Source: Escherichia coli (GTDB lineage Bacteria; Pseudomonadota; Gammaproteobacteria; Enterobacterales; Enterobacteriaceae). From it: 64,000 nucleotides of DNA. The stretch lies in the NCBI RefSeq assembly GCF_041886205.1, contig NZ_CP169029.1. One strand, 5' to 3'. The notes beneath the pieces are model-generated. The model did not search any database, had not been told where the DNA came from, and was given only the letters and a program-made list of their open reading frames with translations. Positions within the stretch are counted from its first letter, which is position 1. The number at the start of each line of letters is the position of its first letter. Positions 1 through 64,000 of this stretch are shown one piece after another. The translations under genes were made by a program, and so were the position numbers.

Positions 1-113
1 CATGAGCAGAAATGGGCAATGAAACACGGGCGACTATTTTGCGGCAAAAGAGGCCAGCCGCAAAAGCAGTGCGTGCTTTAAGAGATAAAAAAAACGTGAC
101 ACTGTAACCTATT

Positions 114-150
114 ATTGCCGGATTGCGCGTAATCGTCACCATCCGGCAAT
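114..150. repeat. 10-bp perfect inverted repeat (ATTGCCGGAT / ATCCGGCAAT) with 17-nt spacer, downstream of dmsD; possible terminator or REP-like element
   Basis: Arms at 114-123 and 141-150 are exact reverse complements; a T8 run follows on the minus strand about 20 nt further on. Confidence 0.3.
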
Positions 151-162
151 ATTACGGTGATC

Positions 163-777
163 CTATCGAAACAGCGGTTTAACCGCGACAGGAATTAACA
201 GTTGTGATTGCCATTGCGCCAGCGTTAAGCGAGCCAGTTCACCCAGTGCACGGTAGAAAGGGTGTTCTGCTTTTTCGATAAAAACCTCAAGAAAACGTGT
301 TGACCACGGAAAAAGGTGCCATGCCAGCAATTCTTCGCATTCTGTCTGGCGACCATTCTCCGCCAACCACGCAGCCATCAACAGCAGTGAACCAAAATGA
401 TCTTCCGGTTCGTTTTGCTTCATTTCAAACTGAATGCCTTTCTCGCGCATCCACTGACGAAGTGCCAATGTTGAATCGCCAAACAGCACAGATTCGCGAT
501 CCAGCCAGACCGACCCCCACGGCGGAGACGGCAGTGCCCACGGGCCGACAAACAAACGCTGCCAGGCCTGGGCGTGAGTCTCTTCACACTGTGTCTGAAA
601 AGCCGTCACCAGCGGCGCTAATGACGCTTCTGGTAGAGGCCACTGAGTTTCCCAGCCGTCACTGGTGAGTACCGCAACCAGAGGTGCGGCTTCCGCACTC
701 TCTGGAGCGTAATAAAACAGCGCGCCCAACACGCGCGCCGCGACAGAAAAATTATCTTGCTGTGAAAAATGGGTCAT
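163..777 (-). CDS. dmsD: Tat proofreading chaperone DmsD
   Basis: Track ORF 163..786; protein from MTHFSQQDNF... is 204 aa, matching DmsD length and position after ynfH; start placed at the fourth codon. Confidence 0.85.
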   Translation of the reverse strand: MTHFSQQDNFSVAARVLGALFYYAPESAEAAPLVAVLTSDGWETQWPLPEASLAPLVTAFQTQCEETHAQAWQRLFVGPWALPSPPWGSVWLDRESVLFGDSTLALRQWMREKGIQFEMKQNEPEDHFGSLLLMAAWLAENGRQTECEELLAWHLFPWSTRFLEVFIEKAEHPFYRALGELARLTLAQWQSQLLIPVAVKPLFR

Positions 778-819
778 TCCTAACATCCTGAAATGTGCGG
801 GTTGCCCCGCACCAATTTG

Positions 820-1674
820 TTAACCTGCAATAGCCATTCCTACTGTCATGTGCAGGCCATAAAAGAGCACACGCCCGATCATCTCACCGCCAAGTATGAG
901 GATTAGCCCCAGAATAAGTCCGGCAACGTGAGGTTCACGGCGACGAATGAGCGGGCAAAGCCAGCATCCAAGACCTGCGCATAACAATACCACACGCCAG
1001 ACCTGTAAGGAGGCGTAATCTGGTACCAGTGCGCTGGCTTGTTGCACGGATGAGTGAATAGACGCCAGAGACAAACCTTGCAGCACAATCACCCCGGCAC
1101 AAGCGATCAGCGCCAGAACGCTAATGATGGCAAATGGTGTGGTATTAAATGTAACGCGAGCTGCCCGCAGAATTGCGGCAGCAAGTATTGGACCGCTCAA
1201 CAATACCGTCAGGAAGAAAGCCAGCGTAGTGTAACCGTTATGCCAGGTTGGCACGGTGTCGATTTGATACACGCAGGTCATCATCCAGACGAAAATGACG
1301 CCGAGCGCCATGCTGAAAAGTAACCAGAGTTTCCCCAACGCTTGCGGCATTTTACCGATGACTGCCACCAGCCACCATAATCCGCCAACGGCAAAAAATA
1401 TGGAACCGGCAGCAATCTCGTTACTCAGACCAGAAGCTCCGATTCGATTCAGCGAGTTAAACGCCCGCAGTGGCGATCCCAGGTGCATGACAGAGGCAAT
1501 AAACCCGACGCCCATCAACAGCCAGAGGAAAAACATGCCACGGACAATACGCTGACGGTCTGCGTCATTTTTGGCGGCGAACCAGCCAATTCCGCTAACA
1601 ATCAGCGCGCCTACTACGCATTGACCCAATACGGTAAAGATAACCAGTGGCCACTCATGCCATCCATTTCCCAT
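820..1674 (-). CDS. ynfH: DMSO-reductase-type membrane anchor subunit (DmsC family)
   Basis: Multi-TM hydrophobic protein; track ORF runs to 1914 but ATG at 1674 (MGNGWHEWPLV..., 284 aa) sits 2 nt after the ynfG stop; upstream extension would overlap ynfG. Confidence 0.8.
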   Translation of the reverse strand: MGNGWHEWPLVIFTVLGQCVVGALIVSGIGWFAAKNDADRQRIVRGMFFLWLLMGVGFIASVMHLGSPLRAFNSLNRIGASGLSNEIAAGSIFFAVGGLWWLVAVIGKMPQALGKLWLLFSMALGVIFVWMMTCVYQIDTVPTWHNGYTTLAFFLTVLLSGPILAAAILRAARVTFNTTPFAIISVLALIACAGVIVLQGLSLASIHSSVQQASALVPDYASLQVWRVVLLCAGLGCWLCPLIRRREPHVAGLILGLILILGGEMIGRVLFYGLHMTVGMAIAG

Positions 1675-1675
1675 T

Positions 1676-2293
1676 TTACACTTCCTCCGGATTAGCCAGA
1701 TAACCAGTGGTATCGCCGGTCGGGCGGCTGTTGGCGTTAGGTTTGATAACGATATTGGGTTTTGTGAAATGCGCGCGCGGCAGTGGCGCGACGGCAGCAA
1801 GAGTGCCGTGCTTCTGGCGCAGCTCTTCAATTGGACCGAACTCAAGTGCACGCAGCGGGCAGGATTCGACACATATGGGTTGTTTCCCCTCGGCGACGCG
1901 CGAATAACAACCATCGCACTTCGTCATGTGCCCTTTTTCAGCATTGTACTGTGGCGCGCCGTACGGACAAGCCATGTGGCAGTAGCGGCAGCCGATACAA
2001 ACATCTTCATCAACCACCACAAAGCCATCTTCACGCTTATGCATTGCGCCGCTGGGGCAGACTTTTGTACATGCGGGGTCATCGCAATGGTTACAGGAGA
2101 TGGAGAGATAATAAGCGAACACGTTCTGGTGCCAGACGCCATTATCTTCCTGCCAGTCGCCGCCAGCGTATTCATAAATACGGCGGAAACTGACTTCCGG
2201 GCCAAGATCTTTAAAATCTTTGCACGCCAGTTCGCAGGTTTTACAGCCAGTACAGCGGCTGGAATCGATAAAAAATCCATATTGTGTGGTCAT
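1676..2293 (-). CDS. ynfG: 4Fe-4S ferredoxin-type electron-transfer subunit (DmsB family)
   Basis: 205 aa with four Cys-rich Fe-S cluster motifs (CTGCKTCELAC, CNHCDDPAC, CIGCRYCHMAC, CDGC...C). Confidence 0.9.
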   Translation of the reverse strand: MTTQYGFFIDSSRCTGCKTCELACKDFKDLGPEVSFRRIYEYAGGDWQEDNGVWHQNVFAYYLSISCNHCDDPACTKVCPSGAMHKREDGFVVVDEDVCIGCRYCHMACPYGAPQYNAEKGHMTKCDGCYSRVAEGKQPICVESCPLRALEFGPIEELRQKHGTLAAVAPLPRAHFTKPNIVIKPNANSRPTGDTTGYLANPEEV

Positions 2294-2303
2294 GGGCTAC
2301 TCC

Positions 2304-4727
2304 TTAAACCTTTTCGATCTGGACAAGATTGCTGTGCGACGGGTTTCCCTTTGCCAGCGGTGAAGGGCGGTGAGAGGTCAGAATATTGATACTGCCGCCG
2401 TGATCGACCCGGTCACCAAACATATCCGCTTTAAGCCACGCACCTTGCCCGATGGCGGTAACGCCAGGCAGAATACGCGGAGTCACTTTTGCGGCAATCA
2501 GCATTTCTCCATTATTGTTAAATACCCGCACGGTATCGCCATGACGGATACCGCGTGCCTGAGCATCAATGGGGTTGATCCACACCTCTTGTGGGCAGGC
2601 CTGCTGTAACACATCAATATTGCCGTAGCTGGAGTGGGTACGCGCTTTGTAATGGAAGCCCGTTAACTGCAGTGGATAGGTTTTCCGCAGGGGATCGTCC
2701 CAGCCATCAAAACCTGGGGTATACGCAGGAAGGGGATGAATAATTTCATCTTTTTTCAATTCCCAGGTATCTGCAATCTTCGCCAGTCGTTCAGAATAAA
2801 TTTCGATTTTCCCCGAAGGTGTTTTCAACGGGTTTGCCTGTGGATCTTCACGGAATGCGCGGAAAGCGACGTAGTGTTCTTCCGGGCATTTTTTCTTAAA
2901 GATCCCGGTCGTTTTCATCTCCTCGTAGTCGGGCATCTCAGGGTTACGTTCCTTCGTTTTCGCATGGAGATATTTGATCCATTCATGCTGACTGCGACCT
3001 TCAGTAAAGGTTTGATAAACGTCTGGTCCTAAGCGTTTGGCGACTTCACTCAGCATCCAGTAGATGGGTTTGCGTTCAAATTTTGCTGAGGTTGCGGGTT
3101 GGGCGAGGATCACATAGCCCATATTCCCTGCAGATTCATGAGAGATAAGGTCTTCTTGCTCTGTTGGCATCAGGTCGGGCAACAGGATATCGCAATACTT
3201 AGCCGAGGCCGTCATGAAGTGGTCAATGCCAACAATCATCTCGCACTTGCTGTCATCCTGAAGCACCTCATGGGTGTGATTGATGTCGCCATGTTGATTG
3301 ATCAATGTGTTACTGGCGTAGCACCATAAAAACTTGATGGGGACATCCAGTTTTTCTTTTCCACGAACACCATCACGGGTCGCGGTCATTTCCGTACCAT
3401 GGTCGATGGCATCTGTCCATGTAAAGACGGAAATCTGCGTTTTAACAGGATTCTCGAGCATCGGGAACCATTCTACCCCCAGATCCCAGCTACCTTCGCG
3501 TACGCCTGAGTTGCCGCCGTTTATGCCGACGTTGCCGGTGAGAACGGAAAGCATGGCAATAGCGCGGGATGTTTGCTCGCCGTTGGAATGTCGTTGTGGC
3601 CCCCAACCCTGACAAATATAAGCAGGTTTTGCTGAACCGATCTCTCGTGCCAACTGGATAATTTTTTCTGCCGGGATGCTGGTGATTTTTGCTGCCCATT
3701 CCGGCGTTTTAGCTATGCCGTCAGGCCCTTCGCCCAGAATATAGGCTTTATAATGCGCGTTACGTGGTGCGTTGGCGGGCAGCGTTTTTTCATCGTAACC
3801 AACACAATATTTGTCGAGAAATGGCTGATCGACCATGTTTTCAGTAATCAGTACCCAGGCAATCGCACAGGCCAGTGCGCCATCGGTGCCAGGGCGAATG
3901 GGCAGCCATTCATCTTCACGCCCGGCAGCAGTGTCGTTATAACGTGGATCGATGACGATCATGCGTGCGTTTGAACGTTCGCGGGCTTGCTCGACGTAGT
4001 AAGTGACACCACCGCCGCTCATCCGCGTTTCTGCCGGGTTATTTCCGAACATAACGACCAGTTTCGTATTGGCGATATCATCCGGGCTGTTGCCATCATT
4101 GGCACCGAACATATAACTCATTGCGGCACTGATCTGTGCGGTACTGTAGCTGCCATAGCGACTGAGAAAACCACCGCAAGAGTTCATCAGACGGTACGGG
4201 ACGTTTGAGTTGGTGATGTTTCCGCCATCTACACCTGTTCCGTACAGGACATGTACAGCCTCATTGCCGTAATCTTTTAGGATCCGCCGAAGATTATCAC
4301 TGATGGTATCCAGGGCTTCGTCCCAACTTATCCGTTCAAATTTACCTTCACCGCGCTTGCCGACGCGCTTCATGGGATATTTCAACCTATCAGGATGATT
4401 CATCCGTCGGCGGATAGAGCGCCCGCGTAAACACGCGCGAACCTGATGATTACCGTAGACGTCGTCACCTGTCGTATCAGACTCCACCCAGTACACGGTG
4501 TCATCTTTCACATGCAAACGTAACAGACAGCGGCTCCCGCAGTTAACGGTGCAGGAACTCCAGACCGCTTTCTCTTCTACCGGAACCTCTGCCGCCCGAA
4601 CCATTTGGGAAAATGGCAGAGTGAAAGCACTGCTTGCCAGCGCGAGACTGCCAAGTGCGGAGGTTTTCATCAGACTTCTACGGCTGATTTCAGCCTTCAT
4701 GAGCGCCTCTGTGGTATGGATTTTCAT
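2304..4727 (-). CDS. ynfF: Tat-exported molybdopterin oxidoreductase catalytic subunit (DmsA paralogue)
   Basis: 807 aa; twin-arginine signal SRRSLMK; N-terminal Cys cluster CTVNCGSRC; large MopB-type protein. Confidence 0.9.
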   Translation of the reverse strand: MKIHTTEALMKAEISRRSLMKTSALGSLALASSAFTLPFSQMVRAAEVPVEEKAVWSSCTVNCGSRCLLRLHVKDDTVYWVESDTTGDDVYGNHQVRACLRGRSIRRRMNHPDRLKYPMKRVGKRGEGKFERISWDEALDTISDNLRRILKDYGNEAVHVLYGTGVDGGNITNSNVPYRLMNSCGGFLSRYGSYSTAQISAAMSYMFGANDGNSPDDIANTKLVVMFGNNPAETRMSGGGVTYYVEQARERSNARMIVIDPRYNDTAAGREDEWLPIRPGTDGALACAIAWVLITENMVDQPFLDKYCVGYDEKTLPANAPRNAHYKAYILGEGPDGIAKTPEWAAKITSIPAEKIIQLAREIGSAKPAYICQGWGPQRHSNGEQTSRAIAMLSVLTGNVGINGGNSGVREGSWDLGVEWFPMLENPVKTQISVFTWTDAIDHGTEMTATRDGVRGKEKLDVPIKFLWCYASNTLINQHGDINHTHEVLQDDSKCEMIVGIDHFMTASAKYCDILLPDLMPTEQEDLISHESAGNMGYVILAQPATSAKFERKPIYWMLSEVAKRLGPDVYQTFTEGRSQHEWIKYLHAKTKERNPEMPDYEEMKTTGIFKKKCPEEHYVAFRAFREDPQANPLKTPSGKIEIYSERLAKIADTWELKKDEIIHPLPAYTPGFDGWDDPLRKTYPLQLTGFHYKARTHSSYGNIDVLQQACPQEVWINPIDAQARGIRHGDTVRVFNNNGEMLIAAKVTPRILPGVTAIGQGAWLKADMFGDRVDHGGSINILTSHRPSPLAKGNPSHSNLVQIEKV

Positions 4728-4787
4728 CATTACTCACTTATTGCTTTTCAAACAAAATGTCATGCCAGAATTTATGGTTGTAGTGGG

Positions 4788-7214
4788 TTATATTTTTTCG
4801 ATCTCGACCAGATTAGTGTGCTGCGGGTTTCCCTTCGCCAGTGGTGAAGGGCGCAGAGTGGTTAGCGTATTCACACAGCCGCCATGGTCGATTTTATCGC
4901 CAGACATATTGGCCTCGTGCCAGGCTCCCTGGCCCATAGCGCTAACTCCAGGGAGAATACGTGGTGTCACTTTGGCTGGTAGCCGAACTTCGCCACGATG
5001 GTTAAACACCCGCACCATATCGCCGTTGGCAATCCCACGTTTCTGCGCATCTATAGGGTTGATCCACACCTCCTGACGGCAGGCTGCTTTCAGGACATCA
5101 ATGTTGCCGTAGGTCGAGTGAGTACGGGATTTGTAATGGAAACCAAACAGTTGCAGTGGGAAGGTTCTACGTTCAGGGGAGTCCCAGCCTTCAAAGGTAG
5201 AGGCATAAACTGGCAGTGGGCTTATCACTTCATCTTTTTCCAGTTCCCAGGTACGGGCAATTTCCGCCAGCTTGCTGGAATAAATTTCAATCTTACCGGA
5301 AGGTGTTTTAAGTGGATTTGCCTCGGGGTCGTCACGAAATGCTTTGTAGGCGACAAAATGACCATTGGGATCTTTACGCTTATAGATACCCATTTTTTTC
5401 AGTTCGTCGTAAGACGGTAACGCCGGATCTTTGGCAAGCATTTTGGCGTACAGATGTTGTAACCATTGTTCCTGCGTGCGACCTTCAGTGAACTTTTGAT
5501 AGACGTCAGGTCCAAGACGTTTCGCGACTTCACTCAGGATCCAGTAAATCGGTTTGCGTTCGAATTTTTCGCTGGTGACAGGCTGGAGGAAAATGAGATA
5601 TCCCATGTTACCGGCGTAGTCGTTAGGAATAATATCTTCCTGCTCAACGGTCATCAGGTCTGGCAGCAGAATGTCGGCATATTTTGCCGATGAGGTCATA
5701 AAGTTTTCGATGACCACAATCATTTCGCATTTCGATTCGTCCTGCAGAATTTCATGCGTTTTGTTGATGTCAGAATGCTGATTAACGAGGGTATTTCCCG
5801 CGTAGTTCCAGATGAACTTAATGGGCACATCCAGTTTATCTTTGCCCCGGACGCCGTCGCGGATTGCCGTCATTTTGGGGCCATGATCGATAGCATCTGT
5901 CCAGCTGAAGCAGGAAATTGACGTTTTGACCGGATTATCCAGCACCGGCAGGCGCTCTATGGTAATGGTATAGGTCGATTCACGCGCGCCACTATTTCCG
6001 CCGCTGATGCCGACATTGCCCGTCAAAATAGGTAACATAGCAATAGCGCGTGCAGTCAGTTCGCCGTTTGCCTGGCGTTGTGGCCCCCAGCCCTGGCAGA
6101 TATAAGCGGGTTTTGCTGTGCCAATTTCACGCGCCAGTTTGATGATACGGTCCTCCGGGATACCGGTAATTTGCGAAGCCCACTGCGGCGTTTTCGCTGT
6201 TTTATCGTCACCTTCACCAAGAATATAGGCTTTATAGTGACCATTTTTGGGTGCATCTGCGGGTAAGGTTTTTTCGTCATAGCCGACGCAGTATTTATCG
6301 AGAAAAGGTTGATCAACGAGATTTTCGTTAATCAATACCCAGGCAATACCCGCAACCAGCGCGGCATCGGTGCCCGGGCGAATAGGGAGCCATTCGTCTT
6401 CACGACCGGCAGCCGTATCGGTATATCGCGGATCGATAACAATCATTTTGGCGTTCGATTTCTCGCGCGCTTTTTCAAGAAGATAAGTGATGCCACCACC
6501 GCTCATGCGGGTTTCTGCCGGGTTGTTACCAAACATCACGACCAGCTTGCTGTTTTCAATATCCGTGGTGCTGTTGCCATCATTACTGCCGTAGGTGTAG
6601 GGCATGGCACAGGAAATTTGCGCAGTGCTGTAGGAGCCATACTGGTTGAGTGAACCGCCGTAGCAGTTCATCAGGCGTTTGACCGCCGAGGCTGATGGCG
6701 AAGAGCGGGTCATATTGCCGCCAACGATCCCCGAAGAGTACTGAATATATACAGCCTCATTGCCATATTGTTCGACGGTTTTCTTCAGGCTACTGGCGAT
6801 AGTATCCAGGGCTTCATCCCAGCTAATCCGTTCGAATTTGCCTTCGCCGCGTTTGCCCACGCGTTTCATTGGGTAATTCAAGCGATCGGGATGATTAATA
6901 CGCCGGCGGATGGAGCGACCGCGCAAACAGGCGCGTACCTGATGGTTGCCGTACTCATCGCTGCCGGTATTGTCAGTTTCCACCCAGGTCACTTCATTAT
7001 CTTTAACATGTAGACGAAGTGCACAGCGGCTACCACAGTTGACGGAACAGGCACCCCAGACCACTTTTTCGCGGGCCTGTTGTACCGATGCTGCTGCATT
7101 GCGCAGGGTAAACGGCAAAGAAAAACCGCCTGCAGCCAGCGCCAGAGAACCTATCGCGGTAGATTTAACGAGTGTTCTGCGGCTGATGCCCACCATTCGT
7201 TCATTTTTGGACAT
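4788..7214 (-). CDS. ynfE: Tat-exported molybdopterin oxidoreductase catalytic subunit (DmsA paralogue)
   Basis: 808 aa; twin-arginine signal SRRTLVK; CSVNCGSRC motif; colinear paralogue of ynfF directly upstream in the same operon. Confidence 0.9.
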   Translation of the reverse strand: MSKNERMVGISRRTLVKSTAIGSLALAAGGFSLPFTLRNAAASVQQAREKVVWGACSVNCGSRCALRLHVKDNEVTWVETDNTGSDEYGNHQVRACLRGRSIRRRINHPDRLNYPMKRVGKRGEGKFERISWDEALDTIASSLKKTVEQYGNEAVYIQYSSGIVGGNMTRSSPSASAVKRLMNCYGGSLNQYGSYSTAQISCAMPYTYGSNDGNSTTDIENSKLVVMFGNNPAETRMSGGGITYLLEKAREKSNAKMIVIDPRYTDTAAGREDEWLPIRPGTDAALVAGIAWVLINENLVDQPFLDKYCVGYDEKTLPADAPKNGHYKAYILGEGDDKTAKTPQWASQITGIPEDRIIKLAREIGTAKPAYICQGWGPQRQANGELTARAIAMLPILTGNVGISGGNSGARESTYTITIERLPVLDNPVKTSISCFSWTDAIDHGPKMTAIRDGVRGKDKLDVPIKFIWNYAGNTLVNQHSDINKTHEILQDESKCEMIVVIENFMTSSAKYADILLPDLMTVEQEDIIPNDYAGNMGYLIFLQPVTSEKFERKPIYWILSEVAKRLGPDVYQKFTEGRTQEQWLQHLYAKMLAKDPALPSYDELKKMGIYKRKDPNGHFVAYKAFRDDPEANPLKTPSGKIEIYSSKLAEIARTWELEKDEVISPLPVYASTFEGWDSPERRTFPLQLFGFHYKSRTHSTYGNIDVLKAACRQEVWINPIDAQKRGIANGDMVRVFNHRGEVRLPAKVTPRILPGVSAMGQGAWHEANMSGDKIDHGGCVNTLTTLRPSPLAKGNPQHTNLVEIEKI

Positions 7215-7313
7215 AACTCACTCCCTGTTCTTTATCGTTATATAAAAGTTTATATATTGAATATTTAGCGCGCTAACAATAGAGGGAGTCTACCCATTTT
7301 GGGTTAAGAATTA

Positions 7314-7327
7314 TTAATCCATATCAA
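7314..7327 (-). promoter_or_regulatory. candidate FNR site (TTGAT-N4-ATTAA on operon strand) about 105 bp upstream of ynfE
   Basis: Near-consensus FNR half-sites at the right distance for an anaerobic operon; only one half-site is perfect. Confidence 0.3.
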
Positions 7328-7412
7328 TAGAAGGGTATGAGTAATAAGGTGGGATTATGTTGTATGTTCAAATCGCCGGATTTGTCATATCCGGCGTTCA
7401 GTCGATAATGTG

Positions 7413-7718
7413 TTACTGCGGTTCGGCAGGCGCGCCATCCTGGCTAGACTGCGCGGGAGCAGAGACGTTACCGCTGGTGGTGCGGGTATAGAGAATTTTA
7501 TGCGTATCATTAGCGCAATGGCCGACGACCTGGGAATCAGGCTGATCAACCTGGTCATTGGGTACAATACTTAACGTGAAGCTGCTTTCGGGTACGCCAT
7601 TATTGATAATGCGCTGTGATATATCGCTCTGTATGCGCTCACAGGATCCCGGCGCGGCGAGTACCGCGGGTGAGGCGAGGGCGAGCAGAAGCGCGGCACA
7701 GCAGGTTGAGAGTTTCAT
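7413..7718 (-). CDS. ynfD: small secreted protein YnfD
   Basis: Track ORF 115 aa; start placed at MKLSTCCAALLLALASPAVLAAP (signal peptide), giving 101 aa. Confidence 0.7.
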   Translation of the reverse strand: MKLSTCCAALLLALASPAVLAAPGSCERIQSDISQRIINNGVPESSFTLSIVPNDQVDQPDSQVVGHCANDTHKILYTRTTSGNVSAPAQSSQDGAPAEPQ

Positions 7719-7825
7719 CATAAGCTCCTTACGCGAAGATAACTTCTTTAAGCATAGCATTTAACGTGTAAAGTACTGTATTTGCTACTATGATTGAGAA
7801 TCATCTCTACTCTCTGGTGACTGTT

Positions 7826-8536
7826 GTGAAATACAAATTACTACCATGCTTACTCGCGATATTCCTCACAGGATGTGACCGCACAGAGGTAACACTTTCA
7901 TTTACCCCTGAGATGGCCAGTTTCTCTAATGAATTCGATTTTGATCCGCTGCGTGGTCCGGTAAAAGATTTCACTCAGACATTAATGGATGAGCAAGGTG
8001 AAGTGACGAAACGTGTTTCTGGGACTTTGTCGGAAGAAGGCTGTTTTGATTCACTCGAATTACTGGATCTGGAAAATAATACCGTGGTCGCTCTGGTACT
8101 GGACGCCAATTATTACCGTGATGCCGAGACGCTGGAGAAGAGAGTACGTTTACAGGGAAAATGCCAGCTAGCAGAATTACCTTCTGCCGGGGTGAGTTGG
8201 GAAACCGATGATAATGGCTTCGTGATTAAAGCCAGCAGCAAACAAATGCAGATGGAATATCGCTATGATGATCAGGGTTATCCGCTGGGTAAAACCACGA
8301 AAAGTAACGACAAAACATTATCTGTCAGCGCCACGCCATCAACGGATCCGATCAAAAAATTAGATTACACAGCGGTTACTTTACTGAATAATCAACGGGT
8401 TGGTAATGTAAAACAGAGCTGTGAATATGACAGTCACGCTAATCCGGTGGACTGTCAGCTAATCATTGTTGATGAAGGAGTAAAACCCGCCGTCGAACGG
8501 GTTTACACCATCAAAAATACGATCGATTATTATTAA
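7826..8536 (+). CDS. ynfC: lipoprotein YnfC
   Basis: Lipobox LTGC near N-terminus; GTG at 7826 gives 236 aa; the ATG at 7790 is an alternative start. Confidence 0.7.
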   Translation: MKYKLLPCLLAIFLTGCDRTEVTLSFTPEMASFSNEFDFDPLRGPVKDFTQTLMDEQGEVTKRVSGTLSEEGCFDSLELLDLENNTVVALVLDANYYRDAETLEKRVRLQGKCQLAELPSAGVSWETDDNGFVIKASSKQMQMEYRYDDQGYPLGKTTKSNDKTLSVSATPSTDPIKKLDYTAVTLLNNQRVGNVKQSCEYDSHANPVDCQLIIVDEGVKPAVERVYTIKNTIDYY

Positions 8537-8538
8537 TG

Positions 8539-9099
8539 CTATTGTGCGGTCGGCTTCAGGAGAGTCTGACCCGGTGTTTTGTGCTCTGCCAGATACTGAT
8601 GCTGGAATATACACATGCGAATGGCATTACGATATTGACCATTAATAAAGAACTCGTGCATCAATTCACCTTCAACCGAAAAGCCAAGCTTGCGGTAAAT
8701 GTGAATCGCTTTTTCATTCTCTTTATCAACGATCAGATACAGCTTATAGAGATTGAGAACGGTGAAGCCATAGTCCATTGCTAATTTGGCGGCACGGGTT
8801 GCCAGACCTTTCCCCTGATACTCCGGGGAGATAATTATCTGAAATTCTGCGCGGCGATGAACATGGTTAATTTCCACCAGCTCCACCAGACCGGCTTTTT
8901 CGCCGTCACATTCCACCACAAAGCGCCGTTCGCTCTGATCGTGAATATGCTTATCATACAGATCAGAGAGTTCAACAAAGGCTTCGTAGGGTTCCTCAAA
9001 CCAGTAACGCATCACACTGGCGTTATTGTCGAGTTGATGTACATAGCGTAAATCTTCACGCTCCAGCGGGCGTAGCTTAACACTGTGGGCGCTTGGCAT
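8539..9099 (-). CDS. speG: spermidine N1-acetyltransferase
   Basis: 186 aa GNAT-family protein ([26 protein letters not shown]...), recognised as SpeG. Confidence 0.9.
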
Positions 9100-9133
9100 A
9101 ACGTGTCCTTACATTCCTTAAATCAATAACAGG

Positions 9134-9475
9134 TTAGGGGGTAATAACGCGGCCAGTTCGACGGTCCAGGCAGCGCAAAGTATTTGGCTCCCAGTAGGCA
9201 TTGATGTTGGCGCTTTGCTCGCATTTATCGCGGTTATCAAAAGCGGCGTCGGCTTTATCCCACTCTTTTTCAGTGCGTTTATTCACTTTCTGGCGCAGAT
9301 TGCGCGTGTCATTCCATTGCTCTTTTTCCATAGCGGCGTGCTGGCGACTTTGTGCACTGTCGCCAGACTCAATCACCAGTTTGTTAGTTTCGGCATGAAC
9401 AGTTGTGCTCAATGCCAGTGCGCAAGGCAGCAGAAAAGCGAGCAGGCCGATTCGTTTGCTGAGAGTGATTTTCAT
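9134..9475 (-). CDS. ynfB: secreted/membrane protein YnfB
   Basis: 113 aa with N-terminal signal peptide; position between speG and ynfA. Confidence 0.7.
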
Positions 9476-9609
9476 AATTCATTCCCTGTATGAATGATTA
9501 AAGGTGATTCTACACCATCCACTGCGAACGCAAAACGTACCAGGTGGGTGTTTATATTGATGATATTATGTCGCCCTATAACTATACATGATGTCAATAA
9601 GTGACAAAG

Positions 9610-9936
9610 ATGATTAAAACAACGTTACTATTTTTTGCTACTGCGCTGTGTGAAATTATTGGATGCTTTCTGCCCTGGTTGTGGTTAAAACGAAACGCCA
9701 GTATCTGGCTGTTGCTTCCGGCGGGGATTTCACTGGCGCTGTTTGTCTGGTTGTTAACGTTGCATCCAGCGGCGAGTGGGCGTGTTTACGCGGCTTATGG
9801 TGGCGTTTATGTCTGCACGGCGTTGATGTGGCTGCGCGTTGTGGATGGCGTGAAACTGACTCTTTATGACTGGACGGGTGCGTTGATTGCGCTTTGCGGC
9901 ATGTTGATCATTGTTGCGGGCTGGGGGCGCACGTAG
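9610..9936 (+). CDS. ynfA: small inner-membrane protein YnfA
   Basis: 108 aa from MIKTTLLFF...; four predicted TM segments. Confidence 0.75.
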
Positions 9937-10043
9937 GAACATAAATCCATTTTATCAATAAGATAAGAGGAAGTGTCAGCTGACAAAAGGTATTCTATTT
10001 CATCTTTTGTCAACCATTCACAGCGCAAATATACGCTTTTTTT

Positions 10044-10051
10044 GTGATCAC
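10044..10051. promoter_or_regulatory. palindrome GTGATCAC about 90 bp upstream of rspA; candidate GntR-family (YdfH) operator
   Basis: Perfect 8-bp palindrome of GT-N4-AC type in the rspA promoter region; the GntR-family gene ydfH lies nearby. Confidence 0.25.
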
Positions 10052-10140
10052 TCCGGCTTTTTTCAATCTTCATACTTGTATGGTAGTAGCTCAGATGCGT
10101 AGATTTCATGCATCACGACAAGCGATGCAAGGAATCGAAC

Positions 10141-11355
10141 ATGAAGATCGTAAAGGCTGAAGTTTTTGTTACCTGTCCGGGGCGTAATTTCGTCACATTA
10201 AAAATCACCACTGAGGACGGTATTACGGGCCTTGGGGATGCCACCCTCAATGGACGTGAGCTTTCCGTGGCCTCTTATTTGCAGGATCACCTTTGTCCGC
10301 AGCTTATTGGTCGCGATGCGCACCGTATCGAAGATATCTGGCAGTTTTTCTATAAAGGTGCTTACTGGCGTCGCGGTCCGGTTACGATGTCGGCCATTTC
10401 AGCGGTTGATATGGCGCTGTGGGATATTAAAGCCAAAGCTGCCAACATGCCGCTTTACCAGTTACTCGGCGGCGCGTCTCGTGAAGGGGTGATGGTTTAT
10501 TGCCATACCACCGGTCACAGTATTGATGAAGCTCTGGATGATTATGCCCGTCATCAGGAGCTGGGATTCAAAGCCATCCGCGTGCAGTGCGGAATCCCTG
10601 GTATGAAAACCACCTACGGCATGTCGAAAGGTAAAGGTCTGGCTTATGAACCCGCAACCAAAGGACAGTGGCCGGAAGAGCAGCTGTGGTCGACGGAGAA
10701 ATACCTCGATTTCATGCCGAAATTGTTTGACGCGGTACGTAACAAGTTTGGTTTTAATGAACATTTGCTGCATGACATGCACCATCGCTTAACGCCTATT
10801 GAAGCGGCGCGCTTTGGTAAAAGCATTGAAGATTATCGCATGTTCTGGATGGAAGACCCGACGCCTGCGGAAAACCAGGAATGCTTCCGTCTCATTCGCC
10901 AACATACCGTCACACCCATCGCAGTGGGTGAAGTCTTCAACAGCATCTGGGACTGCAAACAACTGATTGAAGAGCAACTCATCGATTATATCCGCACCAC
11001 GCTGACCCATGCAGGCGGAATTACCGGTATGCGCCGGATTGCCGATTTTGCTTCGCTGTATCAGGTACGTACTGGCTCACACGGTCCTTCCGATTTGTCA
11101 CCAGTCTGCATGGCTGCGGCGCTGCACTTTGATCTGTGGGTCCCCAATTTCGGTGTCCAGGAATACATGGGTTATTCCGAACAAATGCTCGAAGTCTTCC
11201 CGCACAACTGGACTTTCGATAACGGCTATATGCATCCGGGAGACAAACCGGGTCTTGGTATCGAATTCGATGAAAAGCTGGCGGCGAAATATCCCTATGA
11301 ACCTGCTTATCTACCAGTCGCACGTCTGGAAGATGGCACGCTGTGGAACTGGTAA
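10141..11355 (+). CDS. rspA: enolase-superfamily mannonate dehydratase / starvation-sensing protein
   Basis: 404 aa from [24 protein letters not shown]...; RBS AAGGAA upstream. Confidence 0.85.
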
Positions 11356-11366
11356 GGAGTAAGATA

Positions 11367-12386
11367 ATGAAAAGCATATTAATTGAAAAACCGAATCAAC
11401 TGGCGATTGTCGAACGTGAAATACCCACCCCGTCAGCGGGTGAAGTACGAGTAAAAGTGAAACTTGCCGGAATTTGTGGTTCAGATAGCCATATTTATCG
11501 TGGGCATAATCCTTTTGCGAAATATCCGCGCGTCATTGGTCATGAATTCTTTGGCGTCATTGATGCAGTGGGTGAAGGCGTGGAAAGCGCCAGAGTCGGT
11601 GAACGTGTTGCTGTCGATCCGGTGGTCAGCTGTGGGCATTGCTATCCGTGCTCTATAGGTAAACCGAACGTTTGTACGACACTGGCTGTATTAGGTGTGC
11701 ACGCTGACGGTGGTTTCAGTGAATATGCCGTGGTTCCGGCAAAAAATGCGTGGAAAATTCCTGAAGCAGTGGCCGATCAATATGCGGTAATGATCGAACC
11801 TTTTACCATTGCGGCTAACGTAACCGGACATGGTCAACCGACTGAAAATGATACCGTTCTGGTTTATGGTGCCGGTCCAATCGGCCTGACGATCGTTCAG
11901 GTATTAAAAGGCGTCTATAACGTTAAAAATGTGATTGTTGCCGATCGCATTGATGAACGACTGGAAAAAGCGAAAGAGAGCGGGGCTGACTGGGCGATTA
12001 ATAACAGCCAGACACCGCTTGGCGAGATTTTCACTGAAAAAGACATCAAGCCGACATTAATTATCGATGCGGCTTGTCATCCTTCTATCCTGAAAGAGGC
12101 CGTAACGCTGGCTTCTCCAGCGGCACGTATTGTATTGATGGGCTTCTCCAGTGAACCGTCTGAAGTGATTCAGCAAGGAATTACCGGAAAAGAACTCTCT
12201 ATTTTCTCTTCACGCTTAAATGCAAATAAATTCCCGGTCGTTATCGACTGGTTAAGTAAAGGGTTAATTAAACCAGAAAAATTAATTACCCATACGTTTG
12301 ATTTCCAGCATGTTGCTGATGCCATTAGTTTATTTGAACAGGATCAAAAGCATTGCTGCAAAGTCTTACTCACTTTTTCTGAATAA
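11367..12386 (+). CDS. rspB: Zn-dependent alcohol dehydrogenase-family oxidoreductase
   Basis: 339 aa from MKSILIEKPNQL...; GHEFFG and GAGPIG motifs; RBS GGTAAGGAG. Confidence 0.85.
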   Translation: MKSILIEKPNQLAIVEREIPTPSAGEVRVKVKLAGICGSDSHIYRGHNPFAKYPRVIGHEFFGVIDAVGEGVESARVGERVAVDPVVSCGHCYPCSIGKPNVCTTLAVLGVHADGGFSEYAVVPAKNAWKIPEAVADQYAVMIEPFTIAANVTGHGQPTENDTVLVYGAGPIGLTIVQVLKGVYNVKNVIVADRIDERLEKAKESGADWAINNSQTPLGEIFTEKDIKPTLIIDAACHPSILKEAVTLASPAARIVLMGFSSEPSEVIQQGITGKELSIFSSRLNANKFPVVIDWLSKGLIKPEKLITHTFDFQHVADAISLFEQDQKHCCKVLLTFSE

Positions 12387-12443
12387 TACTAATAACGGCG
12401 AGTAAGTAGTACGCATCTTACCTCTTTTTTAGAGATAACCATT

Positions 12444-12536
12444 ATGACAATAGAAAAACACGAAAGAAGCACTAAGGATTTGGTGAAAGCAGCAGTATCG
12501 GGATGGCTGGGCACTGCGCTTGAATTTATGGATTTC
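12444..12536 (+). pseudogene. ydfJ: 5' fragment of ydfJ (MFS transporter) cut by prophage insertion
   Basis: MTIEKHERSTKDLVKAAVSGWLGTALEFMDF then diverges; the rest of the protein resumes in frame at 36643 (MDFQLYSLGAA...). Confidence 0.7.
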
Positions 12537-12573
12537 AAGAGTCATACGTGTCAACTATTTGATAAATATTAAA

Positions 12574-13869
12574 TTAATTTTTCATTGCTTCGTTATGGGG
12601 CATGGTTGGGGCAAACTCGCTTAACTGTGTATTTAACAAAGCTACCTGTGCATTATTGTTTTCAGACATCCATTTTCCGTATACCTGAAATACCATTTGC
12701 GCATCTGCATGGCCCATCTGGTTTGCTATAAATGCCGGGTTAGCACCAGCTGTCAGCGACCAGCAGGCATAAGTATGTCTCGACTGATATGATTTTCGAT
12801 GGCGGAGTCCGGCACGTTTTATCGCTGCGTCCCACATCTGCCTTATTGAGTCAACGGTAAAATGGTCACCATAATTTTTTACTCTCGCTGACACTTCAGG
12901 TTGAAAAACAAAGGTGCATTTATGTTTTTCTGTTCTGCCATACTCTCTGAGGTGAACATCAATGATATGCTCTTTGCTCAGTCTCGTTAATGTCATCTGA
13001 CTCCGGAGAGCGTCGATTGCTGGCTTAATAAGATGAATGACCCGATTGGTTCCCGCCTGTGTTTTTGGGACCGTGAAACGGTCTTTTGCTAAATTTCTCC
13101 TGATCATCATTGTTCCATTTTTCAGATCTATGTCCTCCCATCCAAGTGCACACAGCTCACCAGGGCGAACGCCAGTATAAACAGAAACACACCATAAATT
13201 TTTGGCTTGCTGATTTCTGCACGCATCGATAAGACGGATGAATTCCTCCCGCGAAAGAGGATCCGGAATGGTTCTTGATTCCTTTAATGGCGAGATCCCC
13301 TTAAACGGGTTATCTGCCAGGTAACCGTTATCAACACCAAACTGGAACACGGCGTTAAGATTTGTCATGTAATTATTTACAGTTACAGCCGATCTCCCTG
13401 GTTGTGTAACAATATAGTTACTTTTGGGGATCTGGTATCCAGTCAGTAGCTCTTTACGAACCTCCAGTAATTTTTCTTTATTAATCGATGAGGCAAGATT
13501 TTTTTCACCGATTATGCTCAGGATATTTTTGATGACGGCACGGTATGTGTTGAGTGATGTTTTGGCGACTTCAGTTTCTTTCAGTGCCAGAAATTTTTCA
13601 GCCAGTTCTTTTATGGTTAAATCTTGTCGGGCCTCACCAAATTTTTCCAGATTGCGTGAGGAGGGAAACTGTTTTGCATAGTCGAAAACACCAGTTTTTA
13701 TTGCGTAACAAACAGAGGAGCGTAGTTCACCTGCAACGCGCCTGTTTTTTGCTGTGTCAGGAACCCCCAGATTTTCCCTGACTCTTACGCCTTTATAAAC
13801 AAACCAGATACGTAATTTCCCTCCATGGTTTTCCACGCCTGTCGGATATTTCATTTCAACTTCTCTCAT
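12574..13869 (-). CDS. phage tyrosine integrase
   Basis: 431 aa; C-terminal catalytic region with R...HxxR...Y signature (RHTYACWSL...); located at the att junction. Confidence 0.9.
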   Translation of the reverse strand: MREVEMKYPTGVENHGGKLRIWFVYKGVRVRENLGVPDTAKNRRVAGELRSSVCYAIKTGVFDYAKQFPSSRNLEKFGEARQDLTIKELAEKFLALKETEVAKTSLNTYRAVIKNILSIIGEKNLASSINKEKLLEVRKELLTGYQIPKSNYIVTQPGRSAVTVNNYMTNLNAVFQFGVDNGYLADNPFKGISPLKESRTIPDPLSREEFIRLIDACRNQQAKNLWCVSVYTGVRPGELCALGWEDIDLKNGTMMIRRNLAKDRFTVPKTQAGTNRVIHLIKPAIDALRSQMTLTRLSKEHIIDVHLREYGRTEKHKCTFVFQPEVSARVKNYGDHFTVDSIRQMWDAAIKRAGLRHRKSYQSRHTYACWSLTAGANPAFIANQMGHADAQMVFQVYGKWMSENNNAQVALLNTQLSEFAPTMPHNEAMKN

Positions 13870-13888
13870 TAGTTAGTGTGGCTTTTAG

Positions 13889-14140
13889 TCAAGTAAGATG
13901 ACGTCTTGGTCTTGCTGATGCCTGGCGCTCAATCCAGCGATCAATTTCTTCCAGGTTGTAAAAGCATGGACTGTTATCCCATGGCATACCGTCATGAGCG
14001 ACATGCTTATATTCCCTTCCTTCCATAAACGATTTTTCCCGGGCCTTTTTTAACGTACCTTTTTTTATTCCTTTCAGCGCAATTAACTGCTCTTCGGATA
14101 CCCATTTGCCGGGAGAGACAATCATGATTACTTCGCTCAT
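13889..14140 (-). CDS. excisionase-like protein
   Basis: 83 aa; KWVSEEQLIALKGIKKGTL...GREYKHV pattern typical of lambdoid excisionase-like proteins; directly upstream of int. Confidence 0.6.
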   Translation of the reverse strand: MSEVIMIVSPGKWVSEEQLIALKGIKKGTLKKAREKSFMEGREYKHVAHDGMPWDNSPCFYNLEEIDRWIERQASARPRRHLT

Positions 14141-15989
14141 CGATTTCTTTATCTCTTACATCAGACGAGCGCCGGTTGCAGAATACCAGTCACAACCGGC
14201 GACAGTTGAACATTAAGAATCAGCCTGACTCGGGATCAGTTTTTGCCAGATAGCTGAAACGTATTTTGCCTGGTAACGGGCGTCATCAAGTGCATTATGG
14301 CGCTCACCTTCGAATGGAATAGCCGTTCTGGCATCGAAGTCTATGGCTTTCCCCAGCTCAACGATTGTGCGTACATCGCGATCGTTGTAGTAACGCCACG
14401 GGCAGGGGATCCCCTGCCGTTCGTATGAACGGCGCAAAATCGTGTTGTCGAAGTTGGCTCCATTTCCCCAGACATGAACAAAAAATTCACCGGAGTTTTC
14501 GTCGATAAATTCCCGCAATTGTAACAGTGCATCATCTAACGGGATTTCATCGGTCATAATGGCAGATTGCGCTTCGCGTGATTGTTTAAGCCACCATTTA
14601 ATGGTGTCCCGATCAATGACTCCGCCAGCAGTTTCCAGATCGATAGTCTTACTAAATTCCGGTCCCATATCTCCGGTTTGCGGATCGAAAAATATTGCAC
14701 CTATTGAGATAATCGGGGCATCGGGATTTTTTCCCATGGTTTCAAGGTCGATCATCAGATGAATCCCCGCTCTGCTGGTGGATGTGAGATTATGATGACC
14801 GTTTGCCTTAATTAAGGGATCTGACGCCTCGCCAGTTTCACTATCGCTGGCATGATGCTGATTGCCGCCAGTGTTCTCCTTGTGCTGATGCGCAGTGCCT
14901 TCTATTTCCTCCGGATCATTTTCCTGAACTTCAGGCTGATTCTCTCCATCGAATATTTCCTGGTATGTTGCGTCACCCATCACCGCACCACAATCAGGGC
15001 AGTTGCCGCCACCGCTCTGACCGCAGGCGGTGCAGATCTTTTCCGGTTCCTGTTGCACTACTGGTTCAGGTTGTTTCGTTTCTGGCTCGTTTTGTTGCAT
15101 ATTTGGGCTGTTTTGTTCCGCTTTCTGGTCGTTCTGTTCCGTTTCTTGCTGGTTCTGGTTCACAGAATCGCGGGTCTGGATCCCCTTAATCCATTTCGGA
15201 TCATTCGGGTCGCTAATCCCTTCAACAAATTCACCACGTGATACTGCAAGCAGTTCATCGGCGTCAGGCTGGCTGATATTGGCTGCCTGCATAATTTTGT
15301 TTACTTCGTCAGCGGTAACTTTTACTGACCCTGGTTGTGCGGTCGTGTCAGATGCACCAGTATTTTGTTGTGAACCTGAGTATGTACCGTTTTTGCGGGC
15401 GAAATATTCTTCTTTCGTGATTTCAGTAGCCCCAGCAGACAGCGCCTTATCCAGACCAGAAAGTTTATTTGCGCGACCGTATTTTTCGCCATCCTTGTCG
15501 GTGAAGAGGAAGTAGAACGGCCCCTCACGTTCTACAGATGGTTCGACTTCCACTTTGCATTCGGTTTTTTCGTTGTCTGGAATTGCCGTTTCCACTGCAT
15601 CAGTTTCTGGTACTGGCGACGAGAGAGTATCAGTTGCGCTCTGATTTGTTCCTTCATCTTCAAACACGCCCTTTGTAGTCAGGTATTCAGTAATGTATTT
15701 GTTCAGTGCCACAGGGTCTTTGTGAATGTCGATCGGACGTTCACGGACAAGGCCAAAAATAGTCTGGCGGTCGTAGCGAAGGGCATCAGGCTGTTTGCGC
15801 ATTGATGCCGAGATACGCTTCCAGTCTTCGCGGTCGTTGTCGATAACTTCATTTTTTGCCCAGCGATGGATGCTGCCGTCAATGTTTCCGGCATCCACAT
15901 CACCAGGCCAGAGAGCGTAGGCCAGTTCGTCATCCTGAACCGCCCCGGGAATCCTGGAGACTAAACTTCCTGAGAAAGAGGTAAACAGG

Positions 15990-16316
15990 ATGACTAAAAA
16001 TACTCGTTTTTCCCCCGAAGTCCGTCAACGGGCAGTCCGTATGGTTCTGGAAAGTCAGAGCGAATATGACTCACAATGGGCGACAATTTGTTCCATTGCT
16101 CCAAAGATTGGCTGTACGCCGGAGACTCTGCGTGTCTGGGTTCGCCAGCATGAGCGGGATACCGGGGGCGGTGATGGAGGGCTCACCACCGCTGAACGTC
16201 AGCGTCTGAAAGAGCTGGAACGTGAAAATCGTGAACTGCGCCGCAGTAACGATATCCTTCGCCAGGCTTCCGCTTATTTTGCGAAGGCGGAGTTCGACCG
16301 CCTCTGGAAAAAATGA
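15990..16316 (+). CDS. IS3-family transposase OrfA (HTH)
   Basis: 108 aa [21 protein letters not shown]...; leucine-zipper-like C-terminus. Confidence 0.85.
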
Positions 16317-17203
16317 TGCCACTGCTGGATAAGCTGCGTGAGCAGTACGGGGTCGGACCGCTATGCAGCGAACTGCATATTGCCCCGTCAACGTATTACC
16401 ACTGTCAGCAACAGCGACATCATCCGGATAAACGCAGTGCCCGTGCGCAGCGCGATGACTGGCTGAAGAAAGAGATACAGCGCGTATACGATGAAAATCA
16501 CAAGGTATACGGTGTGCGTAAAGTCTGGCGTCAGTTGTTACGGGAAGGTATCAGAGTGGCCAGATGCACTGTGGCACGTCTCATGGCGGTTATGGGACTT
16601 GCCGGTGTTCTCCGGGGTAAAAAGGTCCGTACGACCATCAGCCGGAAAGCCGTTGCCGCAGGCGACCGCGTAAACCGTCAGTTCGTGGCAGAACGACCTG
16701 ACCAGCTGTGGGTGGCTGATTTTACTTACGTCAGCACATGGCGGGGCTTCGTCTATGTGGCGTTCATCATTGATGTGTTTGCCGGATACATCGTGGGGTG
16801 GCGGGTCTCATCGTCCATGGAAACGACATTCGTGCTGGATGCACTGGAGCAGGCGTTATGGGCCCGTCGACCGTCCGGCACGGTCCATCACAGTGATAAA
16901 GGTTCTCAGTATGTATCGCTGGCCTACACACAGCGGCTTAAGGAAGCCGGATTACTGGCATCAACAGGAAGTACAGGCGACTCGTATGACAACGCGATGG
17001 CGGAGAGCATCAATGGTCTTTACAAAGCGGAGGTAATACACCGTAAGAGCTGGAAAAACCGTGCAGAAGTGGAACTGGCCACACTCACGTGGGTGGACTG
17101 GTATAACAATCGACGATTGCTGGAAAGGCTGGGCCATACTCCTCCGGCAGAAGCAGAAAAAGCTTATTATGCTTCCATCGGAAACGATGATCTGGCAGCC
17201 TGA
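16313..17203 (+). CDS. IS3-family transposase OrfB (DDE integrase core)
   Basis: 296 aa with rve-type DDE domain; overlaps orfA in -1 frame. Confidence 0.85.
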
Positions 17204-18017
17204 GTTCACAGATAAAACACTCTCCAGGAAACCCGGGGCGGTTCATCCAGTGTTTTCCATGTCTGCTTGTATTCGCGATGAATGGCAGCAATGACCGGGT
17301 TGATTTTTCCTGTTGAATTTTCAGTGTGCTGTTGATTGGCTCTGGCACGGGCGAGATCAACAACAGACGTGTATTTTCCGGCTTCCTTGCGTTCACCTTC
17401 GCGACGTTTTTTCCAGATGCGCATCTCTGCCTGAATTTCGGGCCATTTGGCACCAGGCTTACATTTATGCTTAACCCACCCGATGGCATGCAGCTTAAGC
17501 TCCGGATACATAGCGTTAACTTCTGGCATTTTCATCAACGCTTCAACGATATGGCCGTCGAATGTTGCCATGTCTTCCTGCAACAATTCCTGTGCGCTAA
17601 TCACCATATCAACAGTGATGTTTTCACATGTGTCGAACTTAACCATGACAGCGTTCTGTACTTCAGGGGCTAGGTTGTCAAAAGTGACGTTCATCGGATC
17701 GGATTCAGTCTCGACCGGGACAAAGGAAGCAGACGCCTCATCCCAGCGGTTTTCCTGCATATATTCAGCATCCCAGGAATCGAGGGCAGGGCGGGGTATA
17801 CCGGGTTTATCCTCGCAAACAAGAAATTTATAAGCGCAGTCCTGAGCAGCCGGATAATGTTCCAGGAATTGCCAGTGAAATTTTGCGCGGGCGCGACGTT
17901 CATCACCGGCTTCAATGGCAGTGGCTACAGTGAGACGAACTTCGCCGTGCGCTTTCGTGTTGTGTGCCTGCTTTTAACCACGTCAGGCGAGGTGGTATCC
18001 TTAAAATCACCACAGTT

Positions 18018-18593
18018 TTAAGGATTCATTAAGCAATGTCGCAACCACCAATAAATCCGCTTAAGAACATGAAAATTGATTACTGGTATAAAGCGCTTAC
18101 AGTTGTTGGCGCTGCGTTGTTTGTCTTTAATGGAACGTCTTTTTTTGACAGATATCCCGTTGTTCCATTGGATTTTTTGTCCTCCGGCATCTTTTTTATT
18201 GGTTTGGGGGAGTGGATTAATCACCCTCTCAAAGTGAGATTTATTGGTCCTGGAGTTTGGACTCGTGGATATAATCGTTCTTAGTGCGCACTCGGTATCA
18301 TCTTCGACATACTTGGTTGTTTCCTGATTGTTACAGGAGTCGTCAAGTTCTTCTGATGTAAAACCGCAAATGGGGCACGTAACGGGAATTTTGAAAAGCG
18401 TTTCTCCGGGTTCCAGAACAAAATTTTCTGCGGTCTGATTTTGCTTCTCATATTTGTGCTCCGCGTCATTGTGAGAGCACATTCTTATTCTGAGTGCCTG
18501 TTTAAACTCACTGAAGCTGAGAGCTTCTTCGCCTTCGGCAAGACCTTCGAAGTATTCTTCGTAAGCCTTTTCCATGATTGTGTCGAAATCCAT
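18018..18593 (-). CDS. hypothetical phage early protein; C-terminal half doubtful
   Basis: Start at MDFDTIMEKAYEEYF...; first ~110 aa look protein-like, the rest is K/R-rich low complexity and overlaps a plausible plus-strand ORF. Confidence 0.35.
   Translation of the reverse strand: MDFDTIMEKAYEEYFEGLAEGEEALSFSEFKQALRIRMCSHNDAEHKYEKQNQTAENFVLEPGETLFKIPVTCPICGFTSEELDDSCNNQETTKYVEDDTECALRTIISTSPNSRTNKSHFERVINPLPQTNKKDAGGQKIQWNNGISVKKRRSIKDKQRSANNCKRFIPVINFHVLKRIYWWLRHCLMNP
18036..18284 (+). CDS. hypothetical small membrane protein (two predicted TM helices)
   Basis: 82 aa with hydrophobic segments ALTVVGAALFVF and SGIFFIGLGEWI; RBS AAGGA upstream; lies antisense within the 18018-18593 ORF. 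Confidence 0.3.
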   Translation: MSQPPINPLKNMKIDYWYKALTVVGAALFVFNGTSFFDRYPVVPLDFLSSGIFFIGLGEWINHPLKVRFIGPGVWTRGYNRS

Positions 18594-18594
18594 A

Positions 18595-18831
18595 TCACTC
18601 ACCTGAGTTTCTTTCCAGCCAGCGACGGGCACCATTTTCGGTTTTAAACGTTTTGCTTTTGGTATACGTCATCGCGGTGAACGTACCGTCCTGGTTGGGG
18701 AACACGCCACATACCGGAGATTCGCTGTTGCCAAGATCGATAGTATCCATGCTGACCTCATTTCCCCTTAACGCCGGGGTAGCGGAACAAAAACCTGCTG
18801 CATAGTTATTAAAGTTGAACCCTGCCGTCAT
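18595..18831 (-). CDS. hypothetical phage early protein
   Basis: 78 aa ORF; stop overlaps next start (TGAtATG arrangement), suggesting translational coupling. Confidence 0.4.
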   Translation of the reverse strand: MTAGFNFNNYAAGFCSATPALRGNEVSMDTIDLGNSESPVCGVFPNQDGTFTAMTYTKSKTFKTENGARRWLERNSGE

Positions 18832-19047
18832 GTTCTTACGCCTCGGGCTGGCTACTTAACCCCTGACCACTGCCTGGTAACTCGAAGTATTGCCCTGCAT
18901 TCTGTGGGGCGGGGTGGGTGGCAGGCATATAATGTACTTTGCGTTCATTGTTGTAAAGTACTTTTAGTACATTTTGTGTGTAAAAAAATGAGATGGGATA
19001 AAGTGAAGCACAAACCCGGAGGAAGGCGCTACCGGATTTATGCTGGT

Positions 19048-19467
19048 TTAAGAGGCTTTTTGTTTTTTCTTTCGTGCTAACTCTTCGTAAATTGCATTGT
19101 ACTTCTGTTTTTTCTCTTCAAGAGTTTTTAAAAGTTCATCTGTCTCACTGTCAGGGAGCTCGTCCAGAAGGTCAATGATGATTTTTTGTCTTGGATTTAA
19201 CTCCTGATAGAAACGTACCTGTCCACTTTCTTCTGTATCCTCTCCCAAAAGATAGGTTGGTGTTGTTCCTATTAGTGTTGCTAATTCCCTTAATTTCTCC
19301 CGGCGAGGAATTGTTTCGCCATTAAACCATTTGCTAACCGCTTTTGGTGTTAATTTCATTCGACGGGCAATTTCTGCCTGCCTTCCATGTTGTTCATAAC
19401 CAGCGTTTTCACAGGCTAGCGCAAGCCTACTGGCGAACTCTTTACGCGCTTTATCTTCATGAACCAT
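19048..19467 (-). CDS. prophage repressor, XRE-family HTH (RacR/DicA-like)
   Basis: 139 aa; HTH QAEIARRMKLTPKAVSKWFNGETIP; divergent from a Cro-like gene. Confidence 0.7.
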   Translation of the reverse strand: MVHEDKARKEFASRLALACENAGYEQHGRQAEIARRMKLTPKAVSKWFNGETIPRREKLRELATLIGTTPTYLLGEDTEESGQVRFYQELNPRQKIIIDLLDELPDSETDELLKTLEEKKQKYNAIYEELARKKKQKAS

Positions 19468-19546
19468 AAGTTCAATGATATTCGCTCTTGAATGTACTGT
19501 CAGTTCTGTTATAGCATGTACTCAAAGTTCACACTGTGAGGGTGAT
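19468..19546. promoter_or_regulatory. divergent immunity promoter/operator region
   Basis: 79-bp intergenic region between repressor and Cro-like gene; direct repeats TGTACT at 19493-19498 and 19517-19522. Confidence 0.4.
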
Positions 19547-19801
19547 ATGAACCAGAAAACACTTGAAGATGTAATCAAAACTGTTCGCGTTGCTGTTGTG
19601 GCCGACGTTTGTGGTGTCAGCCAAAGAGCAATCTATAAATGGATGGATAACGGAAAATTGCCTCGCACAGAATATACCGGCGAAACAAATTACGCTGAAA
19701 AAATCGCTCTTGCATCAAACGGATTATTTTCTGCCGATGCAATTTTAACTATTGGCAGGAATAAAACTACTACGAAAAAGCTGATGGGAGTTGATTCATG
19801 A
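19547..19801 (+). CDS. Cro-like / YdaS-like small DNA-binding protein
   Basis: 84 aa from MNQKTLEDVIKT...; RBS GAGGG; position opposite the repressor. Confidence 0.55.
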   Translation: MNQKTLEDVIKTVRVAVVADVCGVSQRAIYKWMDNGKLPRTEYTGETNYAEKIALASNGLFSADAILTIGRNKTTTKKLMGVDS

Positions 19802-20223
19802 AAATCAAGCATGAACACATCCGCATGGCGATGAATGCCTGGGCGCATCCGGACGGCGAAAAAGTACCGGCTGCGAAAATTACCAAAGCGTATTTCGAGC
19901 TGGGAATGACGTTCCCGGAACTGTATGACGACAGCCATCCGGAAGCCCTGGCTCGCAATACTCAGAAAATTTTCCGCTGGGTGGAGAAAGACACCCCTGA
20001 TGCGGTTAAAAAAATTCAGGCGTTGTTACCAGCTATCGAAAAAGCAATGCCACCTCTGCTGGTGGCCCGAATGCGCAGTCATAGCTCAGCCTATTTTCGG
20101 GAACTAGTGGAGACGCGGGAACGACTGGTGAGAGACGCTGATGATTTTGTCGCAGTGGCGATCGCTGGTTTCAACCAGATGAATCGTGGTGGCCCTGCAG
20201 GAAATATTGTGGTTGTGCATTGA
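19798..20223 (+). CDS. YdaT-like protein
   Basis: 141 aa starting MKIKHEHI..., third gene of a RacR-YdaS-YdaT-type module; overlaps upstream stop. Confidence 0.5.
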   Translation: MKIKHEHIRMAMNAWAHPDGEKVPAAKITKAYFELGMTFPELYDDSHPEALARNTQKIFRWVEKDTPDAVKKIQALLPAIEKAMPPLLVARMRSHSSAYFRELVETRERLVRDADDFVAVAIAGFNQMNRGGPAGNIVVVH

Positions 20224-20288
20224 CTCGCAATATTCATACCGGATCACTTCCGGCAATTTGTGAGTAAAAAGATTCGGTATCAAAAGAG

Positions 20289-21365
20289 GTGAGTATGGCT
20301 AACGCCTGGCTCAGATTATGGCATGACATGCCAAATGACCCTAAGTGGCGAACAATTGCCAGGGTGTCAGGGCAGCCAATTGCAACAGTGATGGCAGTGT
20401 ATATCCACCTCTTGGTGAGCGCGTCACGAAATGTCACGCGAGGTCACATTGATGTCACGACAGAAGATTTGGCAAGTGCGCTCGACGTGACAGAAGAGGT
20501 AATTGATTCAATTTTGCAGACGATGCAGGGGCGGGTACTTGATGGTGATTTAATCACTGGATGGGAAAAACGCCAGGTGCTTAAAGAGGACAACGGCAAT
20601 ATTTCGCAAACCGCAAAATCTCCTGCAGAGCGCAAGAGGGCGCAGCGAGAGAGGGAAAGAAAGCGGGAACAAAATGGCGATTGTCACGGCGCGTCACGAA
20701 ATGTCACGCACATGTCACGACGAGTCACGACAGATAAAGATACAGATAAAGATACAGATCAAGAAGATCAAAACACTATGGTCCATGGCGTAAAAAACGC
20801 CACGAACCAGGCAGGGGATGTTCAGACCGTCAATCTTGGTCAGCCAGCAGGCACGACACCGGAAGCCGATTCAGCGTATGCGCTGAAAGCCGATTCGGGC
20901 GCTGTGCAGCAGGTGATGACCGCAAGGCCGGAGCAATCACACCAACTGCAGCAGCCCGAAGCCGATTCCGCCATTCAGCGGGAAGCCGATCGGGTAGTCC
21001 CGGAAAACACCGGGCAGTCTGTGGGACGAGTGGATTATCCGGATGTGTTCGAACAGGTCTGGCGGGAGTACCCGTTGCGTGCCGGAGCAAACCCGAAGAA
21101 ATCCGCTTTCAGTGCCTGGAAGGCCAGATTACGCGAGGGGGTGCCACCAGAGGCCATGCTGGATGGCGTGAGGCGTTACGCAAGATACTTGGCGGCTACC
21201 GGGAAAACGGGAACGGAATTTGTTCAGCGAGCGACGACGTTTTTTGGACCGGACCGGAATTTTGAGAACTCCTGGTTGCTCCCGGTAAGCGGCACGAACA
21301 ACCAGCGTTGTGTGAATCATATTTCTGAACCGGATAACGAAATTCCGCCGGGCTTCAGGGGGTAA
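20289..21365 (+). CDS. phage replication initiator / replisome organiser, O-like
   Basis: 358 aa; N-terminal WLRLWHDMPNDPKW motif; the coding sequence contains iterons; GTG start with RBS. Confidence 0.6.
   Translation: MSMANAWLRLWHDMPNDPKWRTIARVSGQPIATVMAVYIHLLVSASRNVTRGHIDVTTEDLASALDVTEEVIDSILQTMQGRVLDGDLITGWEKRQVLKEDNGNISQTAKSPAERKRAQRERERKREQNGDCHGASRNVTHMSRRVTTDKDTDKDTDQEDQNTMVHGVKNATNQAGDVQTVNLGQPAGTTPEADSAYALKADSGAVQQVMTARPEQSHQLQQPEADSAIQREADRVVPENTGQSVGRVDYPDVFEQVWREYPLRAGANPKKSAFSAWKARLREGVPPEAMLDGVRRYARYLAATGKTGTEFVQRATTFFGPDRNFENSWLLPVSGTNNQRCVNHISEPDNEIPPGFRG
20423..20765 (+). repeat. putative replication origin: nine GTCAC(G/A) iterons in two clusters plus an AT-rich tandem repeat
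   Basis: Iterons at 20423, 20433, 20443, 20454 and 20683, 20693, 20703, 20714, 20724 (10-11 bp spacing); then GATACAGATAAA x2.5. Confidence 0.5.
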
Positions 21366-21405
21366 GTGTTAATTTCTGGTCATGAGGTAATTTTCAGGAG
21401 GGCTT

Positions 21406-21828
21406 GTGGCAAAAGTTTTTACACAAGAAGAGCGGGAAAAAATTAAAGGGCAGGTTGTTGAACTCGTACGCCAGAGTGGGCGCGAGACGTTAAGACAACT
21501 GGAAACTAAAACTGGGGCAACAAAATATATGATGAACGTTCTGGCCAGAGAGCTGGTTGCCAGTGGCGATGTATACAACTCTGGTTACGGGTTATTCCCG
21601 TCTGAACAGGCGCGTAAGGACTGGCAAAATGCCCGTAAAAAGCTCTCAAGGGCAAAGCTGAAGAAACCATCTGCGGTTGATCCGGACCTTATCTGGTCAT
21701 TACCTGATGGAGAAATACGTCGTTACGACAGGCGTCATAATATGATTTGTACTGAGTGTCGTAAAAGCGAAGTTATGCAGCGCATATTGTCGTTTTATCA
21801 GGGGGATGTTCGGTATTTATTGAAGTGA
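21406..21828 (+). CDS. hypothetical phage protein
   Basis: 140 aa; GTG start 6 nt after AGGAGG; contains C-x2-C. Confidence 0.45.
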   Translation: MAKVFTQEEREKIKGQVVELVRQSGRETLRQLETKTGATKYMMNVLARELVASGDVYNSGYGLFPSEQARKDWQNARKKLSRAKLKKPSAVDPDLIWSLPDGEIRRYDRRHNMICTECRKSEVMQRILSFYQGDVRYLLK

Positions 21829-22223
21829 CGAGATTAAAGTGCATTAGTTCAGATGCAAATTGACATTTTGTGGCACAGGGTAGAGCTAGCGTGGTTGTCC
21901 GCTTTGTGCCAACAGCGGACATTATGGAAGGTCAGAGTTAAAGATTAAAATGGGATGCTGTGTGTTTTCTCCAGGTTTTGCTCTATACCTTTCGGGATAC
22001 TCCACCGACAGAATACGAAAATCAACATTATCAACGGCTCGAAGTGTCTAGATTATCCATGGCAATTCATGGGAAATCCCATCCAACGGCTTATGCTTCA
22101 TGTTGCTTTTTGAGATCGCTTCTAGCATAGCTCCACTCAATAATGTTGTCGGGTCGTTGCTGATCGAAAAGGATACGGGATTCAATACCATTACCTAAAA
22201 AGCTGGTACCGGAACTCGGGCTG

Positions 22224-23228
22224 GTGGTCGTTAAGCCGGGCCGTGAATCCATGCCGGTATTCCACAATACCCGGGTACTGGTGGAGCCGGAACCGAAAAG
22301 CATGCGTAATCTGCCGTCCGGGGTCGTTCCTGCCGTTCGCCAGCCGCTGGTGGAAGACAAAACATTGCTGCCGTTTTTCAGTAACGCACGGGTAATTCGT
22401 GCTGCTGGTGGTGCTGGTGCATTGTCTGACTGGCTGTTGCGCCATATTAAATCCTGCCAGTGGCCACACGGCGATTATCATCACAGCGAAACCGTTATTC
22501 ACCGATATGGTACCGGCGCAATGGTGTTGTGCTGGCACTGCGACAACCAGCTGCGTGACCAGACATCCGAATCACTCGAGCAACTTGCTCATCAAAACCT
22601 GTCAGCATGGATGATTGACGTCATCGGTCACGCAATAAGCGGTACGCAGGAGCGTGAATTATCTCTGGCTGAATTATCCTGGTGGGCGGTCCGCAATCAG
22701 CTGGCGGACGCGCTACCGGAAGCGGTATTACGTCGCTCGCTGGGATTACCAGCGGAAAAAATCTGCTCGGTGTACCGCGAAAGCGACATCGTACCGGGAG
22801 AGCAGACCGCCACCAGCATATTGAAACAGCGCACAAAAAATCTTGCACCGTTGCCTCACGCCCACCAGCAACAAAACCCATCACAGGAAAAGACGGTGGT
22901 AAGCATCACCGTTGATCCAGAGTCTCCGGAATCTTTCATGAAGCTGCCTAAACGTCACCGGTGGGTTAAGGAGAAATACACACGCTGGGTTAAGACACAG
23001 CCGTGTGCTTGCTGCGGTATGCCAGCCGACGATCCGCATCATCTGATTGGTCACGGGCAGGGCGGAATGGGAACCAAAGCACATGATCTCTTTGTTTTGC
23101 CTTTGTGCAGAAAGCATCACGACGAGTTGCATACGGATACCGTGGCATTTGAAGAGAAGTATGGCTCCCAACTGGAGCTGATTTTTCGATTTATCGATCG
23201 CGCGCTGGCAATTGGTGTGCTGGCCTAA
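22224..23228 (+). CDS. DUF968-type protein with C-terminal HNH-like motif (YdfU/NinG-like)
   Basis: 334 aa; C-terminus [21 protein letters not shown]...[10 protein letters not shown]; directly upstream of Q. Confidence 0.6.
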
Positions 23229-23245
23229 TTTTGTGGAGTAAGTTG

Positions 23246-23623
23246 ATGCGTGATATTCAGATGGTTCTTGAGCGTTGGGGGGCATGGGCGGCTAATAATC
23301 ATGAAGATGTGACCTGGTCGTCCATTGCCGCCGGTTTTAAGGGATTAATTCCTTCAAAAGTAAGATCTCGTCCGCAATGCTGTGACGATGACGCGATGAT
23401 CATTTGTGAATGTATGGCTCGCCTGAAAAAAAACAACAGCGATTTACATGATTTATTGGTGGACTATTATGTCGGCGGCATGACTTTTATGGCGCTTGCA
23501 CATAAGCATGGGCGATCTGATTGTTGGGTTGGCAGGATGCTCCAGAAAGCTGAGGGCGTAGTGGAGGGCATGCTGATGGTGTTGGATCTCCGATTGGAGA
23601 TGGATGCTGATTGTTCGAAATAA
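23246..23623 (+). CDS. quuQ: late-gene antiterminator Q
   Basis: 125 aa [24 protein letters not shown]...; recognised from memory as near-identical to the Qin antiterminator. Confidence 0.75.
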
Positions 23624-23635
23624 TTAAAGGAAAAG

Positions 23636-23664
23636 TTGCTGTCTGATTTTCATTAGTCTAACAT
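23636..23664 (+). promoter_or_regulatory. candidate late promoter PR' (-35 TTGCTG, 17-bp spacer, -10 TAACAT)
   Basis: Sigma70-like elements just downstream of Q and upstream of a terminator, the classic PR'/qut/tR' arrangement. Confidence 0.4.
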
Positions 23665-23721
23665 TTTAAATGTTGGAATCGCAACGTAGTTATTATCATA
23701 TAACAGCTTGTTTCCTGATTT

Positions 23722-23750
23722 AGCCAGCCTCCCCAAAGGCTGGTTTTTTT
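23722..23750 (+). terminator. Rho-independent terminator (tR'-like)
   Basis: Stem CCAGCC/GGCTGG with 8-nt loop followed by T7. Confidence 0.6.
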
Positions 23751-23778
23751 CTAATAAGTATCATTTCGGGTGGGGATT

Positions 23779-24303
23779 TTATTGTTTAACCCATAATAGT
23801 TCATTGACATTGAATCCCAACTTTTGAGCGGTACGCACATAGTCTGCTTTTACATTATCTGGAATAGTTTGGGTCCTTGCCAGAATCCATAGGTATTCTC
23901 TGTTCGGACCACTGACAAGAGCATACTTATACTCATCATCCAGTTTGATTACATTATAGCCACCATAGAAGGGGCCAAAAAACGAAACTTTCAACGCTGC
24001 AGTTTTAGTATCTCCAGTAAAGTATGCTTTACCTTCGCTCTCGCTCCATTTGTTTTTCGTTGGATCGTATCCACGGTTAAGTACGCGAATCCCTCCGTCG
24101 TTCCGTTTTTCATAAGTAGCGCTGACCTGTTCCAGACCACGTTCGAACCAGTTCTCGAGGCGAGCTATTTCATACCATTTTCCGAGGTAGCGGTTGGCGT
24201 CAAAATTTGTAATCGGCTGCACACCTTTAGGTGGTGTCGGGGCCTTACATGCTATAAGAGTGAAAGAGAGTGCAATGCCAGTCAACACAGGCCATAACTT
24301 CAT
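23779..24303 (-). CDS. bacterial lipocalin (Blc-like outer-membrane lipoprotein)
   Basis: 174 aa; lipobox LIAC; lipocalin motifs NFDANRYLGKWYEIARL and YKYALVSGPNREYLWILAR. Confidence 0.8.
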   Translation of the reverse strand: MKLWPVLTGIALSFTLIACKAPTPPKGVQPITNFDANRYLGKWYEIARLENWFERGLEQVSATYEKRNDGGIRVLNRGYDPTKNKWSESEGKAYFTGDTKTAALKVSFFGPFYGGYNVIKLDDEYKYALVSGPNREYLWILARTQTIPDNVKADYVRTAQKLGFNVNELLWVKQ

Positions 24304-24495
24304 AATAAATCCTGTACTTTTGATAGTTGAGAGTAAGTATGAAAGATAGATGAGTACGACCGATCACTTAAAGAACTTTCCTACTATATTAGGAATAGTC
24401 AATAACAGAAAAATTGTCAGTGATGAAGCCAGAAAGGCAATTTAGTCCGTGCACTACAAAGTTTATGTGTTAATGAATTAGTCAAGGGGGAGGAA

Positions 24496-25455
24496 ATGAT
24501 AAAAAAACCTGTGATTGGGATCAGCGGTTGTTTGGGCGGTTCTGCTGTTCGTTTTGATGGTGGTCACAAAAGAGATGACTTTTTAATGGACAAATTAGTG
24601 GAATGGGTAACATTCAGACCAGTATGTCCGGAAATGGCTATAGGGCTGCCAGTTCCGCGTCCTGCTCTACGACTTGTGCGCTCGAAGCAAGGAAATATAC
24701 GGATGTGTTTCAGCCACGACCAGAATGAGGATGTGACAGAGAGAATGACAGAGTTTAGTCGTTCTTATATGGACAAATTAAAGGATGTATCGGGGTTTGT
24801 GGTTTGTGCTAAATCTCCCAGCTGTGGCATGGAGCGCGTGCGTGTCTATGATGAAAATGGTAATCGAGGTCGTAAAGATGGAGTGGGACTATTTACGAGC
24901 ACTTTGATGGAAAAGTTTTCCTGGCTACCGGTTGAAGAGGATGGGCGATTACATGATCCAGTGCTTCGTGAGAATTTTATTGAAAGAGTTTTTGCTTTGC
25001 ATGAGCTCAATCACCTTTACAAGGAGAAATTATCAAGAAGAGAGTTATTAGCTTTTCATAGTCGTTATAAGCTTCAGTTGTTGGCGCATAGCCAGGCAGG
25101 CTATAAAGATATGGGACCATTTGTGGCTGCAATACACGAGTGGGCGGACCTTGAATCATACTTTGAGGTGTATCGTGATAATCTGATGGCGATTCTCAGA
25201 AAACCAGCATCACGTAAAAATCACACGAATGTGCTGATGCATATACAGGGGTATTTTAGTAATTACTTAAGTACACGCCAGCGTAAAGAGTTGAGCGAGG
25301 TTATACTTAACTATCGCTTTGGCACATTGCCTCTTCTTGCGCCGTTGACTCTGCTGAAGCATTATCTGGGTGAGTATCCTAATGATTACTTGCTTACACA
25401 GAATTACTTCGATCCCTATCCGGAAGAACTGGCTCTAAGACTGATGGTGAATTAA
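24496..25455 (+). CDS. DUF523-DUF1722 fusion protein (TudS/YbgA-like)
   Basis: 319 aa; N-terminal Cys-containing DUF523-like region (GISGCLGGSAVRFDGG, CPE, SPSCG); C-terminal YbgA-like region. Confidence 0.65.
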   Translation: MIKKPVIGISGCLGGSAVRFDGGHKRDDFLMDKLVEWVTFRPVCPEMAIGLPVPRPALRLVRSKQGNIRMCFSHDQNEDVTERMTEFSRSYMDKLKDVSGFVVCAKSPSCGMERVRVYDENGNRGRKDGVGLFTSTLMEKFSWLPVEEDGRLHDPVLRENFIERVFALHELNHLYKEKLSRRELLAFHSRYKLQLLAHSQAGYKDMGPFVAAIHEWADLESYFEVYRDNLMAILRKPASRKNHTNVLMHIQGYFSNYLSTRQRKELSEVILNYRFGTLPLLAPLTLLKHYLGEYPNDYLLTQNYFDPYPEELALRLMVN

Positions 25456-25852
25456 CTGTATGCGATATCATCTGAAAGTGATGAGTTCCTGTATGCAGGA
25501 TATTTACAATCGTAAAAACTACGCTATGATGCTCATAGTGTCAGTTTTTATAAAAATCCTGTTCACGCTAAAGAAAACATTGAGATGCAATTTAATGTTG
25601 GTAAACATACCAACCCCAAAAGATTTTATTCAATCTGTTTTTATATGAAGATATTTCAAGTGAATATAAAGAGCATATAATATTATTATTGCACGCAGCT
25701 ATTATAATATAACAGATTAGTTTAATGATTTGTTTTTTGTGAGTTAAACACATGGTTTTATAGTTGTGATGCAATGAGATTTTCCTTATTGTTGAACTGG
25801 CGAATATTGATTTTCCACCTATACTTACCTGGTGTAACCCCAATGATATCAG

Positions 25853-26575
25853 GTGGATAATATGTCATACATATGTTCTATCATTTTGGTGTTGAACTCG
25901 TTTGGTGTCCGAATTGGTAAAGAAGATATTTTGTTTAAAAAAGGAAATGCTGTCCTCATTGAATACAATTTAAAAGATCTTTTTTCGTCAAATACAGATC
26001 ATCTAATGATCGTAGATGTTGAGGAGAAAACAGTTAATGATTTCTTTAAAAACTACACACTCTCACCTTTTTCTGTAAGAAGGTTTTATCCGTCATACTT
26101 GATAGTAGAATGTGAAGATTTTTCATTGTTAAAGAACTTGGTTGCATGCTTGAATTGTGATAGCAAAACCGTGGATGTAGTTAGAAATCAAATATCACTT
26201 GCATGTCTTGCTGTCTTATCTTCAGAGAAAATAGTGCAAAGTTTTTTGTTCGGAAGTCTTAATAGCTTAGGTTGTAAAGTTAAGGCTATTATTCACTCGG
26301 ATATCTCAGCGTCATGGAGACTTTGTGATATATCTTCAAGATTATATATGAGCGAGAGTTTGTTAAAAAGAAAATTAAAAGACGAAGGATTATCGTTTAG
26401 TAAATTAATTCTTGAAGAACGAATGATGATGGCGCAAAGATTATTGATCTACAGTAACCATACTGTCGGCAAGGTGGCGGGAATATGCGGGTATGACAAT
26501 GCATCATATTTTGTAAGTGTTTTTAGAGGATATTTTGGTGTGCCTCCGCACCAATATTTATCAAGATTTTCTTAG
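25853..26575 (+). CDS. AraC/XylS-family transcriptional regulator (AppY/YdeO/GadX-like)
   Basis: 240 aa; C-terminal AraC HTH (GICGYDNASYFVSVFRGYFGVPPHQY); AT-rich gene and flanks. Confidence 0.75.
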   Translation: MDNMSYICSIILVLNSFGVRIGKEDILFKKGNAVLIEYNLKDLFSSNTDHLMIVDVEEKTVNDFFKNYTLSPFSVRRFYPSYLIVECEDFSLLKNLVACLNCDSKTVDVVRNQISLACLAVLSSEKIVQSFLFGSLNSLGCKVKAIIHSDISASWRLCDISSRLYMSESLLKRKLKDEGLSFSKLILEERMMMAQRLLIYSNHTVGKVAGICGYDNASYFVSVFRGYFGVPPHQYLSRFS

Positions 26576-26765
26576 AAGATATGATGTGATGGCATTTTAT
26601 AAAGTTATTTTTTGAAGTGTAAGATTATACGATATTTTTAGCTACGCCAGAATAATTGCTGGCGTTTTTCTTTTTGAATAGATGTTCGGGCCTTACGCTA
26701 ATGTAACTTCTTTCCTTCTTCGAACCAAACCGTGTACACCATCCGTTATCTGCGGAGGTGAGGCT

Positions 26766-26981
26766 ATGAAATCCATGGATAAGTTAACAACGGGCATCGC
26801 CTACAGCACCTCTGCAGGCAGTGCTGGCTACTGGTTTTTACAGTTGCTCGATAAAGTCACGCCCTCACAGTGGGCGGCAATAGGTGTATTGGGTAGTCTG
26901 GTATTTGGCATGCTGACGTATCTGACAAATCTTTATTTCAAGATTAAAGAAGACAGGCGTAAGGCTGCGAGAGGAGAGTAA
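26766..26981 (+). CDS. essQ: phage holin
   Basis: 71 aa [29 protein letters not shown]...; one TM segment and charged C-terminus; first gene of lysis cassette. Confidence 0.8.
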
Positions 26982-26985
26982 TCCA

Positions 26986-27297
26986 ATGACTCAAGACTAT
27001 GAACTGGTTGTGAAAGGAGTCCGTAATTTTGAGAATAAAGTTACGGTAACTGTAGCCTTACAGGACAAAGAACGCTTTGACGGTGAAATTTTTGGCCTGG
27101 ATGTCGCCATGGACCGTGTTGAAGGAGCTGCGCTGGAGTTTTATGAGGCAGCAGCCAGAATGAGCGTCCGGCAAGTCTTCCTGGAAGTAGCAGAAAAATT
27201 GTCAGAAAAAGTTGAGTCTTATCTGCAGCATCAGTACTCCTTTAAGATTGAAAATCCTGACAATAAGCACGAGCGTCCTCATCATAAATATCTATGA
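26986..27297 (+). CDS. ydfR: YdfR-like phage protein
   Basis: 103 aa between holin and endolysin. Confidence 0.55.
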   Translation: MTQDYELVVKGVRNFENKVTVTVALQDKERFDGEIFGLDVAMDRVEGAALEFYEAAARMSVRQVFLEVAEKLSEKVESYLQHQYSFKIENPDNKHERPHHKYL

Positions 27298-27823
27298 ACA
27301 CAAAAATCAGATACGGCCTGTCGGCTGCCGTTCTGGCGCTGATTGGTGCTGGCGCATCTGCTCCTCAGATACTTGACCAGTTTCTGGACGAAAAAGAAGG
27401 TAACCACACAATGGCATACCGCGATGGTTCTGGCATATGGACCATCTGTCGGGGTGCCACAGTGGTGGATGGAAAAAACGTTTTTCCCAATATGAAACTG
27501 TCGAAGGAAAAATGCGACCAGGTCAACGCCATTGAGCGTGATAAGGCGCTGGCATGGGTGGAGCGCAATATAAAAGTTCCACTGACCGAGCCACAGAAAG
27601 CCGGTATCGCGTCATTCTGTCCCTATAACATTGGCCCTGGTAAGTGTTTTCCGTCGACGTTTTATAAGCGGCTTAATGCCGGTGATCGTAAAGGCGCATG
27701 CGAGGCGATTCGCTGGTGGATAAAGGACGGTGGACGTGATTGCCGCATTCGTTCAAATAATTGTTACGGTCAGGTTATTCGTCGTGACCAGGAGAGTGCA
27801 TTAACCTGCTGGGGGATAGAACA

Positions 27824-27827
<4 letters not shown>
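27294..27827 (+). CDS. rrrQ: phage endolysin (lysozyme) with N-terminal signal-anchor
   Basis: 177 aa; hydrophobic N-terminus; lysozyme-like core; overlaps neighbours in a lysis cassette. Confidence 0.8.
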
Positions 27828-28320
<493 letters not shown>

Positions 28321-28683
28321 GGTAATATTAAATCGGAACATTTACATCGCGGAATGTAAAATTTAAATAAAAAGGACTCTTCCATGAGCCAAAATTCCTG
28401 AAATCTTAAGGGTAAGATAAAAGGTCTTAATCAGAATGACACGTTATTATTAATAAATAAAGCTATTCTTTCATTGCTGTGTTTTTCTTTACAAAAGTAA
28501 TCCTTGCTATGGGTGGTTAATCATGCGTTAATGGTGTTCTGGTTTGTTACAAATTTATCTGAAGCAGTCATTGTTATAATTTTATTATTTGTACCTCTTG
28601 AGATTTCCTTGTTGGTTTTTCTCTCTGATATTTTTTTTCGGACCATTCTGCCCAAGGGCTAATTTCTTCAAAAGGTAATAATT

Positions 28684-28896
28684 ATGTCTAACAAAATGAC
28701 TGGTTTAGTGAAATGGTTTAACCCTGAAAAAGGTTTTGGTTTCATCACGCCGAAAGATGGCAGCAAAGATGTGTTTGTCCATTTCTCAGCAATTCAGAGC
28801 AACGATTTCAAAACATTAACTGAGAATCAGGAAGTTGAATTTGGTATTGAGAACGGACCTAAAGGTCCTGCCGCTGTTCATGTAGTGGCGCTTTGA
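28684..28896 (+). CDS. cspI: cold-shock protein (CspA family)
   Basis: 70 aa [23 protein letters not shown]...; long upstream leader typical of csp genes. Confidence 0.9.
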
Positions 28897-29167
28897 GGTA
28901 GACAATATTACAAACCATATTCACTTTAGATGCCCGTGTTGTCATGGTTCCCAGTATAGAACATCATCTTTTGATGTTTCTGACATGAATCCTTTCGGGG
29001 CAAAATGTATCTTTTGTAAATCAATGATGATTACATTTGATAATATTTCACAATACTTAAATGCCAGCCGTCTGTCGTTGGATTTAAAAAAGTGAAAATG
29101 AAGGCTCCTTCGGGAGTTTTTTTGCTTGGTATCTATTCGATGGATACTCACATACTACGGTAACATC

Positions 29168-29398
29168 ATGAAAAAAATCATAGTTTTTTTTAACTCTGAA
29201 CCAGCAGTGGTAGTGCCAGCGATGACTGGAGTTAACACCATCATGCGTGAATATCCAAATGGCGAAAAAACACACCTTACTGTAATGGCCGCAGGGTTTC
29301 CATCTCTGACCGGAGATCATAAAGTCATTTATGTAGCAGCGGATCGACATGTAACTTCAGAAGAAATTCTGGAAGCAGCAATGAGACTCTTGAATTGA
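29168..29398 (+). CDS. hypothetical small phage protein
   Basis: 76 aa from MKKIIVFFNSEPAVVV...; the track ORF starts at an upstream TTG. Confidence 0.45.
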   Translation: MKKIIVFFNSEPAVVVPAMTGVNTIMREYPNGEKTHLTVMAAGFPSLTGDHKVIYVAADRHVTSEEILEAAMRLLN

Positions 29399-29570
29399 TT
29401 TGATTCTAATGCATTGATAATAAATGATAATCATCTTTATCTGTTTGTGTGAAATTTAGACCGTCGTATGTTGATTATTGCGATGTTTCATCTTATCTTT
29501 TATACGTTTGCTCCATATAATTGACACTACTGTGTACCAGGACAGTCATAACAGACTAAAAGAGGAAATG

Positions 29571-29744
29571 ATGAACATTGAAGAGTTAAAAACAAAAACA
29601 GAAGCAGATATTTCTGAATATATAACAAAAAAAATCATTGAGCTTAAGAAAAAGACCGGGAAAGAAGTTACCAGTATCCAGTTTACTGCACGGGAAAAAA
29701 TGACTGGTCTTGAAAGCTATGATATCAAGATTGATTTAATCTAG
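29571..29744 (+). CDS. gnsB: GnsA/GnsB-family small protein
   Basis: 57 aa MNIEELKTKTEADISEYITKKIIELKKKTGKEV...; RBS AGAGGAAATG. Confidence 0.75.
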   Translation: MNIEELKTKTEADISEYITKKIIELKKKTGKEVTSIQFTAREKMTGLESYDIKIDLI

Positions 29745-30039
29745 CATGTTTATAGTATTAGCATCAATTTCTCATCAGATGCTATTCAACAATACAAATT
29801 ACCCATAAACCTCGTTTTTACGGGGTTTTGTTATATTTAAACATTACCGAATAGATATAAATCTCGATTGTCGATGGTATTGGTTATGTGACAATACCTA
29901 GTCTTTCCGGTATGCCTGAAGAGAATACAAACGACAGATTATGTAAGGGAAACGCGCTGAAACTTTCACTCTTTCATGCTGAGTGATTTGACGTTATATT
30001 TTTAGCCGCAAGTGAAGAGCAAACGAATGGAGCGACAAA

Positions 30040-30246
30040 ATGCATAAAGATCAATACACTGATGCCCCCTCCCAGGAGCAGGTTCGTGTAAAAACTATGC
30101 TTAATAGCACCATTTCGATGGGTTACCCGGATGTTGTAATTGCATGTATAGAACATCAAGTATCTCTGGAAGCATTCAGGGCAATTGAGGCCGCGTTAGT
30201 AAAGCACGATAAGAATACGAAGGATTATTCCCTGGTGGTTGACTGA
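30040..30246 (+). CDS. hypothetical protein
   Basis: 68 aa with GGAG RBS 11 nt upstream; no recognisable family. Confidence 0.3.
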
Positions 30247-30469
30247 TCACCATAACTGCTAACCATTCTGACCATTTCACAAGTGACAGAGTCAATATCG
30301 TATTCTGTCACTGTAAGGCTAATACAGTACTGCAATTCAACTACAGCAATGCCTCGTATTTAGGTGAATTTACAATATCGTCCAGTTCGGATGCCGGCTG
30401 CATTTCTGAAGATAAGGCATTTCGGTTCGCGTATTTTCCCCTCATGCTCGTCAGTCCTGCGCGTAGTAA

Positions 30470-30838
30470 GAAACACCAAACGGGACGGTTACAGTCACCA
30501 TAAGCGATGATCATAACTTTGACCGTCAAATCATTATTCCGCCCATTATCTTTAACGGAATAGCGTATAGCGATCCGGGAAGTGGTAATAACCCGGGAGG
30601 TACAAGATACACGGGTTATGGTTTTGAAGTTCGCAAAAACGGTGTATTAATCGCATCCAGAGAAACTAAAGGGGCCATTCCCGGTAGCTACAGTGCGGTT
30701 ATTGATATGCCGAGTGGCAGGGGAAGCGTCACTCTGGAGTTTAAGGTTTTCCATAAAGGCAATCAGTGGGCAGGTAATATCACCGACTGTACGGTGATTG
30801 TGACCAAAAAAGCCGCTTCCGGCATCAGTATTCGTTGA
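30470..30838 (+). pseudogene. start-less 3' gene remnant (about 122 codons) ending at a terminator; possibly a tail-gene relic
   Basis: Open frame with no ATG/GTG/TTG for the first ~77 codons; upstream frames suggest a frameshifted longer gene; synteny position upstream of lom. Confidence 0.3.
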
Positions 30839-30859
30839 AATTGTTATAACCCATATAAG

Positions 30860-30883
30860 GGCACCAGAAATGGTGCCTTTTTT
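30860..30883 (+). terminator. Rho-independent terminator
   Basis: Stem GGCACC/GGTGCC, loop AGAAAT, then T6. Confidence 0.55.
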
Positions 30884-30907
30884 ATTGCAGAAAAGCGAGA
30901 GGTAATT

Positions 30908-31507
30908 ATGCGTAAACTTTATGCCGCCATTTTGTCCGCAGCCATTTGTCTGGCCGTATCCGGTGCGCCTGCATGGGCATCTGAACATCAGTCCACGCTG
31001 AGCGCGGGGTATCTTCATGCCTCGACGAACGTTCCCGGCAGCGATGATCTTAACGGGATTAACGTGAAATACCGTTATGAGTTTACGGACACACTGGGGC
31101 TGGTGACGTCATTCAGCTATGCAGGAGACAAGAATCGCCAGCTTACCCGTTACAGCGATACCCGCTGGCATGAAGATTCCGTGCGTAACCGCTGGTTCAG
31201 CGTGATGGTGGGGCCGTCTGTGCGCGTGAATGAATGGTTCAGCGCGTATGCGATGGCGGGTGTGGCTTACAGCCGTGTGTCGACTTTCTCCGGGGATTAT
31301 CTCCGCGTAACTGACAACAAGGGGAAAACGCACGACGTGCTGACCGGAAGTGATGACGGTCGCCACAGCAACACGTCTCTGGCGTGGGGAGCTGGCGTGC
31401 AGTTTAACCCGACCGAATCCGTGGCCATTGATATTGCTTATGAAGGCTCCGGCAGTGGCGACTGGCGCACTGACGGTTTCATCGTGGGTGTCGGTTATAA
31501 GTTCTGA
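30908..31507 (+). CDS. lom: Ail/Lom-family outer-membrane beta-barrel protein
   Basis: 199 aa; signal peptide; alternating beta-strand pattern ending ...GVGYKF; sits before stf as in lambda. Confidence 0.8.
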
Positions 31508-31533
31508 TTAGCCAGGTAACACAGTGTTATGAC

Positions 31534-31560
31534 AGCCCGCCTGTTCAGGCGGGCTTTTTT
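31534..31560 (+). terminator. Rho-independent terminator after lom
   Basis: Stem AGCCCGCC/GGCGGGCT, loop TGTTCA, then T6. Confidence 0.65.
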
Positions 31561-31565
31561 GTGGG

Positions 31566-34043
31566 GTGAATATGGCAGTAAAGATTTCAGGTGTACTGAA
31601 AGACGGCACAGGAAAACCGGTACAGAACTGCACAATCCAGCTGAAAGCAAAACGTAACAGCACCGCGGTGGTGGTGAACACGCTGGCCTCAGAAAATCCG
31701 GATGAAGCCGGGCGTTACAGCATGGACGTTGAGTACGGTCAGTACAGCGTTATTCTGTTGGTGGAAGGATTCCCGCCGTCACATGCCGGGACCATCACCG
31801 TGTATGAAGATTCCCGACCCGGTACGCTGAATGATTTTCTCGGTGCCATGACGGAGGATGATGCCCGTCCGGAGGCTCTGCGACGTTTTGAACTGATGGT
31901 GGAAGAGGTGGCGCGTAACGCGTCCGCAGTGGCACAGAACACGGCAGCCGCGAAGAAGTCAGCCAGTGATGCCAGCACATCTGCCCGTGAGGCGGCAACT
32001 CATACAACCGATGCTGCAGGCTCAGCTCGTGCCGCCAGCACGTCAGCCGGACAGGCTGCATCATCTGCTCAGTCAGCATCTTCCAGCGCAGGAACGGCAT
32101 CAACAAAGGCCAGTGAAGCATCGAAAAGTGCTGCTGCTGCAGAGTCCTCAAAAAGCGCGGCGGCCACCAGTGCCGCTGCGGCGAAAACGTCAGAAACGAA
32201 TGCGGCAGCGTCACAACAATCAGCAGCCACTTCTGCATCCGCCGCGACCACGAAGGCGTCAGAAGCTGCCACCTCAGCCCGGGATGCGGCGGCCTCAAAA
32301 GAGGCGGCAAAATCATCAGAAACGAGCGCAGCCTCGAGCGCCAGTAGTGCAGCCTCCTCGGCAACAGCGGCAGGAAATTCCGCGAAGGCGGCAAAAACGT
32401 CCGAGACGAACGCTAAGTCTTCTGAGACGGCAGCAGCACAGAGTGCCTCCGCAGCAGCAGACTCAAAAACAGCGGCTGCCTCATCTGCCAGCGCCGCGTC
32501 AACAAATGCCGGGCAGGCCTCAGCCAGTGCCACCGCCGCCGGAAAATCGGCAGAAAGTGCTGCATCGTCCGCTTCAACAGCCACAACGAAGGCTGGCGAA
32601 GCCGCTGTACAGGCCAGCGCAGCAGCGAGGTCTGCTTCCGCAGCGAAGACATCCGAGACGAACGCGAAAGCGTCGGAAACCAGCGCAGAATCCTCAAAAA
32701 CGGCTGCCGCATCGTCCGCCAGTTCGGCGGCGTCATCGGCATCATCGGCGTCTGCTTCAAAAGATGAGGCGACCAGACAGGCGTCAGCAGCAAAGGGCAG
32801 CGCCACGACGGCATCCACGAAGGCGACAGAGGCAGCTGGCAGTGCGACGGCGGCAGCTCAGAGCAAAAGTACGGCGGAATCCGCGGCAACGCGCGCCGAG
32901 ACAGCGGCAAAACGGGCAGAGGATATTGCATCCGCCGTGGTGCTTGAGGATGCGAGCACGACGAAAAAGGGGATAACCATGCCACAGGCGAGTTCTGTTG
33001 TTTCAATTACGTTGATTGGTGGTGCGGGATTTAACGTGGGGTCACCTCAACAGGCAGGTATATCTGAACTTGTTTTGCGTGCAGGTAATGGTAATCCGAA
33101 GGGGATTACTGGTGCTTTATGGCAGCGCACATCGACAGGGTTTACAAATTTTGCCTGGGTCAATACATCTGGTGATACTTACGATATTTACGTTGCAATC
33201 GGAAATTATGCGACTGGTGTAAATATTCAATGGGATTATACCAGTAATGCCAGCGTGACGATTCATACGTCACCAGCATATTCTGCTAATAAGCCGGAAG
33301 GGTTAACGGACGGTACAGTTTATTCACTCTATACGCCATCAGAGCAGTTTTATCCGCCTGGCGCACCAATCCCGTGGCCATCAGATACCGTTCCGTCTGG
33401 CTATGCCCTGATGCAGGGGCAGACTTTTGACAAATCTGCATACCCGAAACTTGCAGCCGCTTATCCGTCAGGCGTGATCCCTGATATGCGTGGCTGGACG
33501 ATTAAGGGCAAACCCGCCAGTGGTCGTGCCGTATTGTCTCAGGAACAGGACGGCATTAAATCGCACACCCACAGCGCCAGCGCATCCAGTACGGATTTGG
33601 GGACGAAAAACACATCGTCGTTTGATTACGGAACCAAATCCACGAATAACACCGGGGCGCATACCCATAGTATTAGCGGGACTGCAAATAGTGCCGGTGC
33701 GCACCAACACAAGAGTTCCGGTGCATTTGGTGGCACGAACACGAGCATTTTCCCTAATGGTTATACCGCGATTTCAAATCTAAGCGCGGGGATTATGAGC
33801 ACAACAAGCGGTAGTGGCCAGACTCGTAATGCAGGGAAGACATCATCAGATGGTGCTCATACCCACTCGCTGTCCGGCACTGCTGCAAGCGCAGGCGCAC
33901 ATGCACATACTGTCGGTATTGGTGCTCATACGCACTCCGTTGCGATTGGTTCACATGGACACACCATCACCGTTAACGCTGCTGGTAACGCGGAAAACAC
34001 CGTCAAAAACATCGCATTTAACTATATTGTGAGGCTTGCATAA
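31566..34043 (+). CDS. side tail fibre protein Stf
   Basis: 825 aa; conserved N-terminus [20 protein letters not shown]; long Ala/Ser-rich repeats with KTSETNA units; C-terminal GAHTHS repeats; ATG at 31572 is the likely true start. Confidence 0.85.
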
Positions 34044-34618
34044 TGGCATTCAGAATGAGTGAACAACCACAGACCATAAAAATTTATAATCTGCTGGCCG
34101 GAACTAATGAATTTATTGGTGAAGGTGACGCATATATTCCGCCTCATACAGGTCTGCCAGCAAACAGTACCGATATTGCACCGCCAGATATTCCGGCAGG
34201 CTTCGTGGCTGTTTTCAACAGTGATGAGGCATCGTGGCATCTCGTTGAAGATCATCGGGGAAAAACCGTCTATGACGTGGCTTCCGGCGACGCGTTATTT
34301 ATTTCTGAACTCGGTCCGTTACCGGAAAATGTTACCTGGTTATCGCCGGAAGGGGAGTTTCAGAAGTGGAACGGCACAGCCTGGGTGAAGGATACGGAAG
34401 CAGAAAAACTGTTCCGGATCCGGGAGGCGGAAGAAACAAAAAACAACCTGATGCAGGTAGCCAGTGAGCATATTGCGCCGCTTCAGGATGCTGCAGATCT
34501 GGAAATTGCAACGGAGGAAGAAATCTCGTTGCTGGAAGCATGGAAAAAGTATCGGGTATTGCTGAACCGTGTTGATACGTCAACTGCACAGGATATTGAA
34601 TGGCCAGCACTGCCGTAG
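34043..34618 (+). CDS. tail fibre assembly protein Tfa
   Basis: 191 aa; start overlaps the stf stop; typical Tfa N-terminus ([21 protein letters not shown]). Confidence 0.8.
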
Positions 34619-34715
34619 GGTAAAACATATAAATTCTATAATTAGATGTATCTTTCCATTTACGGCAAGGAAGGGGGCTTGGAACACGTAAAGCATCTCA
34701 CACCGAGATTATTTT

Positions 34716-35306
34716 TTATATGTCAGGTGTCTGAAGTTTTGCTTTGGCTCTTAAAATGGTTTGCCGCGAGGTTTTGAATTCCCGGGCAATGGCACTTATA
34801 CTTACACCTGACTTAATTCGTTCGAATACCACCTGTTTCTGTTCTTCATTTAACACAGGTGGTCGACCAAAACGTTTCCCTGCGCCGCGGGCTCTTACTA
34901 TCCCGGAATGAGTGCGTTCAAGTAAAAGGTCTCGTTCAAATTCAGCGACTGCTGAAATTACTTGCATCATCATTTTTCCTGTTGGACTGGTCAGGTCAAT
35001 GCCACCCAATGCTAAGCAATGCACTCTGATACCTGTTTCGGTCAGTTGTTCCACTGTTTTCCTGATATCCATTGCATTACAACCAAGGCGATCCAGTTTT
35101 GTCACAATCAATTGATCACCACATTTCAGGCGAGCAAGCAACCGGTTAAAACCAGGACGCTCACTGGTTGCTGCTGAGCCGCTAATGTGTTCTTCGATTA
35201 TTTGCTGAGGTTTGATTTTAAAACCTGCACTTTCGATTTCCCGGCGTTGATTTTCGGTGGTCTGATCCAGCGTTGATATCCGACAGTAAGCAAAAATTCG
35301 AGACAT
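34716..35306 (-). CDS. serine recombinase / DNA invertase (Pin/Gin/Hin family)
   Basis: 196 aa [20 protein letters not shown]... with catalytic Ser and C-terminal HTH. Confidence 0.9.
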
Positions 35307-35623
35307 AGTGAGACTCTATTCGAAATTGGTGTTCATATCATAATGCATCTCAGAAAATAATTATGATTATTTTTGTGCATATTTGTATGTACACGTTCGA
35401 AAATAAACGAATGCGTATGCAACCCCGTAATTTTTGGTGAGACCCAAAATCGATTTTGTGAAAAATGGCTTTAACTTGGTTTGTTTTTCGAGTTCCGGGC
35501 GGGCTCAAGGAAGAAGAATAGTGTTGCGTGTTATTTTAACCAGATTTCAAGTTGTTTGGACGTGGAAAAGTGGAGCAAAATGTTGTTAAAGTGGAAAAAT
35601 GATAAAAAAGTAAGTTTATTATA

Positions 35624-35857
35624 TTACATTTTACCATTTAAATTTTGGTTGTCTTTAAGAACTGATATCGCTGTTTGTAATAATTCTTTGTTATCCAGCC
35701 ATGATTTTTTCTTTATGTTTCCTTCAATGTAATCAAGCAATGTTCTGGTATTAATAGGTCTTCCCTGTTTTGCTACTTCCACTACAGCATCCCCTAGGAT
35801 AATTCTTACTTCAGGAAGCTGCGCAGGGAACCACTTAAGGGTGTCTTTTGATTTCAT
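35624..35857 (-). CDS. ydfK: YdfK/YnaE-family small protein
   Basis: 77 aa from MKSKDTLKWFPAQLPEVRIILGD...; last gene before the right junction. Confidence 0.75.
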   Translation of the reverse strand: MKSKDTLKWFPAQLPEVRIILGDAVVEVAKQGRPINTRTLLDYIEGNIKKKSWLDNKELLQTAISVLKDNQNLNGKM

Positions 35858-36642
35858 GAAGATATTCCTTAAAATATTATTGATTTTCATTGCGATATTG
35901 TATGTCTGATTCAGGATATGTTGACTTATACATCGGTTTTGTCTGGGTTATTGGATATGCCAATCCCTAATTTTATTAGGGCATGACTAAAAATGCTGAA
36001 TATGATAAGGAGAGAAGTGATTATCAGTATGCTGTTCATATAGCCTCGAATTAGTAATGTGTTATATATGATATAGTTGACAATTTTTATCTTGGGTGTT
36101 TTTAAAGTTCGTAGATAAACATTGTCGTTTCAGGTATACAGGAATGCTAGCAGGTGGCAGCAAAAATCAGGCGGTTTATGGCGCAAGCTGAAGCGGCAAC
36201 TGCAAACTATCTTATGCAGAGACTCTACACGGATTGGGTTTAAAAGTATACATAGATAACAGTTTTTATCTGAAAAAGAAAAATATCAAGGTGATATAGC
36301 CTATATGCCTTTGATGCGGAGGAATGACTGTGATGGGAGTGATGTATCTGAATAGTTGAAAAAACGCAGACACGCCTTATGCAAGAACGTGCTGCGGTTG
36401 GCTGGTAAATTTTTCGATAGTGTGAGTATTGAATGATTTCCAGCCGTTCTTGATTTTACGCATAAATCCATGAAAAAACTACTTATCTGTTGGGGAGTTT
36501 TTTTGGGGCATATATGGGACAGAAATAGGCCCCAGATAGACACTGAGATCGAACTTAGGATGCTTTTTAAAAAATGCAACTATCTGAAAAAACCTAGAAA
36601 ACGCCAAGGAAACCACAGGATGGGAAAAAACACCTGTGAATT

Positions 36643-37926
36643 ATGGATTTCCAGTTATATTCGCTCGGCGCAGCGTTAGTGTTTCATGAAATATTTTTTC
36701 CTGAATCATCAACGGCAATGGCGTTAATTCTGGCAATGGGAACCTACGGTGCAGGTTATGTGGCGCGTATTGTCGGAGCATTTATTTTCGGCAAAATGGG
36801 CGACAGAATAGGGCGTAAAAAAGTGCTCTTTATTACCATCACCATGATGGGGATCTGTACTACCTTAATTGGTGTGCTGCCGACCTATGCACAAATTGGT
36901 GTTTTTGCACCCATCTTGCTGGTGACGCTGCGTATTATTCAGGGGTTGGGTGCAGGTGCGGAAATTTCCGGTGCCGGTACGATGCTGGCGGAATATGCGC
37001 CAAAAGGTAAGCGCGGAATTATCTCCTCATTTGTGGCTATGGGAACTAACTGCGGAACCTTGAGCGCAACGGCAATCTGGGCCTTTATGTTCTTCATTCT
37101 CAGTAAAGAGGAACTGCTGGCGTGGGGATGGCGTATACCGTTCCTGGCGAGCGTTGTCGTGATGGTCTTTGCTATCTCGTTACGTATGAATCTGAAAGAA
37201 AGCCCGGTCTTTGAGAAGGTTAATGACAGCAACCAACCGACAGCAAAACCTGCACCTGCTGGTAGCATGTTCCAGAGCAAATCCTTCTGGCTGGCAACAG
37301 GGCTGCGTTTTGGTCAGGCGGGTAACTCCGGGTTAATTCAGACTTTCCTTGCAGGCTATTTAGTGCAGACGTTATTGTTTAACAAAGCAATTCCAACAGA
37401 TGCATTGATGATTAGTTCGATTCTCGGCTTTATGACCATTCCGTTCCTTGGTTGGTTATCCGATAAAATTGGTCGCCGGATCCCGTATATTATTATGAAT
37501 ACCTCCGCGATTGTGCTGGCATGGCCAATGCTTTCTATCATCGTAGATAAAAGCTATGCCCCGAGCACCATTATGGTTGCACTGATTGTGATTCATAACT
37601 GTGCGGTGCTGGGATTATTTGCTCTGGAAAACATTACCATGGCAGAAATGTTCGGCTGTAAAAACCGCTTTACCCGGATGGCTATTTCTAAAGAAATTGG
37701 TGGTCTTATCGCTTCCGGTTTTGGTCCTATCCTGGCGGGTATTTTCTGCACCATGACGGAATCCTGGTATCCGATCGCCATTATGATCATGGCATATTCA
37801 GTGATTGGTTTAATCTCTGCGCTGAAAATGCCAGAGGTGAAAGACCGTGATTTAAGTGCGCTGGAAGACGCTGCGGAAGATCAACCGCGTGTTGTAAGAG
37901 CTGCGCAACCTTCCAGAAGTCTGTAA
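36643..37926 (+). pseudogene. ydfJ: 3' portion of ydfJ (MFS transporter), 5'-truncated by the prophage
   Basis: 427 aa MFS protein lacking about the first 30 aa and first TM helix, which are at 12444-12536. Confidence 0.7.
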
Positions 37927-37935
37927 ACCCTCAAT

Positions 37936-37965
37936 CCCTTCTCTTACCGGAGAGGGGATTTTTAT
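37936..37965 (+). terminator. Rho-independent terminator after ydfJ
   Basis: Stem CCCTTCTC/GAGAGGGG with one G-U pair, then ATTTTTATT. Confidence 0.5.
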
Positions 37966-38013
37966 TCATATAACAAAACATGTAGCTTGCATATTTAAAT
38001 TTAAGGAATTGTT

Positions 38014-39474
38014 ATGGGAAATAATTTGTTATCAGCAAAAGCGACGCTCCCTGTTTATGATCGTAATAACCTAGCTCCAAGAATTGTTCATTTAGGCTTT
38101 GGTGCATTTCACCGTGCGCATCAGGGTGTGTATGCCGATATTCTTGCTACGGAACATTTCAGTGACTGGGGATATTATGAGGTCAACTTAATCGGCGGCG
38201 AACAGCAAATTGCCGATTTACAACAGCAAGATAATCTTTATACCGTTGCGGAAATGTCGGCCGATGTGTGGACGGCTCGCGTTGTTGGCGTCGTTAAAAA
38301 AGCCTTGCACGTACAGATAGATGGCTTAGAAACCGTGTTGGCAGCGATGTGTGAACCGCAAATCGCGATTGTCTCTCTGACAATCACCGAAAAAGGGTAT
38401 TTCCACTCTCCGGCGACCGGACAGTTAATGCTCGATCACCCGATGGTAGCTGCCGACGTGCAAAATCCCCACCAGCCGAAAACAGCAACAGGGGTGATTG
38501 TTGAGGCGCTGGCTCGCCGTAAAGCGGCAGGACTTCCCGCATTTACCGTCATGTCATGTGACAACATGCCAGAAAACGGTCATGTTATGCGTGACGTTGT
38601 CACTTCCTACGCACAAGCCGTTGATGTAAAACTGGCACAATGGATCGAAGATAACGTGACTTTCCCATCAACAATGGTGGACCGTATTGTGCCCGCAGTG
38701 ACAGAGGATACGCTGGCGAAAATCGAACAACTTACCGGTGTGCGCGATCCTGCGGGCGTTGCCTGTGAACCTTTCCGCCAGTGGGTAATAGAAGATAACT
38801 TTGTTGCCGGACGTCCGGAATGGGAAAAAGCGGGAGCCGAACTGGTTAGCGATGTGCTGCCTTATGAAGAGATGAAGTTGCGCATGCTCAACGGCAGTCA
38901 TTCATTCCTGGCGTATCTGGGGTATCTTGCAGGATATCAGCACATTAATGACTGTATGGAAGATGAACATTATCGTTATGCGGCGTATGGCTTGATGTTG
39001 CAGGAACAAGCGCCGACGTTGAAAGTGCAGGGCGTTGATTTGCAAGATTACGCTAACCGATTAATTGCACGCTATAGCAACCCGGCGTTACGTCATCGAA
39101 CCTGGCAGATTGCGATGGATGGTAGCCAGAAATTGCCACAGCGGATGTTGGATTCTGTTCGCTGGCATCTGGCGCATGACAGCAAGTTCGATCTGCTGGC
39201 GCTGGGCGTCGCGGGTTGGATGCGTTATGTCAGTGGTGTTGATGAACAGGGAAATCCGATAGAAATCAGTGACCCACTGTTACCTGTTATTCAGAAGGCT
39301 GTACAAAGTAGTGCCGAAGGGAAAGCGCGCGTCCAGTCATTGCTGGCGATTAAGGCGATCTTTGGTGATGATTTGCCAGACAATAGTTTGTTTACTGCAA
39401 GAGTGACGGAAACGTACTTGTCTTTATTAGCGCATGGCGCGAAAGCGACCGTGGCAAAATATTCCGTGAAGTAA
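38014..39474 (+). CDS. ydfI: mannitol-dehydrogenase-family oxidoreductase
   Basis: 486 aa with N-terminal Rossmann motif ([12 protein letters not shown]). Confidence 0.85.
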
Positions 39475-39508
39475 AAAAGCAATGCCGCCATCGGCGGCAT
39501 TCACACGC

Positions 39509-39712
39509 TTAGTTCATGCCGAGACGAATCAGGTCCAGTGGTGCCAGTTTCTCTTCACAACCTTCAACAACTACGGTTTTTCCGCGGCGGATTTGCTCAG
39601 CGGTCAGACCTTCAGTATCAATCGACAGGATCTTGCCAGTGTGACCGGTGCCGCTAACCATAACACGGCTGCCAGTGGTGATTGCGTTACGGTTACGATC
39701 GTAGGTCGTCAT
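39509..39712 (-). CDS. ydfZ: small protein YdfZ
   Basis: 67 aa [28 protein letters not shown]... Confidence 0.7.
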
Positions 39713-39888
39713 AGGTGTTTTCTCCTTTCTGATTTACAGTCGAAGCCCACGTAACGGGCGCAATATAAATACTCCTGTCGAGTGAAATATTTTTTGTTTT
39801 TGATCAAGCTCACATCTTTTTTGATGCATGCATGAGCCATAAGGCGGGGGAAAAGACTCTCACCCCGGATGGGATGAGAGGAAATGAA

Positions 39889-40575
39889 TTACTCTTCGCT
39901 AAACCAGTCGCTGTTTTCCTGGCGGATCTGGCGCACGGATTCGCTGATTTCCTGCAAATGTTGCGTCATTGCACGTTCTACCGCATCGCCATCACGTTTT
40001 TGCAGGGCAGAGAAAATATCAAGATGCTGGCGTAACAGCATTTCTGGTGGAGAAACGTGGTCGAAACTCATATAGCGCACGCGATCAACGGTCGCTTTCA
40101 GGTTCTCAATGGTATCCCACGCCAGTTGACAGTCGGCAATCTGCGTCAGGAGTTGATGGAAGTTGTCATCAAGTTCAAAAAAATCATCCAGTTGCTTGCG
40201 CTCAATGGCAATGCGTTGCTGGTGAAGATTTTGTTCCAGTTGATAGCACTGGCTTTCGGTAATCATGCTCGCCGCCCGACGCGCCACCGCGCACTCAATG
40301 GCCTGACGGATAAAACTGCCGTTGCGCACCTGGGCCATGGAAATTTTGTTGACGTAGCTGCCACGTTGCGGACGAATTTGAATCAGGCCGTTTTCCGCCA
40401 GTTTAATAAAGGCTTCACGAACCGGCTGGCGTGACACATTGAAACGAACAGAAACTTCTTTTTCCGACAACGGTGTGCCTGGAGCAATCAGGCAATGGAC
40501 AATGTCGCGACGAAGAATACGATAAATCTGCTGATTGACAGGCTGTGTGGGATTAAGTTGCGTTTCGACGGTCAT
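39889..40575 (-). CDS. ydfH: GntR/FadR-family transcriptional regulator
   Basis: 228 aa; N-terminal winged-HTH, C-terminal FCD-type domain. Confidence 0.8.
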
Positions 40576-40663
40576 TCGTTCTTGCTTGTGAGTGAGTTAA
40601 CTGCATGAGTCTACCACTTTTTTGTGACAAGCAATAACCCGGCAGTTACGCCGGGTATAAAAA

Positions 40664-41410
40664 TTACTGACGGTGGATATTCAGTCCGGCATAGCTTTGG
40701 GTAACCGGCATCATTTCCAGGGTATTGATATTGACGTGAGCAGGCAGCGTTGACACCCACCAGACGGCTTCGCTGACATCTTCTGGCGTCAATGCAACGG
40801 TATTTTGATAGGTTTTTTCTGCTTTACCGTCATCGCCTTTAAAGCGGACATTGGAAAACTCGGTACCACCCACCAGACCCGGTTCGATGTCGGTGACGCG
40901 CACCGCCGTACCATGCAGATCCGTACGCAGATTCAGGCTAAACTGACGAACAAACGCTTTCGTCGCACCGTAAACGTTACCACCGGCATACGGCCAGCTA
41001 CCTGCCGTTGAGCCAATGTTAATAATATGACCATGATTACGTTCAACCATACCCGGTAAGACGGCGCGCGTCATATATACCAAGCCTTTGTTGTTGGTAT
41101 CAATCATCGTTTCCCAGTCTTCAACGCTGGCTTTATGCGCAGGCTCCATGCCCAACGCTAGGCCGGCATTATTTACCAGGATATCAATATTGCACCACTC
41201 GGCAGGAAGCGATGCCAGCATCTCTTCAATAGCGGCGCGGTTGCGAACGTCCAGTTGGGCGATATACAGATTATCTCCCAGTTCGTCTTTTAACTCCTGC
41301 AACCGTTCCTGGCGACGGCCAGTGGCGATAACTTTATGCCCTTGTTGAATAAAACGACGAGTAATGCATTCACCAAAACCTGCCGTTGCTCCAGTTACTA
41401 AAACGATCAT
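40664..41410 (-). CDS. ydfG: NADP-dependent short-chain dehydrogenase
   Basis: 248 aa from MIVLVTGATAGFGE...; SDR motifs TGxxxGxG and YxxxK; RBS GAGGA. Confidence 0.85.
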   Translation of the reverse strand: MIVLVTGATAGFGECITRRFIQQGHKVIATGRRQERLQELKDELGDNLYIAQLDVRNRAAIEEMLASLPAEWCNIDILVNNAGLALGMEPAHKASVEDWETMIDTNNKGLVYMTRAVLPGMVERNHGHIINIGSTAGSWPYAGGNVYGATKAFVRQFSLNLRTDLHGTAVRVTDIEPGLVGGTEFSNVRFKGDDGKAEKTYQNTVALTPEDVSEAVWWVSTLPAHVNINTLEMMPVTQSYAGLNIHRQ

Positions 41411-41546
41411 CTCACTGTTCCTCAACGCTTTTGTGTGTCAATAACATAGCACGGGATGCTTAAGAGCGGGTAATACTGGATTGCAAGATTGCACTCCGTT
41501 ATCAGTAAGCCTACGCTATGGAACACCTCGCGTTCAGGAGAAGAAA

Positions 41547-43592
41547 ATGACAACAATGAATCCTTTCCTTGTGCAAAGCACACTGCCGTATCTGGCTCCC
41601 CATTTTGATCAAATTGCCAATCATCACTATCGCCCGGCATTCGATGAGGGAATGCAGCAAAAGCGGGCAGAAATTGCTGCCATCGCGCTTAACCCGCAAA
41701 TGCCTGATTTCAACAATACTATTCTGGCACTGGAACAAAGCGGAGAATTACTTACCCGCGTTACCAGCGTCTTTTTTGCGATGACTGCGGCGCATACCAA
41801 TGATGAATTACAGCGTCTTGACGAGCAGTTTTCCGCTGAACTGGCGGAACTGGCTAATGATATCTATCTGAACGGTGAATTATTCGCGCGGGTAGATGCT
41901 GTCTGGCAGCGCCGTGAATCCCTGGGGCTTGATAGTGAATCCATCCGCCTGGTGGAGGTGATTCATCAACGTTTTGTCCTTGCCGGAGCCAAACTTGCGC
42001 AAGCTGATAAAGCAAAATTAAAAGTACTGAATACAGAAGCTGCGACCCTGACCAGCCAGTTTAACCAGCGATTACTGGCAGCAAATAAATCCGGCGGTCT
42101 GGTTGTGAACGATATCGCGCAGCTGGCAGGAATGAGTGAGCAAGAGATTGCGCTGGCGGCAGAGGCGGCTCGCGAGAAAGGTCTGGATAACAAATGGCTG
42201 ATTCCGCTGCTGAATACCACCCAACAACCGGCGCTTGCCGAAATGCGCGATCGTGCGACGCGTGAAAAACTGTTTATTGCGGGCTGGACGCGAGCGGAAA
42301 AAAATGATGCCAATGATACCCGCGCTATCATTCAACGTCTGGTGGAGATCCGTGCACAACAGGCAACACTACTTGGTTTTCCTCATTATGCCGCATGGAA
42401 AATCGCCGATCAGATGGCAAAAACACCCGAAGCAGCACTCAACTTTATGCGGGAAATTGTTCCAGCGGCGCGTCAACGTGCGAGCGATGAATTAGCCTCC
42501 ATACAGGCGGTTATCGATAAGCAGCAGGGCGGGTTTAGCGCGCAGCCGTGGGACTGGGCATTTTATGCCGAACAGGTCCGGCGGGAGAAATTTGATCTTG
42601 ATGAGGCGCAGCTCAAGCCATATTTTGAATTAAACACGGTGTTGAATGAAGGTGTATTCTGGACCGCGAATCAGCTCTTCGGTATTAAGTTTGTCGAACG
42701 TTTTGATATTCCTGTCTACCATCCTGACGTTCGAGTGTGGGAAATTTTTGATCATAATGGCGTGGGACTGGCGTTATTTTACGGTGATTTCTTCGCCCGT
42801 GATTCAAAAAGCGGCGGTGCATGGATGGGCAATTTTGTTGAGCAATCAACACTTAATGAAACGCGTCCGGTAATTTATAACGTCTGCAATTATCAGAAAC
42901 CCGCTGCCGGTGAGCCTGCGTTGTTACTCTGGGATGATGTCATAACCTTATTCCATGAATTTGGTCATACGCTGCACGGCCTCTTTGCCCGCCAGCGTTA
43001 TGCCACGCTTTCCGGCACCAACACGCCGCGTGATTTTGTCGAATTTCCGTCGCAAATCAACGAACACTGGGCAACGCATCCGCAGGTATTCGCTCGCTAC
43101 GCCCGGCATTATCAGAGCGGGGCAGCAATGCCTGACGAACTGCAACAGAAAATGCGTAATGCCAGCCTGTTCAACAAAGGGTATGAGATGAGCGAACTGC
43201 TTAGCGCCGCACTTCTCGATATGCGCTGGCATTGCCTGGAAGAAAACGAAGCAATGCAGGATGTCGATGATTTTGAATTGCGGGCGCTGGTGGCGGAAAA
43301 TATGGATCTTCCTGCTATACCGCCACGCTATCGCAGCAGTTATTTCGCCCATATTTTTGGTGGCGGATATGCCGCAGGTTATTACGCTTATCTGTGGACA
43401 CAAATGTTGGCCGATGATGGTTATCAGTGGTTTGTTGAGCAGGGCGGATTAACGCGTGAAAATGGGCTGCGTTTTCGCGAGGCGATCCTTTCCAGAGGTA
43501 ACAGCGAAGATCTGGAACGCCTGTATCGACAATGGCGCGGTAAGGCTCCTCAGATTATGCCGATGCTGCAACATCGTGGCTTGAACATATAA
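41547..43592 (+). CDS. dcp: dipeptidyl carboxypeptidase (M3-family Zn metallopeptidase)
   Basis: 681 aa from MTTMNPFLVQ...; HEFGH zinc-binding motif. Confidence 0.9.
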   Translation: MTTMNPFLVQSTLPYLAPHFDQIANHHYRPAFDEGMQQKRAEIAAIALNPQMPDFNNTILALEQSGELLTRVTSVFFAMTAAHTNDELQRLDEQFSAELAELANDIYLNGELFARVDAVWQRRESLGLDSESIRLVEVIHQRFVLAGAKLAQADKAKLKVLNTEAATLTSQFNQRLLAANKSGGLVVNDIAQLAGMSEQEIALAAEAAREKGLDNKWLIPLLNTTQQPALAEMRDRATREKLFIAGWTRAEKNDANDTRAIIQRLVEIRAQQATLLGFPHYAAWKIADQMAKTPEAALNFMREIVPAARQRASDELASIQAVIDKQQGGFSAQPWDWAFYAEQVRREKFDLDEAQLKPYFELNTVLNEGVFWTANQLFGIKFVERFDIPVYHPDVRVWEIFDHNGVGLALFYGDFFARDSKSGGAWMGNFVEQSTLNETRPVIYNVCNYQKPAAGEPALLLWDDVITLFHEFGHTLHGLFARQRYATLSGTNTPRDFVEFPSQINEHWATHPQVFARYARHYQSGAAMPDELQQKMRNASLFNKGYEMSELLSAALLDMRWHCLEENEAMQDVDDFELRALVAENMDLPAIPPRYRSSYFAHIFGGGYAAGYYAYLWTQMLADDGYQWFVEQGGLTRENGLRFREAILSRGNSEDLERLYRQWRGKAPQIMPMLQHRGLNI

Positions 43593-43636
43593 ACACCACC
43601 AATGGCTGTCCTGGAGATATCGCCAGGCCAGCCTGG

Positions 43637-44155
43637 TTATAGCAGTAATTGCAGCAGCTGGGCGAGGGCAAACCTCACCGCTAAAGCTAATACCGTTTCG
43701 CAGTCGCCAGCAAAATGCATAACCGCAGTATAGGTCTGGCCTTTAATATGCCACGCGAACCAGACGGTACCCGCTGGCGTACCATCTTCACCGCCCTCCG
43801 GTCCGCCGTAGCCGGTAATGGCAATACTGACATCAGCATCCGCACGCTCTATGGCACCGGTTGCCATTTCTGCTGCCACTTTCTCACTCACCGCAGAATA
43901 TCGTTCAAGAGATTGCTGGCTTACGCTGAGGATTTTCATCTTTGCCTGATCGGTGAAAGTAACAAAGCCTGCACCGTAAAATTTGGGTGTATCTTCAGCT
44001 GCACACAGGGCGCTAGCCAACTTACCGCCGGTGCATGATTCGGCGGTAGTTAAGCGTAATTGATCCGCGATTAGTCTTTGACTCAACGCGGATGTCAGGT
44101 TTTCAATAGTGTCGGTATCTGCAAGTTGTACAATTTTATCGCTATTAATGTTCAC
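43637..44155 (-). CDS. ydeJ: CinA C-terminal-domain (PncC-like) protein
   Basis: 172 aa with CinA-C type sequence. Confidence 0.8.
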   Translation of the reverse strand: MNINSDKIVQLADTDTIENLTSALSQRLIADQLRLTTAESCTGGKLASALCAAEDTPKFYGAGFVTFTDQAKMKILSVSQQSLERYSAVSEKVAAEMATGAIERADADVSIAITGYGGPEGGEDGTPAGTVWFAWHIKGQTYTAVMHFAGDCETVLALAVRFALAQLLQLLL

Positions 44156-44430
44156 TGTTTTTTGTCCACGCTTTTATATGTAAAGGTGATTTGCTTTTTC
44201 TGTATGCTCGTCCAATATAATAATTTTCAAACATATAAATCCGATTATTCTGAAAATATATTTAAGACTATTTGATCTTCTTAACTTTAGTGAGTTAAAT
44301 TCTCTGAATATTTGACAGCTAGTTGCCTGATTTTAAATGCCTTATAACAATTGGCAGTATTCTTATTTGGCAATTATAAAAATAGCAACCAGACTTAATA
44401 AGTCAAACCAAACGCAATTAAGGAGTCAGT

Positions 44431-44823
44431 ATGAAATTTCAGGCCATTGTATTAGCAAGTTTTCTTGTCATGCCTTATGCGTTGGCAGATGACCAGGGCG
44501 GTTTAAAACAGGATGCAGCGCCACCGCCGCCTCATGCAATAGAAGATGGCTATCGCGGAACCGATGATGCAAAAAAAATGACCGTTGATTTCGCAAATAC
44601 CATGCACGATGGCGCTTCGGTTTCACTACGCGGTAATTTGATTTCTCACAAAGGAGAGGACCGTTACGTTTTTCGCGATAAGAGCGGTGAAATTAATGTC
44701 GTTATTCCTGCGGCCGTCTTTGATGGACGAGAAGTTCAGCCGGACCAGATGATCAACATTAGCGGCAGTCTGGATAAGAAAAGCGCGCCGGCCGTCGTTC
44801 GGGTCACTCATTTGCAGAAATAA
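44431..44823 (+). CDS. ydeI: periplasmic OB-fold stress protein (YgiW/BOF family)
   Basis: 130 aa with signal peptide. Confidence 0.75.
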
Positions 44824-45077
44824 AAATAAATTAGCCTGATGGCCTGAACTACTGGGCCATTAGGGTATTGGGTTATGCTATTTGTCATCCTTTTATTTAC
44901 GATAATGCAGAGGTAATTTACAGAATTAAACACTTTTTTATCCGCTGATTTTGTTTTAAATCACAATGTTATCTCAGAGATGACTCATAACTTCGGATTT
45001 CTATGAAAATATTGACGTAATTTTGCTTTTCTCTCGTTAGAATAGCGCGCACAAGGAACTGTGAAAAAGGAGTGGCA

Positions 45078-45968
45078 ATGATCAAGAAGACAACGGAAAT
45101 TGATGCCATCTTGTTAAATCTCAATAAGGCTATCGATGCCCACTACCAGTGGCTGGTGAGTATGTTTCACAGCGTGGTCGCGAGAGATGCCAGTAAGCCA
45201 GAAATAACGGATAACCATTCTTATGGACTGTGCCAGTTTGGTCGGTGGATTGATCATCTGGGGCCACTCGATAACGATGAATTACCTTACGTTCGGCTAA
45301 TGGATTCTGCCCATCAACATATGCATAACTGTGGTCGGGAATTAATGCTGGCTATTGTTGAAAATCACTGGCAGGACGCGCATTTCGACGCCTTTCAGGA
45401 GGGGTTGCTTTCTTTTACTGCGGCATTAACCGATTACAAAATTTATTTGCTGACGATCCGTAGCAATATGGATGTTTTGACGGGATTGCCGGGGCGTCGG
45501 GTTCTTGATGAATCCTTTGATCATCAGTTACGCAACGCTGAGCCTCTGAATCTTTATTTAATGTTGTTGGATATTGACCGATTTAAATTGGTTAATGATA
45601 CCTACGGGCATTTAATCGGCGATGTAGTATTACGCACCCTGGCAACTTACTTAGCCAGTTGGACGCGTGATTACGAAACGGTTTATCGCTACGGGGGCGA
45701 AGAATTTATCATTATTGTCAAAGCGGCTAATGATGAAGAAGCATGTCGTGCAGGTGTCAGAATTTGCCAGTTAGTCGATAACCATGCCATCACGCATTCT
45801 GAAGGGCATATCAACATTACCGTGACAGCAGGTGTCAGTCGCGCATTTCCTGAAGAGCCTCTGGATGTGGTCATTGGAAGAGCAGACCGGGCAATGTATG
45901 AGGGTAAGCAAACCGGAAGAAATCGCTGCATGTTTATTGATGAACAAAATGTGATTAACCGAGTTTAA
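45078..45968 (+). CDS. dgcZ: zinc-sensing diguanylate cyclase
   Basis: 296 aa; N-terminal zinc-binding domain; GGDEF domain with RYGGEEF; RBS AAGGAG. Confidence 0.85.
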   Translation: MIKKTTEIDAILLNLNKAIDAHYQWLVSMFHSVVARDASKPEITDNHSYGLCQFGRWIDHLGPLDNDELPYVRLMDSAHQHMHNCGRELMLAIVENHWQDAHFDAFQEGLLSFTAALTDYKIYLLTIRSNMDVLTGLPGRRVLDESFDHQLRNAEPLNLYLMLLDIDRFKLVNDTYGHLIGDVVLRTLATYLASWTRDYETVYRYGGEEFIIIVKAANDEEACRAGVRICQLVDNHAITHSEGHINITVTAGVSRAFPEEPLDVVIGRADRAMYEGKQTGRNRCMFIDEQNVINRV

Positions 45969-45978
45969 GCTCCGTTTA
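45962..45978 (+). promoter_or_regulatory. PhoP box-like direct repeat (AGTTTA-N5-CGTTTA)
   Basis: Two hexamers matching the (T/G)GTTTA consensus with 5-nt spacer, overlapping the dgcZ stop, about 30-40 bp upstream of the proposed mgrR start. Confidence 0.45.
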
Positions 45979-46007
45979 ACATTCATTGAGAAAACTGATG
46001 CTACTGT

Positions 46008-46111
46008 GTCAACGATCCGTTATCAGTGCAGGAAAATGCCTGTTAGCGTAAAAGCAAAACACAAATCTATCCATGCAAGCATTCACCGCCGGTTTACTGG
46101 CGGTTTTTTTT
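46008..46111 (+). ncRNA. mgrR: MgrR-like small RNA; 5' end approximate
   Basis: About 100-nt unit between the PhoP-like box and a strong terminator (stem GCCGG/CCGGC then T8 at 46085-46111); K-12 context recalled from memory. Confidence 0.5.
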
Positions 46112-46186
46112 CGCCGTCATAAAAATCAGGCCCCTTGTACACAACTGTAACAAGGGGCCGGTTAGGTGAGGGATTATCTCCGTTCA

Positions 46187-46282
46187 TTAGTCATCCCATT
46201 TGTGGCTGAAATACGCGGCCAGAAAACCAGAAAATAAAATTATTCCCAGTACGGCCATAAAAACATTCATATTACCCAGCAT
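46187..46282 (-). CDS. mgtS: small membrane protein MgtS (YneM), 31 aa
   Basis: Below the track's 60-aa cutoff; translation MLGNMNVFMAVLGIILFSGFLAAYFSHKWDD; followed on the minus strand by a hairpin terminator. Confidence 0.7.
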   Translation of the reverse strand: MLGNMNVFMAVLGIILFSGFLAAYFSHKWDD

Positions 46283-46408
46283 TATTTGCCTCCGTTTATG
46301 GTGTGGTGTGTTTCCTCGCTTACCTTAATTTTCATCTCAATGAGAAAGATATTAGCAGAGGTAACCTAAACGAAGGCTGAATTAAATTTTTATTGTGTTC
46401 GACTTAAA

Positions 46409-47596
46409 TCAACAAAGCGCGGGCTGCCCCCACGGTTTTGCACGAATCCCTTTTAACATCAGCACCCACGCAGCAATGATCACCAACGCTAAGATGATAA
46501 ACAGCGAGGAAGGCGGCAGGCTGGTTAGCACTACGCCACTCACTAATGGGTTAATTGCAGCACCAAGCCAGCCTAAAGACTGGGCGGAAAAATAGCTGGC
46601 TTTCATTCCTGGCGGCGCAATATGGTCAATCAACATATACTCGCCCGGCGCATAAATGATTTCACCGACAGTAAATACCGCAGCTGACATACCCCACAAT
46701 AGCAGGCTGTTGCCGGAAAAAATAAAACCAACCAGACCGATGACGAAACAGAGGGTGCCTGCTGTCATCAGCGCGCGGATGTTAACCGGGTTAAGGCGGC
46801 GGCCCACGGAATATTGCAACGTAACTACCATGGCAGCATTAACCGGAAGAACAACCGCGACCACCTTTTCGGCAAAATCCCCATCAGCAATCACCATCAC
46901 ATATTGTGAAATGCATGAAGCAAATGCGCCGCTAACAAAGGAAGCCAGAAAACCAGAGCAGGTAAACCACAACAGTGCTTTATCTTGTAATAAAACTTTC
47001 GGCGACCAGACACTGCCTGTTTCCGTGGCGATGATTTTCTCGCTGCGCTTTACCCAAATTTGAATGAAAAGCATGGGAAACGCGGAACAGATAGCTGCCA
47101 GCCAAAAGGGCAGATTGATGCTCTGCATCACCAACAGCGTGCCGAGCGGCGGACCGATGGTCCAGCCAATGTTTAGCATGGTGTAGTTGATTGAGAAGAT
47201 TTTCGTTTTGCTGGTGGACGAAAGATTGTCGGCAAACCAGGCTTTCAACACGGTAGCAAAAACGGAATAGGCGCAGTTAATAAGGGCAAAAAAGAGCACC
47301 ACCAGCGTCACGTTATTCACTAAAGGAATGGCAATAAAACCGCTGGCGAAGGCGGTAATTGCCAGTAACATATAGCGTTTCTTGTCGAACTTATCCGCCA
47401 GGATACCAAAACCGAGGCTAAAAACGACGCCAATAGTGAGCGCAATTGTCATCGCATAACCGATTAGATCGACACTCAGGCTGTACTGGCGACTCAAGTA
47501 AATGGTCATAAATGGCAGCGTAGCGCCGCGTCCGATGGTTAATAACAACGACGAGGCAAGAAGGGCGCTGGTAGAGCGTCGTAGGGATAAGTTCAT
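46409..47596 (-). CDS. ydeE: MFS transporter
   Basis: 395 aa, 12-TM MFS architecture. Confidence 0.8.
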   Translation of the reverse strand: MNLSLRRSTSALLASSLLLTIGRGATLPFMTIYLSRQYSLSVDLIGYAMTIALTIGVVFSLGFGILADKFDKKRYMLLAITAFASGFIAIPLVNNVTLVVLFFALINCAYSVFATVLKAWFADNLSSTSKTKIFSINYTMLNIGWTIGPPLGTLLVMQSINLPFWLAAICSAFPMLFIQIWVKRSEKIIATETGSVWSPKVLLQDKALLWFTCSGFLASFVSGAFASCISQYVMVIADGDFAEKVVAVVLPVNAAMVVTLQYSVGRRLNPVNIRALMTAGTLCFVIGLVGFIFSGNSLLLWGMSAAVFTVGEIIYAPGEYMLIDHIAPPGMKASYFSAQSLGWLGAAINPLVSGVVLTSLPPSSLFIILALVIIAAWVLMLKGIRAKPWGQPALC

Positions 47597-47790
47597 TTGT
47601 CTGTCCGGCAGTGCGTTTCGTTATGTTTTGTTTTAGAGATGTAAAGAAATAGCATGGCAAAAATCCGAAGTATAGCGACTTATTTGCGCATTAATGCCGT
47701 CGTAACCGGCGACTAACGAATCAACTGTTAAAGAAAAGTAAATTCAGCTAAGTTGATTGCTTACAAAAGATGAAATTCAGAGGCGGTAGA

Positions 47791-48690
47791 ATGTCGCGAA
47801 AAGATGGGGTGTTGGCGCTACTGGTAGTGGTCGTATGGGGGCTAAATTTTGTGGTCATCAAAGTGGGGCTTCATAACATGCCACCGCTGATGCTGGCCGG
47901 TTTGCGCTTTATGCTGGTCGCTTTTCCGGCTATCTTTTTTGTCGCACGACCGAAAGTACCACTGAATTTGCTGCTGGGGTATGGATTAACCATCAGTTTT
48001 GCGCAGTTTGCCTTTCTGTTCTGCGCCATTAATTTTGGTATGCCTGCTGGACTGGCTTCGCTGGTGTTACAGGCACAGGCGTTTTTTACTATCGTGCTTG
48101 GCGCGTTTACTTTCGGGGAGCGCCTGCATGGCAAACAATTGGCGGGGATCGCCTTAGCGATTTTTAGCGTACTGGTGTTAATCGAAGATAGTCTGAACGG
48201 TCAGCATGTGGCGATGCTCGGCTTTATGTTGACCCTGGCGGCAGCATTTAGTTGGGCGTGTGGCAACATCTTCAATAAAAAGATCATGTCGCACTCAACG
48301 CGTCCGGCGGTGATGTCGCTGGTAATCTGGAGCGCATTAATCCCAATCATTCCCTTCTTTGTTGCCTCGCTGATTCTCGATGGTTCCGCAACCATGATTC
48401 ACAGTCTGGTTACTATCGATATGACCACCATTTTGTCTCTGATGTATCTGGCGTTTGTGGCGACAATTGTTGGTTATGGGATCTGGGGAACACTACTTGG
48501 ACGCTATGAAACCTGGCGGGTTGCACCGTTATCGTTACTGGTGCCCGTAGTCGGACTGGCAAGTGCGGCACTATTGTTGGATGAACGCTTAACGGGTCTA
48601 CAATTTTTCGGTGCGGTGCTCATTATGACCGGGCTGTATATCAATGTATTTGGCTTGCGGTGGCGTAAAGCGGTAAAGGTGGGAAGTTAA
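47791..48690 (+). CDS. eamA: DMT-superfamily exporter (cysteine/O-acetylserine efflux)
   Basis: 299 aa from MSRKDGVLALLVVVVWGLNFVVIKVG...; duplicated EamA domains. Confidence 0.85.
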   Translation: MSRKDGVLALLVVVVWGLNFVVIKVGLHNMPPLMLAGLRFMLVAFPAIFFVARPKVPLNLLLGYGLTISFAQFAFLFCAINFGMPAGLASLVLQAQAFFTIVLGAFTFGERLHGKQLAGIALAIFSVLVLIEDSLNGQHVAMLGFMLTLAAAFSWACGNIFNKKIMSHSTRPAVMSLVIWSALIPIIPFFVASLILDGSATMIHSLVTIDMTTILSLMYLAFVATIVGYGIWGTLLGRYETWRVAPLSLLVPVVGLASAALLLDERLTGLQFFGAVLIMTGLYINVFGLRWRKAVKVGS

Positions 48691-48720
48691 TAAGCCCCGA
48701 GATGTCGGGGCCAGAACAAA

Positions 48721-48939
48721 CTACATAGCGTGTTGATTATAATAGGGCACGCCGAGCGCATCCGACTTATCACTGCCAGTACCCATGTGATTTAAATCAA
48801 ACGGTGGTTGTTCCTGCGATGGGGGAACAACCACGACATTGGCACAAGAAGTAACAACTGGCTGCGTGGTTTGTTCCGCAACGCCCTGCGCGGAAAAGAG
48901 AATAAGCGCAGCTGCTATTGCGGATAAAAGTGGTTTCAT
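48721..48939 (-). CDS. marB: multiple antibiotic resistance protein MarB
   Basis: 72 aa with signal peptide; directly after marA. Confidence 0.8.
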   Translation of the reverse strand: MKPLLSAIAAALILFSAQGVAEQTTQPVVTSCANVVVVPPSQEQPPFDLNHMGTGSDKSDALGVPYYNQHAM

Positions 48940-48970
48940 GATTGCCTCAGTGACGTTGTCACGTTATCAA

Positions 48971-49354
48971 CTAGCTGTTGTAATGATTTAATGGATGTAA
49001 AAAGCGCGATTCGCCCTGCATATTGGTCATCCGGTATTTATGCGGCGGAACATCAAAGTAATTTTTGAAGGTTCGGGTCAGAGTTTGTTGCGACTCGAAG
49101 CCATATCGTTCTGCCAGATAGAGTATCGGCTCGTTACTTTCCTTCAGCTTTTGCGCGATTTCCGTCATCTTACGGCTGCGGATGTATTGGCCTAATGAAT
49201 GACCGGTTTCTTTTTTAAACATCCGTTGCAGGTGCCATTTGGAGTAACCCGAACGCTCTGACACTTTCTCCAGTGACAGTGGCGATTCCAGGTTGTCCTC
49301 GATCCAGTCCAAAATGCTATGAATGGTAATAGCGTCAGTATTGCGTCTGGACAT
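48971..49354 (-). CDS. marA: AraC-family transcriptional activator MarA
   Basis: 127 aa from [31 protein letters not shown]...; the track extension overlaps marR. Confidence 0.9.
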
Positions 49355-49373
49355 CGTCATACCTCTTTTTTGT

Positions 49374-49808
49374 TTACGGCAGGACTTTCTTAAGCAAATG
49401 CTCAAGTGTTGCCACTTCGTCCGCCGTCAGGTTTTTTGTTAATTCTTGATGCAGGTCCTGGCCAACTAATTGATGGCATTGTTCGCATATTGCCGCGCCG
49501 CTGGTGGTAAGTTTTACCAGTACGCCGCGCTTATCATTCGGGTTCGGCAACCGTTCAACCCAGCCTTTACAGACCAGGCGATCCAGCATACGGGTCAGTG
49601 CTCCCAGGTCGACCGACAACACTTTTTTCAGTTCAACCGGAGTAATACACGCCGCGCAGCGGATAGAGCAGAGCACCTTAAACTGTGCCGCAGTAATATC
49701 CAGCGGAGACAGATACTCGTTAAGCAGACGATCTTTCTTCTGATTAACCATATGGATTAAGCGACCCAATGGAATAATTTCATTGAACAGATCGCTGGTA
49801 CTTTTCAC
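49374..49808 (-). CDS. marR: MarR repressor
   Basis: 144 aa, GTG start; winged-helix MarR sequence. Confidence 0.9.
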
Positions 49809-49810
49809 AT

Positions 49811-49906
49811 TAGTTGCCCTGGCAAGTAATTAGTTGCAGGGGATAATATTGCCCAGGCAAGTATAAGTCAAATGAATGAATGACCGATGCCACGTTTTGC
49901 TAAATC
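49811..49906 (-). promoter_or_regulatory. marO: two MarR operator palindromes, mar promoter and marbox
   Basis: TTGCCCTGGCAA at 49814-49825 and TTGCCCAGGCAA at 49849-49860; -35 TTGACT (rc) at 49866-49871; marbox GATTTAGCAAAACGTGGCATCGGTC (rc) at 49882-49906. Confidence 0.75.
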
Positions 49907-49985
49907 GGTTCAAGTTTTGGTCAATGCGATGCAAGGCAATGATACTAATCTGTATGGGAACGGAAAATATAATCTTTGCGTTATT

Positions 49986-50001
49986 ATAACTGATAAGTTA
50001 T
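49986..50001 (+). promoter_or_regulatory. perfect palindrome ATAACT-GATA-AGTTAT; candidate operator of the TA operon
   Basis: 6-bp inverted repeat with 4-bp spacer, 26 bp upstream of the toxin ATG, in an AT-rich promoter-like stretch. Confidence 0.4.
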
Positions 50002-50027
50002 ATTCAAGTATAAACAGGGGGGAAGCT

Positions 50028-50348
50028 ATGTATGAGCTACTATTTCACCCCGAAGCGGAAAGCGAAATTTATGACCTCGAACCTATTATGCAAGCAAAGG
50101 TACTTAAGGGACTAGAAAAGCTGGAAGCGAAAGGGCCGGAACTCCGCTATCCAGATACAGGCATTATCCAGGATGGTTTGTTTGAGTTGCGCGTAGGAAG
50201 AAAAGACATTTCAAGAACATTTTTTGCTTACGCTAAAGGTCGAAAGATCTATATTTTAAGAACGTTTATTAAGAAGACCCCTAAGACTCCGAAGGCCGAA
50301 ATTGCTCTGGCGACGTCAAGATGGGAGGAACTGAAAGATGGCTGTTAA
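50028..50348 (+). CDS. type II toxin, RelE/ParE superfamily (Gp49/HigB-like)
   Basis: 106 aa from MYELLFHPEAESEIYDL...; RBS GGGGGGAAG; overlaps the downstream XRE gene by 11 nt; the track start at 49887 lies in the marbox and is rejected. Confidence 0.65.
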   Translation: MYELLFHPEAESEIYDLEPIMQAKVLKGLEKLEAKGPELRYPDTGIIQDGLFELRVGRKDISRTFFAYAKGRKIYILRTFIKKTPKTPKAEIALATSRWEELKDGC

Positions 50349-50622
50349 AGGTATCAAGTTTTCTGAAGTCAAAGCAAAAGCACTTGCCAATCCTGACGTT
50401 AAAAAGGCTTACGATGAAGCCACGCAGGAAGAAGAACTCCGTGCAGTCCTCATTGAAATGAAGAAGAGAGCCGGATTAACCAGCACCGAGATTGCAGCTC
50501 GCATGGGAGTTAGCCAACCAGCTGTCAGCCGTCTTGAGAGGAATGTATCAAGTGCCAGCCTTACAACGTTACAACGTTATGCTGCAGCTTGTGGTATGCA
50601 CATTAAGTTGTCTCTTCAATAA
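50338..50622 (+). CDS. XRE-family HTH antitoxin (HigA-like)
   Basis: 94 aa; HTH LTSTEIAARMGVSQPAVSRLE; translationally coupled to the upstream toxin-like gene. Confidence 0.65.
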   Translation: MAVKGIKFSEVKAKALANPDVKKAYDEATQEEELRAVLIEMKKRAGLTSTEIAARMGVSQPAVSRLERNVSSASLTTLQRYAAACGMHIKLSLQ

Positions 50623-50653
50623 AATCGACACACTCGGATAGCTACCAGCCACA

Positions 50654-50690
50654 GGTCTGGAGTCGACTCTCAGCGAACCCAGACCTTTTC
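50654..50690 (+). terminator. hairpin terminator after the TA operon
   Basis: Stem GGTCTGG/CCAGACC with 18-nt loop followed by TTTT. Confidence 0.4.
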
Positions 50691-50742
50691 ATTTCGAACA
50701 ACACAATTGCCTTAATTGAGGCATACAGGATAACAACCACCA

Positions 50743-51408
50743 ATGTTAGATTTGTTTAAAGCAATTGGCCTGGGGCTGGTGGTGTTGCTGCCGTTAGCTA
50801 ACCCATTAACAACTGTCGCGCTATTTCTTGGTCTGGCAGGCAACATGAACAGTGCTGAACGTAATCGTCAGTCGTTGATGGCCTCGGTGTACGTATTTGC
50901 CATCATGATGGTGGCGTATTACGCCGGGCAACTGGTGATGGATACATTTGGCATTTCGATTCCCGGTCTGCGAATTGCAGGCGGCTTAATCGTCGCGTTT
51001 ATCGGTTTTCGGATGCTCTTTCCGCAACAGAAAGCGATTGATTCACCGGAGGCGAAAAGCAAGTCGGAAGAGCTGGAAGATGAACCCAGTGCCAATATTG
51101 CTTTTGTACCACTGGCAATGCCAAGTACCGCCGGTCCGGGAACCATTGCGATGATTATTAGCTCGGCGTCCACAGTGCGTCAGAGTTCAACCTTCGCTGA
51201 TTGGGTACTGATGGTTGCGCCGCCGCTGATCTTTTTCCTGGTGGCGGTTATTTTGTGGGGAAGTCTACGCAGCTCTGGCGCAATTATGCGGCTGGTGGGC
51301 AAGGGTGGCATTGAAGCGATCTCCCGCCTGATGGGGTTCCTGCTGGTATGTATGGGTGTGCAGTTTATTATTAACGGCATCCTGGAAATCATTAAAACGT
51401 ACCATTAA
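50743..51408 (+). CDS. marC: MarC-family inner-membrane protein
   Basis: 221 aa, six TM segments. Confidence 0.85.
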
Positions 51409-51430
51409 AAAAGGCCCGAATGGGCCTTTC
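51409..51430. terminator. bidirectional Rho-independent terminator between marC and sotB
   Basis: AAAA-AGGCCC-gaat-GGGCCT-TT between convergent genes. Confidence 0.55.
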
Positions 51431-51432
51431 AA

Positions 51433-52623
51433 CTATTGCGTCTGTTCTTCGAGTGTCACTGGCCAGCGGCGAAATATAATGATTGACCATATTAACGCGG
51501 CAAAAGCAGGCACCGCGCCCACATAACCAATCATCGACATTGACCAGTGCAAACTCACCTGATTACCTACCAACGCACCCGCCCCGATTCCAATATTAAA
51601 TATCCCGGAGAATAGCGCCATCGCGACGTCGGTTGCATCTGGTGCCAGCGCCAGCACTTTAACCTGCATACCAAGCCCGATGATCATCATGGCGATCCCC
51701 CAGAAAATACTCAGCACCCCGAGGTGTATTTCACTGTTCGCCGCAGGTAGCAGCAGTGCCAGGCACACCAGCAACAGCGCAATCGCCGTACTTACCAACG
51801 CAGACGCATACTGATTACCCAGTTTACCGAAAATTACGCTGCCAATAATGCCCGCACCACCGAGTAATAACAGTAATGCCGTGGCAAAGTTGGCGCTGAA
51901 TCCCGCAATGTTTTGCACAAAAGGCTCGATATAGCTGTATGCCGTGTAATGGGCGGTGACAACCACCACAGTTAACAAATAAATGCTCATCAATGCCGGG
52001 CGGCGGAACAATAGCGGGAGGCTTTTCAATGAACCGGAATGCTCACTGGGCAGTAAGGGAAGTAACTTAATCAGGCACAAAAGGGTGATAAGCGCCCCTA
52101 TACCAATCGCGAAGAAGGTCATTCGCCAACCGAAATACTGCCCCACAATGCGCCCGAGAGGTAAACCTAAGACCATCGCCAGTGCTGTACCGGTGGCAAT
52201 TAAACTCAAGGCCTGTGCCCGCTTCCCGGCCGGAGCCATACGGATCGCCAGAGACGCCGTAATCGACCAGAAAATCGCATGTGCAAAAGCCACACCAATG
52301 CGACTGATCACCAGAACGGTAAAGCTCCACGATAAAAACGACAGTACGTGGCTGGCAATAAACACCACAAACAGGCAGATCAGTAATTTGCGCCGTTCAA
52401 CCTGACTGGTCATTAACATAAAAGGCAATGACATTAGCGCTACTACCCATGCGTAAATGGTCAACATAATGCCGACCTGAGCGGTTTGCATGTGAAAACT
52501 TTGCGCAATGTCAGAGAGCAGGCCAACAGGGACAAATTCGGTGGTGTTGAAGATGAAGGCGGCGACTGCCAGCGTAACGACCCGTAGCCACGCCACTTTG
52601 CGGGAAACAGTGTTTGTTGTCAT
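51433..52623 (-). CDS. sotB: MFS sugar efflux transporter
   Basis: 396 aa, 12-TM MFS protein. Confidence 0.85.
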
Positions 52624-52772
52624 AACAGATTATCGGGTGAGTTGCGAAAAAGTGATGAAATGATCTTAAAACGGTTAATGATGTGAATACAATGCATTTG
52701 TGATCTGGATCGCGTTTTCCGTTTCTCTGATGCTGATTCTGTTCCGCGTCAGAGAGTCGGTAACATCACGGT

Positions 52773-53888
52773 TTAATGACGTTCAGGGAGGTCTGGCGTT
52801 TTGGCGGTTGCGGGTATAGTTGGTCTGACAGGGGAGCGAGGCCTGTTTTTCACCAGGTCTTCGTGAGTAACTTTTGGCGGTGTTTCATTTTTTACAAACA
52901 GTTTGAGGGTCCTGCGCGCCATATGTTTGATAATTTTATCATCACTTAATGATGCTGGCATCAACACGTCATTCAAATCACTTTCATTGGGATTCATAAA
53001 TTGGTGATAGTGCAATAACATATTGGCGAAAAATAAAAACAAGTTCTGAAAATGAGGAGATTCTTGTTCTGCTAAAAGGGATAAAAAGCAGATGCAGACT
53101 TCGGGTAGTACATGTTTGTTAGAACCTAATGAATCCATCAGGCTTTGCAACAAATCCTCTTTTAATTCGCTGTCCGTTATGTCGAGAATGGCGGTGATCA
53201 AGTTAGGATCTTTATTGACGAACCATCTGTGAACCTCAGAGTCATTCCATAATCGGGGGAGTATGACAAAATTACCGCGAGAGATAAAATTCAGGACAAG
53301 CAAATCAAACTGGCGTAAGTAATCTGCAGCGGTATGGTGATCCGGAGGCAGGGGTTCAATATGTGGTGTATGCGCTCTTTTGATGGGAACACCAGGGTTG
53401 ATCATTGGAAATTGTTCAATAAAATCATTCAGAAACAGAAAGAGTACACGCTCGACGCCGGTCTGAAATACGCGCCCCATAGTGACAGGCTTTGGGTTGG
53501 GAGCGCAAAAAATATTAATTTCTCCATCATGGCGAAAATTATCTAAATAAATAGGGCTTAAATTTATTACTACCTGAAATTCAATATTTTCTTTGTGTCT
53601 TCCATTCCTGGCGGGATAAGTGAGTTTAAACTGAACCTTTTCATTGTATAGCGTGTCGTTACCCCGAAAAGAAGTCCTCTGAATATATGATAAGTTGTCA
53701 AGGTTATTAAATATCTTTTTTGTGACTGAGTTGATGTTTAAAGACGTGCGCCACTCTTCATCACATATTATTGTACTAAGTGCATCAATAAAATCCTTTA
53801 AAGCTTCTTTTACCTGAGGTGCAATATTACGTACGGGAAAATCATCAGGAAGAGATATGTAATTGCTGATGCTTACTGGCGTAACCAT
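52773..53888 (-). CDS. yneK: uncharacterised protein YneK
   Basis: 371 aa; no recognisable motifs; named by synteny. Confidence 0.55.
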   Translation of the reverse strand: MVTPVSISNYISLPDDFPVRNIAPQVKEALKDFIDALSTIICDEEWRTSLNINSVTKKIFNNLDNLSYIQRTSFRGNDTLYNEKVQFKLTYPARNGRHKENIEFQVVINLSPIYLDNFRHDGEINIFCAPNPKPVTMGRVFQTGVERVLFLFLNDFIEQFPMINPGVPIKRAHTPHIEPLPPDHHTAADYLRQFDLLVLNFISRGNFVILPRLWNDSEVHRWFVNKDPNLITAILDITDSELKEDLLQSLMDSLGSNKHVLPEVCICFLSLLAEQESPHFQNLFLFFANMLLHYHQFMNPNESDLNDVLMPASLSDDKIIKHMARRTLKLFVKNETPPKVTHEDLVKNRPRSPVRPTIPATAKTPDLPERH

Positions 53889-53965
53889 ATTTGCCCCATA
53901 TAGTCATAAGTCATCGGAACATCACTATATAGAGCATATTAGCCGCAAGAACTATCAAAAATAGC

Positions 53966-54847
53966 TCATTGATAACCCTGTTTTGCCGAGTCAGGCACAT
54001 CCAGCAGTTGAATAAATGCCTCAAGCGGACGCGTTTTCGCACCACGACGCCAGACCAGCCAGGTTGTTAACCAACGCCATTGCTCAGCTAACGGCCACGC
54101 TTCAACCTGGTGATGCCCCGGCATACTTTCCAGCATAGAGCGTGGAATAAGCGCAATGCCTGCTCCTGCGACCACACAGGCCAACATTCCGTGATAAGAC
54201 TCCATCTCATGGATAGTTCCCGGAGCGGCACCGTCAGCATGAAACCAGCTCTCGAAGTGGCGACGATACGAACAATTGGCGCGGAAGGCATAAATGTTAC
54301 TGCCGTTAACCTGACTGGCGCGGATTACTGGCGCATGACCTTGTGGCGTGACGATCATCAGCTCCTCGCGGTATACCGGTATCCCGTCAATGGCAGTATG
54401 GTTAATGGGCCCATCAATAAATGCCGCATTCAGTTTTCCCTCCAGCACCCCTTCCAGCATAGTGCCGGAAGGGCCGGTGGAAAGTGAAAACTGAATTTTG
54501 GGATAACGACGGTTGAATTCCGCCAGCGTGGCCGGAATGCGCACTGCTGCGGTGCTTTCCAGCGAACCAAGAGAAAATAAACCTTGCGGCTCATCGCCAG
54601 CGACAACGCTCCGCGCTTCATCCACTAACGCGAGAATTTGTTGGCTATAGCGTAAAAAGTTATGCCCGGCAGGAGAGAGACGTAAACGCTGATTCTCGCG
54701 AATAAACAGATCAACCCCCAGTTCTGTTTCCAGCTGGCGCAGACGGGTAGTGAGATTCGACGGCACGCGATGCACTTTTGCTGCAGCCTGGGTTATGCTG
54801 CCAGCTTCGGCAACCGCGTTGAACATCTCCAGTTGGGTCAGATCCAT
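53966..54847 (-). CDS. yneJ: LysR-family transcriptional regulator
   Basis: 293 aa; N-terminal LysR HTH; divergent from sad. Confidence 0.8.
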
Positions 54848-54947
54848 AGCATTCTCGATTCGTGAATAAGTGGCTTAATATTATTCATTTTAAAGCAAGA
54901 GTAAATCTGCGTATCTTCATACCATGACTCATAAAGGAGATACCCCG

Positions 54948-56336
54948 ATGACCATTACTCCGGCAACTCATGCAATTTCGATAAATCCTGCCACGGGTGA
55001 ACAACTTTCTGTGCTGCCGTGGACTGGCGCTGACGATATCGAAAACGCACTTCAGCTGGCGGCAGCAGGCTTTCGCGACTGGCGCGAGACAAATATAGAT
55101 TATCGTGCTGAAAAACTGCGTGATATCGGTAAGGCTCTGCGCGCTCGTAGCGAAGAAATGGCGCAAATGATCACCCGCGAAATGGGCAAACCAATCAACC
55201 AGGCGCGCGCTGAAGTGGCGAAATCGGCGAATTTGTGTGACTGGTATGCAGAACATGGTCCGGCAATGCTGAAGGCGGAACCTACGCTGGTGGAAAATCA
55301 GCAGGCGGTTATTGAGTATCGACCGTTGGGGACGATTCTGGCGATTATGCCGTGGAATTTTCCGTTATGGCAGGTGATGCGTGGCGCTGTTCCCATCATT
55401 CTTGCAGGTAACGGCTACTTACTTAAACATGCGCCGAATGTGATGGGCTGTGCACAGCTCATTGCCCAGGTGTTTAAAGATGCGGGTATCCCACAAGGCG
55501 TATATGGCTGGCTGAATGCCGACAACGACGGTGTCAGTCAGATGATTAAAGACTCGCGCATTGCTGCTGTCACGGTGACCGGAAGTGTTCGTGCGGGAGC
55601 GGCTATTGGCGCACAGGCTGGAGCGGCACTGAAAAAATGCGTACTGGAACTGGGCGGTTCGGATCCGTTTATTGTGCTTAACGATGCCGATCTGGAACTG
55701 GCGGTGAAAGCGGCGGTAGCCGGACGTTATCAGAATACCGGACAGGTATGTGCAGCGGCAAAACGCTTTATTATCGAAGAGGGAATTGCTTCGGCATTTA
55801 CCGAACGTTTTGTGGCAGCTGCGGCAGCCTTGAAAATGGGCGATCCCCGTGACGAAGAGAACGCTCTCGGACCAATGGCTCGTTTTGATTTACGTGATGA
55901 GCTGCATCATCAGGTGGAGAAAACCCTGGCGCAGGGTGCGCGTTTGTTACTGGGCGGGGAAAAGATGGCTGGGGCAGGTAACTACTATCCGCCAACGGTT
56001 CTGGCGAATGTTACCCCAGAAATGACCGCGTTTCGGGAAGAAATGTTTGGCCCCGTTGCGGCAATCACCATTGCGAAAGATGCAGAACATGCACTGGAAC
56101 TGGCTAATGATAGTGAGTTCGGCCTTTCAGCGACCATTTTTACCACTGACGAAACACAGGCCAGACAGATGGCGGCACGTCTGGAATGCGGTGGGGTGTT
56201 TATCAATGGTTATTGTGCCAGCGACGCGCGAGTGGCCTTTGGTGGCGTGAAAAAGAGTGGCTTTGGTCGTGAGCTTTCCCATTTCGGCTTACACGAATTC
56301 TGTAATATCCAGACGGTGTGGAAAGACCGGATCTGA
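54948..56336 (+). CDS. sad: NAD-dependent succinate-semialdehyde dehydrogenase
   Basis: 462 aa from [18 protein letters not shown]...; aldehyde dehydrogenase motifs (ELGGSDP, catalytic Cys); RBS AAGGAGA. Confidence 0.85.
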
Positions 56337-56399
56337 CGCGACATATTCAGCTCTGATATACTCGCAGGTCTTTTCAGACCTGCGGTCCAGGAGTAGAAA

Positions 56400-57326
56400 G
56401 TGGCAGTCGCCATGGATAATGCAATTTTAGAAAACATCTTGCGGCAAGTGCGGCCGCTCATTGGTCAGGGTAAAGTCGCGGATTATATTCCGGCGCTGGC
56501 TACAGTAGACGGTTCCCGATTGGGGATTGCTATCTGTACCGTTGACGGACAGCTTTTTCAGGCCGGAGACGCGCAAGAACGTTTTTCCATTCAGTCTATT
56601 TCCAAAGTGCTGAGTCTCGTTGTCGCCATGCGTCATTACTCCGAAGAGGAAATCTGGCAACGCGTCGGCAAAGATCCGTCTGGATCACCGTTCAATTCCT
56701 TAGTGCAACTGGAAATGGAGCAGGGTATACCGCGTAATCCGTTCATTAATGCCGGTGCGCTGGTGGTCTGCGATATGTTGCAAGGGCGATTAAGCGCACC
56801 ACGGCAACGTATGCTGGAAGTCGTGCGCGGCTTAAGCGGTGTGTCTGATATTTCCTACGATACGGTGGTAGCGCGTTCCGAATTTGAACATTCCGCGCGA
56901 AATGCGGCTATCGCCTGGCTGATGAAGTCGTTTGGCAATTTCCATCATGACGTGACAACCGTTCTGCAAAACTACTTTCATTACTGCGCTCTGAAAATGA
57001 GCTGTGTAGAGCTGGCCCGGACGTTTGTCTTTCTGGCTAATCAGGGGAAAGCTATTCATATTGATGAACCAGTGGTGACGCCAATGCAGGCGCGGCAAAT
57101 TAACGCGCTGATGGCGACCAGTGGTATGTACCAGAACGCGGGGGAGTTTGCCTGGCGGGTGGGGCTACCGGCGAAATCTGGCGTTGGTGGCGGTATTGTG
57201 GCGATTGTTCCGCATGAAATGGCCATCGCTGTCTGGAGTCCGGAACTGGATGATGCAGGTAACTCGCTTGCGGGTATTGCCGTCCTTGAACAATTGACGA
57301 AACAGTTAGGGCGTTCGGTTTATTAA
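56400..57326 (+). CDS. glsB: glutaminase 2
   Basis: 308 aa; serine-dependent glutaminase motifs (SISKV, KSGVGGG). Confidence 0.9.
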
Positions 57327-57685
57327 TGCAGTCTCTCGATCCACTCTTCGCGCGTTTATCCCGTTCAAAATTTCGCTCTCGCTTTCGTCTGGGCATGAAA
57401 GAGCGTCAGTATTGCCTGGAGAAAGGCGCGCCAGTCATCGAACAACATGCGGCGGATTTTGTCGCTAAACGTCTTGCTCCGGCATTACCGGCTAATGACG
57501 GTAAGCAAACCCCCATGCGCGGGCATCCGGTGTTTATCGCTCAGCACGCCACCGCGACCTGCTGTCGCGGTTGTCTGGCTAAGTGGCATAACATTCCGCA
57601 GGGTGTTTCGTTAAGCGAAGAACAACAACGTTATATCGTGGCGGTAATCTATCACTGGCTGGTTGTACAGATGAATCAGCCATGA
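57326..57685 (+). CDS. yneG: DUF4186-family protein YneG
   Basis: 119 aa; start overlaps the glsB stop. Confidence 0.6.
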   Translation: MQSLDPLFARLSRSKFRSRFRLGMKERQYCLEKGAPVIEQHAADFVAKRLAPALPANDGKQTPMRGHPVFIAQHATATCCRGCLAKWHNIPQGVSLSEEQQRYIVAVIYHWLVVQMNQP

Positions 57686-57853
57686 GAATTGCGGAAAACG
57701 ACAAAATAGCATTCCCAAGGTACCTTTATTTGCCGCCGCTGTCAGCGAACATGCTATCCTTTATGAGAATTTACTTATTACGTTGAGATAATTGCCACCC
57801 GCAATTGTATGGACAGATAATTAATACATGTACACCCCATTTCAACTTTCCGT

Positions 57854-59242
57854 TTGTTCCAGGAAGGTCATCTGCTACGTAATAGCATCGCTATTTTTGC
57901 GCTAACCACGCTGTTCTATTTTATTGGTGCAGAGTTACGGCTGGTTCACGAACTTTCTCTTTTCTGGCCGCTGAATGGCGTAATGGCGGGGGTGTTTGCC
58001 CGCTATGTCTGGCTTAATCGACTGCATTACTATGCGATCAGTTATGTGGCGATGCTGGTTTATGATGCCATAACCACCGAATGGGGACTGGTTTCACTGG
58101 TTATCAATTTCTCCAATATGATGTTTATTGTTACCGTCGCCTTACTGGTCGTGCGGGATAAGCGTCTGGGGAAAAATAAGTATGAGCCAGTAAGTGCCTT
58201 ACGGCTATTTAATTACTGTCTCATTGCCGCATTATTATGCGCTATTGTCGGGGCGATTGGTTCGGTCAGTATTGATAGTCTGGATTTCTGGCCTTTGCTT
58301 GCGGACTGGTTCAGTGAGCAATTCTCAACGGGCGTGTTGATCGTGCCTTGTATGCTGACGTTGGCTATTCCTGGAGTGCTGCCGCGCTTTAAAGCAGAAC
58401 AGATGATGCCCGCCATCGCGCTTATTGTGTCGGTTATTGCCTCGGTAGTCATTGGCGGAGCGGGGAGTCTGGCGTTTCCGCTGCCTGCATTAATCTGGTG
58501 TGCAGTGCGCTATACGCCGCAGGTAACATGTCTGTTGACCTTTGTCACCGGTGCGGTGGAAATCGTACTGATAGCAAATTCGGTGATTGATGTCTCGGTC
58601 GGTTCGCCGTTCTCCATTCCGGAAATGTTCTCCGCACGTCTCGGTATTGCCACGATGGCGATATGCCCAATTATGGTTTCTTTTAGCGTGGCAGCGATCA
58701 ATTCGCTAATGAAGCAAGTTGCGCTGCGAGCCGACTTTGATTTTCTGACTCAGGTTTACTCACGGTCCGGTCTTTATGAGGCGCTGAAAAGTCCATCGCT
58801 GAAACAGACACAACATCTGACTGTCATGCTGCTTGATATCGACTATTTCAAAAGTATTAACGATAACTATGGACATGAATGTGGCGATAAAGTGTTAAGC
58901 GTGTTTGCAAGGCATATTCAGAAGATTGTCGGTGATAAGGGGCTGGTGGCACGAATGGGCGGCGAAGAATTTGCTGTTGCAGTGCCGTCGGTGAATCCTG
59001 TCGATGGTCTGCTAATGGCGGAAAAAATCCGTAAAGGCGTTGAACTGCAACCATTCACCTGGCAACAAAAAACGCTTTATCTCACGGTAAGTATTGGCGT
59101 CGGTAGTGGTTGCGCATCGTACCGAACGCTGACCGATGACTTTAATAAATTGATGGTCGAAGCCGATACGTGTCTGTATCGCTCGAAGAAAGATGGGCGC
59201 AACCGTACCAGCACTATGCGTTACGGTGAGGAAGTTGTCTGA
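57854..59242 (+). CDS. dgcF: membrane-anchored diguanylate cyclase (GGDEF)
   Basis: 462 aa; N-terminal multi-TM domain; C-terminal GGDEF with RMGGEEF. Confidence 0.7.
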   Translation: MFQEGHLLRNSIAIFALTTLFYFIGAELRLVHELSLFWPLNGVMAGVFARYVWLNRLHYYAISYVAMLVYDAITTEWGLVSLVINFSNMMFIVTVALLVVRDKRLGKNKYEPVSALRLFNYCLIAALLCAIVGAIGSVSIDSLDFWPLLADWFSEQFSTGVLIVPCMLTLAIPGVLPRFKAEQMMPAIALIVSVIASVVIGGAGSLAFPLPALIWCAVRYTPQVTCLLTFVTGAVEIVLIANSVIDVSVGSPFSIPEMFSARLGIATMAICPIMVSFSVAAINSLMKQVALRADFDFLTQVYSRSGLYEALKSPSLKQTQHLTVMLLDIDYFKSINDNYGHECGDKVLSVFARHIQKIVGDKGLVARMGGEEFAVAVPSVNPVDGLLMAEKIRKGVELQPFTWQQKTLYLTVSIGVGSGCASYRTLTDDFNKLMVEADTCLYRSKKDGRNRTSTMRYGEEVV

Positions 59243-59468
59243 TATCTTTATTCATTCCGCGCGATTTGAATGCAATGTGTTCTACCACTTTATGATCCAG
59301 GAAAAGGCGTATTTCCTCGATTAAACCATGATCCGCGCCACACTTTTCTCATAAAACTGCTCATTAATCATCAGGAGTTGATCAAAACAGGGGTTCAGCG
59401 TATTAAAGTTTGCTAACCTGTCGTACCAATTCAAACAGGTTGTATGACTAATCAGAAGGGAACCCATT

Positions 59469-60920
59469 GTGAAAACACTAAATCGTCGCGATTTTCCCGG
59501 TGCACAGTATCCAGAACGTATCATTCAGTTTGGTGAAGGTAACTTCCTGCGCGCCTTTGTTGACTGGCAAATCGATCTCCTGAATGAGCACACCGATCTG
59601 AATTCTGGCGTGGTCGTTGTTCGTCCGATTGAAACTTCATTCCCGCCGTCACTGAGCACGCAGGATGGTCTGTATACCACCATTATCCGTGGCCTGAATG
59701 AGAAGGGGGAAGCGGTCAGCGACGCGCGTCTGATTCGCTCGGTTAATCGTGAAATCAGCGTCTACAGTGAATACGATGAATTCCTGAAACTGGCTCACAA
59801 CCCGGAAATGCGCTTTGTTTTCTCTAACACCACCGAAGCGGGTATCAGCTACCATGCGGGCGATAAATTCGATGACGCGCCAGCGGTAAGCTATCCGGCA
59901 AAACTGACCCGTCTGCTGTTCGAACGCTTTAGCCATTTCAACGGTGCGCTGGATAAAGGTTGGATCATCATCCCGTGTGAGTTGATCGACTACAATGGCG
60001 ACGCGTTGCGTGAACTGGTGCTGCGCTATGCGCAAGAGTGGGCACTGCCAGAAGCATTTATTCAATGGCTGGATCAGGCTAACAGCTTCTGTTCTACACT
60101 GGTGGACCGTATCGTTACCGGCTATCCGCGTGATGAAGTGGCTAAACTGGAAGAAGAACTGGGTTATCACGATGGTTTCCTCGACACCGCTGAACACTTT
60201 TACCTGTTTGTGATTCAGGGGCCGAAATCCTTAGCGACTGAACTGCGTCTGGACAAATATCCGCTCAACGTGCTGATTGTTGACGATATTAAACCGTACA
60301 AAGAACGCAAAGTGGCAATCCTCAACGGTGCGCACACCGCGCTGGTGCCGGTGGCGTTCCAGGCAGGGTTGGATACCGTAGGTGAAGCGATGAACGATGC
60401 TGAAATTTGCGCATTCGTTGAAAAAGCCATCTACGAAGAAATTATTCCGGTTCTGGATTTGCCTCGCGATGAACTGGAGTCTTTCGCCAGTGCAGTCACC
60501 GGGCGTTTCCGTAACCCGTACATCAAGCATCAGCTGCTGTCTATCGCGCTCAACGGTATGACCAAGTTCCGCACCCGCATCCTGCCGCAGCTGCTGGCAG
60601 GGCAGAAGGCAAAAGGCACGCTTCCGGCGCGCCTTACTTTCGCATTAGCGGCATTGATTGCCTTCTATCGCGGTGAGCGTAACGGAGAAACATATCCGGT
60701 ACAGGACGATGCACACTGGCTGGAACGTTATCAGCAACTCTGGAACCAGCATCGTGACCGTGTCATCGGCACCCAGGAACTGGTAGCGATTGTTTTGGCA
60801 GAAAAAGACCACTGGGAGCAGGACCTGACGCAAGTGCCTGGTCTGGTCGAGCAGGTTGCTAATGACCTGGATGCGATTCTTGAAAAAGGGATGCGCGAAG
60901 CTGTACGTCCGTTGTGCTAA
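59469..60920 (+). CDS. uxaB: altronate oxidoreductase (tagaturonate reductase)
   Basis: 483 aa mannitol-dehydrogenase-family protein. Confidence 0.85.
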
Positions 60921-60938
60921 TAACACCGTTACTTCTGA

Positions 60939-60966
60939 ACCCGGTTTCGACCGGGTTTCTTCTTTC
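60939..60966 (+). terminator. Rho-independent terminator after uxaB
   Basis: Stem ACCCGGT/ACCGGGT, loop TTCG, then TTCTTCTTTC. Confidence 0.55.
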
Positions 60967-61126
60967 ACCATATTAGTTACAACATCCTATGTGCCTTTAT
61001 CATTAACAGGTGCCACATGCAGCGCCTGTTAATGTTGTAAGCTTATAGGTAATTTGTAAGTAGCGTCTTGAGAATGTGATCGTAATCACGTTTAATAGGG
61101 CGACTTTTCCACGCCTGAAGATAACC

Positions 61127-62041
61127 ATGATTGTTCGTCCACAACAACACTGGCTGCGCCGTATTTTTGTCTGGCACGGCTCAGTATTATCCAAGATATC
61201 CTCGCGCTTACTACTCAATTTTCTCTTTTCTATCGCTGTTATTTTCATGCTGCCCTGGTACACGCATCTGGGCATCAAATTCACCCTCGCACCGTTCAGC
61301 ATTCTCGGTGTTGCCATCGCCATTTTTCTTGGTTTTCGTAATAATGCCGGTTACGCCCGTTACGTTGAAGCGCGAAAACTTTGGGGGCAGTTGATGATTG
61401 CCTCACGGTCGTTACTACGTGAGGTAAAAACGACATTGCCGGATTCGGCAAGTGTAAGGGAGTTTGCCAGGCTGCAAATCGCCTTCGCTCACTGTTTACG
61501 CATGACATTACGCAAACAGCCACAGGCGGAAGTGCTGGCACATTATCTCAAGACTGAAGATCTTCAGCGTGTACTGGCTTCGAACTCTCCAGCTAACCGT
61601 ATCTTGTTAATAATGGGGGAGTGGTTGGCGGTTCAGCGCCGCAATGGGCAGCTTTCAGATATCCTGTTTATTAGCCTCAACGATCGGCTTAACGATATTT
61701 CAGCGGTTCTGGCAGGCTGTGAGCGCATTGCCTACACGCCAATTCCCTTTGCCTACACCCTGATTTTGCATCGTACCGTTTATCTGTTTTGTATCATGCT
61801 GCCGTTCGCGCTAGTCGTGGACCTGCATTACATGACGCCTTTTATCTCTGTGCTGATTTCCTATACTTTTATTTCGCTGGATTGTCTGGCGGAAGAACTG
61901 GAAGATCCGTTCGGTACTGAAAACAATGATTTACCGCTGGATGCCATCTGCAACGCTATTGAAATTGACCTGTTACAGATGAACGATGAAGCCGAAATTC
62001 CAGCAAAAATTCTTCCCGATCGTCATTACCAGCTGACGTGA
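61127..62041 (+). CDS. yneE: bestrophin-family membrane protein
   Basis: 304 aa from MIVRPQQHWLRRIFVWHGSVLSKI...; multi-TM. Confidence 0.7.
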   Translation: MIVRPQQHWLRRIFVWHGSVLSKISSRLLLNFLFSIAVIFMLPWYTHLGIKFTLAPFSILGVAIAIFLGFRNNAGYARYVEARKLWGQLMIASRSLLREVKTTLPDSASVREFARLQIAFAHCLRMTLRKQPQAEVLAHYLKTEDLQRVLASNSPANRILLIMGEWLAVQRRNGQLSDILFISLNDRLNDISAVLAGCERIAYTPIPFAYTLILHRTVYLFCIMLPFALVVDLHYMTPFISVLISYTFISLDCLAEELEDPFGTENNDLPLDAICNAIEIDLLQMNDEAEIPAKILPDRHYQLT

Positions 62042-62044
62042 TAA

Positions 62045-62803
62045 TTACTCCGTACGGCGGGCAACAATAAAAAGACGCGGAAATGCCAGCAGTATCTGTC
62101 CGTTCTCTTGCAGTGGATACTGCTCTTCCAGCATCTGATGGTAGCGCGTAAGAAAAAGCTGCTGTTCGCTCTCGGTCAGATCCTGTAACCACGGACGTAA
62201 TCCAGTGGCGGTCACCCAATCGATAATCGCCTGGTGCGACGGCATCTGGTGATAGTAGGTGGTTCGCCAGATATCGACCTCACATCCGGCTTCGCTCAAA
62301 ATATCGTAGTAAGCATGAACGCCAGCCAACGGCTCACGCCCGCGATCCGGGTAGTTTTGTTCCCAGGCAACTTCGCGCATGAGCACATGGGTCGGCTCCA
62401 GCCAGTTATCTGGCATCTGTACTGCCAGCACGCCCTGCGGATTAAGTAAAGAAACCAAGTGAGGAAACAATTCGTAGTGGTCGGGCAGCCATTGCAGTGA
62501 GGCATTAGCAAAAATCAGATCGAGTGCCTGTTCCGGTTGCCAGTTGCGGATGTCTGCTTCCACGAACTGGCAGTCTGGCAAAGCACTGCGCGCTTCAGCA
62601 ATCATCGCCGGAGACGAGTCGATGCCTGTTATCCTGGCCGCAGGCCAACGTTGATGCAGCAGGGCGGTGCTGTTACCTGGGCCACAGCCAAGATCGGCAA
62701 CGTATTTGATATTCTCCAGCGGCACTCTGGCAAGCAGCTCCACCGCCGGACGCGATCGTTCAGCGGCAAAGTGCAGATATAAAGAGGGGTTCCAGTCAGA
62801 CAT
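62045..62803 (-). CDS. tam: trans-aconitate 2-methyltransferase
   Basis: 252 aa SAM-dependent methyltransferase ([10 protein letters not shown]); RBS GGGAG. Confidence 0.85.
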
Positions 62804-62890
62804 TTATTTACTCCCGTCAGCGCGTTACCCCAATTGTAGATAAAACTGTTGACATCCTCCACGCCCTGAATGACGAGGATCCTGCTACGT

Positions 62891-64000
62891 TCAGGCTGTC
62901 GCCTGAATCATTTCGGTGGGTTCCTGCTTCAACGGGCGGCCTGACTGCACCATCCCTCCACAGGCAAGAACGGCGTGCCCCGCCGCTAAAATGTTACGAG
63001 CGCCATTTACATCGGCGTTCGCTGTATATCCACATACCTGGCATCTGAATTTACTTTGTGACAGGCGGTTCTCTTTCGCTGTATGACCACAGTACGCGCA
63101 ACGCTGGCTTGTATACGCTGGCGGAACAGCAAGCACCTGACCGCCACGCCAGAGCTGCTTGTACTCAAGCTGGCGGCGCATTTCATACCAGCCCTGATCC
63201 AGTATCGAACGGTTTAAACCTGATTTTGCCCGGACATTGCGCCCCGGCTGGCTGACCGTACCCGCTGCTGACTTTGACATGTTGCTGACCTTCAAATCCT
63301 CAATGACTATCATTGCGTGGTTTTTGCTGACGGTCGTTGTGACTTTGTGAAGGTAGTCCCTGCGGATATTTGCGATACGGGAATGCAGTCGCTGTATTTT
63401 GCGTTTCTGCTTCTGCCAGTTGTTGCTGAATTTGACCTTGCGGCTTAACTGTCGCTGAAGTCTCGCCAGCTTCTTCTGGTTTTTCTGAAAACTGTTTACA
63501 GGCTCAAAGACTGTACCATCTGACAGCGTGGCGAGTTTAGCCACGCCAGCATCCAGCCCGATCATTGATGCTGAAGGGTGAACCGGAGTTGATACTTCAC
63601 TTTCTGTCTGAATACTGATGTGCCACTTACCGCAGGACTGGCTGACCGTGACATTTTTCACAACACCCGTGACCTGACGGCTATTCCGGTAGCGCATCCA
63701 GCCCAGTTTCGGCAGAAAAATACGGCTGTTTTCCTGATCGAGCTTAACGCCCTGCGGGTAGCGGAATGCATCATTCTGTCCCCGCTTTTTGAATCGGGGA
63801 AAAGCAGCCCGCTTCTGGAAGAAGTTTTTGTAAGCCCGCTCAAGGTCTTTCAGTGACTGTTGCAATGGCTGTGACGGGGCATCTTTAAGCCATTGCGTTT
63901 CAGTGGCATTTTTCCACTCAACCAGCCAGGAAGCCATTTTCCCGTAAGGGATGTATTTATTACCGGCCTCATGATTCTCATTCTGACGTGCCAGAGCACG
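62891..64000 (-). CDS. tnpB: IS200/IS605-family TnpB (OrfB) protein, 5' end beyond the window
   Basis: C-terminal zinc finger CAYCGH...CQVCG and RuvC-like region; frame stays open upstream of the track's Met to position 64000; an 18-bp hairpin overlaps the stop. Confidence 0.8.

What the first reader, a model, noticed from the sequence alone, without database searches (positions are those of the whole stretch)
2304..7214. Tandem paralogous catalytic subunits ynfE and ynfF
Two colinear 807-808-aa Tat-dependent molybdoenzymes with distinct signal peptides (SRRTLVK, SRRSLMK) and high but imperfect identity are kept in one operon with a single Fe-S and anchor subunit. This is a known arrangement; the divergence argues against an assembly duplication.
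Basis: partly seen in the sequence, partly recalled or inferred. Interest (0 to 1): 0.15.

Follow-up and report, generated by a model that had tools for sequence, protein, structure and literature searches.

The report
Known E. coli ynfE/ynfF paralog pair
The region holds the well-known tandem pair ynfE and ynfF of the Escherichia coli selenate/tellurate reductase operon: two old, diverged copies of a DmsA-like molybdoenzyme gene that share one iron-sulfur subunit, one membrane anchor and one chaperone. It is real and ordinary, not an assembly artefact.

Summary
Confirmed and already known. Window 2304-7214 (minus strand) carries two intact colinear genes: ynfE (4788-7214, 808 aa) and ynfF (2304-4727, 807 aa; 808 from an ATG one codon upstream). 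They are followed by ynfG, ynfH and dmsD. The 8 kb is 100% identical to E. coli strain 6EVA and is annotated this way in RefSeq.

The copies are 71% identical in protein and 70% in DNA. Third codon positions are 47% identical, dS is about 1.5-2.1 and dN/dS about 0.1. The longest shared exact run is 17 nt. This is an ancient duplication under purifying selection, with no gene-conversion tract and no assembly duplication.

Both keep the twin-arginine motif (SRRTLVK, SRRSLMK), the N-terminal Cys cluster and the Mo-ligand serine. Each passes only its own NCBIfam model. The literature describes them as paralogous selenate/tellurate reductase catalytic subunits that depend on DmsD and Tat.

Side observations, outside the window:
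- ynfF is the same double-deletion pseudogene in 546 of 5426 complete E. coli genomes.
- A 6.6-kb integrase element interrupts ynfE in 148 genomes.
- Rare genomes carry one in-register YnfE(N)-YnfF(C) hybrid gene in place of the pair.
- The ynfE-ynfF spacer carries a published RyhB pairing site.

Interest is low.

The parts
4788..7214 (-). ynfE: 808-aa Tat-exported Mo-bisPGD/[4Fe-4S] catalytic subunit. Tat motif SRRTLVK at residues 11-17; Cys group C56-x3-C60-x3-C64...C96; predicted Mo-ligand Ser196.
   Evidence: ORF, translation, RefSeq annotation, Pfam PF04879+PF00384+PF01568, NCBIfam NF041885 1796.6 bits against a cut-off of 1675, motifs
4728..4787 (-). 60-nt ynfE-ynfF spacer holding the ynfF ribosome-binding site. 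It is complementary to RyhB nt 40-56, so ynfF translation can be controlled separately from ynfE.
   Evidence: Sequence. Duplex -20.8 kcal/mol, with 0.4% of shuffled targets as good. Ribo-seq plus a lacZ fusion of ynfF -60..+24 show repression by RyhB (PMC4666370)
2304..4727 (-). ynfF: 807-aa paralog (808 aa if the upstream ATG at 4730 is used). Tat motif SRRSLMK at residues 15-21; Cys group C59-x3-C63-x3-C67...C99; predicted Mo-ligand Ser195.
   Evidence: ORF, translation, RefSeq annotation, Pfam, NCBIfam NF041884 1774.8 bits against a cut-off of 1650, motifs
1676..2293 (-). ynfG: single DmsB-type four-cluster Fe-S electron-transfer subunit, 205 aa.
   Evidence: TIGR02951 DMSO_dmsB 264.8 bits against a cut-off of 214.1; Fer4_11; annotation
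820..1674 (-). ynfH: single DmsC-type membrane anchor / quinol-oxidising subunit, 284 aa.
   Evidence: PF04976 DmsC, E = 4e-128; annotation
163..777 (-). dmsD (ynfI): Tat proofreading chaperone that binds the DmsA, YnfE and YnfF signal peptides, 204 aa.
   Evidence: NF008632 346.6 bits against a cut-off of 162; annotation; literature
7314..7327 (-). FNR-box-like site TTGATATGGATTAA (1 mismatch to TTGAT-N4-ATCAA), centred about 106 nt upstream of the ynfE ATG. It is a candidate site for the anaerobic activation reported for this operon.
   Evidence: Pattern search and sequence. The match is not statistically significant by itself (60 matches in the window against 45 expected). Assigning it to FNR rests on my own knowledge of the ynfE promoter literature.

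Best explanation
This is the E. coli ynfEFGH-dmsD operon. ynfE and ynfF are ancient tandem paralogs of dmsA.

Inferred from family membership and literature: each encodes a precursor with a twin-arginine signal peptide. DmsD holds the precursor in the cytoplasm while an N-terminal [4Fe-4S] cluster (FS0) and Mo-bis-pyranopterin guanine dinucleotide, ligated by a serine, are inserted. The precursor is then exported by Tat together with YnfG and docked on YnfH.

The most likely arrangement is two alternative heterotrimers, YnfE-G-H and YnfF-G-H. They would draw electrons from menaquinol through the same YnfH and YnfG and reduce selenate or tellurate (and possibly S-/N-oxides) at the periplasmic face.

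Shown here: the pair is not redundant at the sequence level. Divergence has been fixed in the signal-peptide n-region and in the loop that aligns with the Rhodobacter DorA active-site residues Tyr114/Trp116. ynfF also has its own translation-initiation region, which is targeted by the iron-sparing sRNA RyhB.
For: Identity of the locus: 100% DNA match to an annotated RefSeq chromosome, and a match in 5420 of 5426 complete E. coli genomes.

Domain architecture and reciprocal family scores.

Conserved motifs. The Tat motif, the Cys group and the Ser in YS[ST]AQ are kept in YnfE, YnfF and DmsA. That Ser aligns to DorA Ser147 in the PDB alignment. It also aligns to DmsA Ser205, which is Ser176 in the old numbering. 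The 29-residue offset also reproduces the remembered residues T148, A178, Q179, R217, C38 and R77.

Old duplication under constraint: dN 0.21, dS 1.5-2.1, dN/dS about 0.10-0.15, with no long identical tracts. In a neighbour-joining tree the YnfE, YnfF and DmsA clades are separate, and E. coli YnfF is closer to Salmonella, Providencia, Actinobacillus and Aeromonas homologs (77-85%) than to E. coli YnfE (71%).

Clade-specific differences: 25 positions are fixed differently in the two clades, including YnfE S161/I163 against YnfF T164/V166. These are the positions aligned with DorA Y114/W116.

Literature:
- YnfE is the main selenate reductase subunit in Salmonella and YnfF contributes little; DmsD binds all three signal peptides (PMC5203670).
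- An E. coli ynfEF deletion abolishes selenate reduction (PMC12724226).
- ynfEF are cited as the selenate/tellurate reductase genes.
- RyhB represses ynfF and dmsA translation.
Against: No biochemistry can be done here. The literature itself states that no direct enzyme assay exists for the Salmonella enzyme. The stoichiometry, meaning alternative trimers rather than a complex holding both catalytic subunits, has not been shown. No solved structure of any DmsA/YnfE/YnfF-type subunit exists; the closest PDB chains are DorA/TorA-type at E about 1e-76. The 'active-site loop' assignment is therefore by sequence alignment only. ynfF is a pseudogene in about 10% of complete E. coli genomes, so it is dispensable in at least one successful lineage.
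Confidence: 0.9

Rival explanations
1. Assembly or sequencing artefact: one gene was duplicated in silico.
For: None beyond the tandem arrangement and the equal length of the two ORFs.
Against: Nucleotide identity is only 69.6% and the longest exact shared run is 17 nt. The same two-gene arrangement covers at least 80% of the query in 5126 of 5426 independently finished genomes. Each copy matches a different curated family model.
Confidence: 0.001
2. ynfF is a functionally redundant spare copy drifting towards loss, not a maintained isoenzyme.
For: YnfF contributes little to selenate reduction in Salmonella. An identical double-deletion ynfF pseudogene is present in 546 of 5426 complete genomes. 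ynfF is at least 80% covered in 4739 genomes, against 5111 for ynfE. ynfE and ynfF are listed among the most frequently pseudogenised metabolic genes of E. coli (PMC13322260).
Against: dN/dS is about 0.1 over a saturated dS. All catalytic motifs are intact in the window copy. The YnfF clade is conserved at 77-85% identity in Salmonella, Providencia, Actinobacillus and Aeromonas, which is a wider spread than the YnfE clade showed among the retrieved hits. The 546 pseudogenes share one junction, so they probably represent a single ancestral event in one heavily sampled lineage. ynfE is also disrupted in at least 148 genomes.
Confidence: 0.2
3. Sub- or neofunctionalisation: YnfE and YnfF have different physiological substrates or are used under different conditions. 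Selenate/tellurate reduction would then be a shared side activity.
For: There are 25 clade-specific fixed differences, including both positions aligned to the DorA substrate-funnel residues Y114/W116, and a 4-residue indel in the same loop (YnfE 171-176). Post-transcriptional control differs: RyhB Ribo-seq lists ynfF and dmsA but not ynfE, and the predicted duplex is -20.8 kcal/mol for ynfF against -17.9 for ynfE. Basal and HOCl-induced expression also differ in uropathogenic E. coli.
Against: No substrate that discriminates between the two has been reported in the papers read here. The structural mapping is by alignment only.
Confidence: 0.45

Closest known systems
E. coli K-12 ynfEFGH-dmsD (ynfEFGHI) operon
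   Same: Same genes, order, strand and spacing. The ynfEF stretch is 99.5% identical to K-12 derivatives. RefSeq annotation is identical in kind.
   Different: Only allelic differences of about 0.5% in DNA.
E. coli DmsABC dimethyl sulfoxide reductase
   Same: Same three-subunit architecture, Tat leader, Cys group, Mo-ligand Ser and DmsD dependence. DmsA is 68% identical to YnfE and 67% to YnfF.
   Different: It has a single catalytic subunit gene, sits at a separate locus without dmsD, and forms a separate clade in the tree. Its active-site-loop residues differ (T169/T171 against S161/I163 and T164/V166).
Salmonella enterica ynfEFGH-dmsD selenate reductase
   Same: Same tandem pair with the same 71% YnfE/YnfF identity. 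The retrieved YnfF ortholog is 84-85% identical to the window's YnfF.
   Different: It is the orthologous operon in another genus. It is where the genetic evidence for YnfE as the main selenate reductase was obtained.
Other bacterial selenate reductases (Enterobacter cloacae SrnA; Thauera selenatis SerABC)
   Same: They are Mo-bisPGD enzymes of the DMSO reductase superfamily that reduce selenate. SrnA complements an E. coli ynfEF deletion.
   Different: They belong to different clades and have different subunit compositions (tree legend). They do not show the tandem-paralog arrangement.

Membership tests
DmsA/YnfE/YnfF family (TIGR02166), with specific YnfE (NF041885) and YnfF (NF041884) models | Score above the curated cut-off of the specific model, and only of that model | tested here: met
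   YnfE scores 1796.6 against 1675 on its own model and 1476.3 against 1650 on the YnfF model. YnfF scores 1774.8 against 1650 on its own model and 1482.3 against 1675 on the YnfE model. Both fall below the DmsA cut-off of 1600.
DmsA/YnfE/YnfF family | N-terminal twin-arginine (Tat) signal peptide | tested here: met
   SRRTLVK at YnfE residue 11 and SRRSLMK at YnfF residue 15, each followed by a hydrophobic stretch and an A-x-A-like site. The cleavage site is inferred by alignment to DmsA only.
DmsA/YnfE/YnfF family | N-terminal Cys group for the FS0 [4Fe-4S] cluster (Molybdop_Fe4S4 domain) | tested here: met
   C-x3-C-x3-C plus the Cys in RACLRGRS is present in both. PF04879 scores above cut-off in both.
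DmsA/YnfE/YnfF family | Molybdopterin oxidoreductase domain, C-terminal MGD-binding domain, and a serine Mo ligand | tested here: met
   PF00384 and PF01568 are found in both. YnfE Ser196 and YnfF Ser195 align with DorA Ser147 and with DmsA Ser205, which is Ser176 in the old numbering.
YnfEFGH-DmsD selenate/tellurate reductase system | Operon partners: a DmsB-type Fe-S subunit, a DmsC-type anchor and the DmsD chaperone downstream on the same strand | tested here: met
   ynfG matches TIGR02951, ynfH matches PF04976 and dmsD matches NF008632. Gene order is as in RefSeq.
YnfEFGH-DmsD selenate/tellurate reductase system | Selenate/tellurate reductase activity, Mo-bisPGD and Fe-S occupancy, and Tat- and DmsD-dependent export | not testable with these tools
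   Taken from the literature on E. coli and Salmonella orthologs.

The most novel reading that the evidence does not exclude
The tandem pair is still an active recombination substrate in natural E. coli despite only 70% DNA identity. Rare genomes carry a single intact 808-aa gene made of an N-terminal YnfE part and a C-terminal YnfF part, joined in register at five or more different breakpoints (about residues 345, 370-385, 455-465 and 515-520). In the two hybrids whose contigs were read, this gene sits directly between ynfD and ynfG. If these hybrids are functional, they form a natural domain-swap series that could locate the determinants of YnfE versus YnfF specificity. Together with the lineage-wide ynfF pseudogene and the element inserted in ynfE, they would show that E. 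coli needs only one catalytic subunit of either type.
Probability: 0.4. Interest if true: 0.25.

Novelty: already known. Interest (0 to 1): 0.08.

Why it matters
The finding as given has little consequence. It re-identifies a textbook E. coli operon and correctly rules out an assembly artefact. What remains open is why two catalytic subunits share one electron-transfer module. The clade-specific differences in the putative substrate-funnel loop, the separate RyhB control of ynfF, and the natural pseudogene and hybrid alleles noted here give concrete handles for testing whether YnfF has its own substrate. This is incremental enzymology, not a new kind of system.

Tried and rejected
(1) Assembly duplication or recent gene conversion. 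Rejected: 69.6% nt identity, 47% at third positions, no window of 50 codons above 78% nt identity, and a longest exact run of 17 nt.

(2) Hidden genes or RNAs on the opposite strand. The four longest antisense ORFs (98-192 aa) have no Pfam match. Rfam at gathering thresholds finds nothing in 1-8000.

(3) An internal terminator between ynfE and ynfF. None is predicted in the 60-nt spacer. The terminator-like hits inside the coding regions are weak, at 17 found against 8.7 expected.

(4) RNA duplex prediction with full-length RyhB and 84-nt targets gave unrealistically long duplexes. I repeated it with the single-stranded core of RyhB, nt 31-68.

(5) Mapping the divergent residues in 3D was not possible. 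No DmsA-type structure is solved, and the tools do not expose model coordinates, so I did not spend a structure prediction.

(6) Guymer et al. 2009 and Fujita et al. 2021 are not held in the library. Their content is cited only through papers that quote them.

(7) Locus L003 never appeared in the Python sandbox, so the JJ1887 pseudogene was analysed with DNA alignment instead.

(8) The FNR-box pattern is not enriched enough in the window to count as evidence on its own.

Full report
**Observation**

The window has two long minus-strand ORFs at exactly the reported coordinates: 4788..7214 and 2304..4730, each 808 codons plus a stop. Their translations begin MSKNERMVGISRRTLVK... and MMKIHTTEALMKAEISRRSLMK.... 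RefSeq starts the second gene at its second ATG, giving 2304..4727 and 807 aa.

BLASTP gives 567/799 identities (71%), 85% positives and five gapped positions. On a codon alignment the DNA is 69.6% identical: 78%, 83% and 47% at codon positions 1, 2 and 3. The longest in-register exact run is 17 nt, and no 50-codon window exceeds 78% nucleotide identity. The repeat finder independently reports 70-77% direct repeats spaced 2484/2496 nt apart.

**What it is**

Window 1-8000 is 100% identical to the chromosome of E. coli strain 6EVA, and 5420 of 5426 complete E. coli genomes hold a match. The annotation under the match is dmsD, ynfH, ynfG, ynfF, ynfE, then ynfD, all on the minus strand of the window. 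The ynfEF stretch is 99.5% identical to K-12 derivatives.

Both large proteins have the Molybdop_Fe4S4, Molybdopterin and Molydop_binding domains. In NCBIfam each exceeds only the cut-off of its own model:
- YnfE scores 1796.6 against a cut-off of 1675 on its own model, and 1476.3 against 1650 on the YnfF model.
- YnfF scores 1774.8 against 1650 on its own model, and 1482.3 against 1675 on the YnfE model.
- Both fall below the DmsA cut-off of 1600.

The downstream genes are a DmsB-type Fe-S protein (TIGR02951), a DmsC-type anchor (PF04976) and DmsD (NF008632). So there is indeed a single Fe-S subunit, a single anchor and a single chaperone for two catalytic subunits.

I aligned YnfE, YnfF and K-12 DmsA (fetched; alignment).
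- All three keep the Tat motif.
- All three keep the Cys group C-x3-C-x3-C plus the Cys of RACLRGRS (YnfE C56/C60/C64/C96; YnfF C59/C63/C67/C99).
- All three keep the motif YS[ST]AQ.

The Ser of that motif is YnfE Ser196 and YnfF Ser195. It aligns with Ser147 of Rhodobacter sphaeroides DMSO reductase in the PDB search alignment. It also aligns with DmsA Ser205. Subtracting the 29 residues of the older DmsA numbering, which started at Met30, gives Ser176. The same offset reproduces T148, A178, Q179, R217, C38 and R77, which I remember from the DmsA mutagenesis literature. This is an internal check that the register is right.

No DmsA/YnfE/YnfF-type subunit has a solved structure. The nearest chains are DorA/TorA-type at E about 1e-76.

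**Age and selection**

dN is 0.21 and dS is 1.5-2.1, which is saturated. dN/dS is about 0.10-0.15.

A search with YnfF returned orthologs named YnfF in Salmonella (84%), [Enterobacter] lignolyticus (79%) and Aeromonas (76%). It also returned closely related, differently named proteins from Providencia (78%) and Actinobacillus rossii (77%). Proteins named YnfE from Escherichia albertii, Kluyvera, Lelliottia, Enterobacter, Kosakonia and Citrobacter were 71-73% identical.

A neighbour-joining tree separates a YnfF clade, a YnfE clade and a DmsA clade. The duplication therefore predates the Escherichia/Salmonella split. This is consistent with the same 71% YnfE/YnfF identity reported for Salmonella.

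Divergence is uneven. The lowest identities are in the signal peptide (50% aa), residues 127-205 (56-60%), 381-455 (62-64%) and 581-630 (46%).

I compared 47 YnfE-clade and 13 YnfF-clade sequences. Twenty-five positions are fixed differently in the two clades. They include YnfE S161 and I163 against YnfF T164 and V166, with T169 and T171 in DmsA. In the HMMER alignment these columns face DorA Tyr114 and Trp116, which I recall as substrate-funnel residues. A four-residue indel lies in the same loop. This fits different substrate preferences but does not prove them.

**How it most likely works**

What follows is inferred from family membership and from the papers read. Each precursor is bound at its signal peptide by DmsD and receives FS0 and Mo-bisPGD. 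It is then exported by Tat and joins YnfG on YnfH to form a menaquinol-linked periplasmic reductase.

The papers support this as follows:
- In Salmonella, YnfE is the main selenate reductase subunit and YnfF contributes little. [quoted passage not shown]
- In E. coli, deleting ynfEF abolishes selenate reduction (PMC12724226).
- ynfEF are also cited as the tellurate reductase genes.
- DmsD is required for all three enzymes.

The 60-nt ynfE-ynfF spacer (window 4728-4787) carries the ynfF ribosome-binding site. That site is complementary to RyhB nt 40-56, with a duplex of -20.8 kcal/mol; 0.4% of shuffled targets do as well. The ynfE initiation region pairs less well, at -17.9 kcal/mol. Ribo-seq and a lacZ fusion of ynfF -60..+24 showed RyhB repression of ynfF and dmsA (PMC4666370). 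The two paralogs in one transcript can therefore be translated differentially.

An FNR-box-like site with one mismatch lies at 7314-7327, about 106 nt upstream of the ynfE ATG. By itself it is not statistically significant.

**Rivals**

An assembly artefact is excluded.

'Redundant copy on its way out' has some support. The same ynfF allele with two internal deletions occurs in 546 of 5426 complete genomes. The deletions are 274 bp (about window 2385-2658) and 580 bp (window 3434-4013). The count comes from a junction-spanning query. ynfF is at least 80% covered in 4739 genomes, against 5111 for ynfE. A 2026 pangenome study lists ynfE and ynfF among the most often pseudogenised metabolic genes.

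Against this reading:
- There is strong purifying selection across genera.
- The motifs are intact here.
- The single shared junction suggests one event in one heavily sampled lineage.
- ynfE is also disrupted in 148 genomes by a 6.6-kb element carrying an integrase and a KilA-N gene.

Subfunctionalisation is plausible but untested.

**Further observations outside the window**

The protein database contains E. coli 808-aa proteins that are 82-88% identical to both paralogs. Site-by-site assignment shows that each is a clean single-breakpoint chimera with YnfE at the N-terminus and YnfF at the C-terminus. At least five different breakpoints occur.

I read the contigs for two of them. In each, the hybrid is the only catalytic gene between ynfD and ynfG. 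This is the product expected from unequal crossover between the tandem copies. In one case the crossover interval contains only 5 nt identical between the window's two alleles. At 70% identity a k-mer assembly artefact is very unlikely.

Out-of-register in-frame fusions of 946-1220 aa also exist. Some are in many contigs: P0003 in 33 and P0012 in 95.

**Verdict**

The finding is correct, and its interpretation is correct and already textbook knowledge. Nothing unusual is present in the window's copy. Interest is low. The population-level decay and hybrid alleles are a minor addition and are partly anticipated by published pangenome work.

Noticed in passing
Not in the window. Corresponds to window ~2385-2658 and 3434-4013; example L003:3001-4570 (E. 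coli JJ1887): ynfF is a pseudogene with two internal deletions (274 bp and 580 bp, frameshifting) in JJ1887. The 580-bp deletion junction is present in 546 of 5426 complete E. coli genomes, while ynfE stays intact in the JJ1887 example. It is probably one lineage-wide event; JJ1887 is an ST131 strain to my knowledge.
   Followed up: partly
Not in the window. Insertion point corresponds to window ~5818; example L007:1265-7865 (NZ_AP027759.1): A ~6.6-kb element encoding a tyrosine integrase, a KilA-N protein and hypothetical proteins is inserted inside ynfE and splits it into two fragments. The same junction is found in 148 of 5426 complete genomes.
   Followed up: partly
L008:5001-7427, L009:5001-7427, L010:3990-6416; proteins P0022, P0024, P0025, P0038-P0042, P0048: These are single in-register 808-aa YnfE(N)-YnfF(C) hybrid genes that replace the tandem pair, with at least 5 different breakpoints. 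They look like products of unequal crossover. Out-of-register in-frame fusions of 946-1220 aa also exist (P0001-P0018).
   Followed up: partly
window 4728-4787: The ynfF translation-initiation region in the ynfE-ynfF spacer is complementary to RyhB nt 40-56 (-20.8 kcal/mol). This agrees with the published Ribo-seq identification of ynfF as a RyhB target.
   Followed up: yes
window ~11300-36000: A prophage-like, IS-containing stretch starts after rspA. Features under the best matches include exonuclease, phage replisome organizer, ydfU, tyrosine integrase and IS transposases. No complete genome covers more than 85% of window 8001-33000. Rfam hits here are an ALIL pseudoknot (IS3-type frameshift site, 16271-16387), a cspA-type thermoregulator 5' UTR (28538-28923) and IS009 (34386-34584).
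   Followed up: no
window 45980-46193: Rfam finds a full-length STnc560 Hfq-binding sRNA match (281.9 bits) in the core-genome part of the window that carries dcp and the other genes listed.
   Followed up: no
Relative genomes 6EVA and NZ_AP027759.1 (L006:48404-48607 and L007:19256-19459); position in the window not mapped: ydfZ, annotated as a 'putative selenium delivery protein', lies in the same chromosomal neighbourhood as the selenate reductase operon in related genomes. It is about 8 kb from ynfE in 6EVA, which lacks the prophage. A functional link was not examined.
   Followed up: no
proteins P0033 versus the window's YnfE and YnfF: The retrieved Salmonella YnfF representative is 85% identical to E. 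coli YnfF but 77% identical to E. coli YnfE. Other YnfF-clade members are 69-71% identical to YnfE. This hints at partial YnfE/YnfF exchange in that sequence or lineage.
   Followed up: no

Follow-up and report, generated by a model that had tools for sequence, protein, structure and literature searches.

The 64,000-nt window, i.e., the whole stretch of DNA analysed here, carries the MFS transporter gene ydfJ in two parts. The 5' fragment (12444..12572, + strand) comprises 28 host codons and an 11-bp core and runs into prophage DNA, giving on translation a 42-codon ORF; its K-12 counterpart is annotated at the matching place as ynfP. The 3' fragment (36643..37926, + strand) is a 427-aa ORF starting from an ATG within the second core, lacks the promoter and the initial 28 codons of the gene and is identical in size to the 427-aa ydfJ of the K-12 annotation. 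Such a loss of 28 ydfJ codons through Qin at the 5' end of the gene is already in print (PMC6379469). Between both fragments lies an element (12526-36651) with an inserted length of 24,115 bp, in agreement with the original prediction of a defective lambdoid prophage of about 24.1 kb splitting ydfJ.

Attachment sites

The window contains exactly two copies of the 11-mer TTATGGATTTC, the attL core at 12526..12536 and the attR core at 36641..36651, both on the + strand. With 967 exact 11-mer direct-repeat pairs in the window, one such pair carries little weight by itself, and it is the placement of TTATGGATTTC which gives it meaning. Both copies are located at the homology breakpoints: the empty site of LHM10-1 aligns to positions 12000-12539 and 36637-37200, the overlap being a single core copy only. 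Joining the flanks resulted in one ORF of 1368 nt (455 aa), and intact ydfJ references fit this junction. A 1400-nt joined-flank query, containing a segment of rspB, the spacer and the larger part of ydfJ, matched in a single place in 2011 of 5426 complete E. coli genomes, with 99.0-99.8% identity among the matches listed, which are annotated as rspB and "MHS family MFS transporter YdfJ." Moreover, attL equals exactly attB-left, core and attP-right, and attR equals attP-left, core and attB-right. The reconstructed attP (2200 nt) was found contiguous, at 98.7-99.4% identity, in four free phages, namely mEp460_ev081 (LR597641), Tritos (OV696610), HannyBb and PhiR42_1, in which attP, int and xis lie together.

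The large number of 11-mer pairs would be compatible with a chance repeat or a target duplication left by transposition instead of a site-specific recombination core, but the probability of this is close to nil. In fact, such an origin is refuted by the position of the repeat exactly on both breakpoints, by its single copy in empty sites and at the predicted attP of the free phage genomes, and by the exact recombinant ends. The same repeat also bounds independent ydfJ prophages in FG92-1, wlxctx60 and 19KM2326N as well as Qin of K-12 MG1655 (NC_000913.3 1632277-1652745), where the spacing of the copies, 20,469 bp, corresponds to the annotated Qin length, and genes for a tyrosine integrase and an excisionase adjoin attL in the element. 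Since the joined ydfJ is intact, K-12 Qin carries the same 11-mer at the same site and attP is contiguous in four free phages, the two copies of TTATGGATTTC are the true attL and attR cores, as had been proposed.

Integration, immunity and replication genes

The element encodes an intact IntQ-type tyrosine integrase of 426 aa (12574..13854, - strand; PHROG integrase profile, E 1e-76) featuring the Pfam domains Arm-DNA-bind_2 and Phage_integrase, i.e., arm-binding and catalytic domains. It is identical to the mEp460 integrase at 425 of 427 positions (100% by blast) and shares 97% identity with the intQ remnant of K-12, and the excisionase (83 aa; 13889..14140, - strand; PHROG excisionase, E 1e-35) matches that of mEp460 at 83 of 83 positions. 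In K-12 Qin, which does not excise, intQ is dead, broken by IS2, whereas int and xis are both intact in the window. Considering that Int, Xis and the two att arms hardly differ from the versions of viable phages, the remnant may plausibly still be able to excise and thereby restore the whole ydfJ; according to the literature, mEp460_ev081 is a Qin-related temperate phage that is functional (PMC10448788).

At higher coordinates, a ydfE-type large exonuclease gene (- strand) is interrupted by IS1203, an IS629-like member of the IS3 family. Mapping to relatives and PHROG exonuclease profiles place the 3' part at 14213..15935 (profile positions 263-822 of 823) and the 5' part at 17246..17933 (positions 80-252). 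The insertion sequence itself spans 1310 bp (15936..17245, + strand), with terminal inverted repeats TGAACCGCCCCGGG, orfA (15990-16316), orfB (16313-17203), an ALIL frameshift pseudoknot (16271-16387) and a 3-bp target duplication, TCC, at 15933-15935 and 17246-17248; matching copies are labelled "IS3-like element IS1203 family" in RefSeq. The exonuclease shares 99% identity with mEp460 and 96% with K-12 ydfE. The gene has lost the initial 64 nt and with them the start codon, as homology to mEp460 stops at 28855 and the gene starts at 28919. This end coincides with the first deletion junction (17926..17933; microhomology TACAGTGA), where approximately 0.93 kb comprising the exonuclease start, ydfD, dicB and dicF is missing. 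None of the latter three was found anywhere in the window, an Rfam search gave no DicF match, and all three are present in three of the related sequences compared.

Beyond this junction, a 205-aa ORF (18018-18635, - strand) with phrog_35040 and phrog_751 matches across 18018..18750 is followed in the same stretch and orientation by a ydfB remnant and ydfA (DUF1391, 18595-18750), assigned by annotation transfer from a relative. The adjacent module encodes a CI-type repressor of 139 aa with an XRE HTH (19048..19467, - strand), assigned by a PHROG transcriptional regulator profile and a weak DicA-family match, whose counterpart in Tritos is annotated as "CI repressor." PHROG profiles and the annotation of Tritos and another relative further point to a Cro-like regulator (19475 or 19547 to 19801, + strand) and a YdaT/CII-like protein (19798-20223, + strand), and these are followed by a replication initiator or replisome organizer (20289 to 21365, + strand; phrog_3729, E 3e-257) and a DUF977/Ren-like protein (21406-21828, + strand; phrog_142). 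A second junction (22203..22208; microhomology CTGGTA) precedes the 5'-truncated ydfU (DUF968/HNH-like; 22224..23228, + strand; phrog_96 profile positions 17-334), the product of which is 91% identical to K-12 YdfU. Compared with FG92-1, 3.8 kb encoding a hypothetical gene, AbiH and hokD, together with the first codons of ydfU, are absent here.

The original prediction had considered this early region Rac-like, and a hybrid prophage with an int-to-replication half from Rac and a late half from Qin would be in line with the order of the repressor, Cro-like, YdaT-like and replication genes, which resembles racR-ydaS-ydaT-ydaU, and with the presence of a YdaT-family protein. Within the early half, however, the nucleotide sequence resembles Rac only in patches of 128-453 bp at 71-87%, the integrase is only 43% identical to IntR and the exonuclease 39% identical to RecE, RecT, KilR and SieB are all missing, the YdaT-like protein shares 33% identity with Rac YdaT (36% with the Qin-region match), and the replication protein has no real match to YdaU or YdaV. 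K-12 Rac furthermore occupies ttcA, not ydfJ, contains recET, kilR and sieB, and differs from the element in its immunity and replication genes. Instead, the immunity and replication module shows 97% nucleotide identity to the free phage Tritos and represents a third type, neither that of Rac nor that of K-12 Qin. High identity to Rac is confined to the right end (lom, stf N-terminus, tfa, pin, ynaE/ydfK, ynaM/ynfT; 94.5-99.5% at the nucleotide level), where lom, stf, tfa and pin are common to Qin and mEp460. We therefore regard a Rac-derived early half as very improbable and abandon this part of the prediction.

Late region and loss of the structural genes

The late region opens with a Q-family antiterminator of 125 aa (23246..23623, + strand; phrog_79, E 5e-50). 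Between Q and the lysis genes sits a cargo block (23779..26575) encoding, according to NCBIfam and RefSeq annotation, the lipocalin Blc (23779-24303, - strand), a YbgA-type DUF523+DUF1722 protein (24496-25455, + strand) and an AraC-family regulator resembling YdeO/GadX (25862-26575, + strand); the Q-Blc-YbgA portion is 91% identical to Lambda_ev phages and the block up to the holin gene 94% to phage IdasGreatGrand. PHROGs identified the holin gene essQ (26766-26981), ydfR (26986-27297), the endolysin gene rrrQ (27294-27827) and the Rz spanin gene (27824-28320), all on the + strand. Alignment with the intact rzpQ of FG92-1 revealed a frameshift in the latter, an A8 run being one A shorter; since this is a homopolymer, the frameshift could also reflect a sequencing error. 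Expression of Q, holin and endolysin, the genes of which are intact, is probably blocked by the repressor still encoded in the element. Further along the + strand (28538..30246) follow cspI with a cspA-type 5' thermoregulator (Rfam RF01766, NCBIfam), then ynfQ, ynfR and ynfN, as well as gnsB (29571-29744) and a conserved 68-aa ORF (30040-30246), assigned by NCBIfam, PHROGs and annotation transfer.

At 30470..30475, a third junction with the microhomology GAAACA fuses the equivalents of mEp460 coordinates 45469 and 17990. The equivalent of mEp460 45470-45865 plus 1-17989, approximately 18.4 kb, is missing, and with it the genome ends (cos), both terminase subunits, portal, capsid and head, tail tube and shaft, tape measure and most of J; the same junction recurs in only one of the 5426 genomes, wlxctx60. 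What is left of the tail-tip gene J are its last 122 codons (30470..30838, + strand; phrog_2148 profile positions 784-900 of 901), labelled "phage tail tip domain, incomplete" by RefSeq in wlxctx60. Adjacent are genes for the outer-membrane protein Lom (30908..31507, + strand; phrog_108, E 7e-110), the side tail fibre (stf, 31566 to 34043, + strand) and the tail-fibre assembly protein (tfaQ, 34043-34618, + strand), the latter two identified by PHROGs and 96-99% identical to their Qin, Rac and mEp460 counterparts. An IS009 RNA-family match falls within tfa. The serine DNA invertase gene pinQ (34716..35306, - strand; phrog_125, E 7e-69) encodes a Pin 99-100% identical to PinQ and PinR, and a search for inverted-repeat crossover sites flanking pin found none. 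Sequence comparison, PHROGs and annotation place ydfK (35624-35857) and ynfT (35926-36039) at the right end, both on the - strand.

Profile searches thus recovered the predicted int, xis, immunity, replication, Q, lysis, stf/tfa and pin genes, and the PHROG and NCBIfam inventory of the element contained no terminase, head or tail-shaft genes. The intact Int, Xis, repressor, Cro, replication initiator, Q, holin and endolysin might suggest a still viable inducible prophage or a satellite packageable by a helper phage. This is scarcely credible given that cos, terminase, portal, capsid, tail tube, tape measure and most of J are absent, the gene inventory holds no capsid-redirecting or packaging genes, and the exonuclease and Rz genes are broken. 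Owing to the loss of the packaging site and of the entire set of head and tail genes, no virus particles can be formed, and the element is a cryptic prophage capable neither of DNA packaging nor of particle building.

Relatives and decay of the prophage

K-12 Qin shares with the element the integrase type, ydfE/exo, ydfA/ydfB and ydfU. Consistent with the Qin-like late region originally proposed, the block essQ-ydfR-rrrQ-rzpQ-cspI-ynfQ-ynfR-ynfN-gnsB is common to both at 94.8% nucleotide identity, and the end stfQ(3')-tfaQ-pinQ-ydfK-ynfT at 98.7%. Present in K-12 Qin but absent from the element are the dicA/dicC immunity genes, dicF, dicB, ydfD, relBE, hokD, flxA, rem, cspB, cspF, a 250-aa Q (ydfT), nohA, ydfO and ynfO, whereas the element features the Tritos-type module, the 125-aa Q, the blc-ybgA-araC cargo, the J remnant, lom and full-length stf. 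The free phages have the same lambdoid gene order, and of 24,104 bp in the element, 17,983 are covered jointly by mEp460 and Tritos with at least 85% identity. The four phages are, however, 45-49 kb in size and contain cos, a complete head/tail module, an intact exonuclease, ydfD-dicB-dicF, hok and an intact Rz, which are lacking or broken in the element.

None of the 5426 complete E. coli genomes carried the whole element, the best coverage being 83%, and the reconstruction relies on two partial relatives and the free phages. The ydfJ prophage of FG92-1 (NZ_CP142677) matches the int-to-gnsB part at 99.7-99.9%, but retains dicB/dicF/ydfD, a cargo block containing AbiH, and terminase, portal and tape-measure fragments. 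That of wlxctx60 (NZ_AP045833) is 99.94% identical over 23138-37200, including the junction of the 18.4-kb deletion, and displays another large deletion in its early region, which extends from the exonuclease to ydfU and is distinct from those of the element. The IS1203 insertion is absent in both.

Altogether, the element is very likely a strain-specific decay state of a Qin-family lambdoid prophage that entered ydfJ by att-core integration. A phage of the mEp460/Tritos type was probably integrated by its lambda-Int-type tyrosine integrase via attP x attB recombination at the TTATGGATTTC cores within codons 28-31 of ydfJ, so that the remainder of the gene was cut off from the promoter and the initial 28 codons. 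Three microhomology-flanked deletions followed, of 18.4 kb (removing cos and all head and tail genes as far as the last 122 codons of J), 0.93 kb (removing the exonuclease start and the host-toxic ydfD-dicB-dicF) and 3.8 kb (adjoining ydfU), the lengths being approximate, as present-day relatives with 85-100% identity served as the reference instead of the true ancestor. In addition, an IS1203 copy jumped into the exonuclease gene, and a 1-nt frameshift would have knocked out Rz.

Both the location of Qin in ydfJ and its variable size, ranging from 11 to 97 kb, have already been published (PMC6379469); the element is an ordinary strain-specific remnant of this well-known E. coli prophage at its usual site, and only the present decay state is private to the strain. 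Five features, i.e., IS1203, the dicB/dicF/ydfD loss, the ydfU-side deletion, the J remnant and the Rz frameshift, extend beyond the original prediction.

Attachment core and the ydfJ site

The 64-kb window contains exactly two copies of an 11-mer (TTATGGATTTC), both in the same orientation (12526-12536 and 36641-36651). By itself such a pair is insignificant, since the window contains 967 exact 11-mer direct-repeat pairs, and it is the position of the copies that decides. The original prediction had taken them for the attL and attR cores of a prophage splitting ydfJ, and this was borne out by the empty site, the attP of free phages and the exact attB x attP recombinant structure of both ends. 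In silico excision of 12537-36651 and joining of the flanks gave a 1368-nt ORF of 455 aa, restoring the ydfJ frame as had been proposed. The 1400-nt joined flanks matched in a single place, with this ORF intact, in 2011 of 5426 complete E. coli genomes (99.0-99.8% identity among the matches listed); the uninterrupted ydfJ site is hence found in about 37% of them, and the annotation of the matched empty sites gives rspB and then “MHS family MFS transporter YdfJ”. Aligned to the empty site of strain LHM10-1, the window gave two parts (12000-12539 and 36637-37200) overlapping only in a single core copy, i.e., a clean insertion of 24,115 bp, in agreement with the anticipated 24.1 kb, with its breakpoints at the core. 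Neither of the two conditions named in advance as refuting the prediction, an intact ydfJ that fails to match the joined flanks or a repeat away from the homology breakpoints, thus applied.

The predicted attP of 2200 nt, in which one core links the 700 nt preceding attR to the 1500 nt following attL, was contiguous in four free phage genomes (mEp460_ev081, hereafter mEp460, as well as PhiR42_1, HannyBb and Tritos) at 98.7-99.4% identity. In three of these four linear records it lies mid-record, followed by int and xis, and mEp460 has a single core copy. Consistently, attL of the window is exactly attB-left, core and attP-right, and attR is attP-left, core and attB-right, the core being common to all four sites; the predicted attB junction is GCGCTTGAAT-TTATGGATTTC-CAGTTATATT and the circular attP junction CACCTGTGAA-TTATGGATTTC-AAGAGTCATA. 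The cryptic prophage Qin of K-12 is bounded by the identical 11-mer with identical 12-nt host flanks at both ends, and its two cores are spaced 20,469 bp, precisely the length given in the annotation to the feature “cryptic prophage Qin”; in FG92-1, wlxctx60 and 19KM2326N, this sequence likewise bounds the prophage in ydfJ. The repeat is the true att core, fixed to the base by the three-way comparison of empty site, free phages and prophage. In the attR arm next to ydfJ' (36643-37926), predicted promoters and terminators were no more numerous than in shuffled sequence.

Integrase and relationships to Qin, Rac and free phages

Adjoining attL, int (12574-13854, minus strand) encodes an N-terminal arm-binding domain (PF12167, E 4e-23) and a C-terminal tyrosine recombinase catalytic domain (PF00589, E 8e-18), and is followed by xis (13889-14140, minus strand), a PHROG excisionase. 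Both Int domains, the adjacent Xis and the short identical attB/attP core together define a lambda-Int-type tyrosine integrase with excisionase. Int is of the IntQ type: aligned with the K-12 intQ remnant across 397 residues, it shows 97% amino acid identity, and at nucleotide level 12000-13733 is 99.1% identical. Against mEp460 Int, 425 of 427 aligned positions agree (100% by blast). Xis is identical to that of mEp460, and the attL arm equals the phage sequence over 300 nt.

Qin is known to integrate site-specifically at the 5' end of ydfJ, whereby YdfJ loses 28 codons (PMC6379469), and the element shares both this insertion site and the K-12 Qin att core. Moreover, the Qin late genes essQ, ydfR, rrrQ, rzpQ, cspI, ynfN, gnsB, stfQ, tfaQ, pinQ and ydfK are present (92-100% amino acid identity where tested), in late blocks collinear with K-12 Qin at 94.8% and 98.7% nucleotide identity. 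In contrast to K-12 Qin, however, neither the dicA/dicC immunity genes nor the dicBF operon (dicF sRNA, dicB, ydfD) is matched in the element, and its repressor is only 29% identical to DicA. Within a mosaic family this is a module difference and not another integration system: the immunity and replication module reaches 29-36% identity at best to K-12 Qin and Rac, but 97% nucleotide identity to Tritos.

The observations of the original prediction were thus confirmed, while its interpretation as a Rac-like early region joined to a Qin-like late region held only for the late part. Rac occupies ttcA and carries IntR, recE-recT and racR-ydaS-ydaT, whereas the element sits at ydfJ, its Int is 43% identical to IntR, its exonuclease 39% to RecE and its YdaT-like protein 33% to YdaT, and a RecT match is absent. 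The exonuclease is instead 96-99% identical to the Qin/mEp460 type. A Rac origin of the early region was consequently rejected on nucleotide and protein identity to K-12 Rac; the strong Rac match (94.5-99.5%) is the right end with lom, the stf N-terminus, tfa, pin and ydfK, an end common to Rac, Qin and mEp460. Of the remaining parts, Q-blc-ybgA matches Lambda_ev phages at 91%, the block on to the holin matches phage IdasGreatGrand at 94%, and lysis-to-gnsB matches mEp460 at 97.5% next to the 94.8% for K-12 Qin. Jointly, mEp460, which PMC10448788 describes as a functional, Qin-related temperate phage, and Tritos span 17,983 of 24,104 bp with at least 85% identity. By these identities, the element belongs to the Qin family throughout, with an immunity module of the Tritos type.

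Gene content and decay

Genes were annotated by two routes, transfer from RefSeq records 99.7-100% identical and separate profile searches, in which PHROGs were required for phage genes and NCBIfam was informative for few. After xis follow an exonuclease gene, a 205-aa ORF without known function and ydfA. The large exonuclease gene is cut by an insertion sequence of 1310 bp (15936-17245) with inverted repeats TGAACCGCCCCGGG and a 3-bp target duplication (TCC). Its size, terminal repeats, orfA/orfB with frameshift signal and 3-bp duplication identify it as IS1203/IS629 (IS3 family), as do a transpos_IS3 match (E 1e-93), an ALIL pseudoknot (120 bits) and the RefSeq name of matching copies, “IS1203 family.” None of the 5426 complete E. 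coli genomes was judged to share this IS/exonuclease insertion, because the only high-coverage junction matches (eight) are two-piece, with a span of 200-700 bp.

The following region comprises a CI-type repressor (19048-19467, minus strand), genes for a Cro-like and a YdaT/CII-like protein, the replication initiator and DUF977 genes, ydfU truncated at its 5' end and a Q antiterminator of 125 aa. The cargo genes that separate Q from the holin (23779-26575) encode a Blc lipocalin, a DUF523/DUF1722 protein of the YbgA type and a regulator of the AraC family; the best match of this regulator, YdeO/GadX (E 9e-33), lies below the cut-off. In EHEC, prophage-borne regulators of this type are known to modulate acid resistance. 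This block sits where Stx phages carry their stx genes. Downstream lie the lysis genes (holin, ydfR, endolysin, Rz), cspI with its thermoregulator leader (a cspA-type Rfam match at 28538-28923, 113 bits), ynfQ, ynfR, ynfN, gnsB and a 68-aa ORF. The right end carries the last 122 codons of J, lom, stf, tfa and, on the minus strand, pin, ydfK and ynfT before attR; a further Rfam match, to the IS009 RNA family, lies inside tfaQ (34386-34584, 221 bits). Although a serine invertase is present, there is a single tfa gene only, and a search of 31000-36700 for inverted repeats found no well-matched pair around the stf 3' end and tfa that would correspond to the ~26-bp crossover sites of an invertible segment. 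The best pairs were 70-75% complementary, i.e., of chance quality, and a Pin-invertible tail-fibre segment of the Pin/Gin/Cin kind was therefore rejected. Nine of ten proteins looked up are present in other E. coli sequences, six of them as exact sequences on at least 1000 contigs each; for Stf as delimited, this look-up of E. coli proteins gave no exact match.

Mapping to mEp460, Tritos and FG92-1 defined three deletions, each flanked by short microhomology. At junction 1 (17926-17933, TACAGTGA), 0.93 kb was lost with the first 64 nt of the exonuclease gene, ydfD, dicB and dicF. The latter three are all present in FG92-1, mEp460 and Tritos and are absent from the entire window in searches with Rfam at the gathering threshold (DicF) and blastn-short with the K-12 sequences. 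Junction 2 (22203-22208, CTGGTA) lacks 3.8 kb relative to FG92-1, comprising a hypothetical gene, AbiH, hokD and the ydfU start. At junction 3 (30470-30475, GAAACA), mEp460 position 45469 is joined to 17990, so that mEp460 45470-45865 and 1-17989 have no counterpart. These ~18.4 kb include the genome ends (cos), both terminase subunits, portal, capsid, head-tail connectors, tail tube, tape measure and most of J.

Since packaging and structural genes are deleted, the element is not a complete lambdoid phage of the mEp460/Tritos group but is defective in packaging and morphogenesis, a cryptic prophage as originally proposed; a satellite or helper-dependent element was rejected given the loss of cos. 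It represents a clean case of microhomology-flanked decay in which packaging, structural and host-toxic dicBF-ydfD genes are gone, while lysis, cold-shock, Lom, tail-fibre and regulator cargo was kept. The Rz spanin gene (27824-28320) is frameshifted relative to the intact FG92-1 rzpQ by A8 to A7 near 27900, which may reflect a genuine mutation or a sequencing error in the homopolymer. The ORFs of repressor, Cro, replication initiator, Q, holin and endolysin are intact, and these, like int, xis and the att arms, are probably functional.

In related ydfJ prophages and phages, the slot between the DUF977 gene and ydfU, deleted in the window, holds variable cargo: a hypothetical gene and AbiH in FG92-1 (locus L002, 10914-13303), a 1087-aa hypothetical gene and a small ORF in 19KM2326N (L006, 13866-17497), an ImmA/IrrE-type protein in Tritos (L010, 33876-38090) and relBE-hokD-flxA in K-12. 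This slot appears to be a defence- or toxin-gene hotspot.

Distribution, possible excision and further loci

Qin was reported in 48% of 638 strains, and its size ranged from 11 to 97 kb among 189 strains (PMC6379469). An identical element was found in none of the 5426 complete E. coli genomes; the best coverage (83%) was reached in FG92-1-like strains, which retain terminase, portal and tape-measure fragments. Junction-specific searches recovered junction 3 from a single genome, wlxctx60, and neither junction 1 nor junction 2 from any. With neither the exact element nor these two junctions in any complete genome, this decay state is private to the strain's lineage, whereas the kind of element is thoroughly known: a new but unremarkable decay state of Qin. 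Beyond correct annotation it carries little weight, as K-12 Qin at ydfJ is annotated with boundaries as here, site, truncation and size range are published (PMC6379469), and viable relatives, e.g., mEp460, have been noted (PMC10448788).

The sole mildly interesting point is the intact int/xis pair and perfect att sites on a remnant that cannot be packaged. The 425/427 identity to the Int of a viable phage suggests that the integrase could still catalyze integration and excision, and with this pair intact the allele may be able to excise, whereupon ydfJ would become intact again. In K-12, by contrast, intQ is an IS2-interrupted pseudogene and Qin excision is undetectable. As Int, Xis and both att arms resemble those of a viable phage and exact excision rebuilds ydfJ with its promoter, the remnant could conceivably act as a reversible or one-way YdfJ switch, an “active lysogeny” by a cryptic prophage, with K-12 Qin locked by comparison. 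The toxic dicBF-ydfD genes have been lost privately, which would be in keeping with a switch undergoing domestication, yet we consider this low-probability role very unlikely.

Elsewhere in the window, the divergent marC-marRAB promoter region contains a 0.79-kb insert not in K-12 (49938-50724), which separates marR (49374-49808, minus strand) from marC (50743-51408, plus strand). Its two overlapping small ORFs, one of 106 aa (50028-50348; phrog_2523, and a weak “toxin” match) and a 94-aa XRE-HTH protein (50338-50622), resemble a type II toxin-antitoxin pair, and at least 1000 E. coli contigs encode the 94-aa protein in identical form. Of the diguanylate cyclase gene dgcF, the window has the full-length version (462 aa, ORF 57854-59242), while K-12 lacks ~0.5 kb at its 5' end (window 57759-58256) and has a shorter gene annotated. 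Finally, collinearity with K-12 stops just beyond tam (62849-64000), where K-12 has lsrG and the lsr operon; in their place, 62891-63937 (minus strand) encodes an IS200/IS605-type TnpB-like transposase (phrog_506, E 8e-124).

Follow-up and report, generated by a model that had tools for sequence, protein, structure and literature searches.

An IS629-type element in the exonuclease gene of a Qin-type prophage of Escherichia coli and a separate loss of the start of the same gene

The window analysed here, a stretch of 64,000 nucleotides from Escherichia coli (contig NZ_CP169029.1), carries an IS629-type insertion sequence inside a prophage exonuclease gene. The account that we consider very probable is that transposition placed an intact IS629 within the exonuclease gene of an eroding Qin-type prophage, and that a separate microhomology-mediated deletion took away the start of that gene. 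No evidence contradicting the insertion itself was found. The features concerned are collected in Table 1.

Table 1. Features at the interrupted exonuclease locus (positions of the window)
Feature	Position	Strand	Basis or remark
IS629-type insertion sequence (IS3 family), apparently intact	15936..17245 (exactly 1310 bp)	+	TG...CA ends
IRL, left terminal inverted repeat	15936..15960	+	25-nt arm, 92% complementary with 17221-17245
IRR, right terminal inverted repeat	17221..17245	+	25 nt
orfA, 108 aa, HTH_Tnp_1	15990..16316	+	Pfam PF01527, E = 7.4e-13
orfB, 296 aa, with DDE/rve catalytic domain, frame offset -1 from orfA	16313..17203	+	Pfam
ALIL pseudoknot, stimulator of the -1 programmed frameshift for the OrfAB transposase	16271..16387	+	Rfam RF01497
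Target site duplication (TSD), left copy, TCC	15933..15935	.	Sequence; single TCC at the wlxctx60 empty site
TSD, right copy, TCC	17246..17248	.	Sequence; single TCC at the wlxctx60 empty site
Exonuclease 3' fragment (ydfE orthologue) with the whole DEDDh 3'-5' exonuclease domain	14213..15935	-	PF16473; colinear with strain 550
Exonuclease 5' fragment	17249..17933	-	Homologous to intact genes as far as the deletion junction
Deletion junction, 927-931 bp (~0.93 kb) lost, 8-bp microhomology TACAGTGA	17926..17933	.	blastn against strains 550 and TK3896
Prophage excisionase gene, directly downstream of the exonuclease	13889..14140	-	Orthologues annotated 'excisionase family protein' in 550 and wlxctx60
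Prophage tyrosine integrase adjoining rspB (Qin attachment side)	12574..13869	-	Orthologue annotation; K-12 Qin map

The element has the features of the IS3 family, for which a length of about 1.2-1.5 kb and a direct target duplication of 3-4 bp served as the yardstick: its length, its TG...CA ends, its imperfect inverted repeats, the -1 phase of orfB relative to orfA and its short target duplication all agree. The termini read TGAACCGCCCCGGG...CCCGGGGCGGTTCA, with the outermost bases TGAACC...GGTTCA, and base-by-base comparison showed 23 of the 25 positions of the inverted repeats to be complementary. The sequence-only reading, which had described a 1310-bp IS629-like element of this family with imperfect inverted repeats, was thus borne out. 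The exact protein sequence of orfA occurs in at least 1000 contigs of the protein collection. The orfB product matched rve (PF00665, E = 8.3e-28) and HTH_21 in Pfam and the NCBIfam model NF033516, 'IS3 family transposase', at 314.6 bits (cutoff 160). It is identical to NCBI entries AAN78635.1, AAN79736.1 and others, and members of its cluster carry the name 'IS629 transposase OrfB'.

The two reading frames, offset by -1, overlap over 16250-16316. The ALIL frameshift pseudoknot, first described in IS3411, was recovered over the full model (1-117) at 120.2 bits (gathering threshold 50; E = 1.2e-31). As the orfB frame is open from 16250, the shift must fall within 16250-16313, and the candidate slippery sites are a run of four T at 16277-16280 and a run of six A at 16308-16313. 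The intact reading frames, inverted repeats and frameshift signal, along with identical copies at many sites, suggest that this copy may be competent for transposition.

Other E. coli chromosomes, as well as plasmids, carry full-length copies 100% identical to the element. The copy in strain 550 is 99.92% identical, the plasmid copies of S. flexneri and S. dysenteriae are 99.1-99.3% identical, and a partial copy in H99, again 100% identical, bears the PGAP label 'IS629 family'. The ISfinder criterion for an IS629 isoform is roughly at least 95% nucleotide identity to the reference, and the copies compared here are proxies for that reference; all of them are consistent with the name IS629. Structurally there is no difference from IS629 of Shigella sonnei and its isoforms IS1203 and IS3411, as the 1310-bp length, TG...CA ends, -1 phase of orfA and orfB, ALIL element and 3-bp TSD are all shared. 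The O157:H7 copy labelled IS1203 by PGAP is 96.2% identical; its divergence of 3.8% fits the gap of 4-5% between IS629 sub-types, whose target duplications measure 3-4 bp (PMC3271280). The same paper places 62% of the O157 copies of IS629 in prophages or prophage-like elements.

The element had also been taken as a hint at a pathogenic strain background. This hint proved weak, and IS629 was rejected as such a marker: near-full-length copies are present in 3042 of the 5426 complete E. coli genomes, IS629-like repeats occupy a median of 4 places per genome having any, and the present copy resembles those of Shigella plasmids and generic E. coli, unlike the IS1203-labelled copy of O157. The nearest chromosome among those in the collection belongs to a bear-faeces isolate.

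The insertion site could be compared directly with its uninterrupted form. E. coli wlxctx60 is 100.0% identical to the window over positions 1-15935, and its empty site reads CGTAGGCCAGTTCGTCATCC|AGTGTTTTCC, with one TCC and no insertion sequence. Because a strain with an identical left side has a single TCC and no element, the 3-bp duplication proposed from the letters is real and not a chance repeat. Nor does the alignment with strains 550 and TK3896 show any gap at the site. The element interrupts the 823-codon gene at about codon 251 and lies on the opposite strand. Multi-copy repeats of this kind, present in many E. coli genomes, are well known for causing misassembly, so a collapsed copy misplaced inside the gene has to be considered; yet a misjoin would not create a perfect duplication of the target triplet around a full-length element with both inverted repeats, and such an artefact is barely conceivable.

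A search of the 5426 complete E. coli genomes found the junction of the element with the gene in none of them. This bears on another possible origin, namely that the element arrived by homologous recombination with a prophage exonuclease copy that already carried it. The gene is indeed multi-copy, with up to 10 matching places per E. coli genome, and IS629/IS1203 insertions are known in homologous exonuclease genes of O157, O111 and other strains. However, an element at this position was seen in no genome of the 5426; the nearest sites lie at distances of 40 bp and about 309 bp. Up to the very edge of the TSD the two flanks agree at 100% and 99.9% with relatives whose site is empty, and they contain no divergent recombination tract. 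Recombination is therefore an extremely improbable source. Transposition, by comparison, is the mechanism that we infer, and the insertion is probably recent, given the identical copies elsewhere, the perfect TSD and the absence of the junction from the complete genomes. The earlier description of a recent and precisely delimited event thus held, with an exact empty site now known.

In-silico excision of the element and one TCC joined 17760..17249 to 15935..14213 on the minus strand and gave an open reading frame of 2235 nt (744 codons plus stop) with no internal stop, as had been predicted; excision offsets that are not multiples of three led to early stops. The insertion itself does not preserve the frame, contrary to the original wording: it adds 1313 bp, which leaves a remainder of 2 on division by three, and only excision restores the frame. 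The identification of the target as a prophage exonuclease stood. The gene matches phrog_2082 'exonuclease', and residues 563-734 of the restored protein match the Rv2179c-like domain PF16473 (E = 7.9e-67; curated cutoff 27 bits). A match to PDB entry 8kel, 'Exodeoxyribonuclease', was weak (E = 6.6e-7).

If IS629 were the sole lesion, precise excision would regenerate a functional exonuclease gene of about 745 codons. The uninterrupted 744-codon frame begins with ATG and is 99% identical to the matching part of the strain 550 protein, as this would predict, but comparison with intact homologues speaks against it. Such colinear homologues do exist, as had been anticipated. The gene in strain 550 has a coding sequence of 2472 nt for 823 aa (WP_001474311.1, with which the 3' fragment is colinear), and the homologue of phage mEp460_ev081 is 98.9% identical over residues 1-823. 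Likewise, phrog_2082 covers residues 1-822 of the 823-aa protein, and homologues from prophages and isolated phages share this length and a conserved N-terminus. In the window, the first in-frame start of the 5' fragment is the ATG at 17760, which corresponds to Met80. The codons for residues 23-79 remain in frame ahead of it, no ATG, GTG or TTG occurs in frame between the upstream stop and 17760, and residues 1-22 are deleted together with upstream operon genes. Hence the ATG at 17760 is an internal methionine and not the start of the gene, so that the restored frame is not the whole gene it had been taken for. The sole-lesion reading is largely refuted, and we regard it as very unlikely.

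The missing 5' end is explained by the deletion at 17926-17933, which took exonuclease codons 1 to about 22 including the start codon, ydfD, dicB and the gene of the DicF sRNA. DicF is present in TK3896 and was not found in the window. The deletion junction, like that of the element, has no counterpart among the 5426 complete E. coli genomes, which makes both junctions lineage-specific. Deletion mediated by an insertion sequence was rejected, as no IS end is present at the junction, which shows an 8-bp microhomology; the nearby IS629 of strain 550 was likewise rejected as the cause, its site being empty in the window. With the start codon gone, the element is one of two lesions, and removing it would not by itself bring back the native gene. 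The original claim that the element inactivates the exonuclease is thus upheld insofar as the gene is split by it, but not insofar as it was held to be the only inactivating lesion. A third change in the prophage is a 3.8-kb deletion at 22203-22208.

As for the two fragments, the called upstream reading frame (17206-17760) runs 12 codons into the right end of the element and stops at 17206-17208. Its chimeric 184-aa product had no exact match in the protein collection, from which pseudogene products are often missing. In the downstream fragment, 561 codons stay open from the GTG at 15898 and include the whole catalytic domain; its expression is conceivable in principle. Promoter prediction gave no sigma-70-like site within 15700-18100, and hence no outward promoter to drive this fragment. 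Full-length colinearity from an intact start is lost, since residues 1 to about 22 are gone, no start precedes Met80 and the gene is split by the element. By these features the window copy is a pseudogene derived from the phrog_2082/YdfE family and not an intact member, and its exonuclease function has probably been lost.

The locus is the counterpart of the cryptic prophage Qin of K-12, and the exonuclease gene is the full-length counterpart of ydfE. The integrase gave weak hits to the tyrosine-recombinase models of NCBIfam. K-12 Qin occupies the same chromosomal site on the rspB side, with the same gene in the same order (dicB-ydfD-ydfE...int), and K-12 ydfE is 95.3% identical to positions 17243-17930 of the window. 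There, ydfE is broken by IS2E at a breakpoint 18 bp from the IS629 site. The K-12 gene carries a partial IS2 without TSD and has lost its whole 3' part including the nuclease domain, whereas the window has a complete IS629 in a simple insertion with TSD, keeps both halves and has lost the 5' end instead.

Insertions in the same gene family are also known from EHEC O157, O111 and other strains. Z1835/Z1836 of O157:H7, CV261 and OkiPb01680/01700 matched a query of gene plus element over nearly the same total span, 3546-3548 bp, which had hinted at one common insertion; alignment led to their rejection as same-site insertions, their elements lying at window-equivalent positions of about 15252 and 17288. 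Z1835 has IS1203 in the exonuclease of the ompW prophage, with the TSD AAC; the copy in OkiPb01680 lies 40 bp from the window site, and those of O111 strains about 309 bp from it. These cases represent the same type of event in the same gene family, but positions, prophages and IS sub-type differ. They are independent events with no shared ancestral insertion.

Further hits on the gene include another IS3-family element in TK3896, IS1F, and IS629-like/IS1203 copies at three or more other positions. It might be asked if ydfE-type exonuclease genes are a preferred, or positively selected, target for inactivation by insertion sequences. If so, the exonuclease might be costly to lysogens, or the region might attract IS3-family transposases. 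A spread sample of 60 records yielded 43 full-length hits; of these, 40 were uninterrupted 2472-bp pieces and 3 were interrupted by an insertion sequence, a proportion that is recurrent and not striking. A hotspot is therefore doubtful, and was set aside as a low-probability idea.

Taken in sequence, the favoured course of transposition followed by, or following, a separate deletion would be this. A copy of IS629, like those of Shigella plasmids and generic E. coli, would have entered a Qin-type lambdoid prophage near rspB, landing in its exonuclease gene. According to the established IS3-family model, a -1 frameshift would yield the OrfAB DDE transposase, which would act by copy-out/paste-in, and integration would have duplicated the 3-bp target TCC. 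The gene is thereby split into an upstream part that ends inside the element and a downstream part without a predicted promoter or native start. An independent microhomology-mediated deletion of about 0.93 kb would have removed the start, the first 22 or so codons, ydfD, dicB and dicF. The outcome is a doubly hit pseudogene in a prophage undergoing erosion, and the two lesions may have occurred in either order.

The finding is ordinary, already-known biology. What IS629 is, how it moves and that it tends to land in prophage genes is textbook knowledge and well documented, and the case matters little beyond annotation, where the two exonuclease reading frames and the insertion sequence should read as one pseudogene plus IS629. 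A native gene is not recovered by excising the element in silico, as the second lesion took the start along with dicF, dicB and ydfD. Strain typing could make use of the two lineage-specific junctions, one at 15935/15936 and one at 17926-17933, and the locus offers a clear example of the stepwise decay of a Qin-type cryptic prophage.

The 1310-bp IS3-family element with imperfect inverted repeats and a TCC duplication, described in the sequence-only reading, was confirmed, coordinates included (Table). Its 25-nt terminal inverted repeats are complementary at 23 of 25 positions, and the window holds a single copy, a 14-mer of the IS end being found once in 64 kb. Strain wlxctx60 matched window positions 1-15935 in a single piece at 100.0% identity and showed the empty site, ...GTTCGTCATCC|AGTGTTTTCC..., in which TCC occurs once and the IS is absent. 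Hence the TCC repeat is a true duplication rather than a chance repeat. Strains 550 and TK3896 also aligned without gaps over the insertion site. The IS lies opposite to the interrupted gene in orientation.

Coordinates of the features in the window and of comparable insertions elsewhere
Feature	Position	Strand	Details
Prophage integrase	12574-13869	-	
Prophage excisionase	13889-14140	-	
IS element	15936-17245		1310 bp; starts TGAACCGCCCCGGG, finishes CCCGGGGCGGTTCA
TCC target-site duplication	15933-15935 and 17246-17248		either side of IS
orfA	15990-16316	+	108 aa; HTH_Tnp_1 domain
orfB	16313-17203	+	296 aa; HTH_21 and rve DDE core; -1 phase
ALIL pseudoknot	16271-16387		Rfam RF01497, full-length; 120 bits (gathering score 50)
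Deletion junction	17926-17933		8-bp microhomology TACAGTGA; homology to intact gene breaks, jumps 927-931 bp
Second window deletion	22203-22208		about 3.77 kb relative to TK3896 (locus L005, 9899-13664); 6-bp microhomology CTGGTA
cspA-type thermoregulator 5'UTR	28538-28923		Rfam, 113 bits
IS009	34386-34584		Rfam, 221 bits
STnc560 Hfq-binding sRNA	45980-46193		Rfam, 282 bits
Independent insertions of ISs in exonuclease orthologues or paralogues	L001 4043-5352; L002 4765-6074; L005 1134-2385 (loci of other strains); H61-H65, H158, H162, H168 (database matches)		IS1203/IS629-like, other IS3-family, IS1F

OrfB scored 314.6 bits on the NCBIfam profile NF033516 'IS3 family transposase' (cutoff 160) and is identical in sequence to NCBI AAN78635.1 and AAN79736.1, among others; proteins named 'IS629 transposase OrfB', as well as 'Putative Transposase for IS629 [E. 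coli CFT073]', fall in the same 90% cluster. At the DNA level, 100%-identical copies reside on plasmids of E. coli and Salmonella as well as on the chromosomes of other E. coli; identity was 99.92% to the copy of strain 550, 99.1-99.3% to plasmid copies of S. flexneri and S. dysenteriae, and 96.2% to an O157:H7 copy labelled IS1203 by PGAP. According to Rump et al. (PMC3271280), IS629 sub-types differ by 4-5%, one being closest to the Shigella IS629; IS1203 and IS3411 are treated as IS629 isoforms; target duplications are 3-4 bp; and 62% of IS629 copies sit in prophages or prophage-like elements. All features of the element are consistent with IS629, and its near-identity to the Shigella plasmid copies suggests membership of the Shigella-like sub-type.

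By established IS3-family biology, a -1 frameshift would yield the OrfAB transposase, the IS would move by copy-out/paste-in via a circular intermediate, and 3-bp staggered cleavage of the target followed by repair would create the duplication. As the orfB frame is open from 16250, the fusion frameshift would have to fall within 16250-16313. The ALIL pseudoknot is known to stimulate -1 frameshifting.

The flanks of the IS belong to a lambdoid prophage integrated next to rspB, in which integrase, excisionase and the interrupted gene follow in this order on the minus strand. The cryptic prophage Qin of K-12 has the same position and gene order, the counterpart of the interrupted gene being the pseudogene ydfE (95.3% identical to window 17243-17930). 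The thermoregulator 5'UTR probably precedes the prophage cspI. The proposed target, a prophage exonuclease gene, was borne out, since the restored protein (after removal of the IS and one TCC) carries at its C-terminus a 3'-5' exonuclease domain of the Rv2179c-like DEDDh type (PF16473; residues 563-734, E = 7.9e-67) and the orthologue in strain 550 is matched along its entire length by phrog_2082 'exonuclease'. 'Exodeoxyribonuclease VIII' is the label that several phage records give to the entire protein, yet the C-terminal domain is all that Pfam found in it, and recE is about 81% identical to a 300-nt internal piece of the gene (nt 599-901 in strain 550, locus L003; H209-H211). These observations suggest a mosaic relationship, the label being a likely misannotation.

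In silico, removal of the IS and one TCC fused minus-strand 17760..17249 to 15935..14213 in one frame, close to the 745 codons expected: the restored ORF has 2235 nt, 744 codons plus stop, and no internal stop, while deletions that were not a multiple of three reached a stop after 171-248 codons. The insertion itself is not frame-preserving as had been stated. It adds 1313 bp, no multiple of three, and the upstream fragment reads 12 codons of the IS (EPPRVSWRVFYL) before a stop at 17206-17208. Nor is the restored ORF the intact gene. The colinear intact homologue has 823 aa, as in the strain 550 CDS (2472 nt), the phage mEp460_ev081 (98.9% across residues 1-823; sixteen more phage records are 80-90% identical) and the 823-position PHROG profile, and 40 of 43 full-length matches in a spread sample of complete genomes carry the 2472 bp as an uninterrupted piece. 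ATG 17760 corresponds to Met80 of this protein; residues 23-79 remain encoded in frame 5' of it, with no ATG, GTG or TTG between the upstream in-frame stop and ATG 17760. The sequence absent at the deletion junction (L003 5406-6336 in strain 550; L005 4689-5615 in TK3896) holds exonuclease codons 1 to about 22, ydfD, dicB and the DicF sRNA gene in relatives; Rfam detected DicF in TK3896 and not in the window. Nearby, a mechanical 205-aa ORF at 18018-18635 (minus strand), where the annotation of relatives shows only ydfA, ydfB and a hypothetical gene, all of them small, may be spurious.

The gene thus carries two independent lesions, so that IS excision would not regenerate it. The claim that the IS inactivates the exonuclease therefore stands only in part: the IS does split the gene, but is one of two lesions. 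Exonuclease function has presumably been lost. An ORF with an intact catalytic domain persists downstream of the IS, and no promoter was predicted in 15700-18100. Expression of xis and int from the early-left transcript may be affected by polarity.

Similar events were found in the same gene family. The breakpoint of K-12 ydfE::IS2E is 18 bp from the IS629 point of the window (5826-5844 in the MG1655 locus, L007, set against window 15917-15935), so two different ISs broke the same gene nearly at one spot in separate lineages. An O157:H7 prophage exonuclease carries IS1203 with the duplication AAC, TK3896 a different IS3-family element, and strain 300033 IS1F. In OkiPb01680 (L002 4753-6086), whose exonuclease gene is also annotated as frameshifted, an IS629-like copy 40 bp from the window site lacks a duplication, its flanks GGCAG|IS|CAATG being those of the uninterrupted sequence; IS-IS recombination or imprecise events may account for this. 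IS-interrupted copies made up 3 of the 43 full-length matches. IS hits recur in the exonuclease gene; the evidence for a hotspot is not convincing. This is a known element with known behaviour in a known kind of target, and the biology is already known.

The suggestion that IS629 hints at a pathogenic background did not hold. Of 5426 complete E. coli genomes, 3042 contain copies of the IS at 80% coverage or more, as do over 2000 plasmids, Shigella, Salmonella and Klebsiella being among their sources; the single window copy differs from the compared O157 IS1203-labelled type, and the chromosomes closest to the window come from commensal, ETEC-type or animal isolates. Hence the IS indicates no particular pathogenic lineage.

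As one piece, the IS-flank junction was found in none of the 5426 complete E. coli genomes; in the eight genomes where 80% or more of the junction query was covered, the match came in two pieces, the IS lying between 40 bp and several hundred bp off. Together with the perfect duplication and the 100%-identical copies elsewhere, this supports the recent, precisely delimited insertion proposed earlier, which would be lineage-specific. The deletion junction 17926-17933 was likewise absent from all 5426. Strain wlxctx60, a close relative of the whole window (99.96% over 31100-64000), has another, larger deletion of about 5.5 kb in the same prophage, which joins window 17599 to 23138 (L004 25285-25286), thereby fusing a ydfU (DUF968) fragment with the truncated exonuclease gene. 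Relative to TK3896, the deletion at 22203-22208 has cost the window itself an AbiH abortive-infection gene and hokD, along with one small hypothetical gene and the greater part of another. On these comparisons, each lineage shows its own, independent decay of the Qin-type prophage.

Follow-up and report, generated by a model that had tools for sequence, protein, structure and literature searches.

A predicted small membrane-protein gene lies antisense within an early-operon open reading frame of a Qin-like Escherichia coli prophage

In this study, we analyzed a 64,000-nt stretch of Escherichia coli DNA (hereafter, the window) in which a predicted membrane-protein gene on the plus strand lies within, and antisense to, a longer minus-strand open reading frame (ORF). 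Both lie in the dicB-type early-left operon of a Qin-like prophage that is in decay. The reading that best accounts for the comparative data, to which we assign a probability of about 0.6, is that a moron for a lysogen-type membrane protein, the plus gene, is nested in antisense orientation within an early-operon ORF and that both strands are read. The ORF listing gives the minus ORF as 18018–18635 (205 aa), or 191 aa when counted from the YdfB start MDFDT at 18593, and the plus ORF as 18036–18284 with an ATG start (82 aa). The two ORFs are in exact antisense codon register (18036 − 18018 = 18), with position 3 of each plus codon facing position 1 of a minus codon. The coincidence of the two exceeds chance, since the hydrophobic plus codons are mirrored, codon by codon, in the K/R/N-rich minus tail. 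The initial annotation had placed both overlapping ORFs correctly and had seen the basic C-terminal end of the minus product, where the share of lysine and arginine rises from 8% in residues 1–86 to 22% in residues 111–191.

Table 1 Coordinates of the features discussed in the text.
Feature	Position	Strand	Remarks
Minus ORF, 191 aa from the YdfB start (ORF listing extends to 18635)	18018–18593	−	phrog_35040; CDS0038 in phage HannyBb
YdfB-homologous 5′ part, codons 1–34	18493–18593	−	Within a stretch 96% identical to K-12 Qin; homology stops at 18493
Coding motif K-I-P-V-T-C-P-I-C-G-F-T	18357–18392	−	Conserved; directly upstream (minus sense) of the overlap
Minus tail, antisense in register to the whole plus gene	18018–18356	−	K/R/N/Q-rich; frame apparently kept open
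Plus gene, truncated allele	18036–18284	+	82 codons and premature TAG; DYWYK motif, helices 1 and 2, GLGEWINHP loop
Premature stop TAG, codon 83	18282–18284	+	TCG (Ser) in 41 of 51 E. coli-type copies
Rest of the plus frame	18285–18356	+	23 sense codons and TGA (18354–18356); helix 3, including invariant Gly87
ydfA (DUF1391)	18595–18750	−	First gene of the dicB-type early-left operon; ends 1 base before the minus ORF start codon
Deletion junction, 927 bp relative to strain B7A	17926–17933	.	8-bp overlap of the two alignments
Promoter-like element GCCTGCTTTTAACCACGTCAGGCGAGGTGGTATCCTT	17965–18001	+	Conserved; putative promoter
Extended −10 candidate TGgTATCCT	17993–18001 (hexamer 17996–18001)	+	Ends 34 nt before the plus ATG
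Shine–Dalgarno-like AAGGA	18020–18024	+	11 nt before the plus ATG
Terminator-like hairpin UGUGCUCCGCG..UGUGAGAGCACA, then UUCUUAUUCU	18455–18491	+	Weak candidate; about 100 nt past the plus stop

The 927-bp deletion takes out the 5′ end of the exonuclease gene together with ydfD, dicB, and dicF, so that the operon downstream of the ORF pair is gutted in this window. A search of positions 15000–22000 against Rfam returned only an IS3 ALIL pseudoknot; therefore, no small RNA accounts for the region. Neither ORF is annotated in the RefSeq records examined, in which the PGAP label at the minus ORF reads "ydfB, incomplete". Literature searches on the locus and the gene pair returned background and nothing on the pair itself.

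Comparison across lineages shows that the plus ORF is a conserved gene that genuinely encodes a protein. The product falls into an unnamed family (alignment A3) of about 100–115 aa, with 574 representative clusters at E ≤ 1e-3 and a normal length of 106 aa. Homologues of 102–113 aa are present in Yersinia, Herminiimonas, Reinekea, Pseudomonas, Desulfobacteraceae, and others, and the family extends to Burkholderia phage Bcep176. Two motifs are invariant, DYWYK before helix 1 and GLGEWINHP after helix 2, and the window copy has both (IDYWYKA and GLGEWINHPL). G58, E59, W60, N62, H63, and G87 are the invariant residues, and helix 3 is marked by Gly87 and a G..FD..G pattern. Differences at the three plus codon positions number 38/22/55 between the window and lineage L005 and 41/24/59 between the window and the Yersinia lineage L009. 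In every pair compared, position 2 differs least and position 3 most, indicating purifying selection in the plus frame.

The plus product is predicted to be a small membrane protein, as supported by hydropathy and an AlphaFold model. Kyte–Doolittle windows exceed 1.4 at residues 20–37 and 41–58, in agreement with the two transmembrane helices of the initial annotation, and the ribosome-binding site reported there corresponds to the AAGGA in Table 1. The model (pLDDT 89, pTM 0.75) consists of three helices and a hairpin. The second alternative of the initial annotation, a small membrane protein whose gene has its own promoter and runs against the surrounding operon, is thus well supported by the conserved family, the evolution of the plus frame, and the promoter-like element. 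The plus protein has no match in Pfam, NCBIfam, PHROGs, or PADLOC, and no homology or fold links it to a known exclusion or defence protein in these databases, the PDB, or BFVD. The fold search of the PDB and BFVD gave no hit at E ≤ 0.001, the best being connexins at E of about 0.5. The neighbours of the non-phage homologues, as identified with Pfam (DUF5677, DUF6236, and a weak TPR match), are uninformative.

The opposite assignment, in which the minus ORF is the sole real gene and the plus ORF a chance antisense ORF, is scarcely credible and conflicts with the data at hand. In its favour, phrog_35040 and the annotations of phages HannyBb and mEp390 list the minus ORF (in mEp390 as gp39, flanked by cro-like gp38 and cII-like gp40), and the window plus ORF has only 82 aa and is unannotated by PGAP. 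However, the plus family also exists in lineages with 5–17 stops in the minus frame, its motifs are invariant, and substitutions are most frequent at the third positions of plus codons, the first positions of minus codons. The AlphaFold models point the same way, with a pLDDT of 89 for the plus protein versus 45 for the minus ORF.

The plus gene of the window is itself a truncated allele, a feature that the initial annotation overlooked: its frame continues past the TAG. The third hydrophobic helix (residues 82–106) lies beyond this stop, and its codons are still in frame at 18285–18353. Codon 83 is TAG in five of the 51 E. coli-type copies, including strain B7A and the window. The base change that creates the TAG is only a missense change in the minus frame (CGA Arg to CTA Leu). 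The window copy does not reach the full length of the family, and it is probably a pseudogene that belongs to the family by descent.

The locus may be regarded as a portable cassette put backwards into a phage early operon, consisting of the promoter-like element, a 106-codon gene for a predicted three-helix inner-membrane protein, and about 45 nt past its stop. K-12 Qin has no cassette, its homology to the window breaking at 18493. O157:H7 has, in the same slot, another plus-strand cargo gene (the ECs_2282 family) behind an identical 37-bp element. Among related phages, the cassette is therefore present in some and absent from others at one slot, and it occupies three different operon slots in other phages. 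The plus gene lies between the repressor and the early-left genes in one set of lineages (group A), between cro-like and cII-like genes in another (group B), and downstream of an S24 repressor on the same strand in lineage L069. It adjoins the immunity region, and in most lineages it runs against the early operon. Hydropathy, the AlphaFold model, and these gene contexts together place a predicted small membrane protein beside temperate-phage immunity genes.

A GTGGTATCCT-like box is located 33–37 nt ahead of the start codon in six lineages. A sigma-70 consensus scan called neither the promoter-like element nor the terminator-like hairpin; the end of the latter is the exact mosaic joint with K-12 Qin. 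A structured RNA in the 3′ region of the plus gene was considered and rejected, as the folding energy of the whole region is no better than that of shuffled sequences (z = −0.53).

Morons, by the definition quoted in PMC2629481, are genes that have been inserted into phage operons and are expressed independently. The cassette resembles them in its presence or absence at one slot, its own promoter-like element, a possible terminator, its position beside the immunity region, and the different cargo gene behind the same element in O157:H7. Unlike morons, which are placed between genes, it lies antisense inside an operon ORF, and this host ORF continues through it in register. The cassette is known here from its sequence, and we infer its expression in the prophage.

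According to the sequence comparisons, the minus ORF is a chimera: residues 1–34 of YdfB are followed by an IPxxCPICGF motif and then by a 105-aa tail that mirrors the plus gene. Similarity to YdfB does not extend over its whole 42 aa and is confined to codons 1–34, and phrog_2061 likewise matches residues 1–34 only. In K-12, the order of the Qin dicBF operon is ydfA-ydfB-ydfC-dicF-dicB-ydfD (PMC5069750). The first 34 codons of K-12 ydfB (42 aa, b1572) lie in the 96%-identical stretch, directly after ydfA and with the same overlapping stop and start. The K-12 gene ends 8 codons later, whereas the frame here runs for 157 more codons into the foreign module. The profile match of the minus ORF to phrog_35040 spans residues 1–191 (E = 3e-139). 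Minus ORFs of other lineages match this family only through the part mirroring the plus gene; therefore, what defines phrog_35040 is in large part the plus family read in antisense. The sequence N-terminal of the motif is unrelated between lineages, being YdfB, the start of YdfA, or other.

The distribution of substitutions shows that, immediately beyond the overlap, the minus strand encodes protein as well. In the motif, lineages differ at the third positions of minus codons. Over the 12 codons that precede the overlap, the differences sum to 31/28/69 by minus codon position, and those between the window and lineage L065 are 0/1/9. The corresponding values for 24 codons in group B are 113/75/158. 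This pattern, along with a minus frame that is free of stops beyond chance, speaks against the proposal in the initial annotation that one of the two ORFs is probably not a real gene. The accompanying idea that the minus gene had lost its original stop fails as a description of the general state, since divergent phages usually have the read-through form. L065 is the sole lineage in which the minus gene stops right after the motif (after CPICGFTSE, two codons into the overlap). Frameshifted minus variants also occur. Comparison with homologues, which the initial annotation had proposed for finding the native length, gave a divided answer: by the refuting condition set there, relatives do carry the minus ORF at full length (P0001: 205 aa, 1798 member sequences), but its tail is not conserved as a protein.

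The amino acid sequence of the tail evolves approximately twice as fast as the plus protein. Between the window and lineage L015, 26 nucleotide changes produce 10 plus amino acid changes but 20 minus amino acid changes, and no amino acid constraint on the tail was detected in codon-position and amino acid comparisons between lineages. Residues 40–175 of the minus AlphaFold model have a pLDDT below 50, and the tail is predicted to be disordered. A zinc ribbon in the minus protein was considered and rejected, as one CPxCG knuckle is conserved, a second Cys/His pair is not, and group B is without the cysteines.

We scored the plus-gene codons TTA, CTA, and TCA, which become stops in the minus frame. 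Across the lineages compared, those carrying the minus motif are shown to avoid these stop-complement codons in the plus gene while the amino acid sequence of the minus tail drifts freely. Nine of 20 moderate-GC lineages have none, against 0.59 expected (Poisson 1.5e-8), and all nine carry the minus-strand N-terminal motif. Motif and open tail co-occur in 9 of 10 lineages (association p = 1e-4), and the seven saturated lineages combined give p = 3e-7; because the lineages are related, these statistics overstate independence. In eight moderate-GC lineages with synonymous sites near saturation (p3 = 0.5–0.7), 0 of 140 Leu/Ser codons are TTA, CTA, or TCA, compared with a local background of 16–29%, and the use of other A-ending codons is normal (0.21 versus 0.23). 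A mirror frame free of stops over 107 codons has a base rate of 5–8% per lineage. Homologues that are co-directional with their neighbours hold 5–17 stop-complement codons, and in non-embedded homologues the frequency of these codons equals or exceeds the local rate. Embedded pairs show no clear rise in codon identity at conserved residues (0.26–0.51, versus 0.19–0.48 in non-embedded pairs). Signs of selection are thus found for each frame, in the codon pattern of the plus gene and, on the minus strand, in the coding pattern upstream of the overlap and the stop avoidance inside it. The long opposite-strand ORF looks like a frame kept open by selection and not like a simple annotation artefact.

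These counts bear directly on an alternative that we consider unlikely, namely that only the plus gene and a short minus gene ending near IPxxCPICGF are functional. The 105-aa tail would then be an irrelevant or untranslated run-on, open by chance or codon bias, and gene callers would choose the minus ORF for its length alone. The in-register antisense frame is indeed the poorest in stops for any gene (the other antisense frames hold 1–7 and 5–20), the tail is neither conserved in amino acid sequence nor predicted to fold, and L065 provides an example of a minus gene that ends right after the motif. Some near-identical E. coli copies (L047 and its duplicate, L051, and L060), whose close similarity keeps them from being counted as separate lineages in the stop-avoidance test, have one mirror stop with the plus gene intact. 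The probability of zero stops, P(0), is 0.1–0.57 in high-GC lineages, and openness there is therefore uninformative. Lineage L068 is a further exception, being embedded between minus genes and yet having 11 mirror stops. Against a run-on stand the complete absence of stop-complement codons from the 140 Leu/Ser codons of lineages near synonymous saturation, the nine stop-free lineages set against the base rate, and the ordinary use of TTA, CTA, and TCA in non-embedded homologues.

The association of motif and open tail is also what would be expected if the minus ORF were a functional partner (a regulator, antidote, or co-factor) that travels with the membrane protein as one overlapping unit, with a small N-terminal hairpin or zinc knuckle and the long hydrophilic tail both needed. 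We hold such a protein pair to be possible, though somewhat improbable. The coding pattern in the minus N-terminal parts and the module architecture kept in three different operon contexts are consistent with it. So is L069, in which a stand-alone minus ORF (159 aa, with an ATG and a CPRCG motif) is flanked by plus-strand genes and P(0) is 0.001. The fast-evolving tail with its predicted disorder, the unrelated parts N-terminal of the motif, and the missing second Cys/His pair to complete a zinc site argue against it, as does the absence of the minus partner from the non-phage homologues. In a bolder form, the membrane and hydrophilic proteins, encoded codon for codon on complementary strands, would be kept as a unit across diverged temperate phages, with a functional tail and an approximately 320-nt double-coding lysogenic/lytic switch; we regard this as doubtful. 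The tail might bind or neutralise the membrane protein, or ribosomes on the tail might act as a shield and let the early transcript escape pairing with the lysogenic mRNA.

We propose the following pathway for the preferred reading, a membrane-protein moron nested antisense in the early operon. In the lysogen, the early operon would be repressed, and the plus gene would be expressed from its own putative extended −10 promoter. The product would be a lysogen-type membrane protein, most likely one acting in superinfection exclusion or abortive infection. Upon induction, leftward early transcription would run antisense through the plus gene and shut it off, and the early-operon ORF (YdfB residues 1–34 and the IPxxCPICGF motif) would have to be translated right across the complementary stretch. 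Its frame may stay open for one of three reasons: a sequence-tolerant hydrophilic tail is required, ribosomes must cover a stretch able to pair with the plus mRNA, or an untranslated gap would lead to Rho polarity on downstream genes. The gaps of 16–36 nt to the next gene in group B fit the Rho-polarity version. Group A, where about 280–310 nt are untranslated anyway, and L069, which has no minus gene downstream, fit it badly, and Rho polarity as the whole explanation is weakened by the group A gaps and the stand-alone L069 ORF.

The plus protein could instead be a membrane toxin checked by the antisense early transcript (type I toxin–antitoxin-like or host-killing) and not a protective protein, which we consider quite improbable. 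Type I toxins usually have fewer than 60 aa and a single helix. Like such systems, the locus encodes a small hydrophobic protein whose mRNA is fully complementary to an opposite-strand transcript. The host operon is rich in toxic genes (dicB, dicF, and the ydfD lysis protein), nonsense alleles occur in about 10% of copies, and ParE/RelE modules are nearby at some loci. The defining combination of a toxin below about 60 aa, one helix, and a small antisense RNA is not found here: at 106 aa, the plus protein has about twice the usual size, three predicted helices, and a conserved loop motif, and the opposite strand carries an operon ORF and not a small RNA. Furthermore, 41 of 51 prophage copies are intact, PADLOC and Pfam give no toxin match, and in L069 the gene lies on the repressor strand among signal-peptide genes, a setting like that of lysogenic conversion.

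Genes expressed in the lysogen for exclusion are known beside the repressor, such as rexA-rexB of lambda and sieB of lambda and P22. The plus gene resembles them as a gene for a predicted small inner-membrane protein adjoining cI/cro, and the L069 copy, like rexAB, follows the repressor on its strand. Unlike these genes, the plus gene is opposite to the early operon in most lineages, and no sequence, profile, or fold similarity to them was found.

Antisense overlapping genes have been described in E. coli O157:H7, including ano (PMC5960689), three further cases (PMC9927249), and a survey (bioRxiv 10.1101/2020.11.18.388249). Those genes were identified in single strains by ribosome profiling and RNA-seq, and most of them are short embedded ORFs of recent origin (PMC5960689, PMC9927249, bioRxiv 10.1101/2020.11.18.388249). 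The present pair likewise has two coding frames on opposite strands in E. coli and its mobile elements. It differs in that the evidence is comparative (stop avoidance across diverged phages) and in that the embedded gene is an old conserved one. Extended antisense overlaps in bacteria are a matter of dispute, as they are usually supported by expression data from single strains. The argument made here can be falsified: the embedded gene avoids the three codons closing the opposite frame, and only in those lineages where a motif-bearing opposite ORF enters it. If confirmed, the viable phages HannyBb and mEp390 would offer a clean natural system for asking why a frame stays open while its sequence drifts, with protection from Rho, protection from antisense pairing, and a sequence-tolerant tail as candidate reasons.

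The presence of 574 conserved clusters without a Pfam, PHROGs, NCBIfam, or PADLOC entry reveals an annotation gap. The module occurs in about 800 RefSeq E. coli genomes, and the plus gene is unannotated in the records examined. What phage annotations and PHROGs list as a family is instead the antisense image of this gene, so mining of prophage cargo for defence or conversion genes would miss the plus gene, which is the real candidate.

The same substitution is seen at the ECs_2282 slot of O157:H7 (phrog_21318), which shares the 37-bp upstream element, the orientation, and the slot. There too, an antisense ORF in register spans the whole cargo gene and has a family entry in PHROGs. The cargo is unrelated to the plus protein, being a soluble zinc-binding protein of 66 aa with two CxxC pairs. 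The mirror frame is universally open in the 76 loci of this slot, all except one of which are at least 92% identical, and its openness therefore weighs little.

The initial annotation had reported two antisense-overlapping ORFs, and both are present: a minus-strand ORF at 18018-18635 (205 aa; 191 aa if counted from the YdfB start) and a plus-strand ORF of 82 aa at 18036-18284. They lie in exact antisense codon register, with plus position 3 facing minus position 1. We are highly confident that the plus ORF is a genuine gene. It has two hydrophobic windows, where the initial annotation had two TM helices, and an AAGGA 11 nt before the ATG. A search of 5.8 billion proteins gave 58 relatives, of which the near-identical E. 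coli proteins have 106 aa and the remoter ones, from Yersinia enterocolitica, Herminiimonas aquatilis, Reinekea marinisedimentorum and many metagenomes, have 102-111 aa and 40-67% identity. A profile search of 1.84 billion cluster representatives yielded 574 matches at E<=1e-3 and 304 at E<=1e-10, nearly all of 100-115 aa. Scans added 63 loci from viral contigs and 15 from species-representative genomes, including Pseudomonas, Marinobacter, Burkholderia, Martelella, and Desulfobacteraceae. Nucleotide differences by plus codon position were 38/22/55 between the window and locus L005 and 41/24/59 between the window and Yersinia, and the third position peaked in every pair compared. In a 34-sequence alignment, G58, E59, W60, N62, H63, and G87 are invariant, and W17, Y18, G56, I61, P64, R81, and G94 are nearly so. 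An AlphaFold2 model built from the alignment (pLDDT 89, pTM 0.75) predicts three helices (residues 17-33, 42-62, and 85-105) and, at 66-78, a hairpin. Pfam, PHROGs, NCBIfam, and PADLOC contain no entry for the family, and the fold has no match in the PDB or BFVD.

The window carries a truncated allele. Among 51 E. coli-type copies, codon 83 is TCG in 41, CCG in 4, and TAG in 5 (the window, strain B7A, and three viral contigs). The window copy therefore lacks the third helix and, with it, the invariant Gly87; the helix codons are still in frame as far as a TGA at 18354-18356. Read on the minus strand, the TAG mutation changes only Arg to Leu. Two other variants were observed. Codon 46 (18171-18173), where helix 2 starts, varies between near-identical E. 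coli copies, with each of the four bases occurring as its second base (GGT 42, GCT 5, GTT 3, and GAT 1, the window, encoding Gly, Ala, Val, and Asp), and may be a hypervariable or diversifying site. In E. coli O103 ML775 (L004), IS1203, an IS3-like element at 2820-4130, lies within the plus gene after codon 73, which is another natural route to its knock-out.

The minus ORF is a chimera of three parts (see the table). The proposed K/R-rich end was borne out: K+R makes up 22% of residues 111-191, against 8% of residues 1-86. The second part ends in the motif K-I-P-V-T-C-P-I-C-G-F-T, which is minus-strand coding sequence. Across five lineages, differences in its 12 codons, summed over pairs, were 31/28/69 at minus positions 1/2/3; the window and L065 differ by 0/1/9, that is, by ten nucleotide changes and one amino-acid change. 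A different N-terminal segment (..LE..PGSV......VTLIGW) found in the loci designated group B is also coding (113/75/158). Lineages have unrelated sequences on the N-terminal side of the motif: YdfB in the window, the ydfA start codon in L015 and L061, short leaders in L005 and L009, and an unrelated 88-aa segment in L065. The minus ORF of L015 and L061 has 271-280 aa, runs from ydfA over the plus gene and its promoter-like element, and continues in frame into ydfC (MQKREPVII...) as a single long fused ORF; in L015 it is adjoined by a PaaA2/ParE toxin-antitoxin pair. At the protein level, the mirrored tail is not conserved. The 26 nucleotide differences between the window and L015 cause 10 plus and 20 minus residue changes, and the AlphaFold model of the minus ORF has a pLDDT of 45, with residues 40-175 below 50. 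phrog_35040 matches the window minus ORF at 3e-139 and those of other lineages via the mirrored part only.

The unexpected result is that the mirror frame is kept open. In-register stops on the minus strand arise from the plus codons TTA, CTA, and TCA, and none of these occurs among 140 Leu/Ser codons in the window/L015, L005, L009, L069, L070, L072, and L073, against 16-29% of Leu/Ser codons in flanking ORFs. Other A-ending codons are used at the normal rate (0.21 vs 0.23). The plus genes of L087 and phage mEp390 likewise lack the three codons. Empirically, a mirror frame of 107 codons lacks stops with a probability of 5.2% in window ORFs and 7.7% in the loci. Because the lineages are related, the following p-values are upper bounds on significance: nine stop-free lineages against 0.59 expected among 20 of moderate GC (Poisson 1.5e-8), a combined p of 3e-7 for seven lineages with near-saturated synonymous sites, and p = 1e-4 for the association of the motif with the stop-free state. 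Given a synonymous divergence of 0.5-0.7, the stop-free state is not simply inherited. Homologs without the minus N-terminal motif have 1-17 mirror-stop codons, at or above expectation except in L085. There are exceptions. L065 has the motif and a stop two codons into the overlap, with no minus genes downstream; in L068 the plus gene is embedded, yet there are 11 mirror stops; and, of the near-identical E. coli copies, L047 with its duplicate, L051, and L060 combine an intact plus gene with one mirror stop apiece. We hold with moderate confidence (probability about 0.6) that translation of the minus ORF continues through the plus gene and that the openness of the minus ORF is selected.

When phage-borne, the plus gene always adjoins immunity genes. 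In group A (the E. coli type, L005-L008, and Yersinia L009-L011), it is flanked by the repressor and the early-left genes, on the strand opposite to the latter. In group B (L070, L072, L073, L087, and cultured phage mEp390), its neighbors on either side are the cro-like and cII-like genes; it is opposite to both and on the strand of the S24 repressor. In L069, the S24 repressor and two signal-peptide genes precede it on the same strand, a rexAB-like position. Non-phage homologs are co-directional with neighbors of unknown function. Rho polarity could explain the open frame in group B, where cro and cII closely flank the ORF, at a spacing of 16-36 nt or with an 8-nt overlap; it suits neither group A, which has 280-310 nt untranslated anyway, nor L069. 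A minus protein acting as a functional partner of the plus protein would agree with L069 and with the motif association but conflicts with the fast-evolving, unfolded tail. More speculatively, ribosomes would have to cover exactly the stretch able to pair with lysogenic plus mRNA; in most stop-free lineages, the minus ORF starts upstream of the plus 3' end and ends 0-48 nt past the plus start codon. As for the plus protein, an immunity-side, opposite-strand placement would be expected for a gene that is on in the lysogen and is turned off by early transcription at induction. This position tentatively suggests a lysogen membrane protein with a role in exclusion or abortive infection, with a membrane toxin as the less likely reading.

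The plus gene, with a promoter-like element of its own, behaves like a portable cassette. K-12 Qin and the window have ydfA and ydfB codons 1-34 in common (96% identity); homology ends at 18493 and next resumes in the exonuclease gene. Five diverged lineages have TGCCTG..TTTA(A/T)CCAC..CAGGC..GTGGTATCCT 5' of the plus ATG, and a TGnTATCCT box, a candidate extended -10, ends 34-37 nt before the start codon. A 37-bp core (17965-18001) recurs with 97-100% identity in >2000 E. coli genomes and many lambdoid phages; phages of Escherichia, Salmonella, Klebsiella, and Cronobacter carry it. In O157:H7, this core (L094 1501-1537) lies in the same slot, 33 nt 5' of a different plus-strand gene, which encodes a 66-aa zinc-binding protein of the ECs_2282 family, unrelated to the plus family; the box was found in 75 of 76 ECs_2282-type loci. 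Two unrelated cargo genes are thus preceded by the element at an equal distance, and it could serve as a portable promoter or mark a module boundary. A hairpin with a U-rich run (18455-18491) that ends exactly at the K-12 joint is a weak terminator-like candidate. Consensus scans called neither the promoter candidate nor this hairpin. The 37-bp element can itself form a GCCTG/CAGGC hairpin with a conserved loop. The O157:H7 gene (L094 1571-1771, plus strand) lies wholly under an in-register antisense ORF (1550-1906, minus strand; 118 aa, phrog_21318 in PHROGs), and mirror stops are absent from all 76 copies of this slot, which are too alike for a selection test.

The region belongs to a Qin-like lambdoid prophage of E. 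coli, of which it is the early-left (dicB-type) operon. The K-12 dicBF operon runs ydfA, ydfB, ydfC, a long untranslated region with dicF, dicB, and ydfD (PMC5069750). Positions 17700-19000 are 99.9% identical to B7A, relative to which the window has a 927-bp deletion (L001 3235-4161). The missing piece contained the exonuclease gene 5' end, dicB, the gene for the sRNA DicF, and ydfD, which encodes a lysis protein; the last three are the operon's toxic genes. No Rfam match to DicF was found in 15000-22000. B7A likewise has an IS3-family transposase adjoining a truncated exonuclease gene. The deletion and the IS3-family element in the exonuclease gene indicate that the prophage is decaying.

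Features of the early-left region and parts of the minus ORF
Feature	Position	Strand	Remark
IS3-family element	16271-17203		in exonuclease (ydfE-like) gene
ALIL frameshift pseudoknot	16271-16387		of IS3-family element
Transposase ORF	16313-17203		of IS3-family element
Deletion junction	17926-17933		8-bp overlap of both alignments
ORF beginning as K-12 ydfB	start 18593	-	
ydfA/DUF1391	18595-18750	-	
cI-like HTH repressor	19048-19467	-	
cro-like gene and YdaT-family gene	from 19475	rightward	
Minus ORF part 1	residues 1-34	-	YdfB
Minus ORF part 2	residues 35-86	-	cassette side of joint, ending in the motif
Minus ORF part 3	residues 87-191	-	mirror of plus gene

Literature searches found nothing on the gene pair. 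Neither ORF is annotated by PGAP in the RefSeq records that were examined; a 102-nt stub is labeled 'ydfB, incomplete'. The minus ORF is annotated in HannyBb and mEp390, and a plus-family protein is annotated as gp33 in Bcep176. The GenBank note of mEp390 describes its minus-strand gp39 as 'similar to gp33 of Bcep176'; gp33 is on the plus-family strand, so the cited similarity does not match the strand annotated in mEp390.
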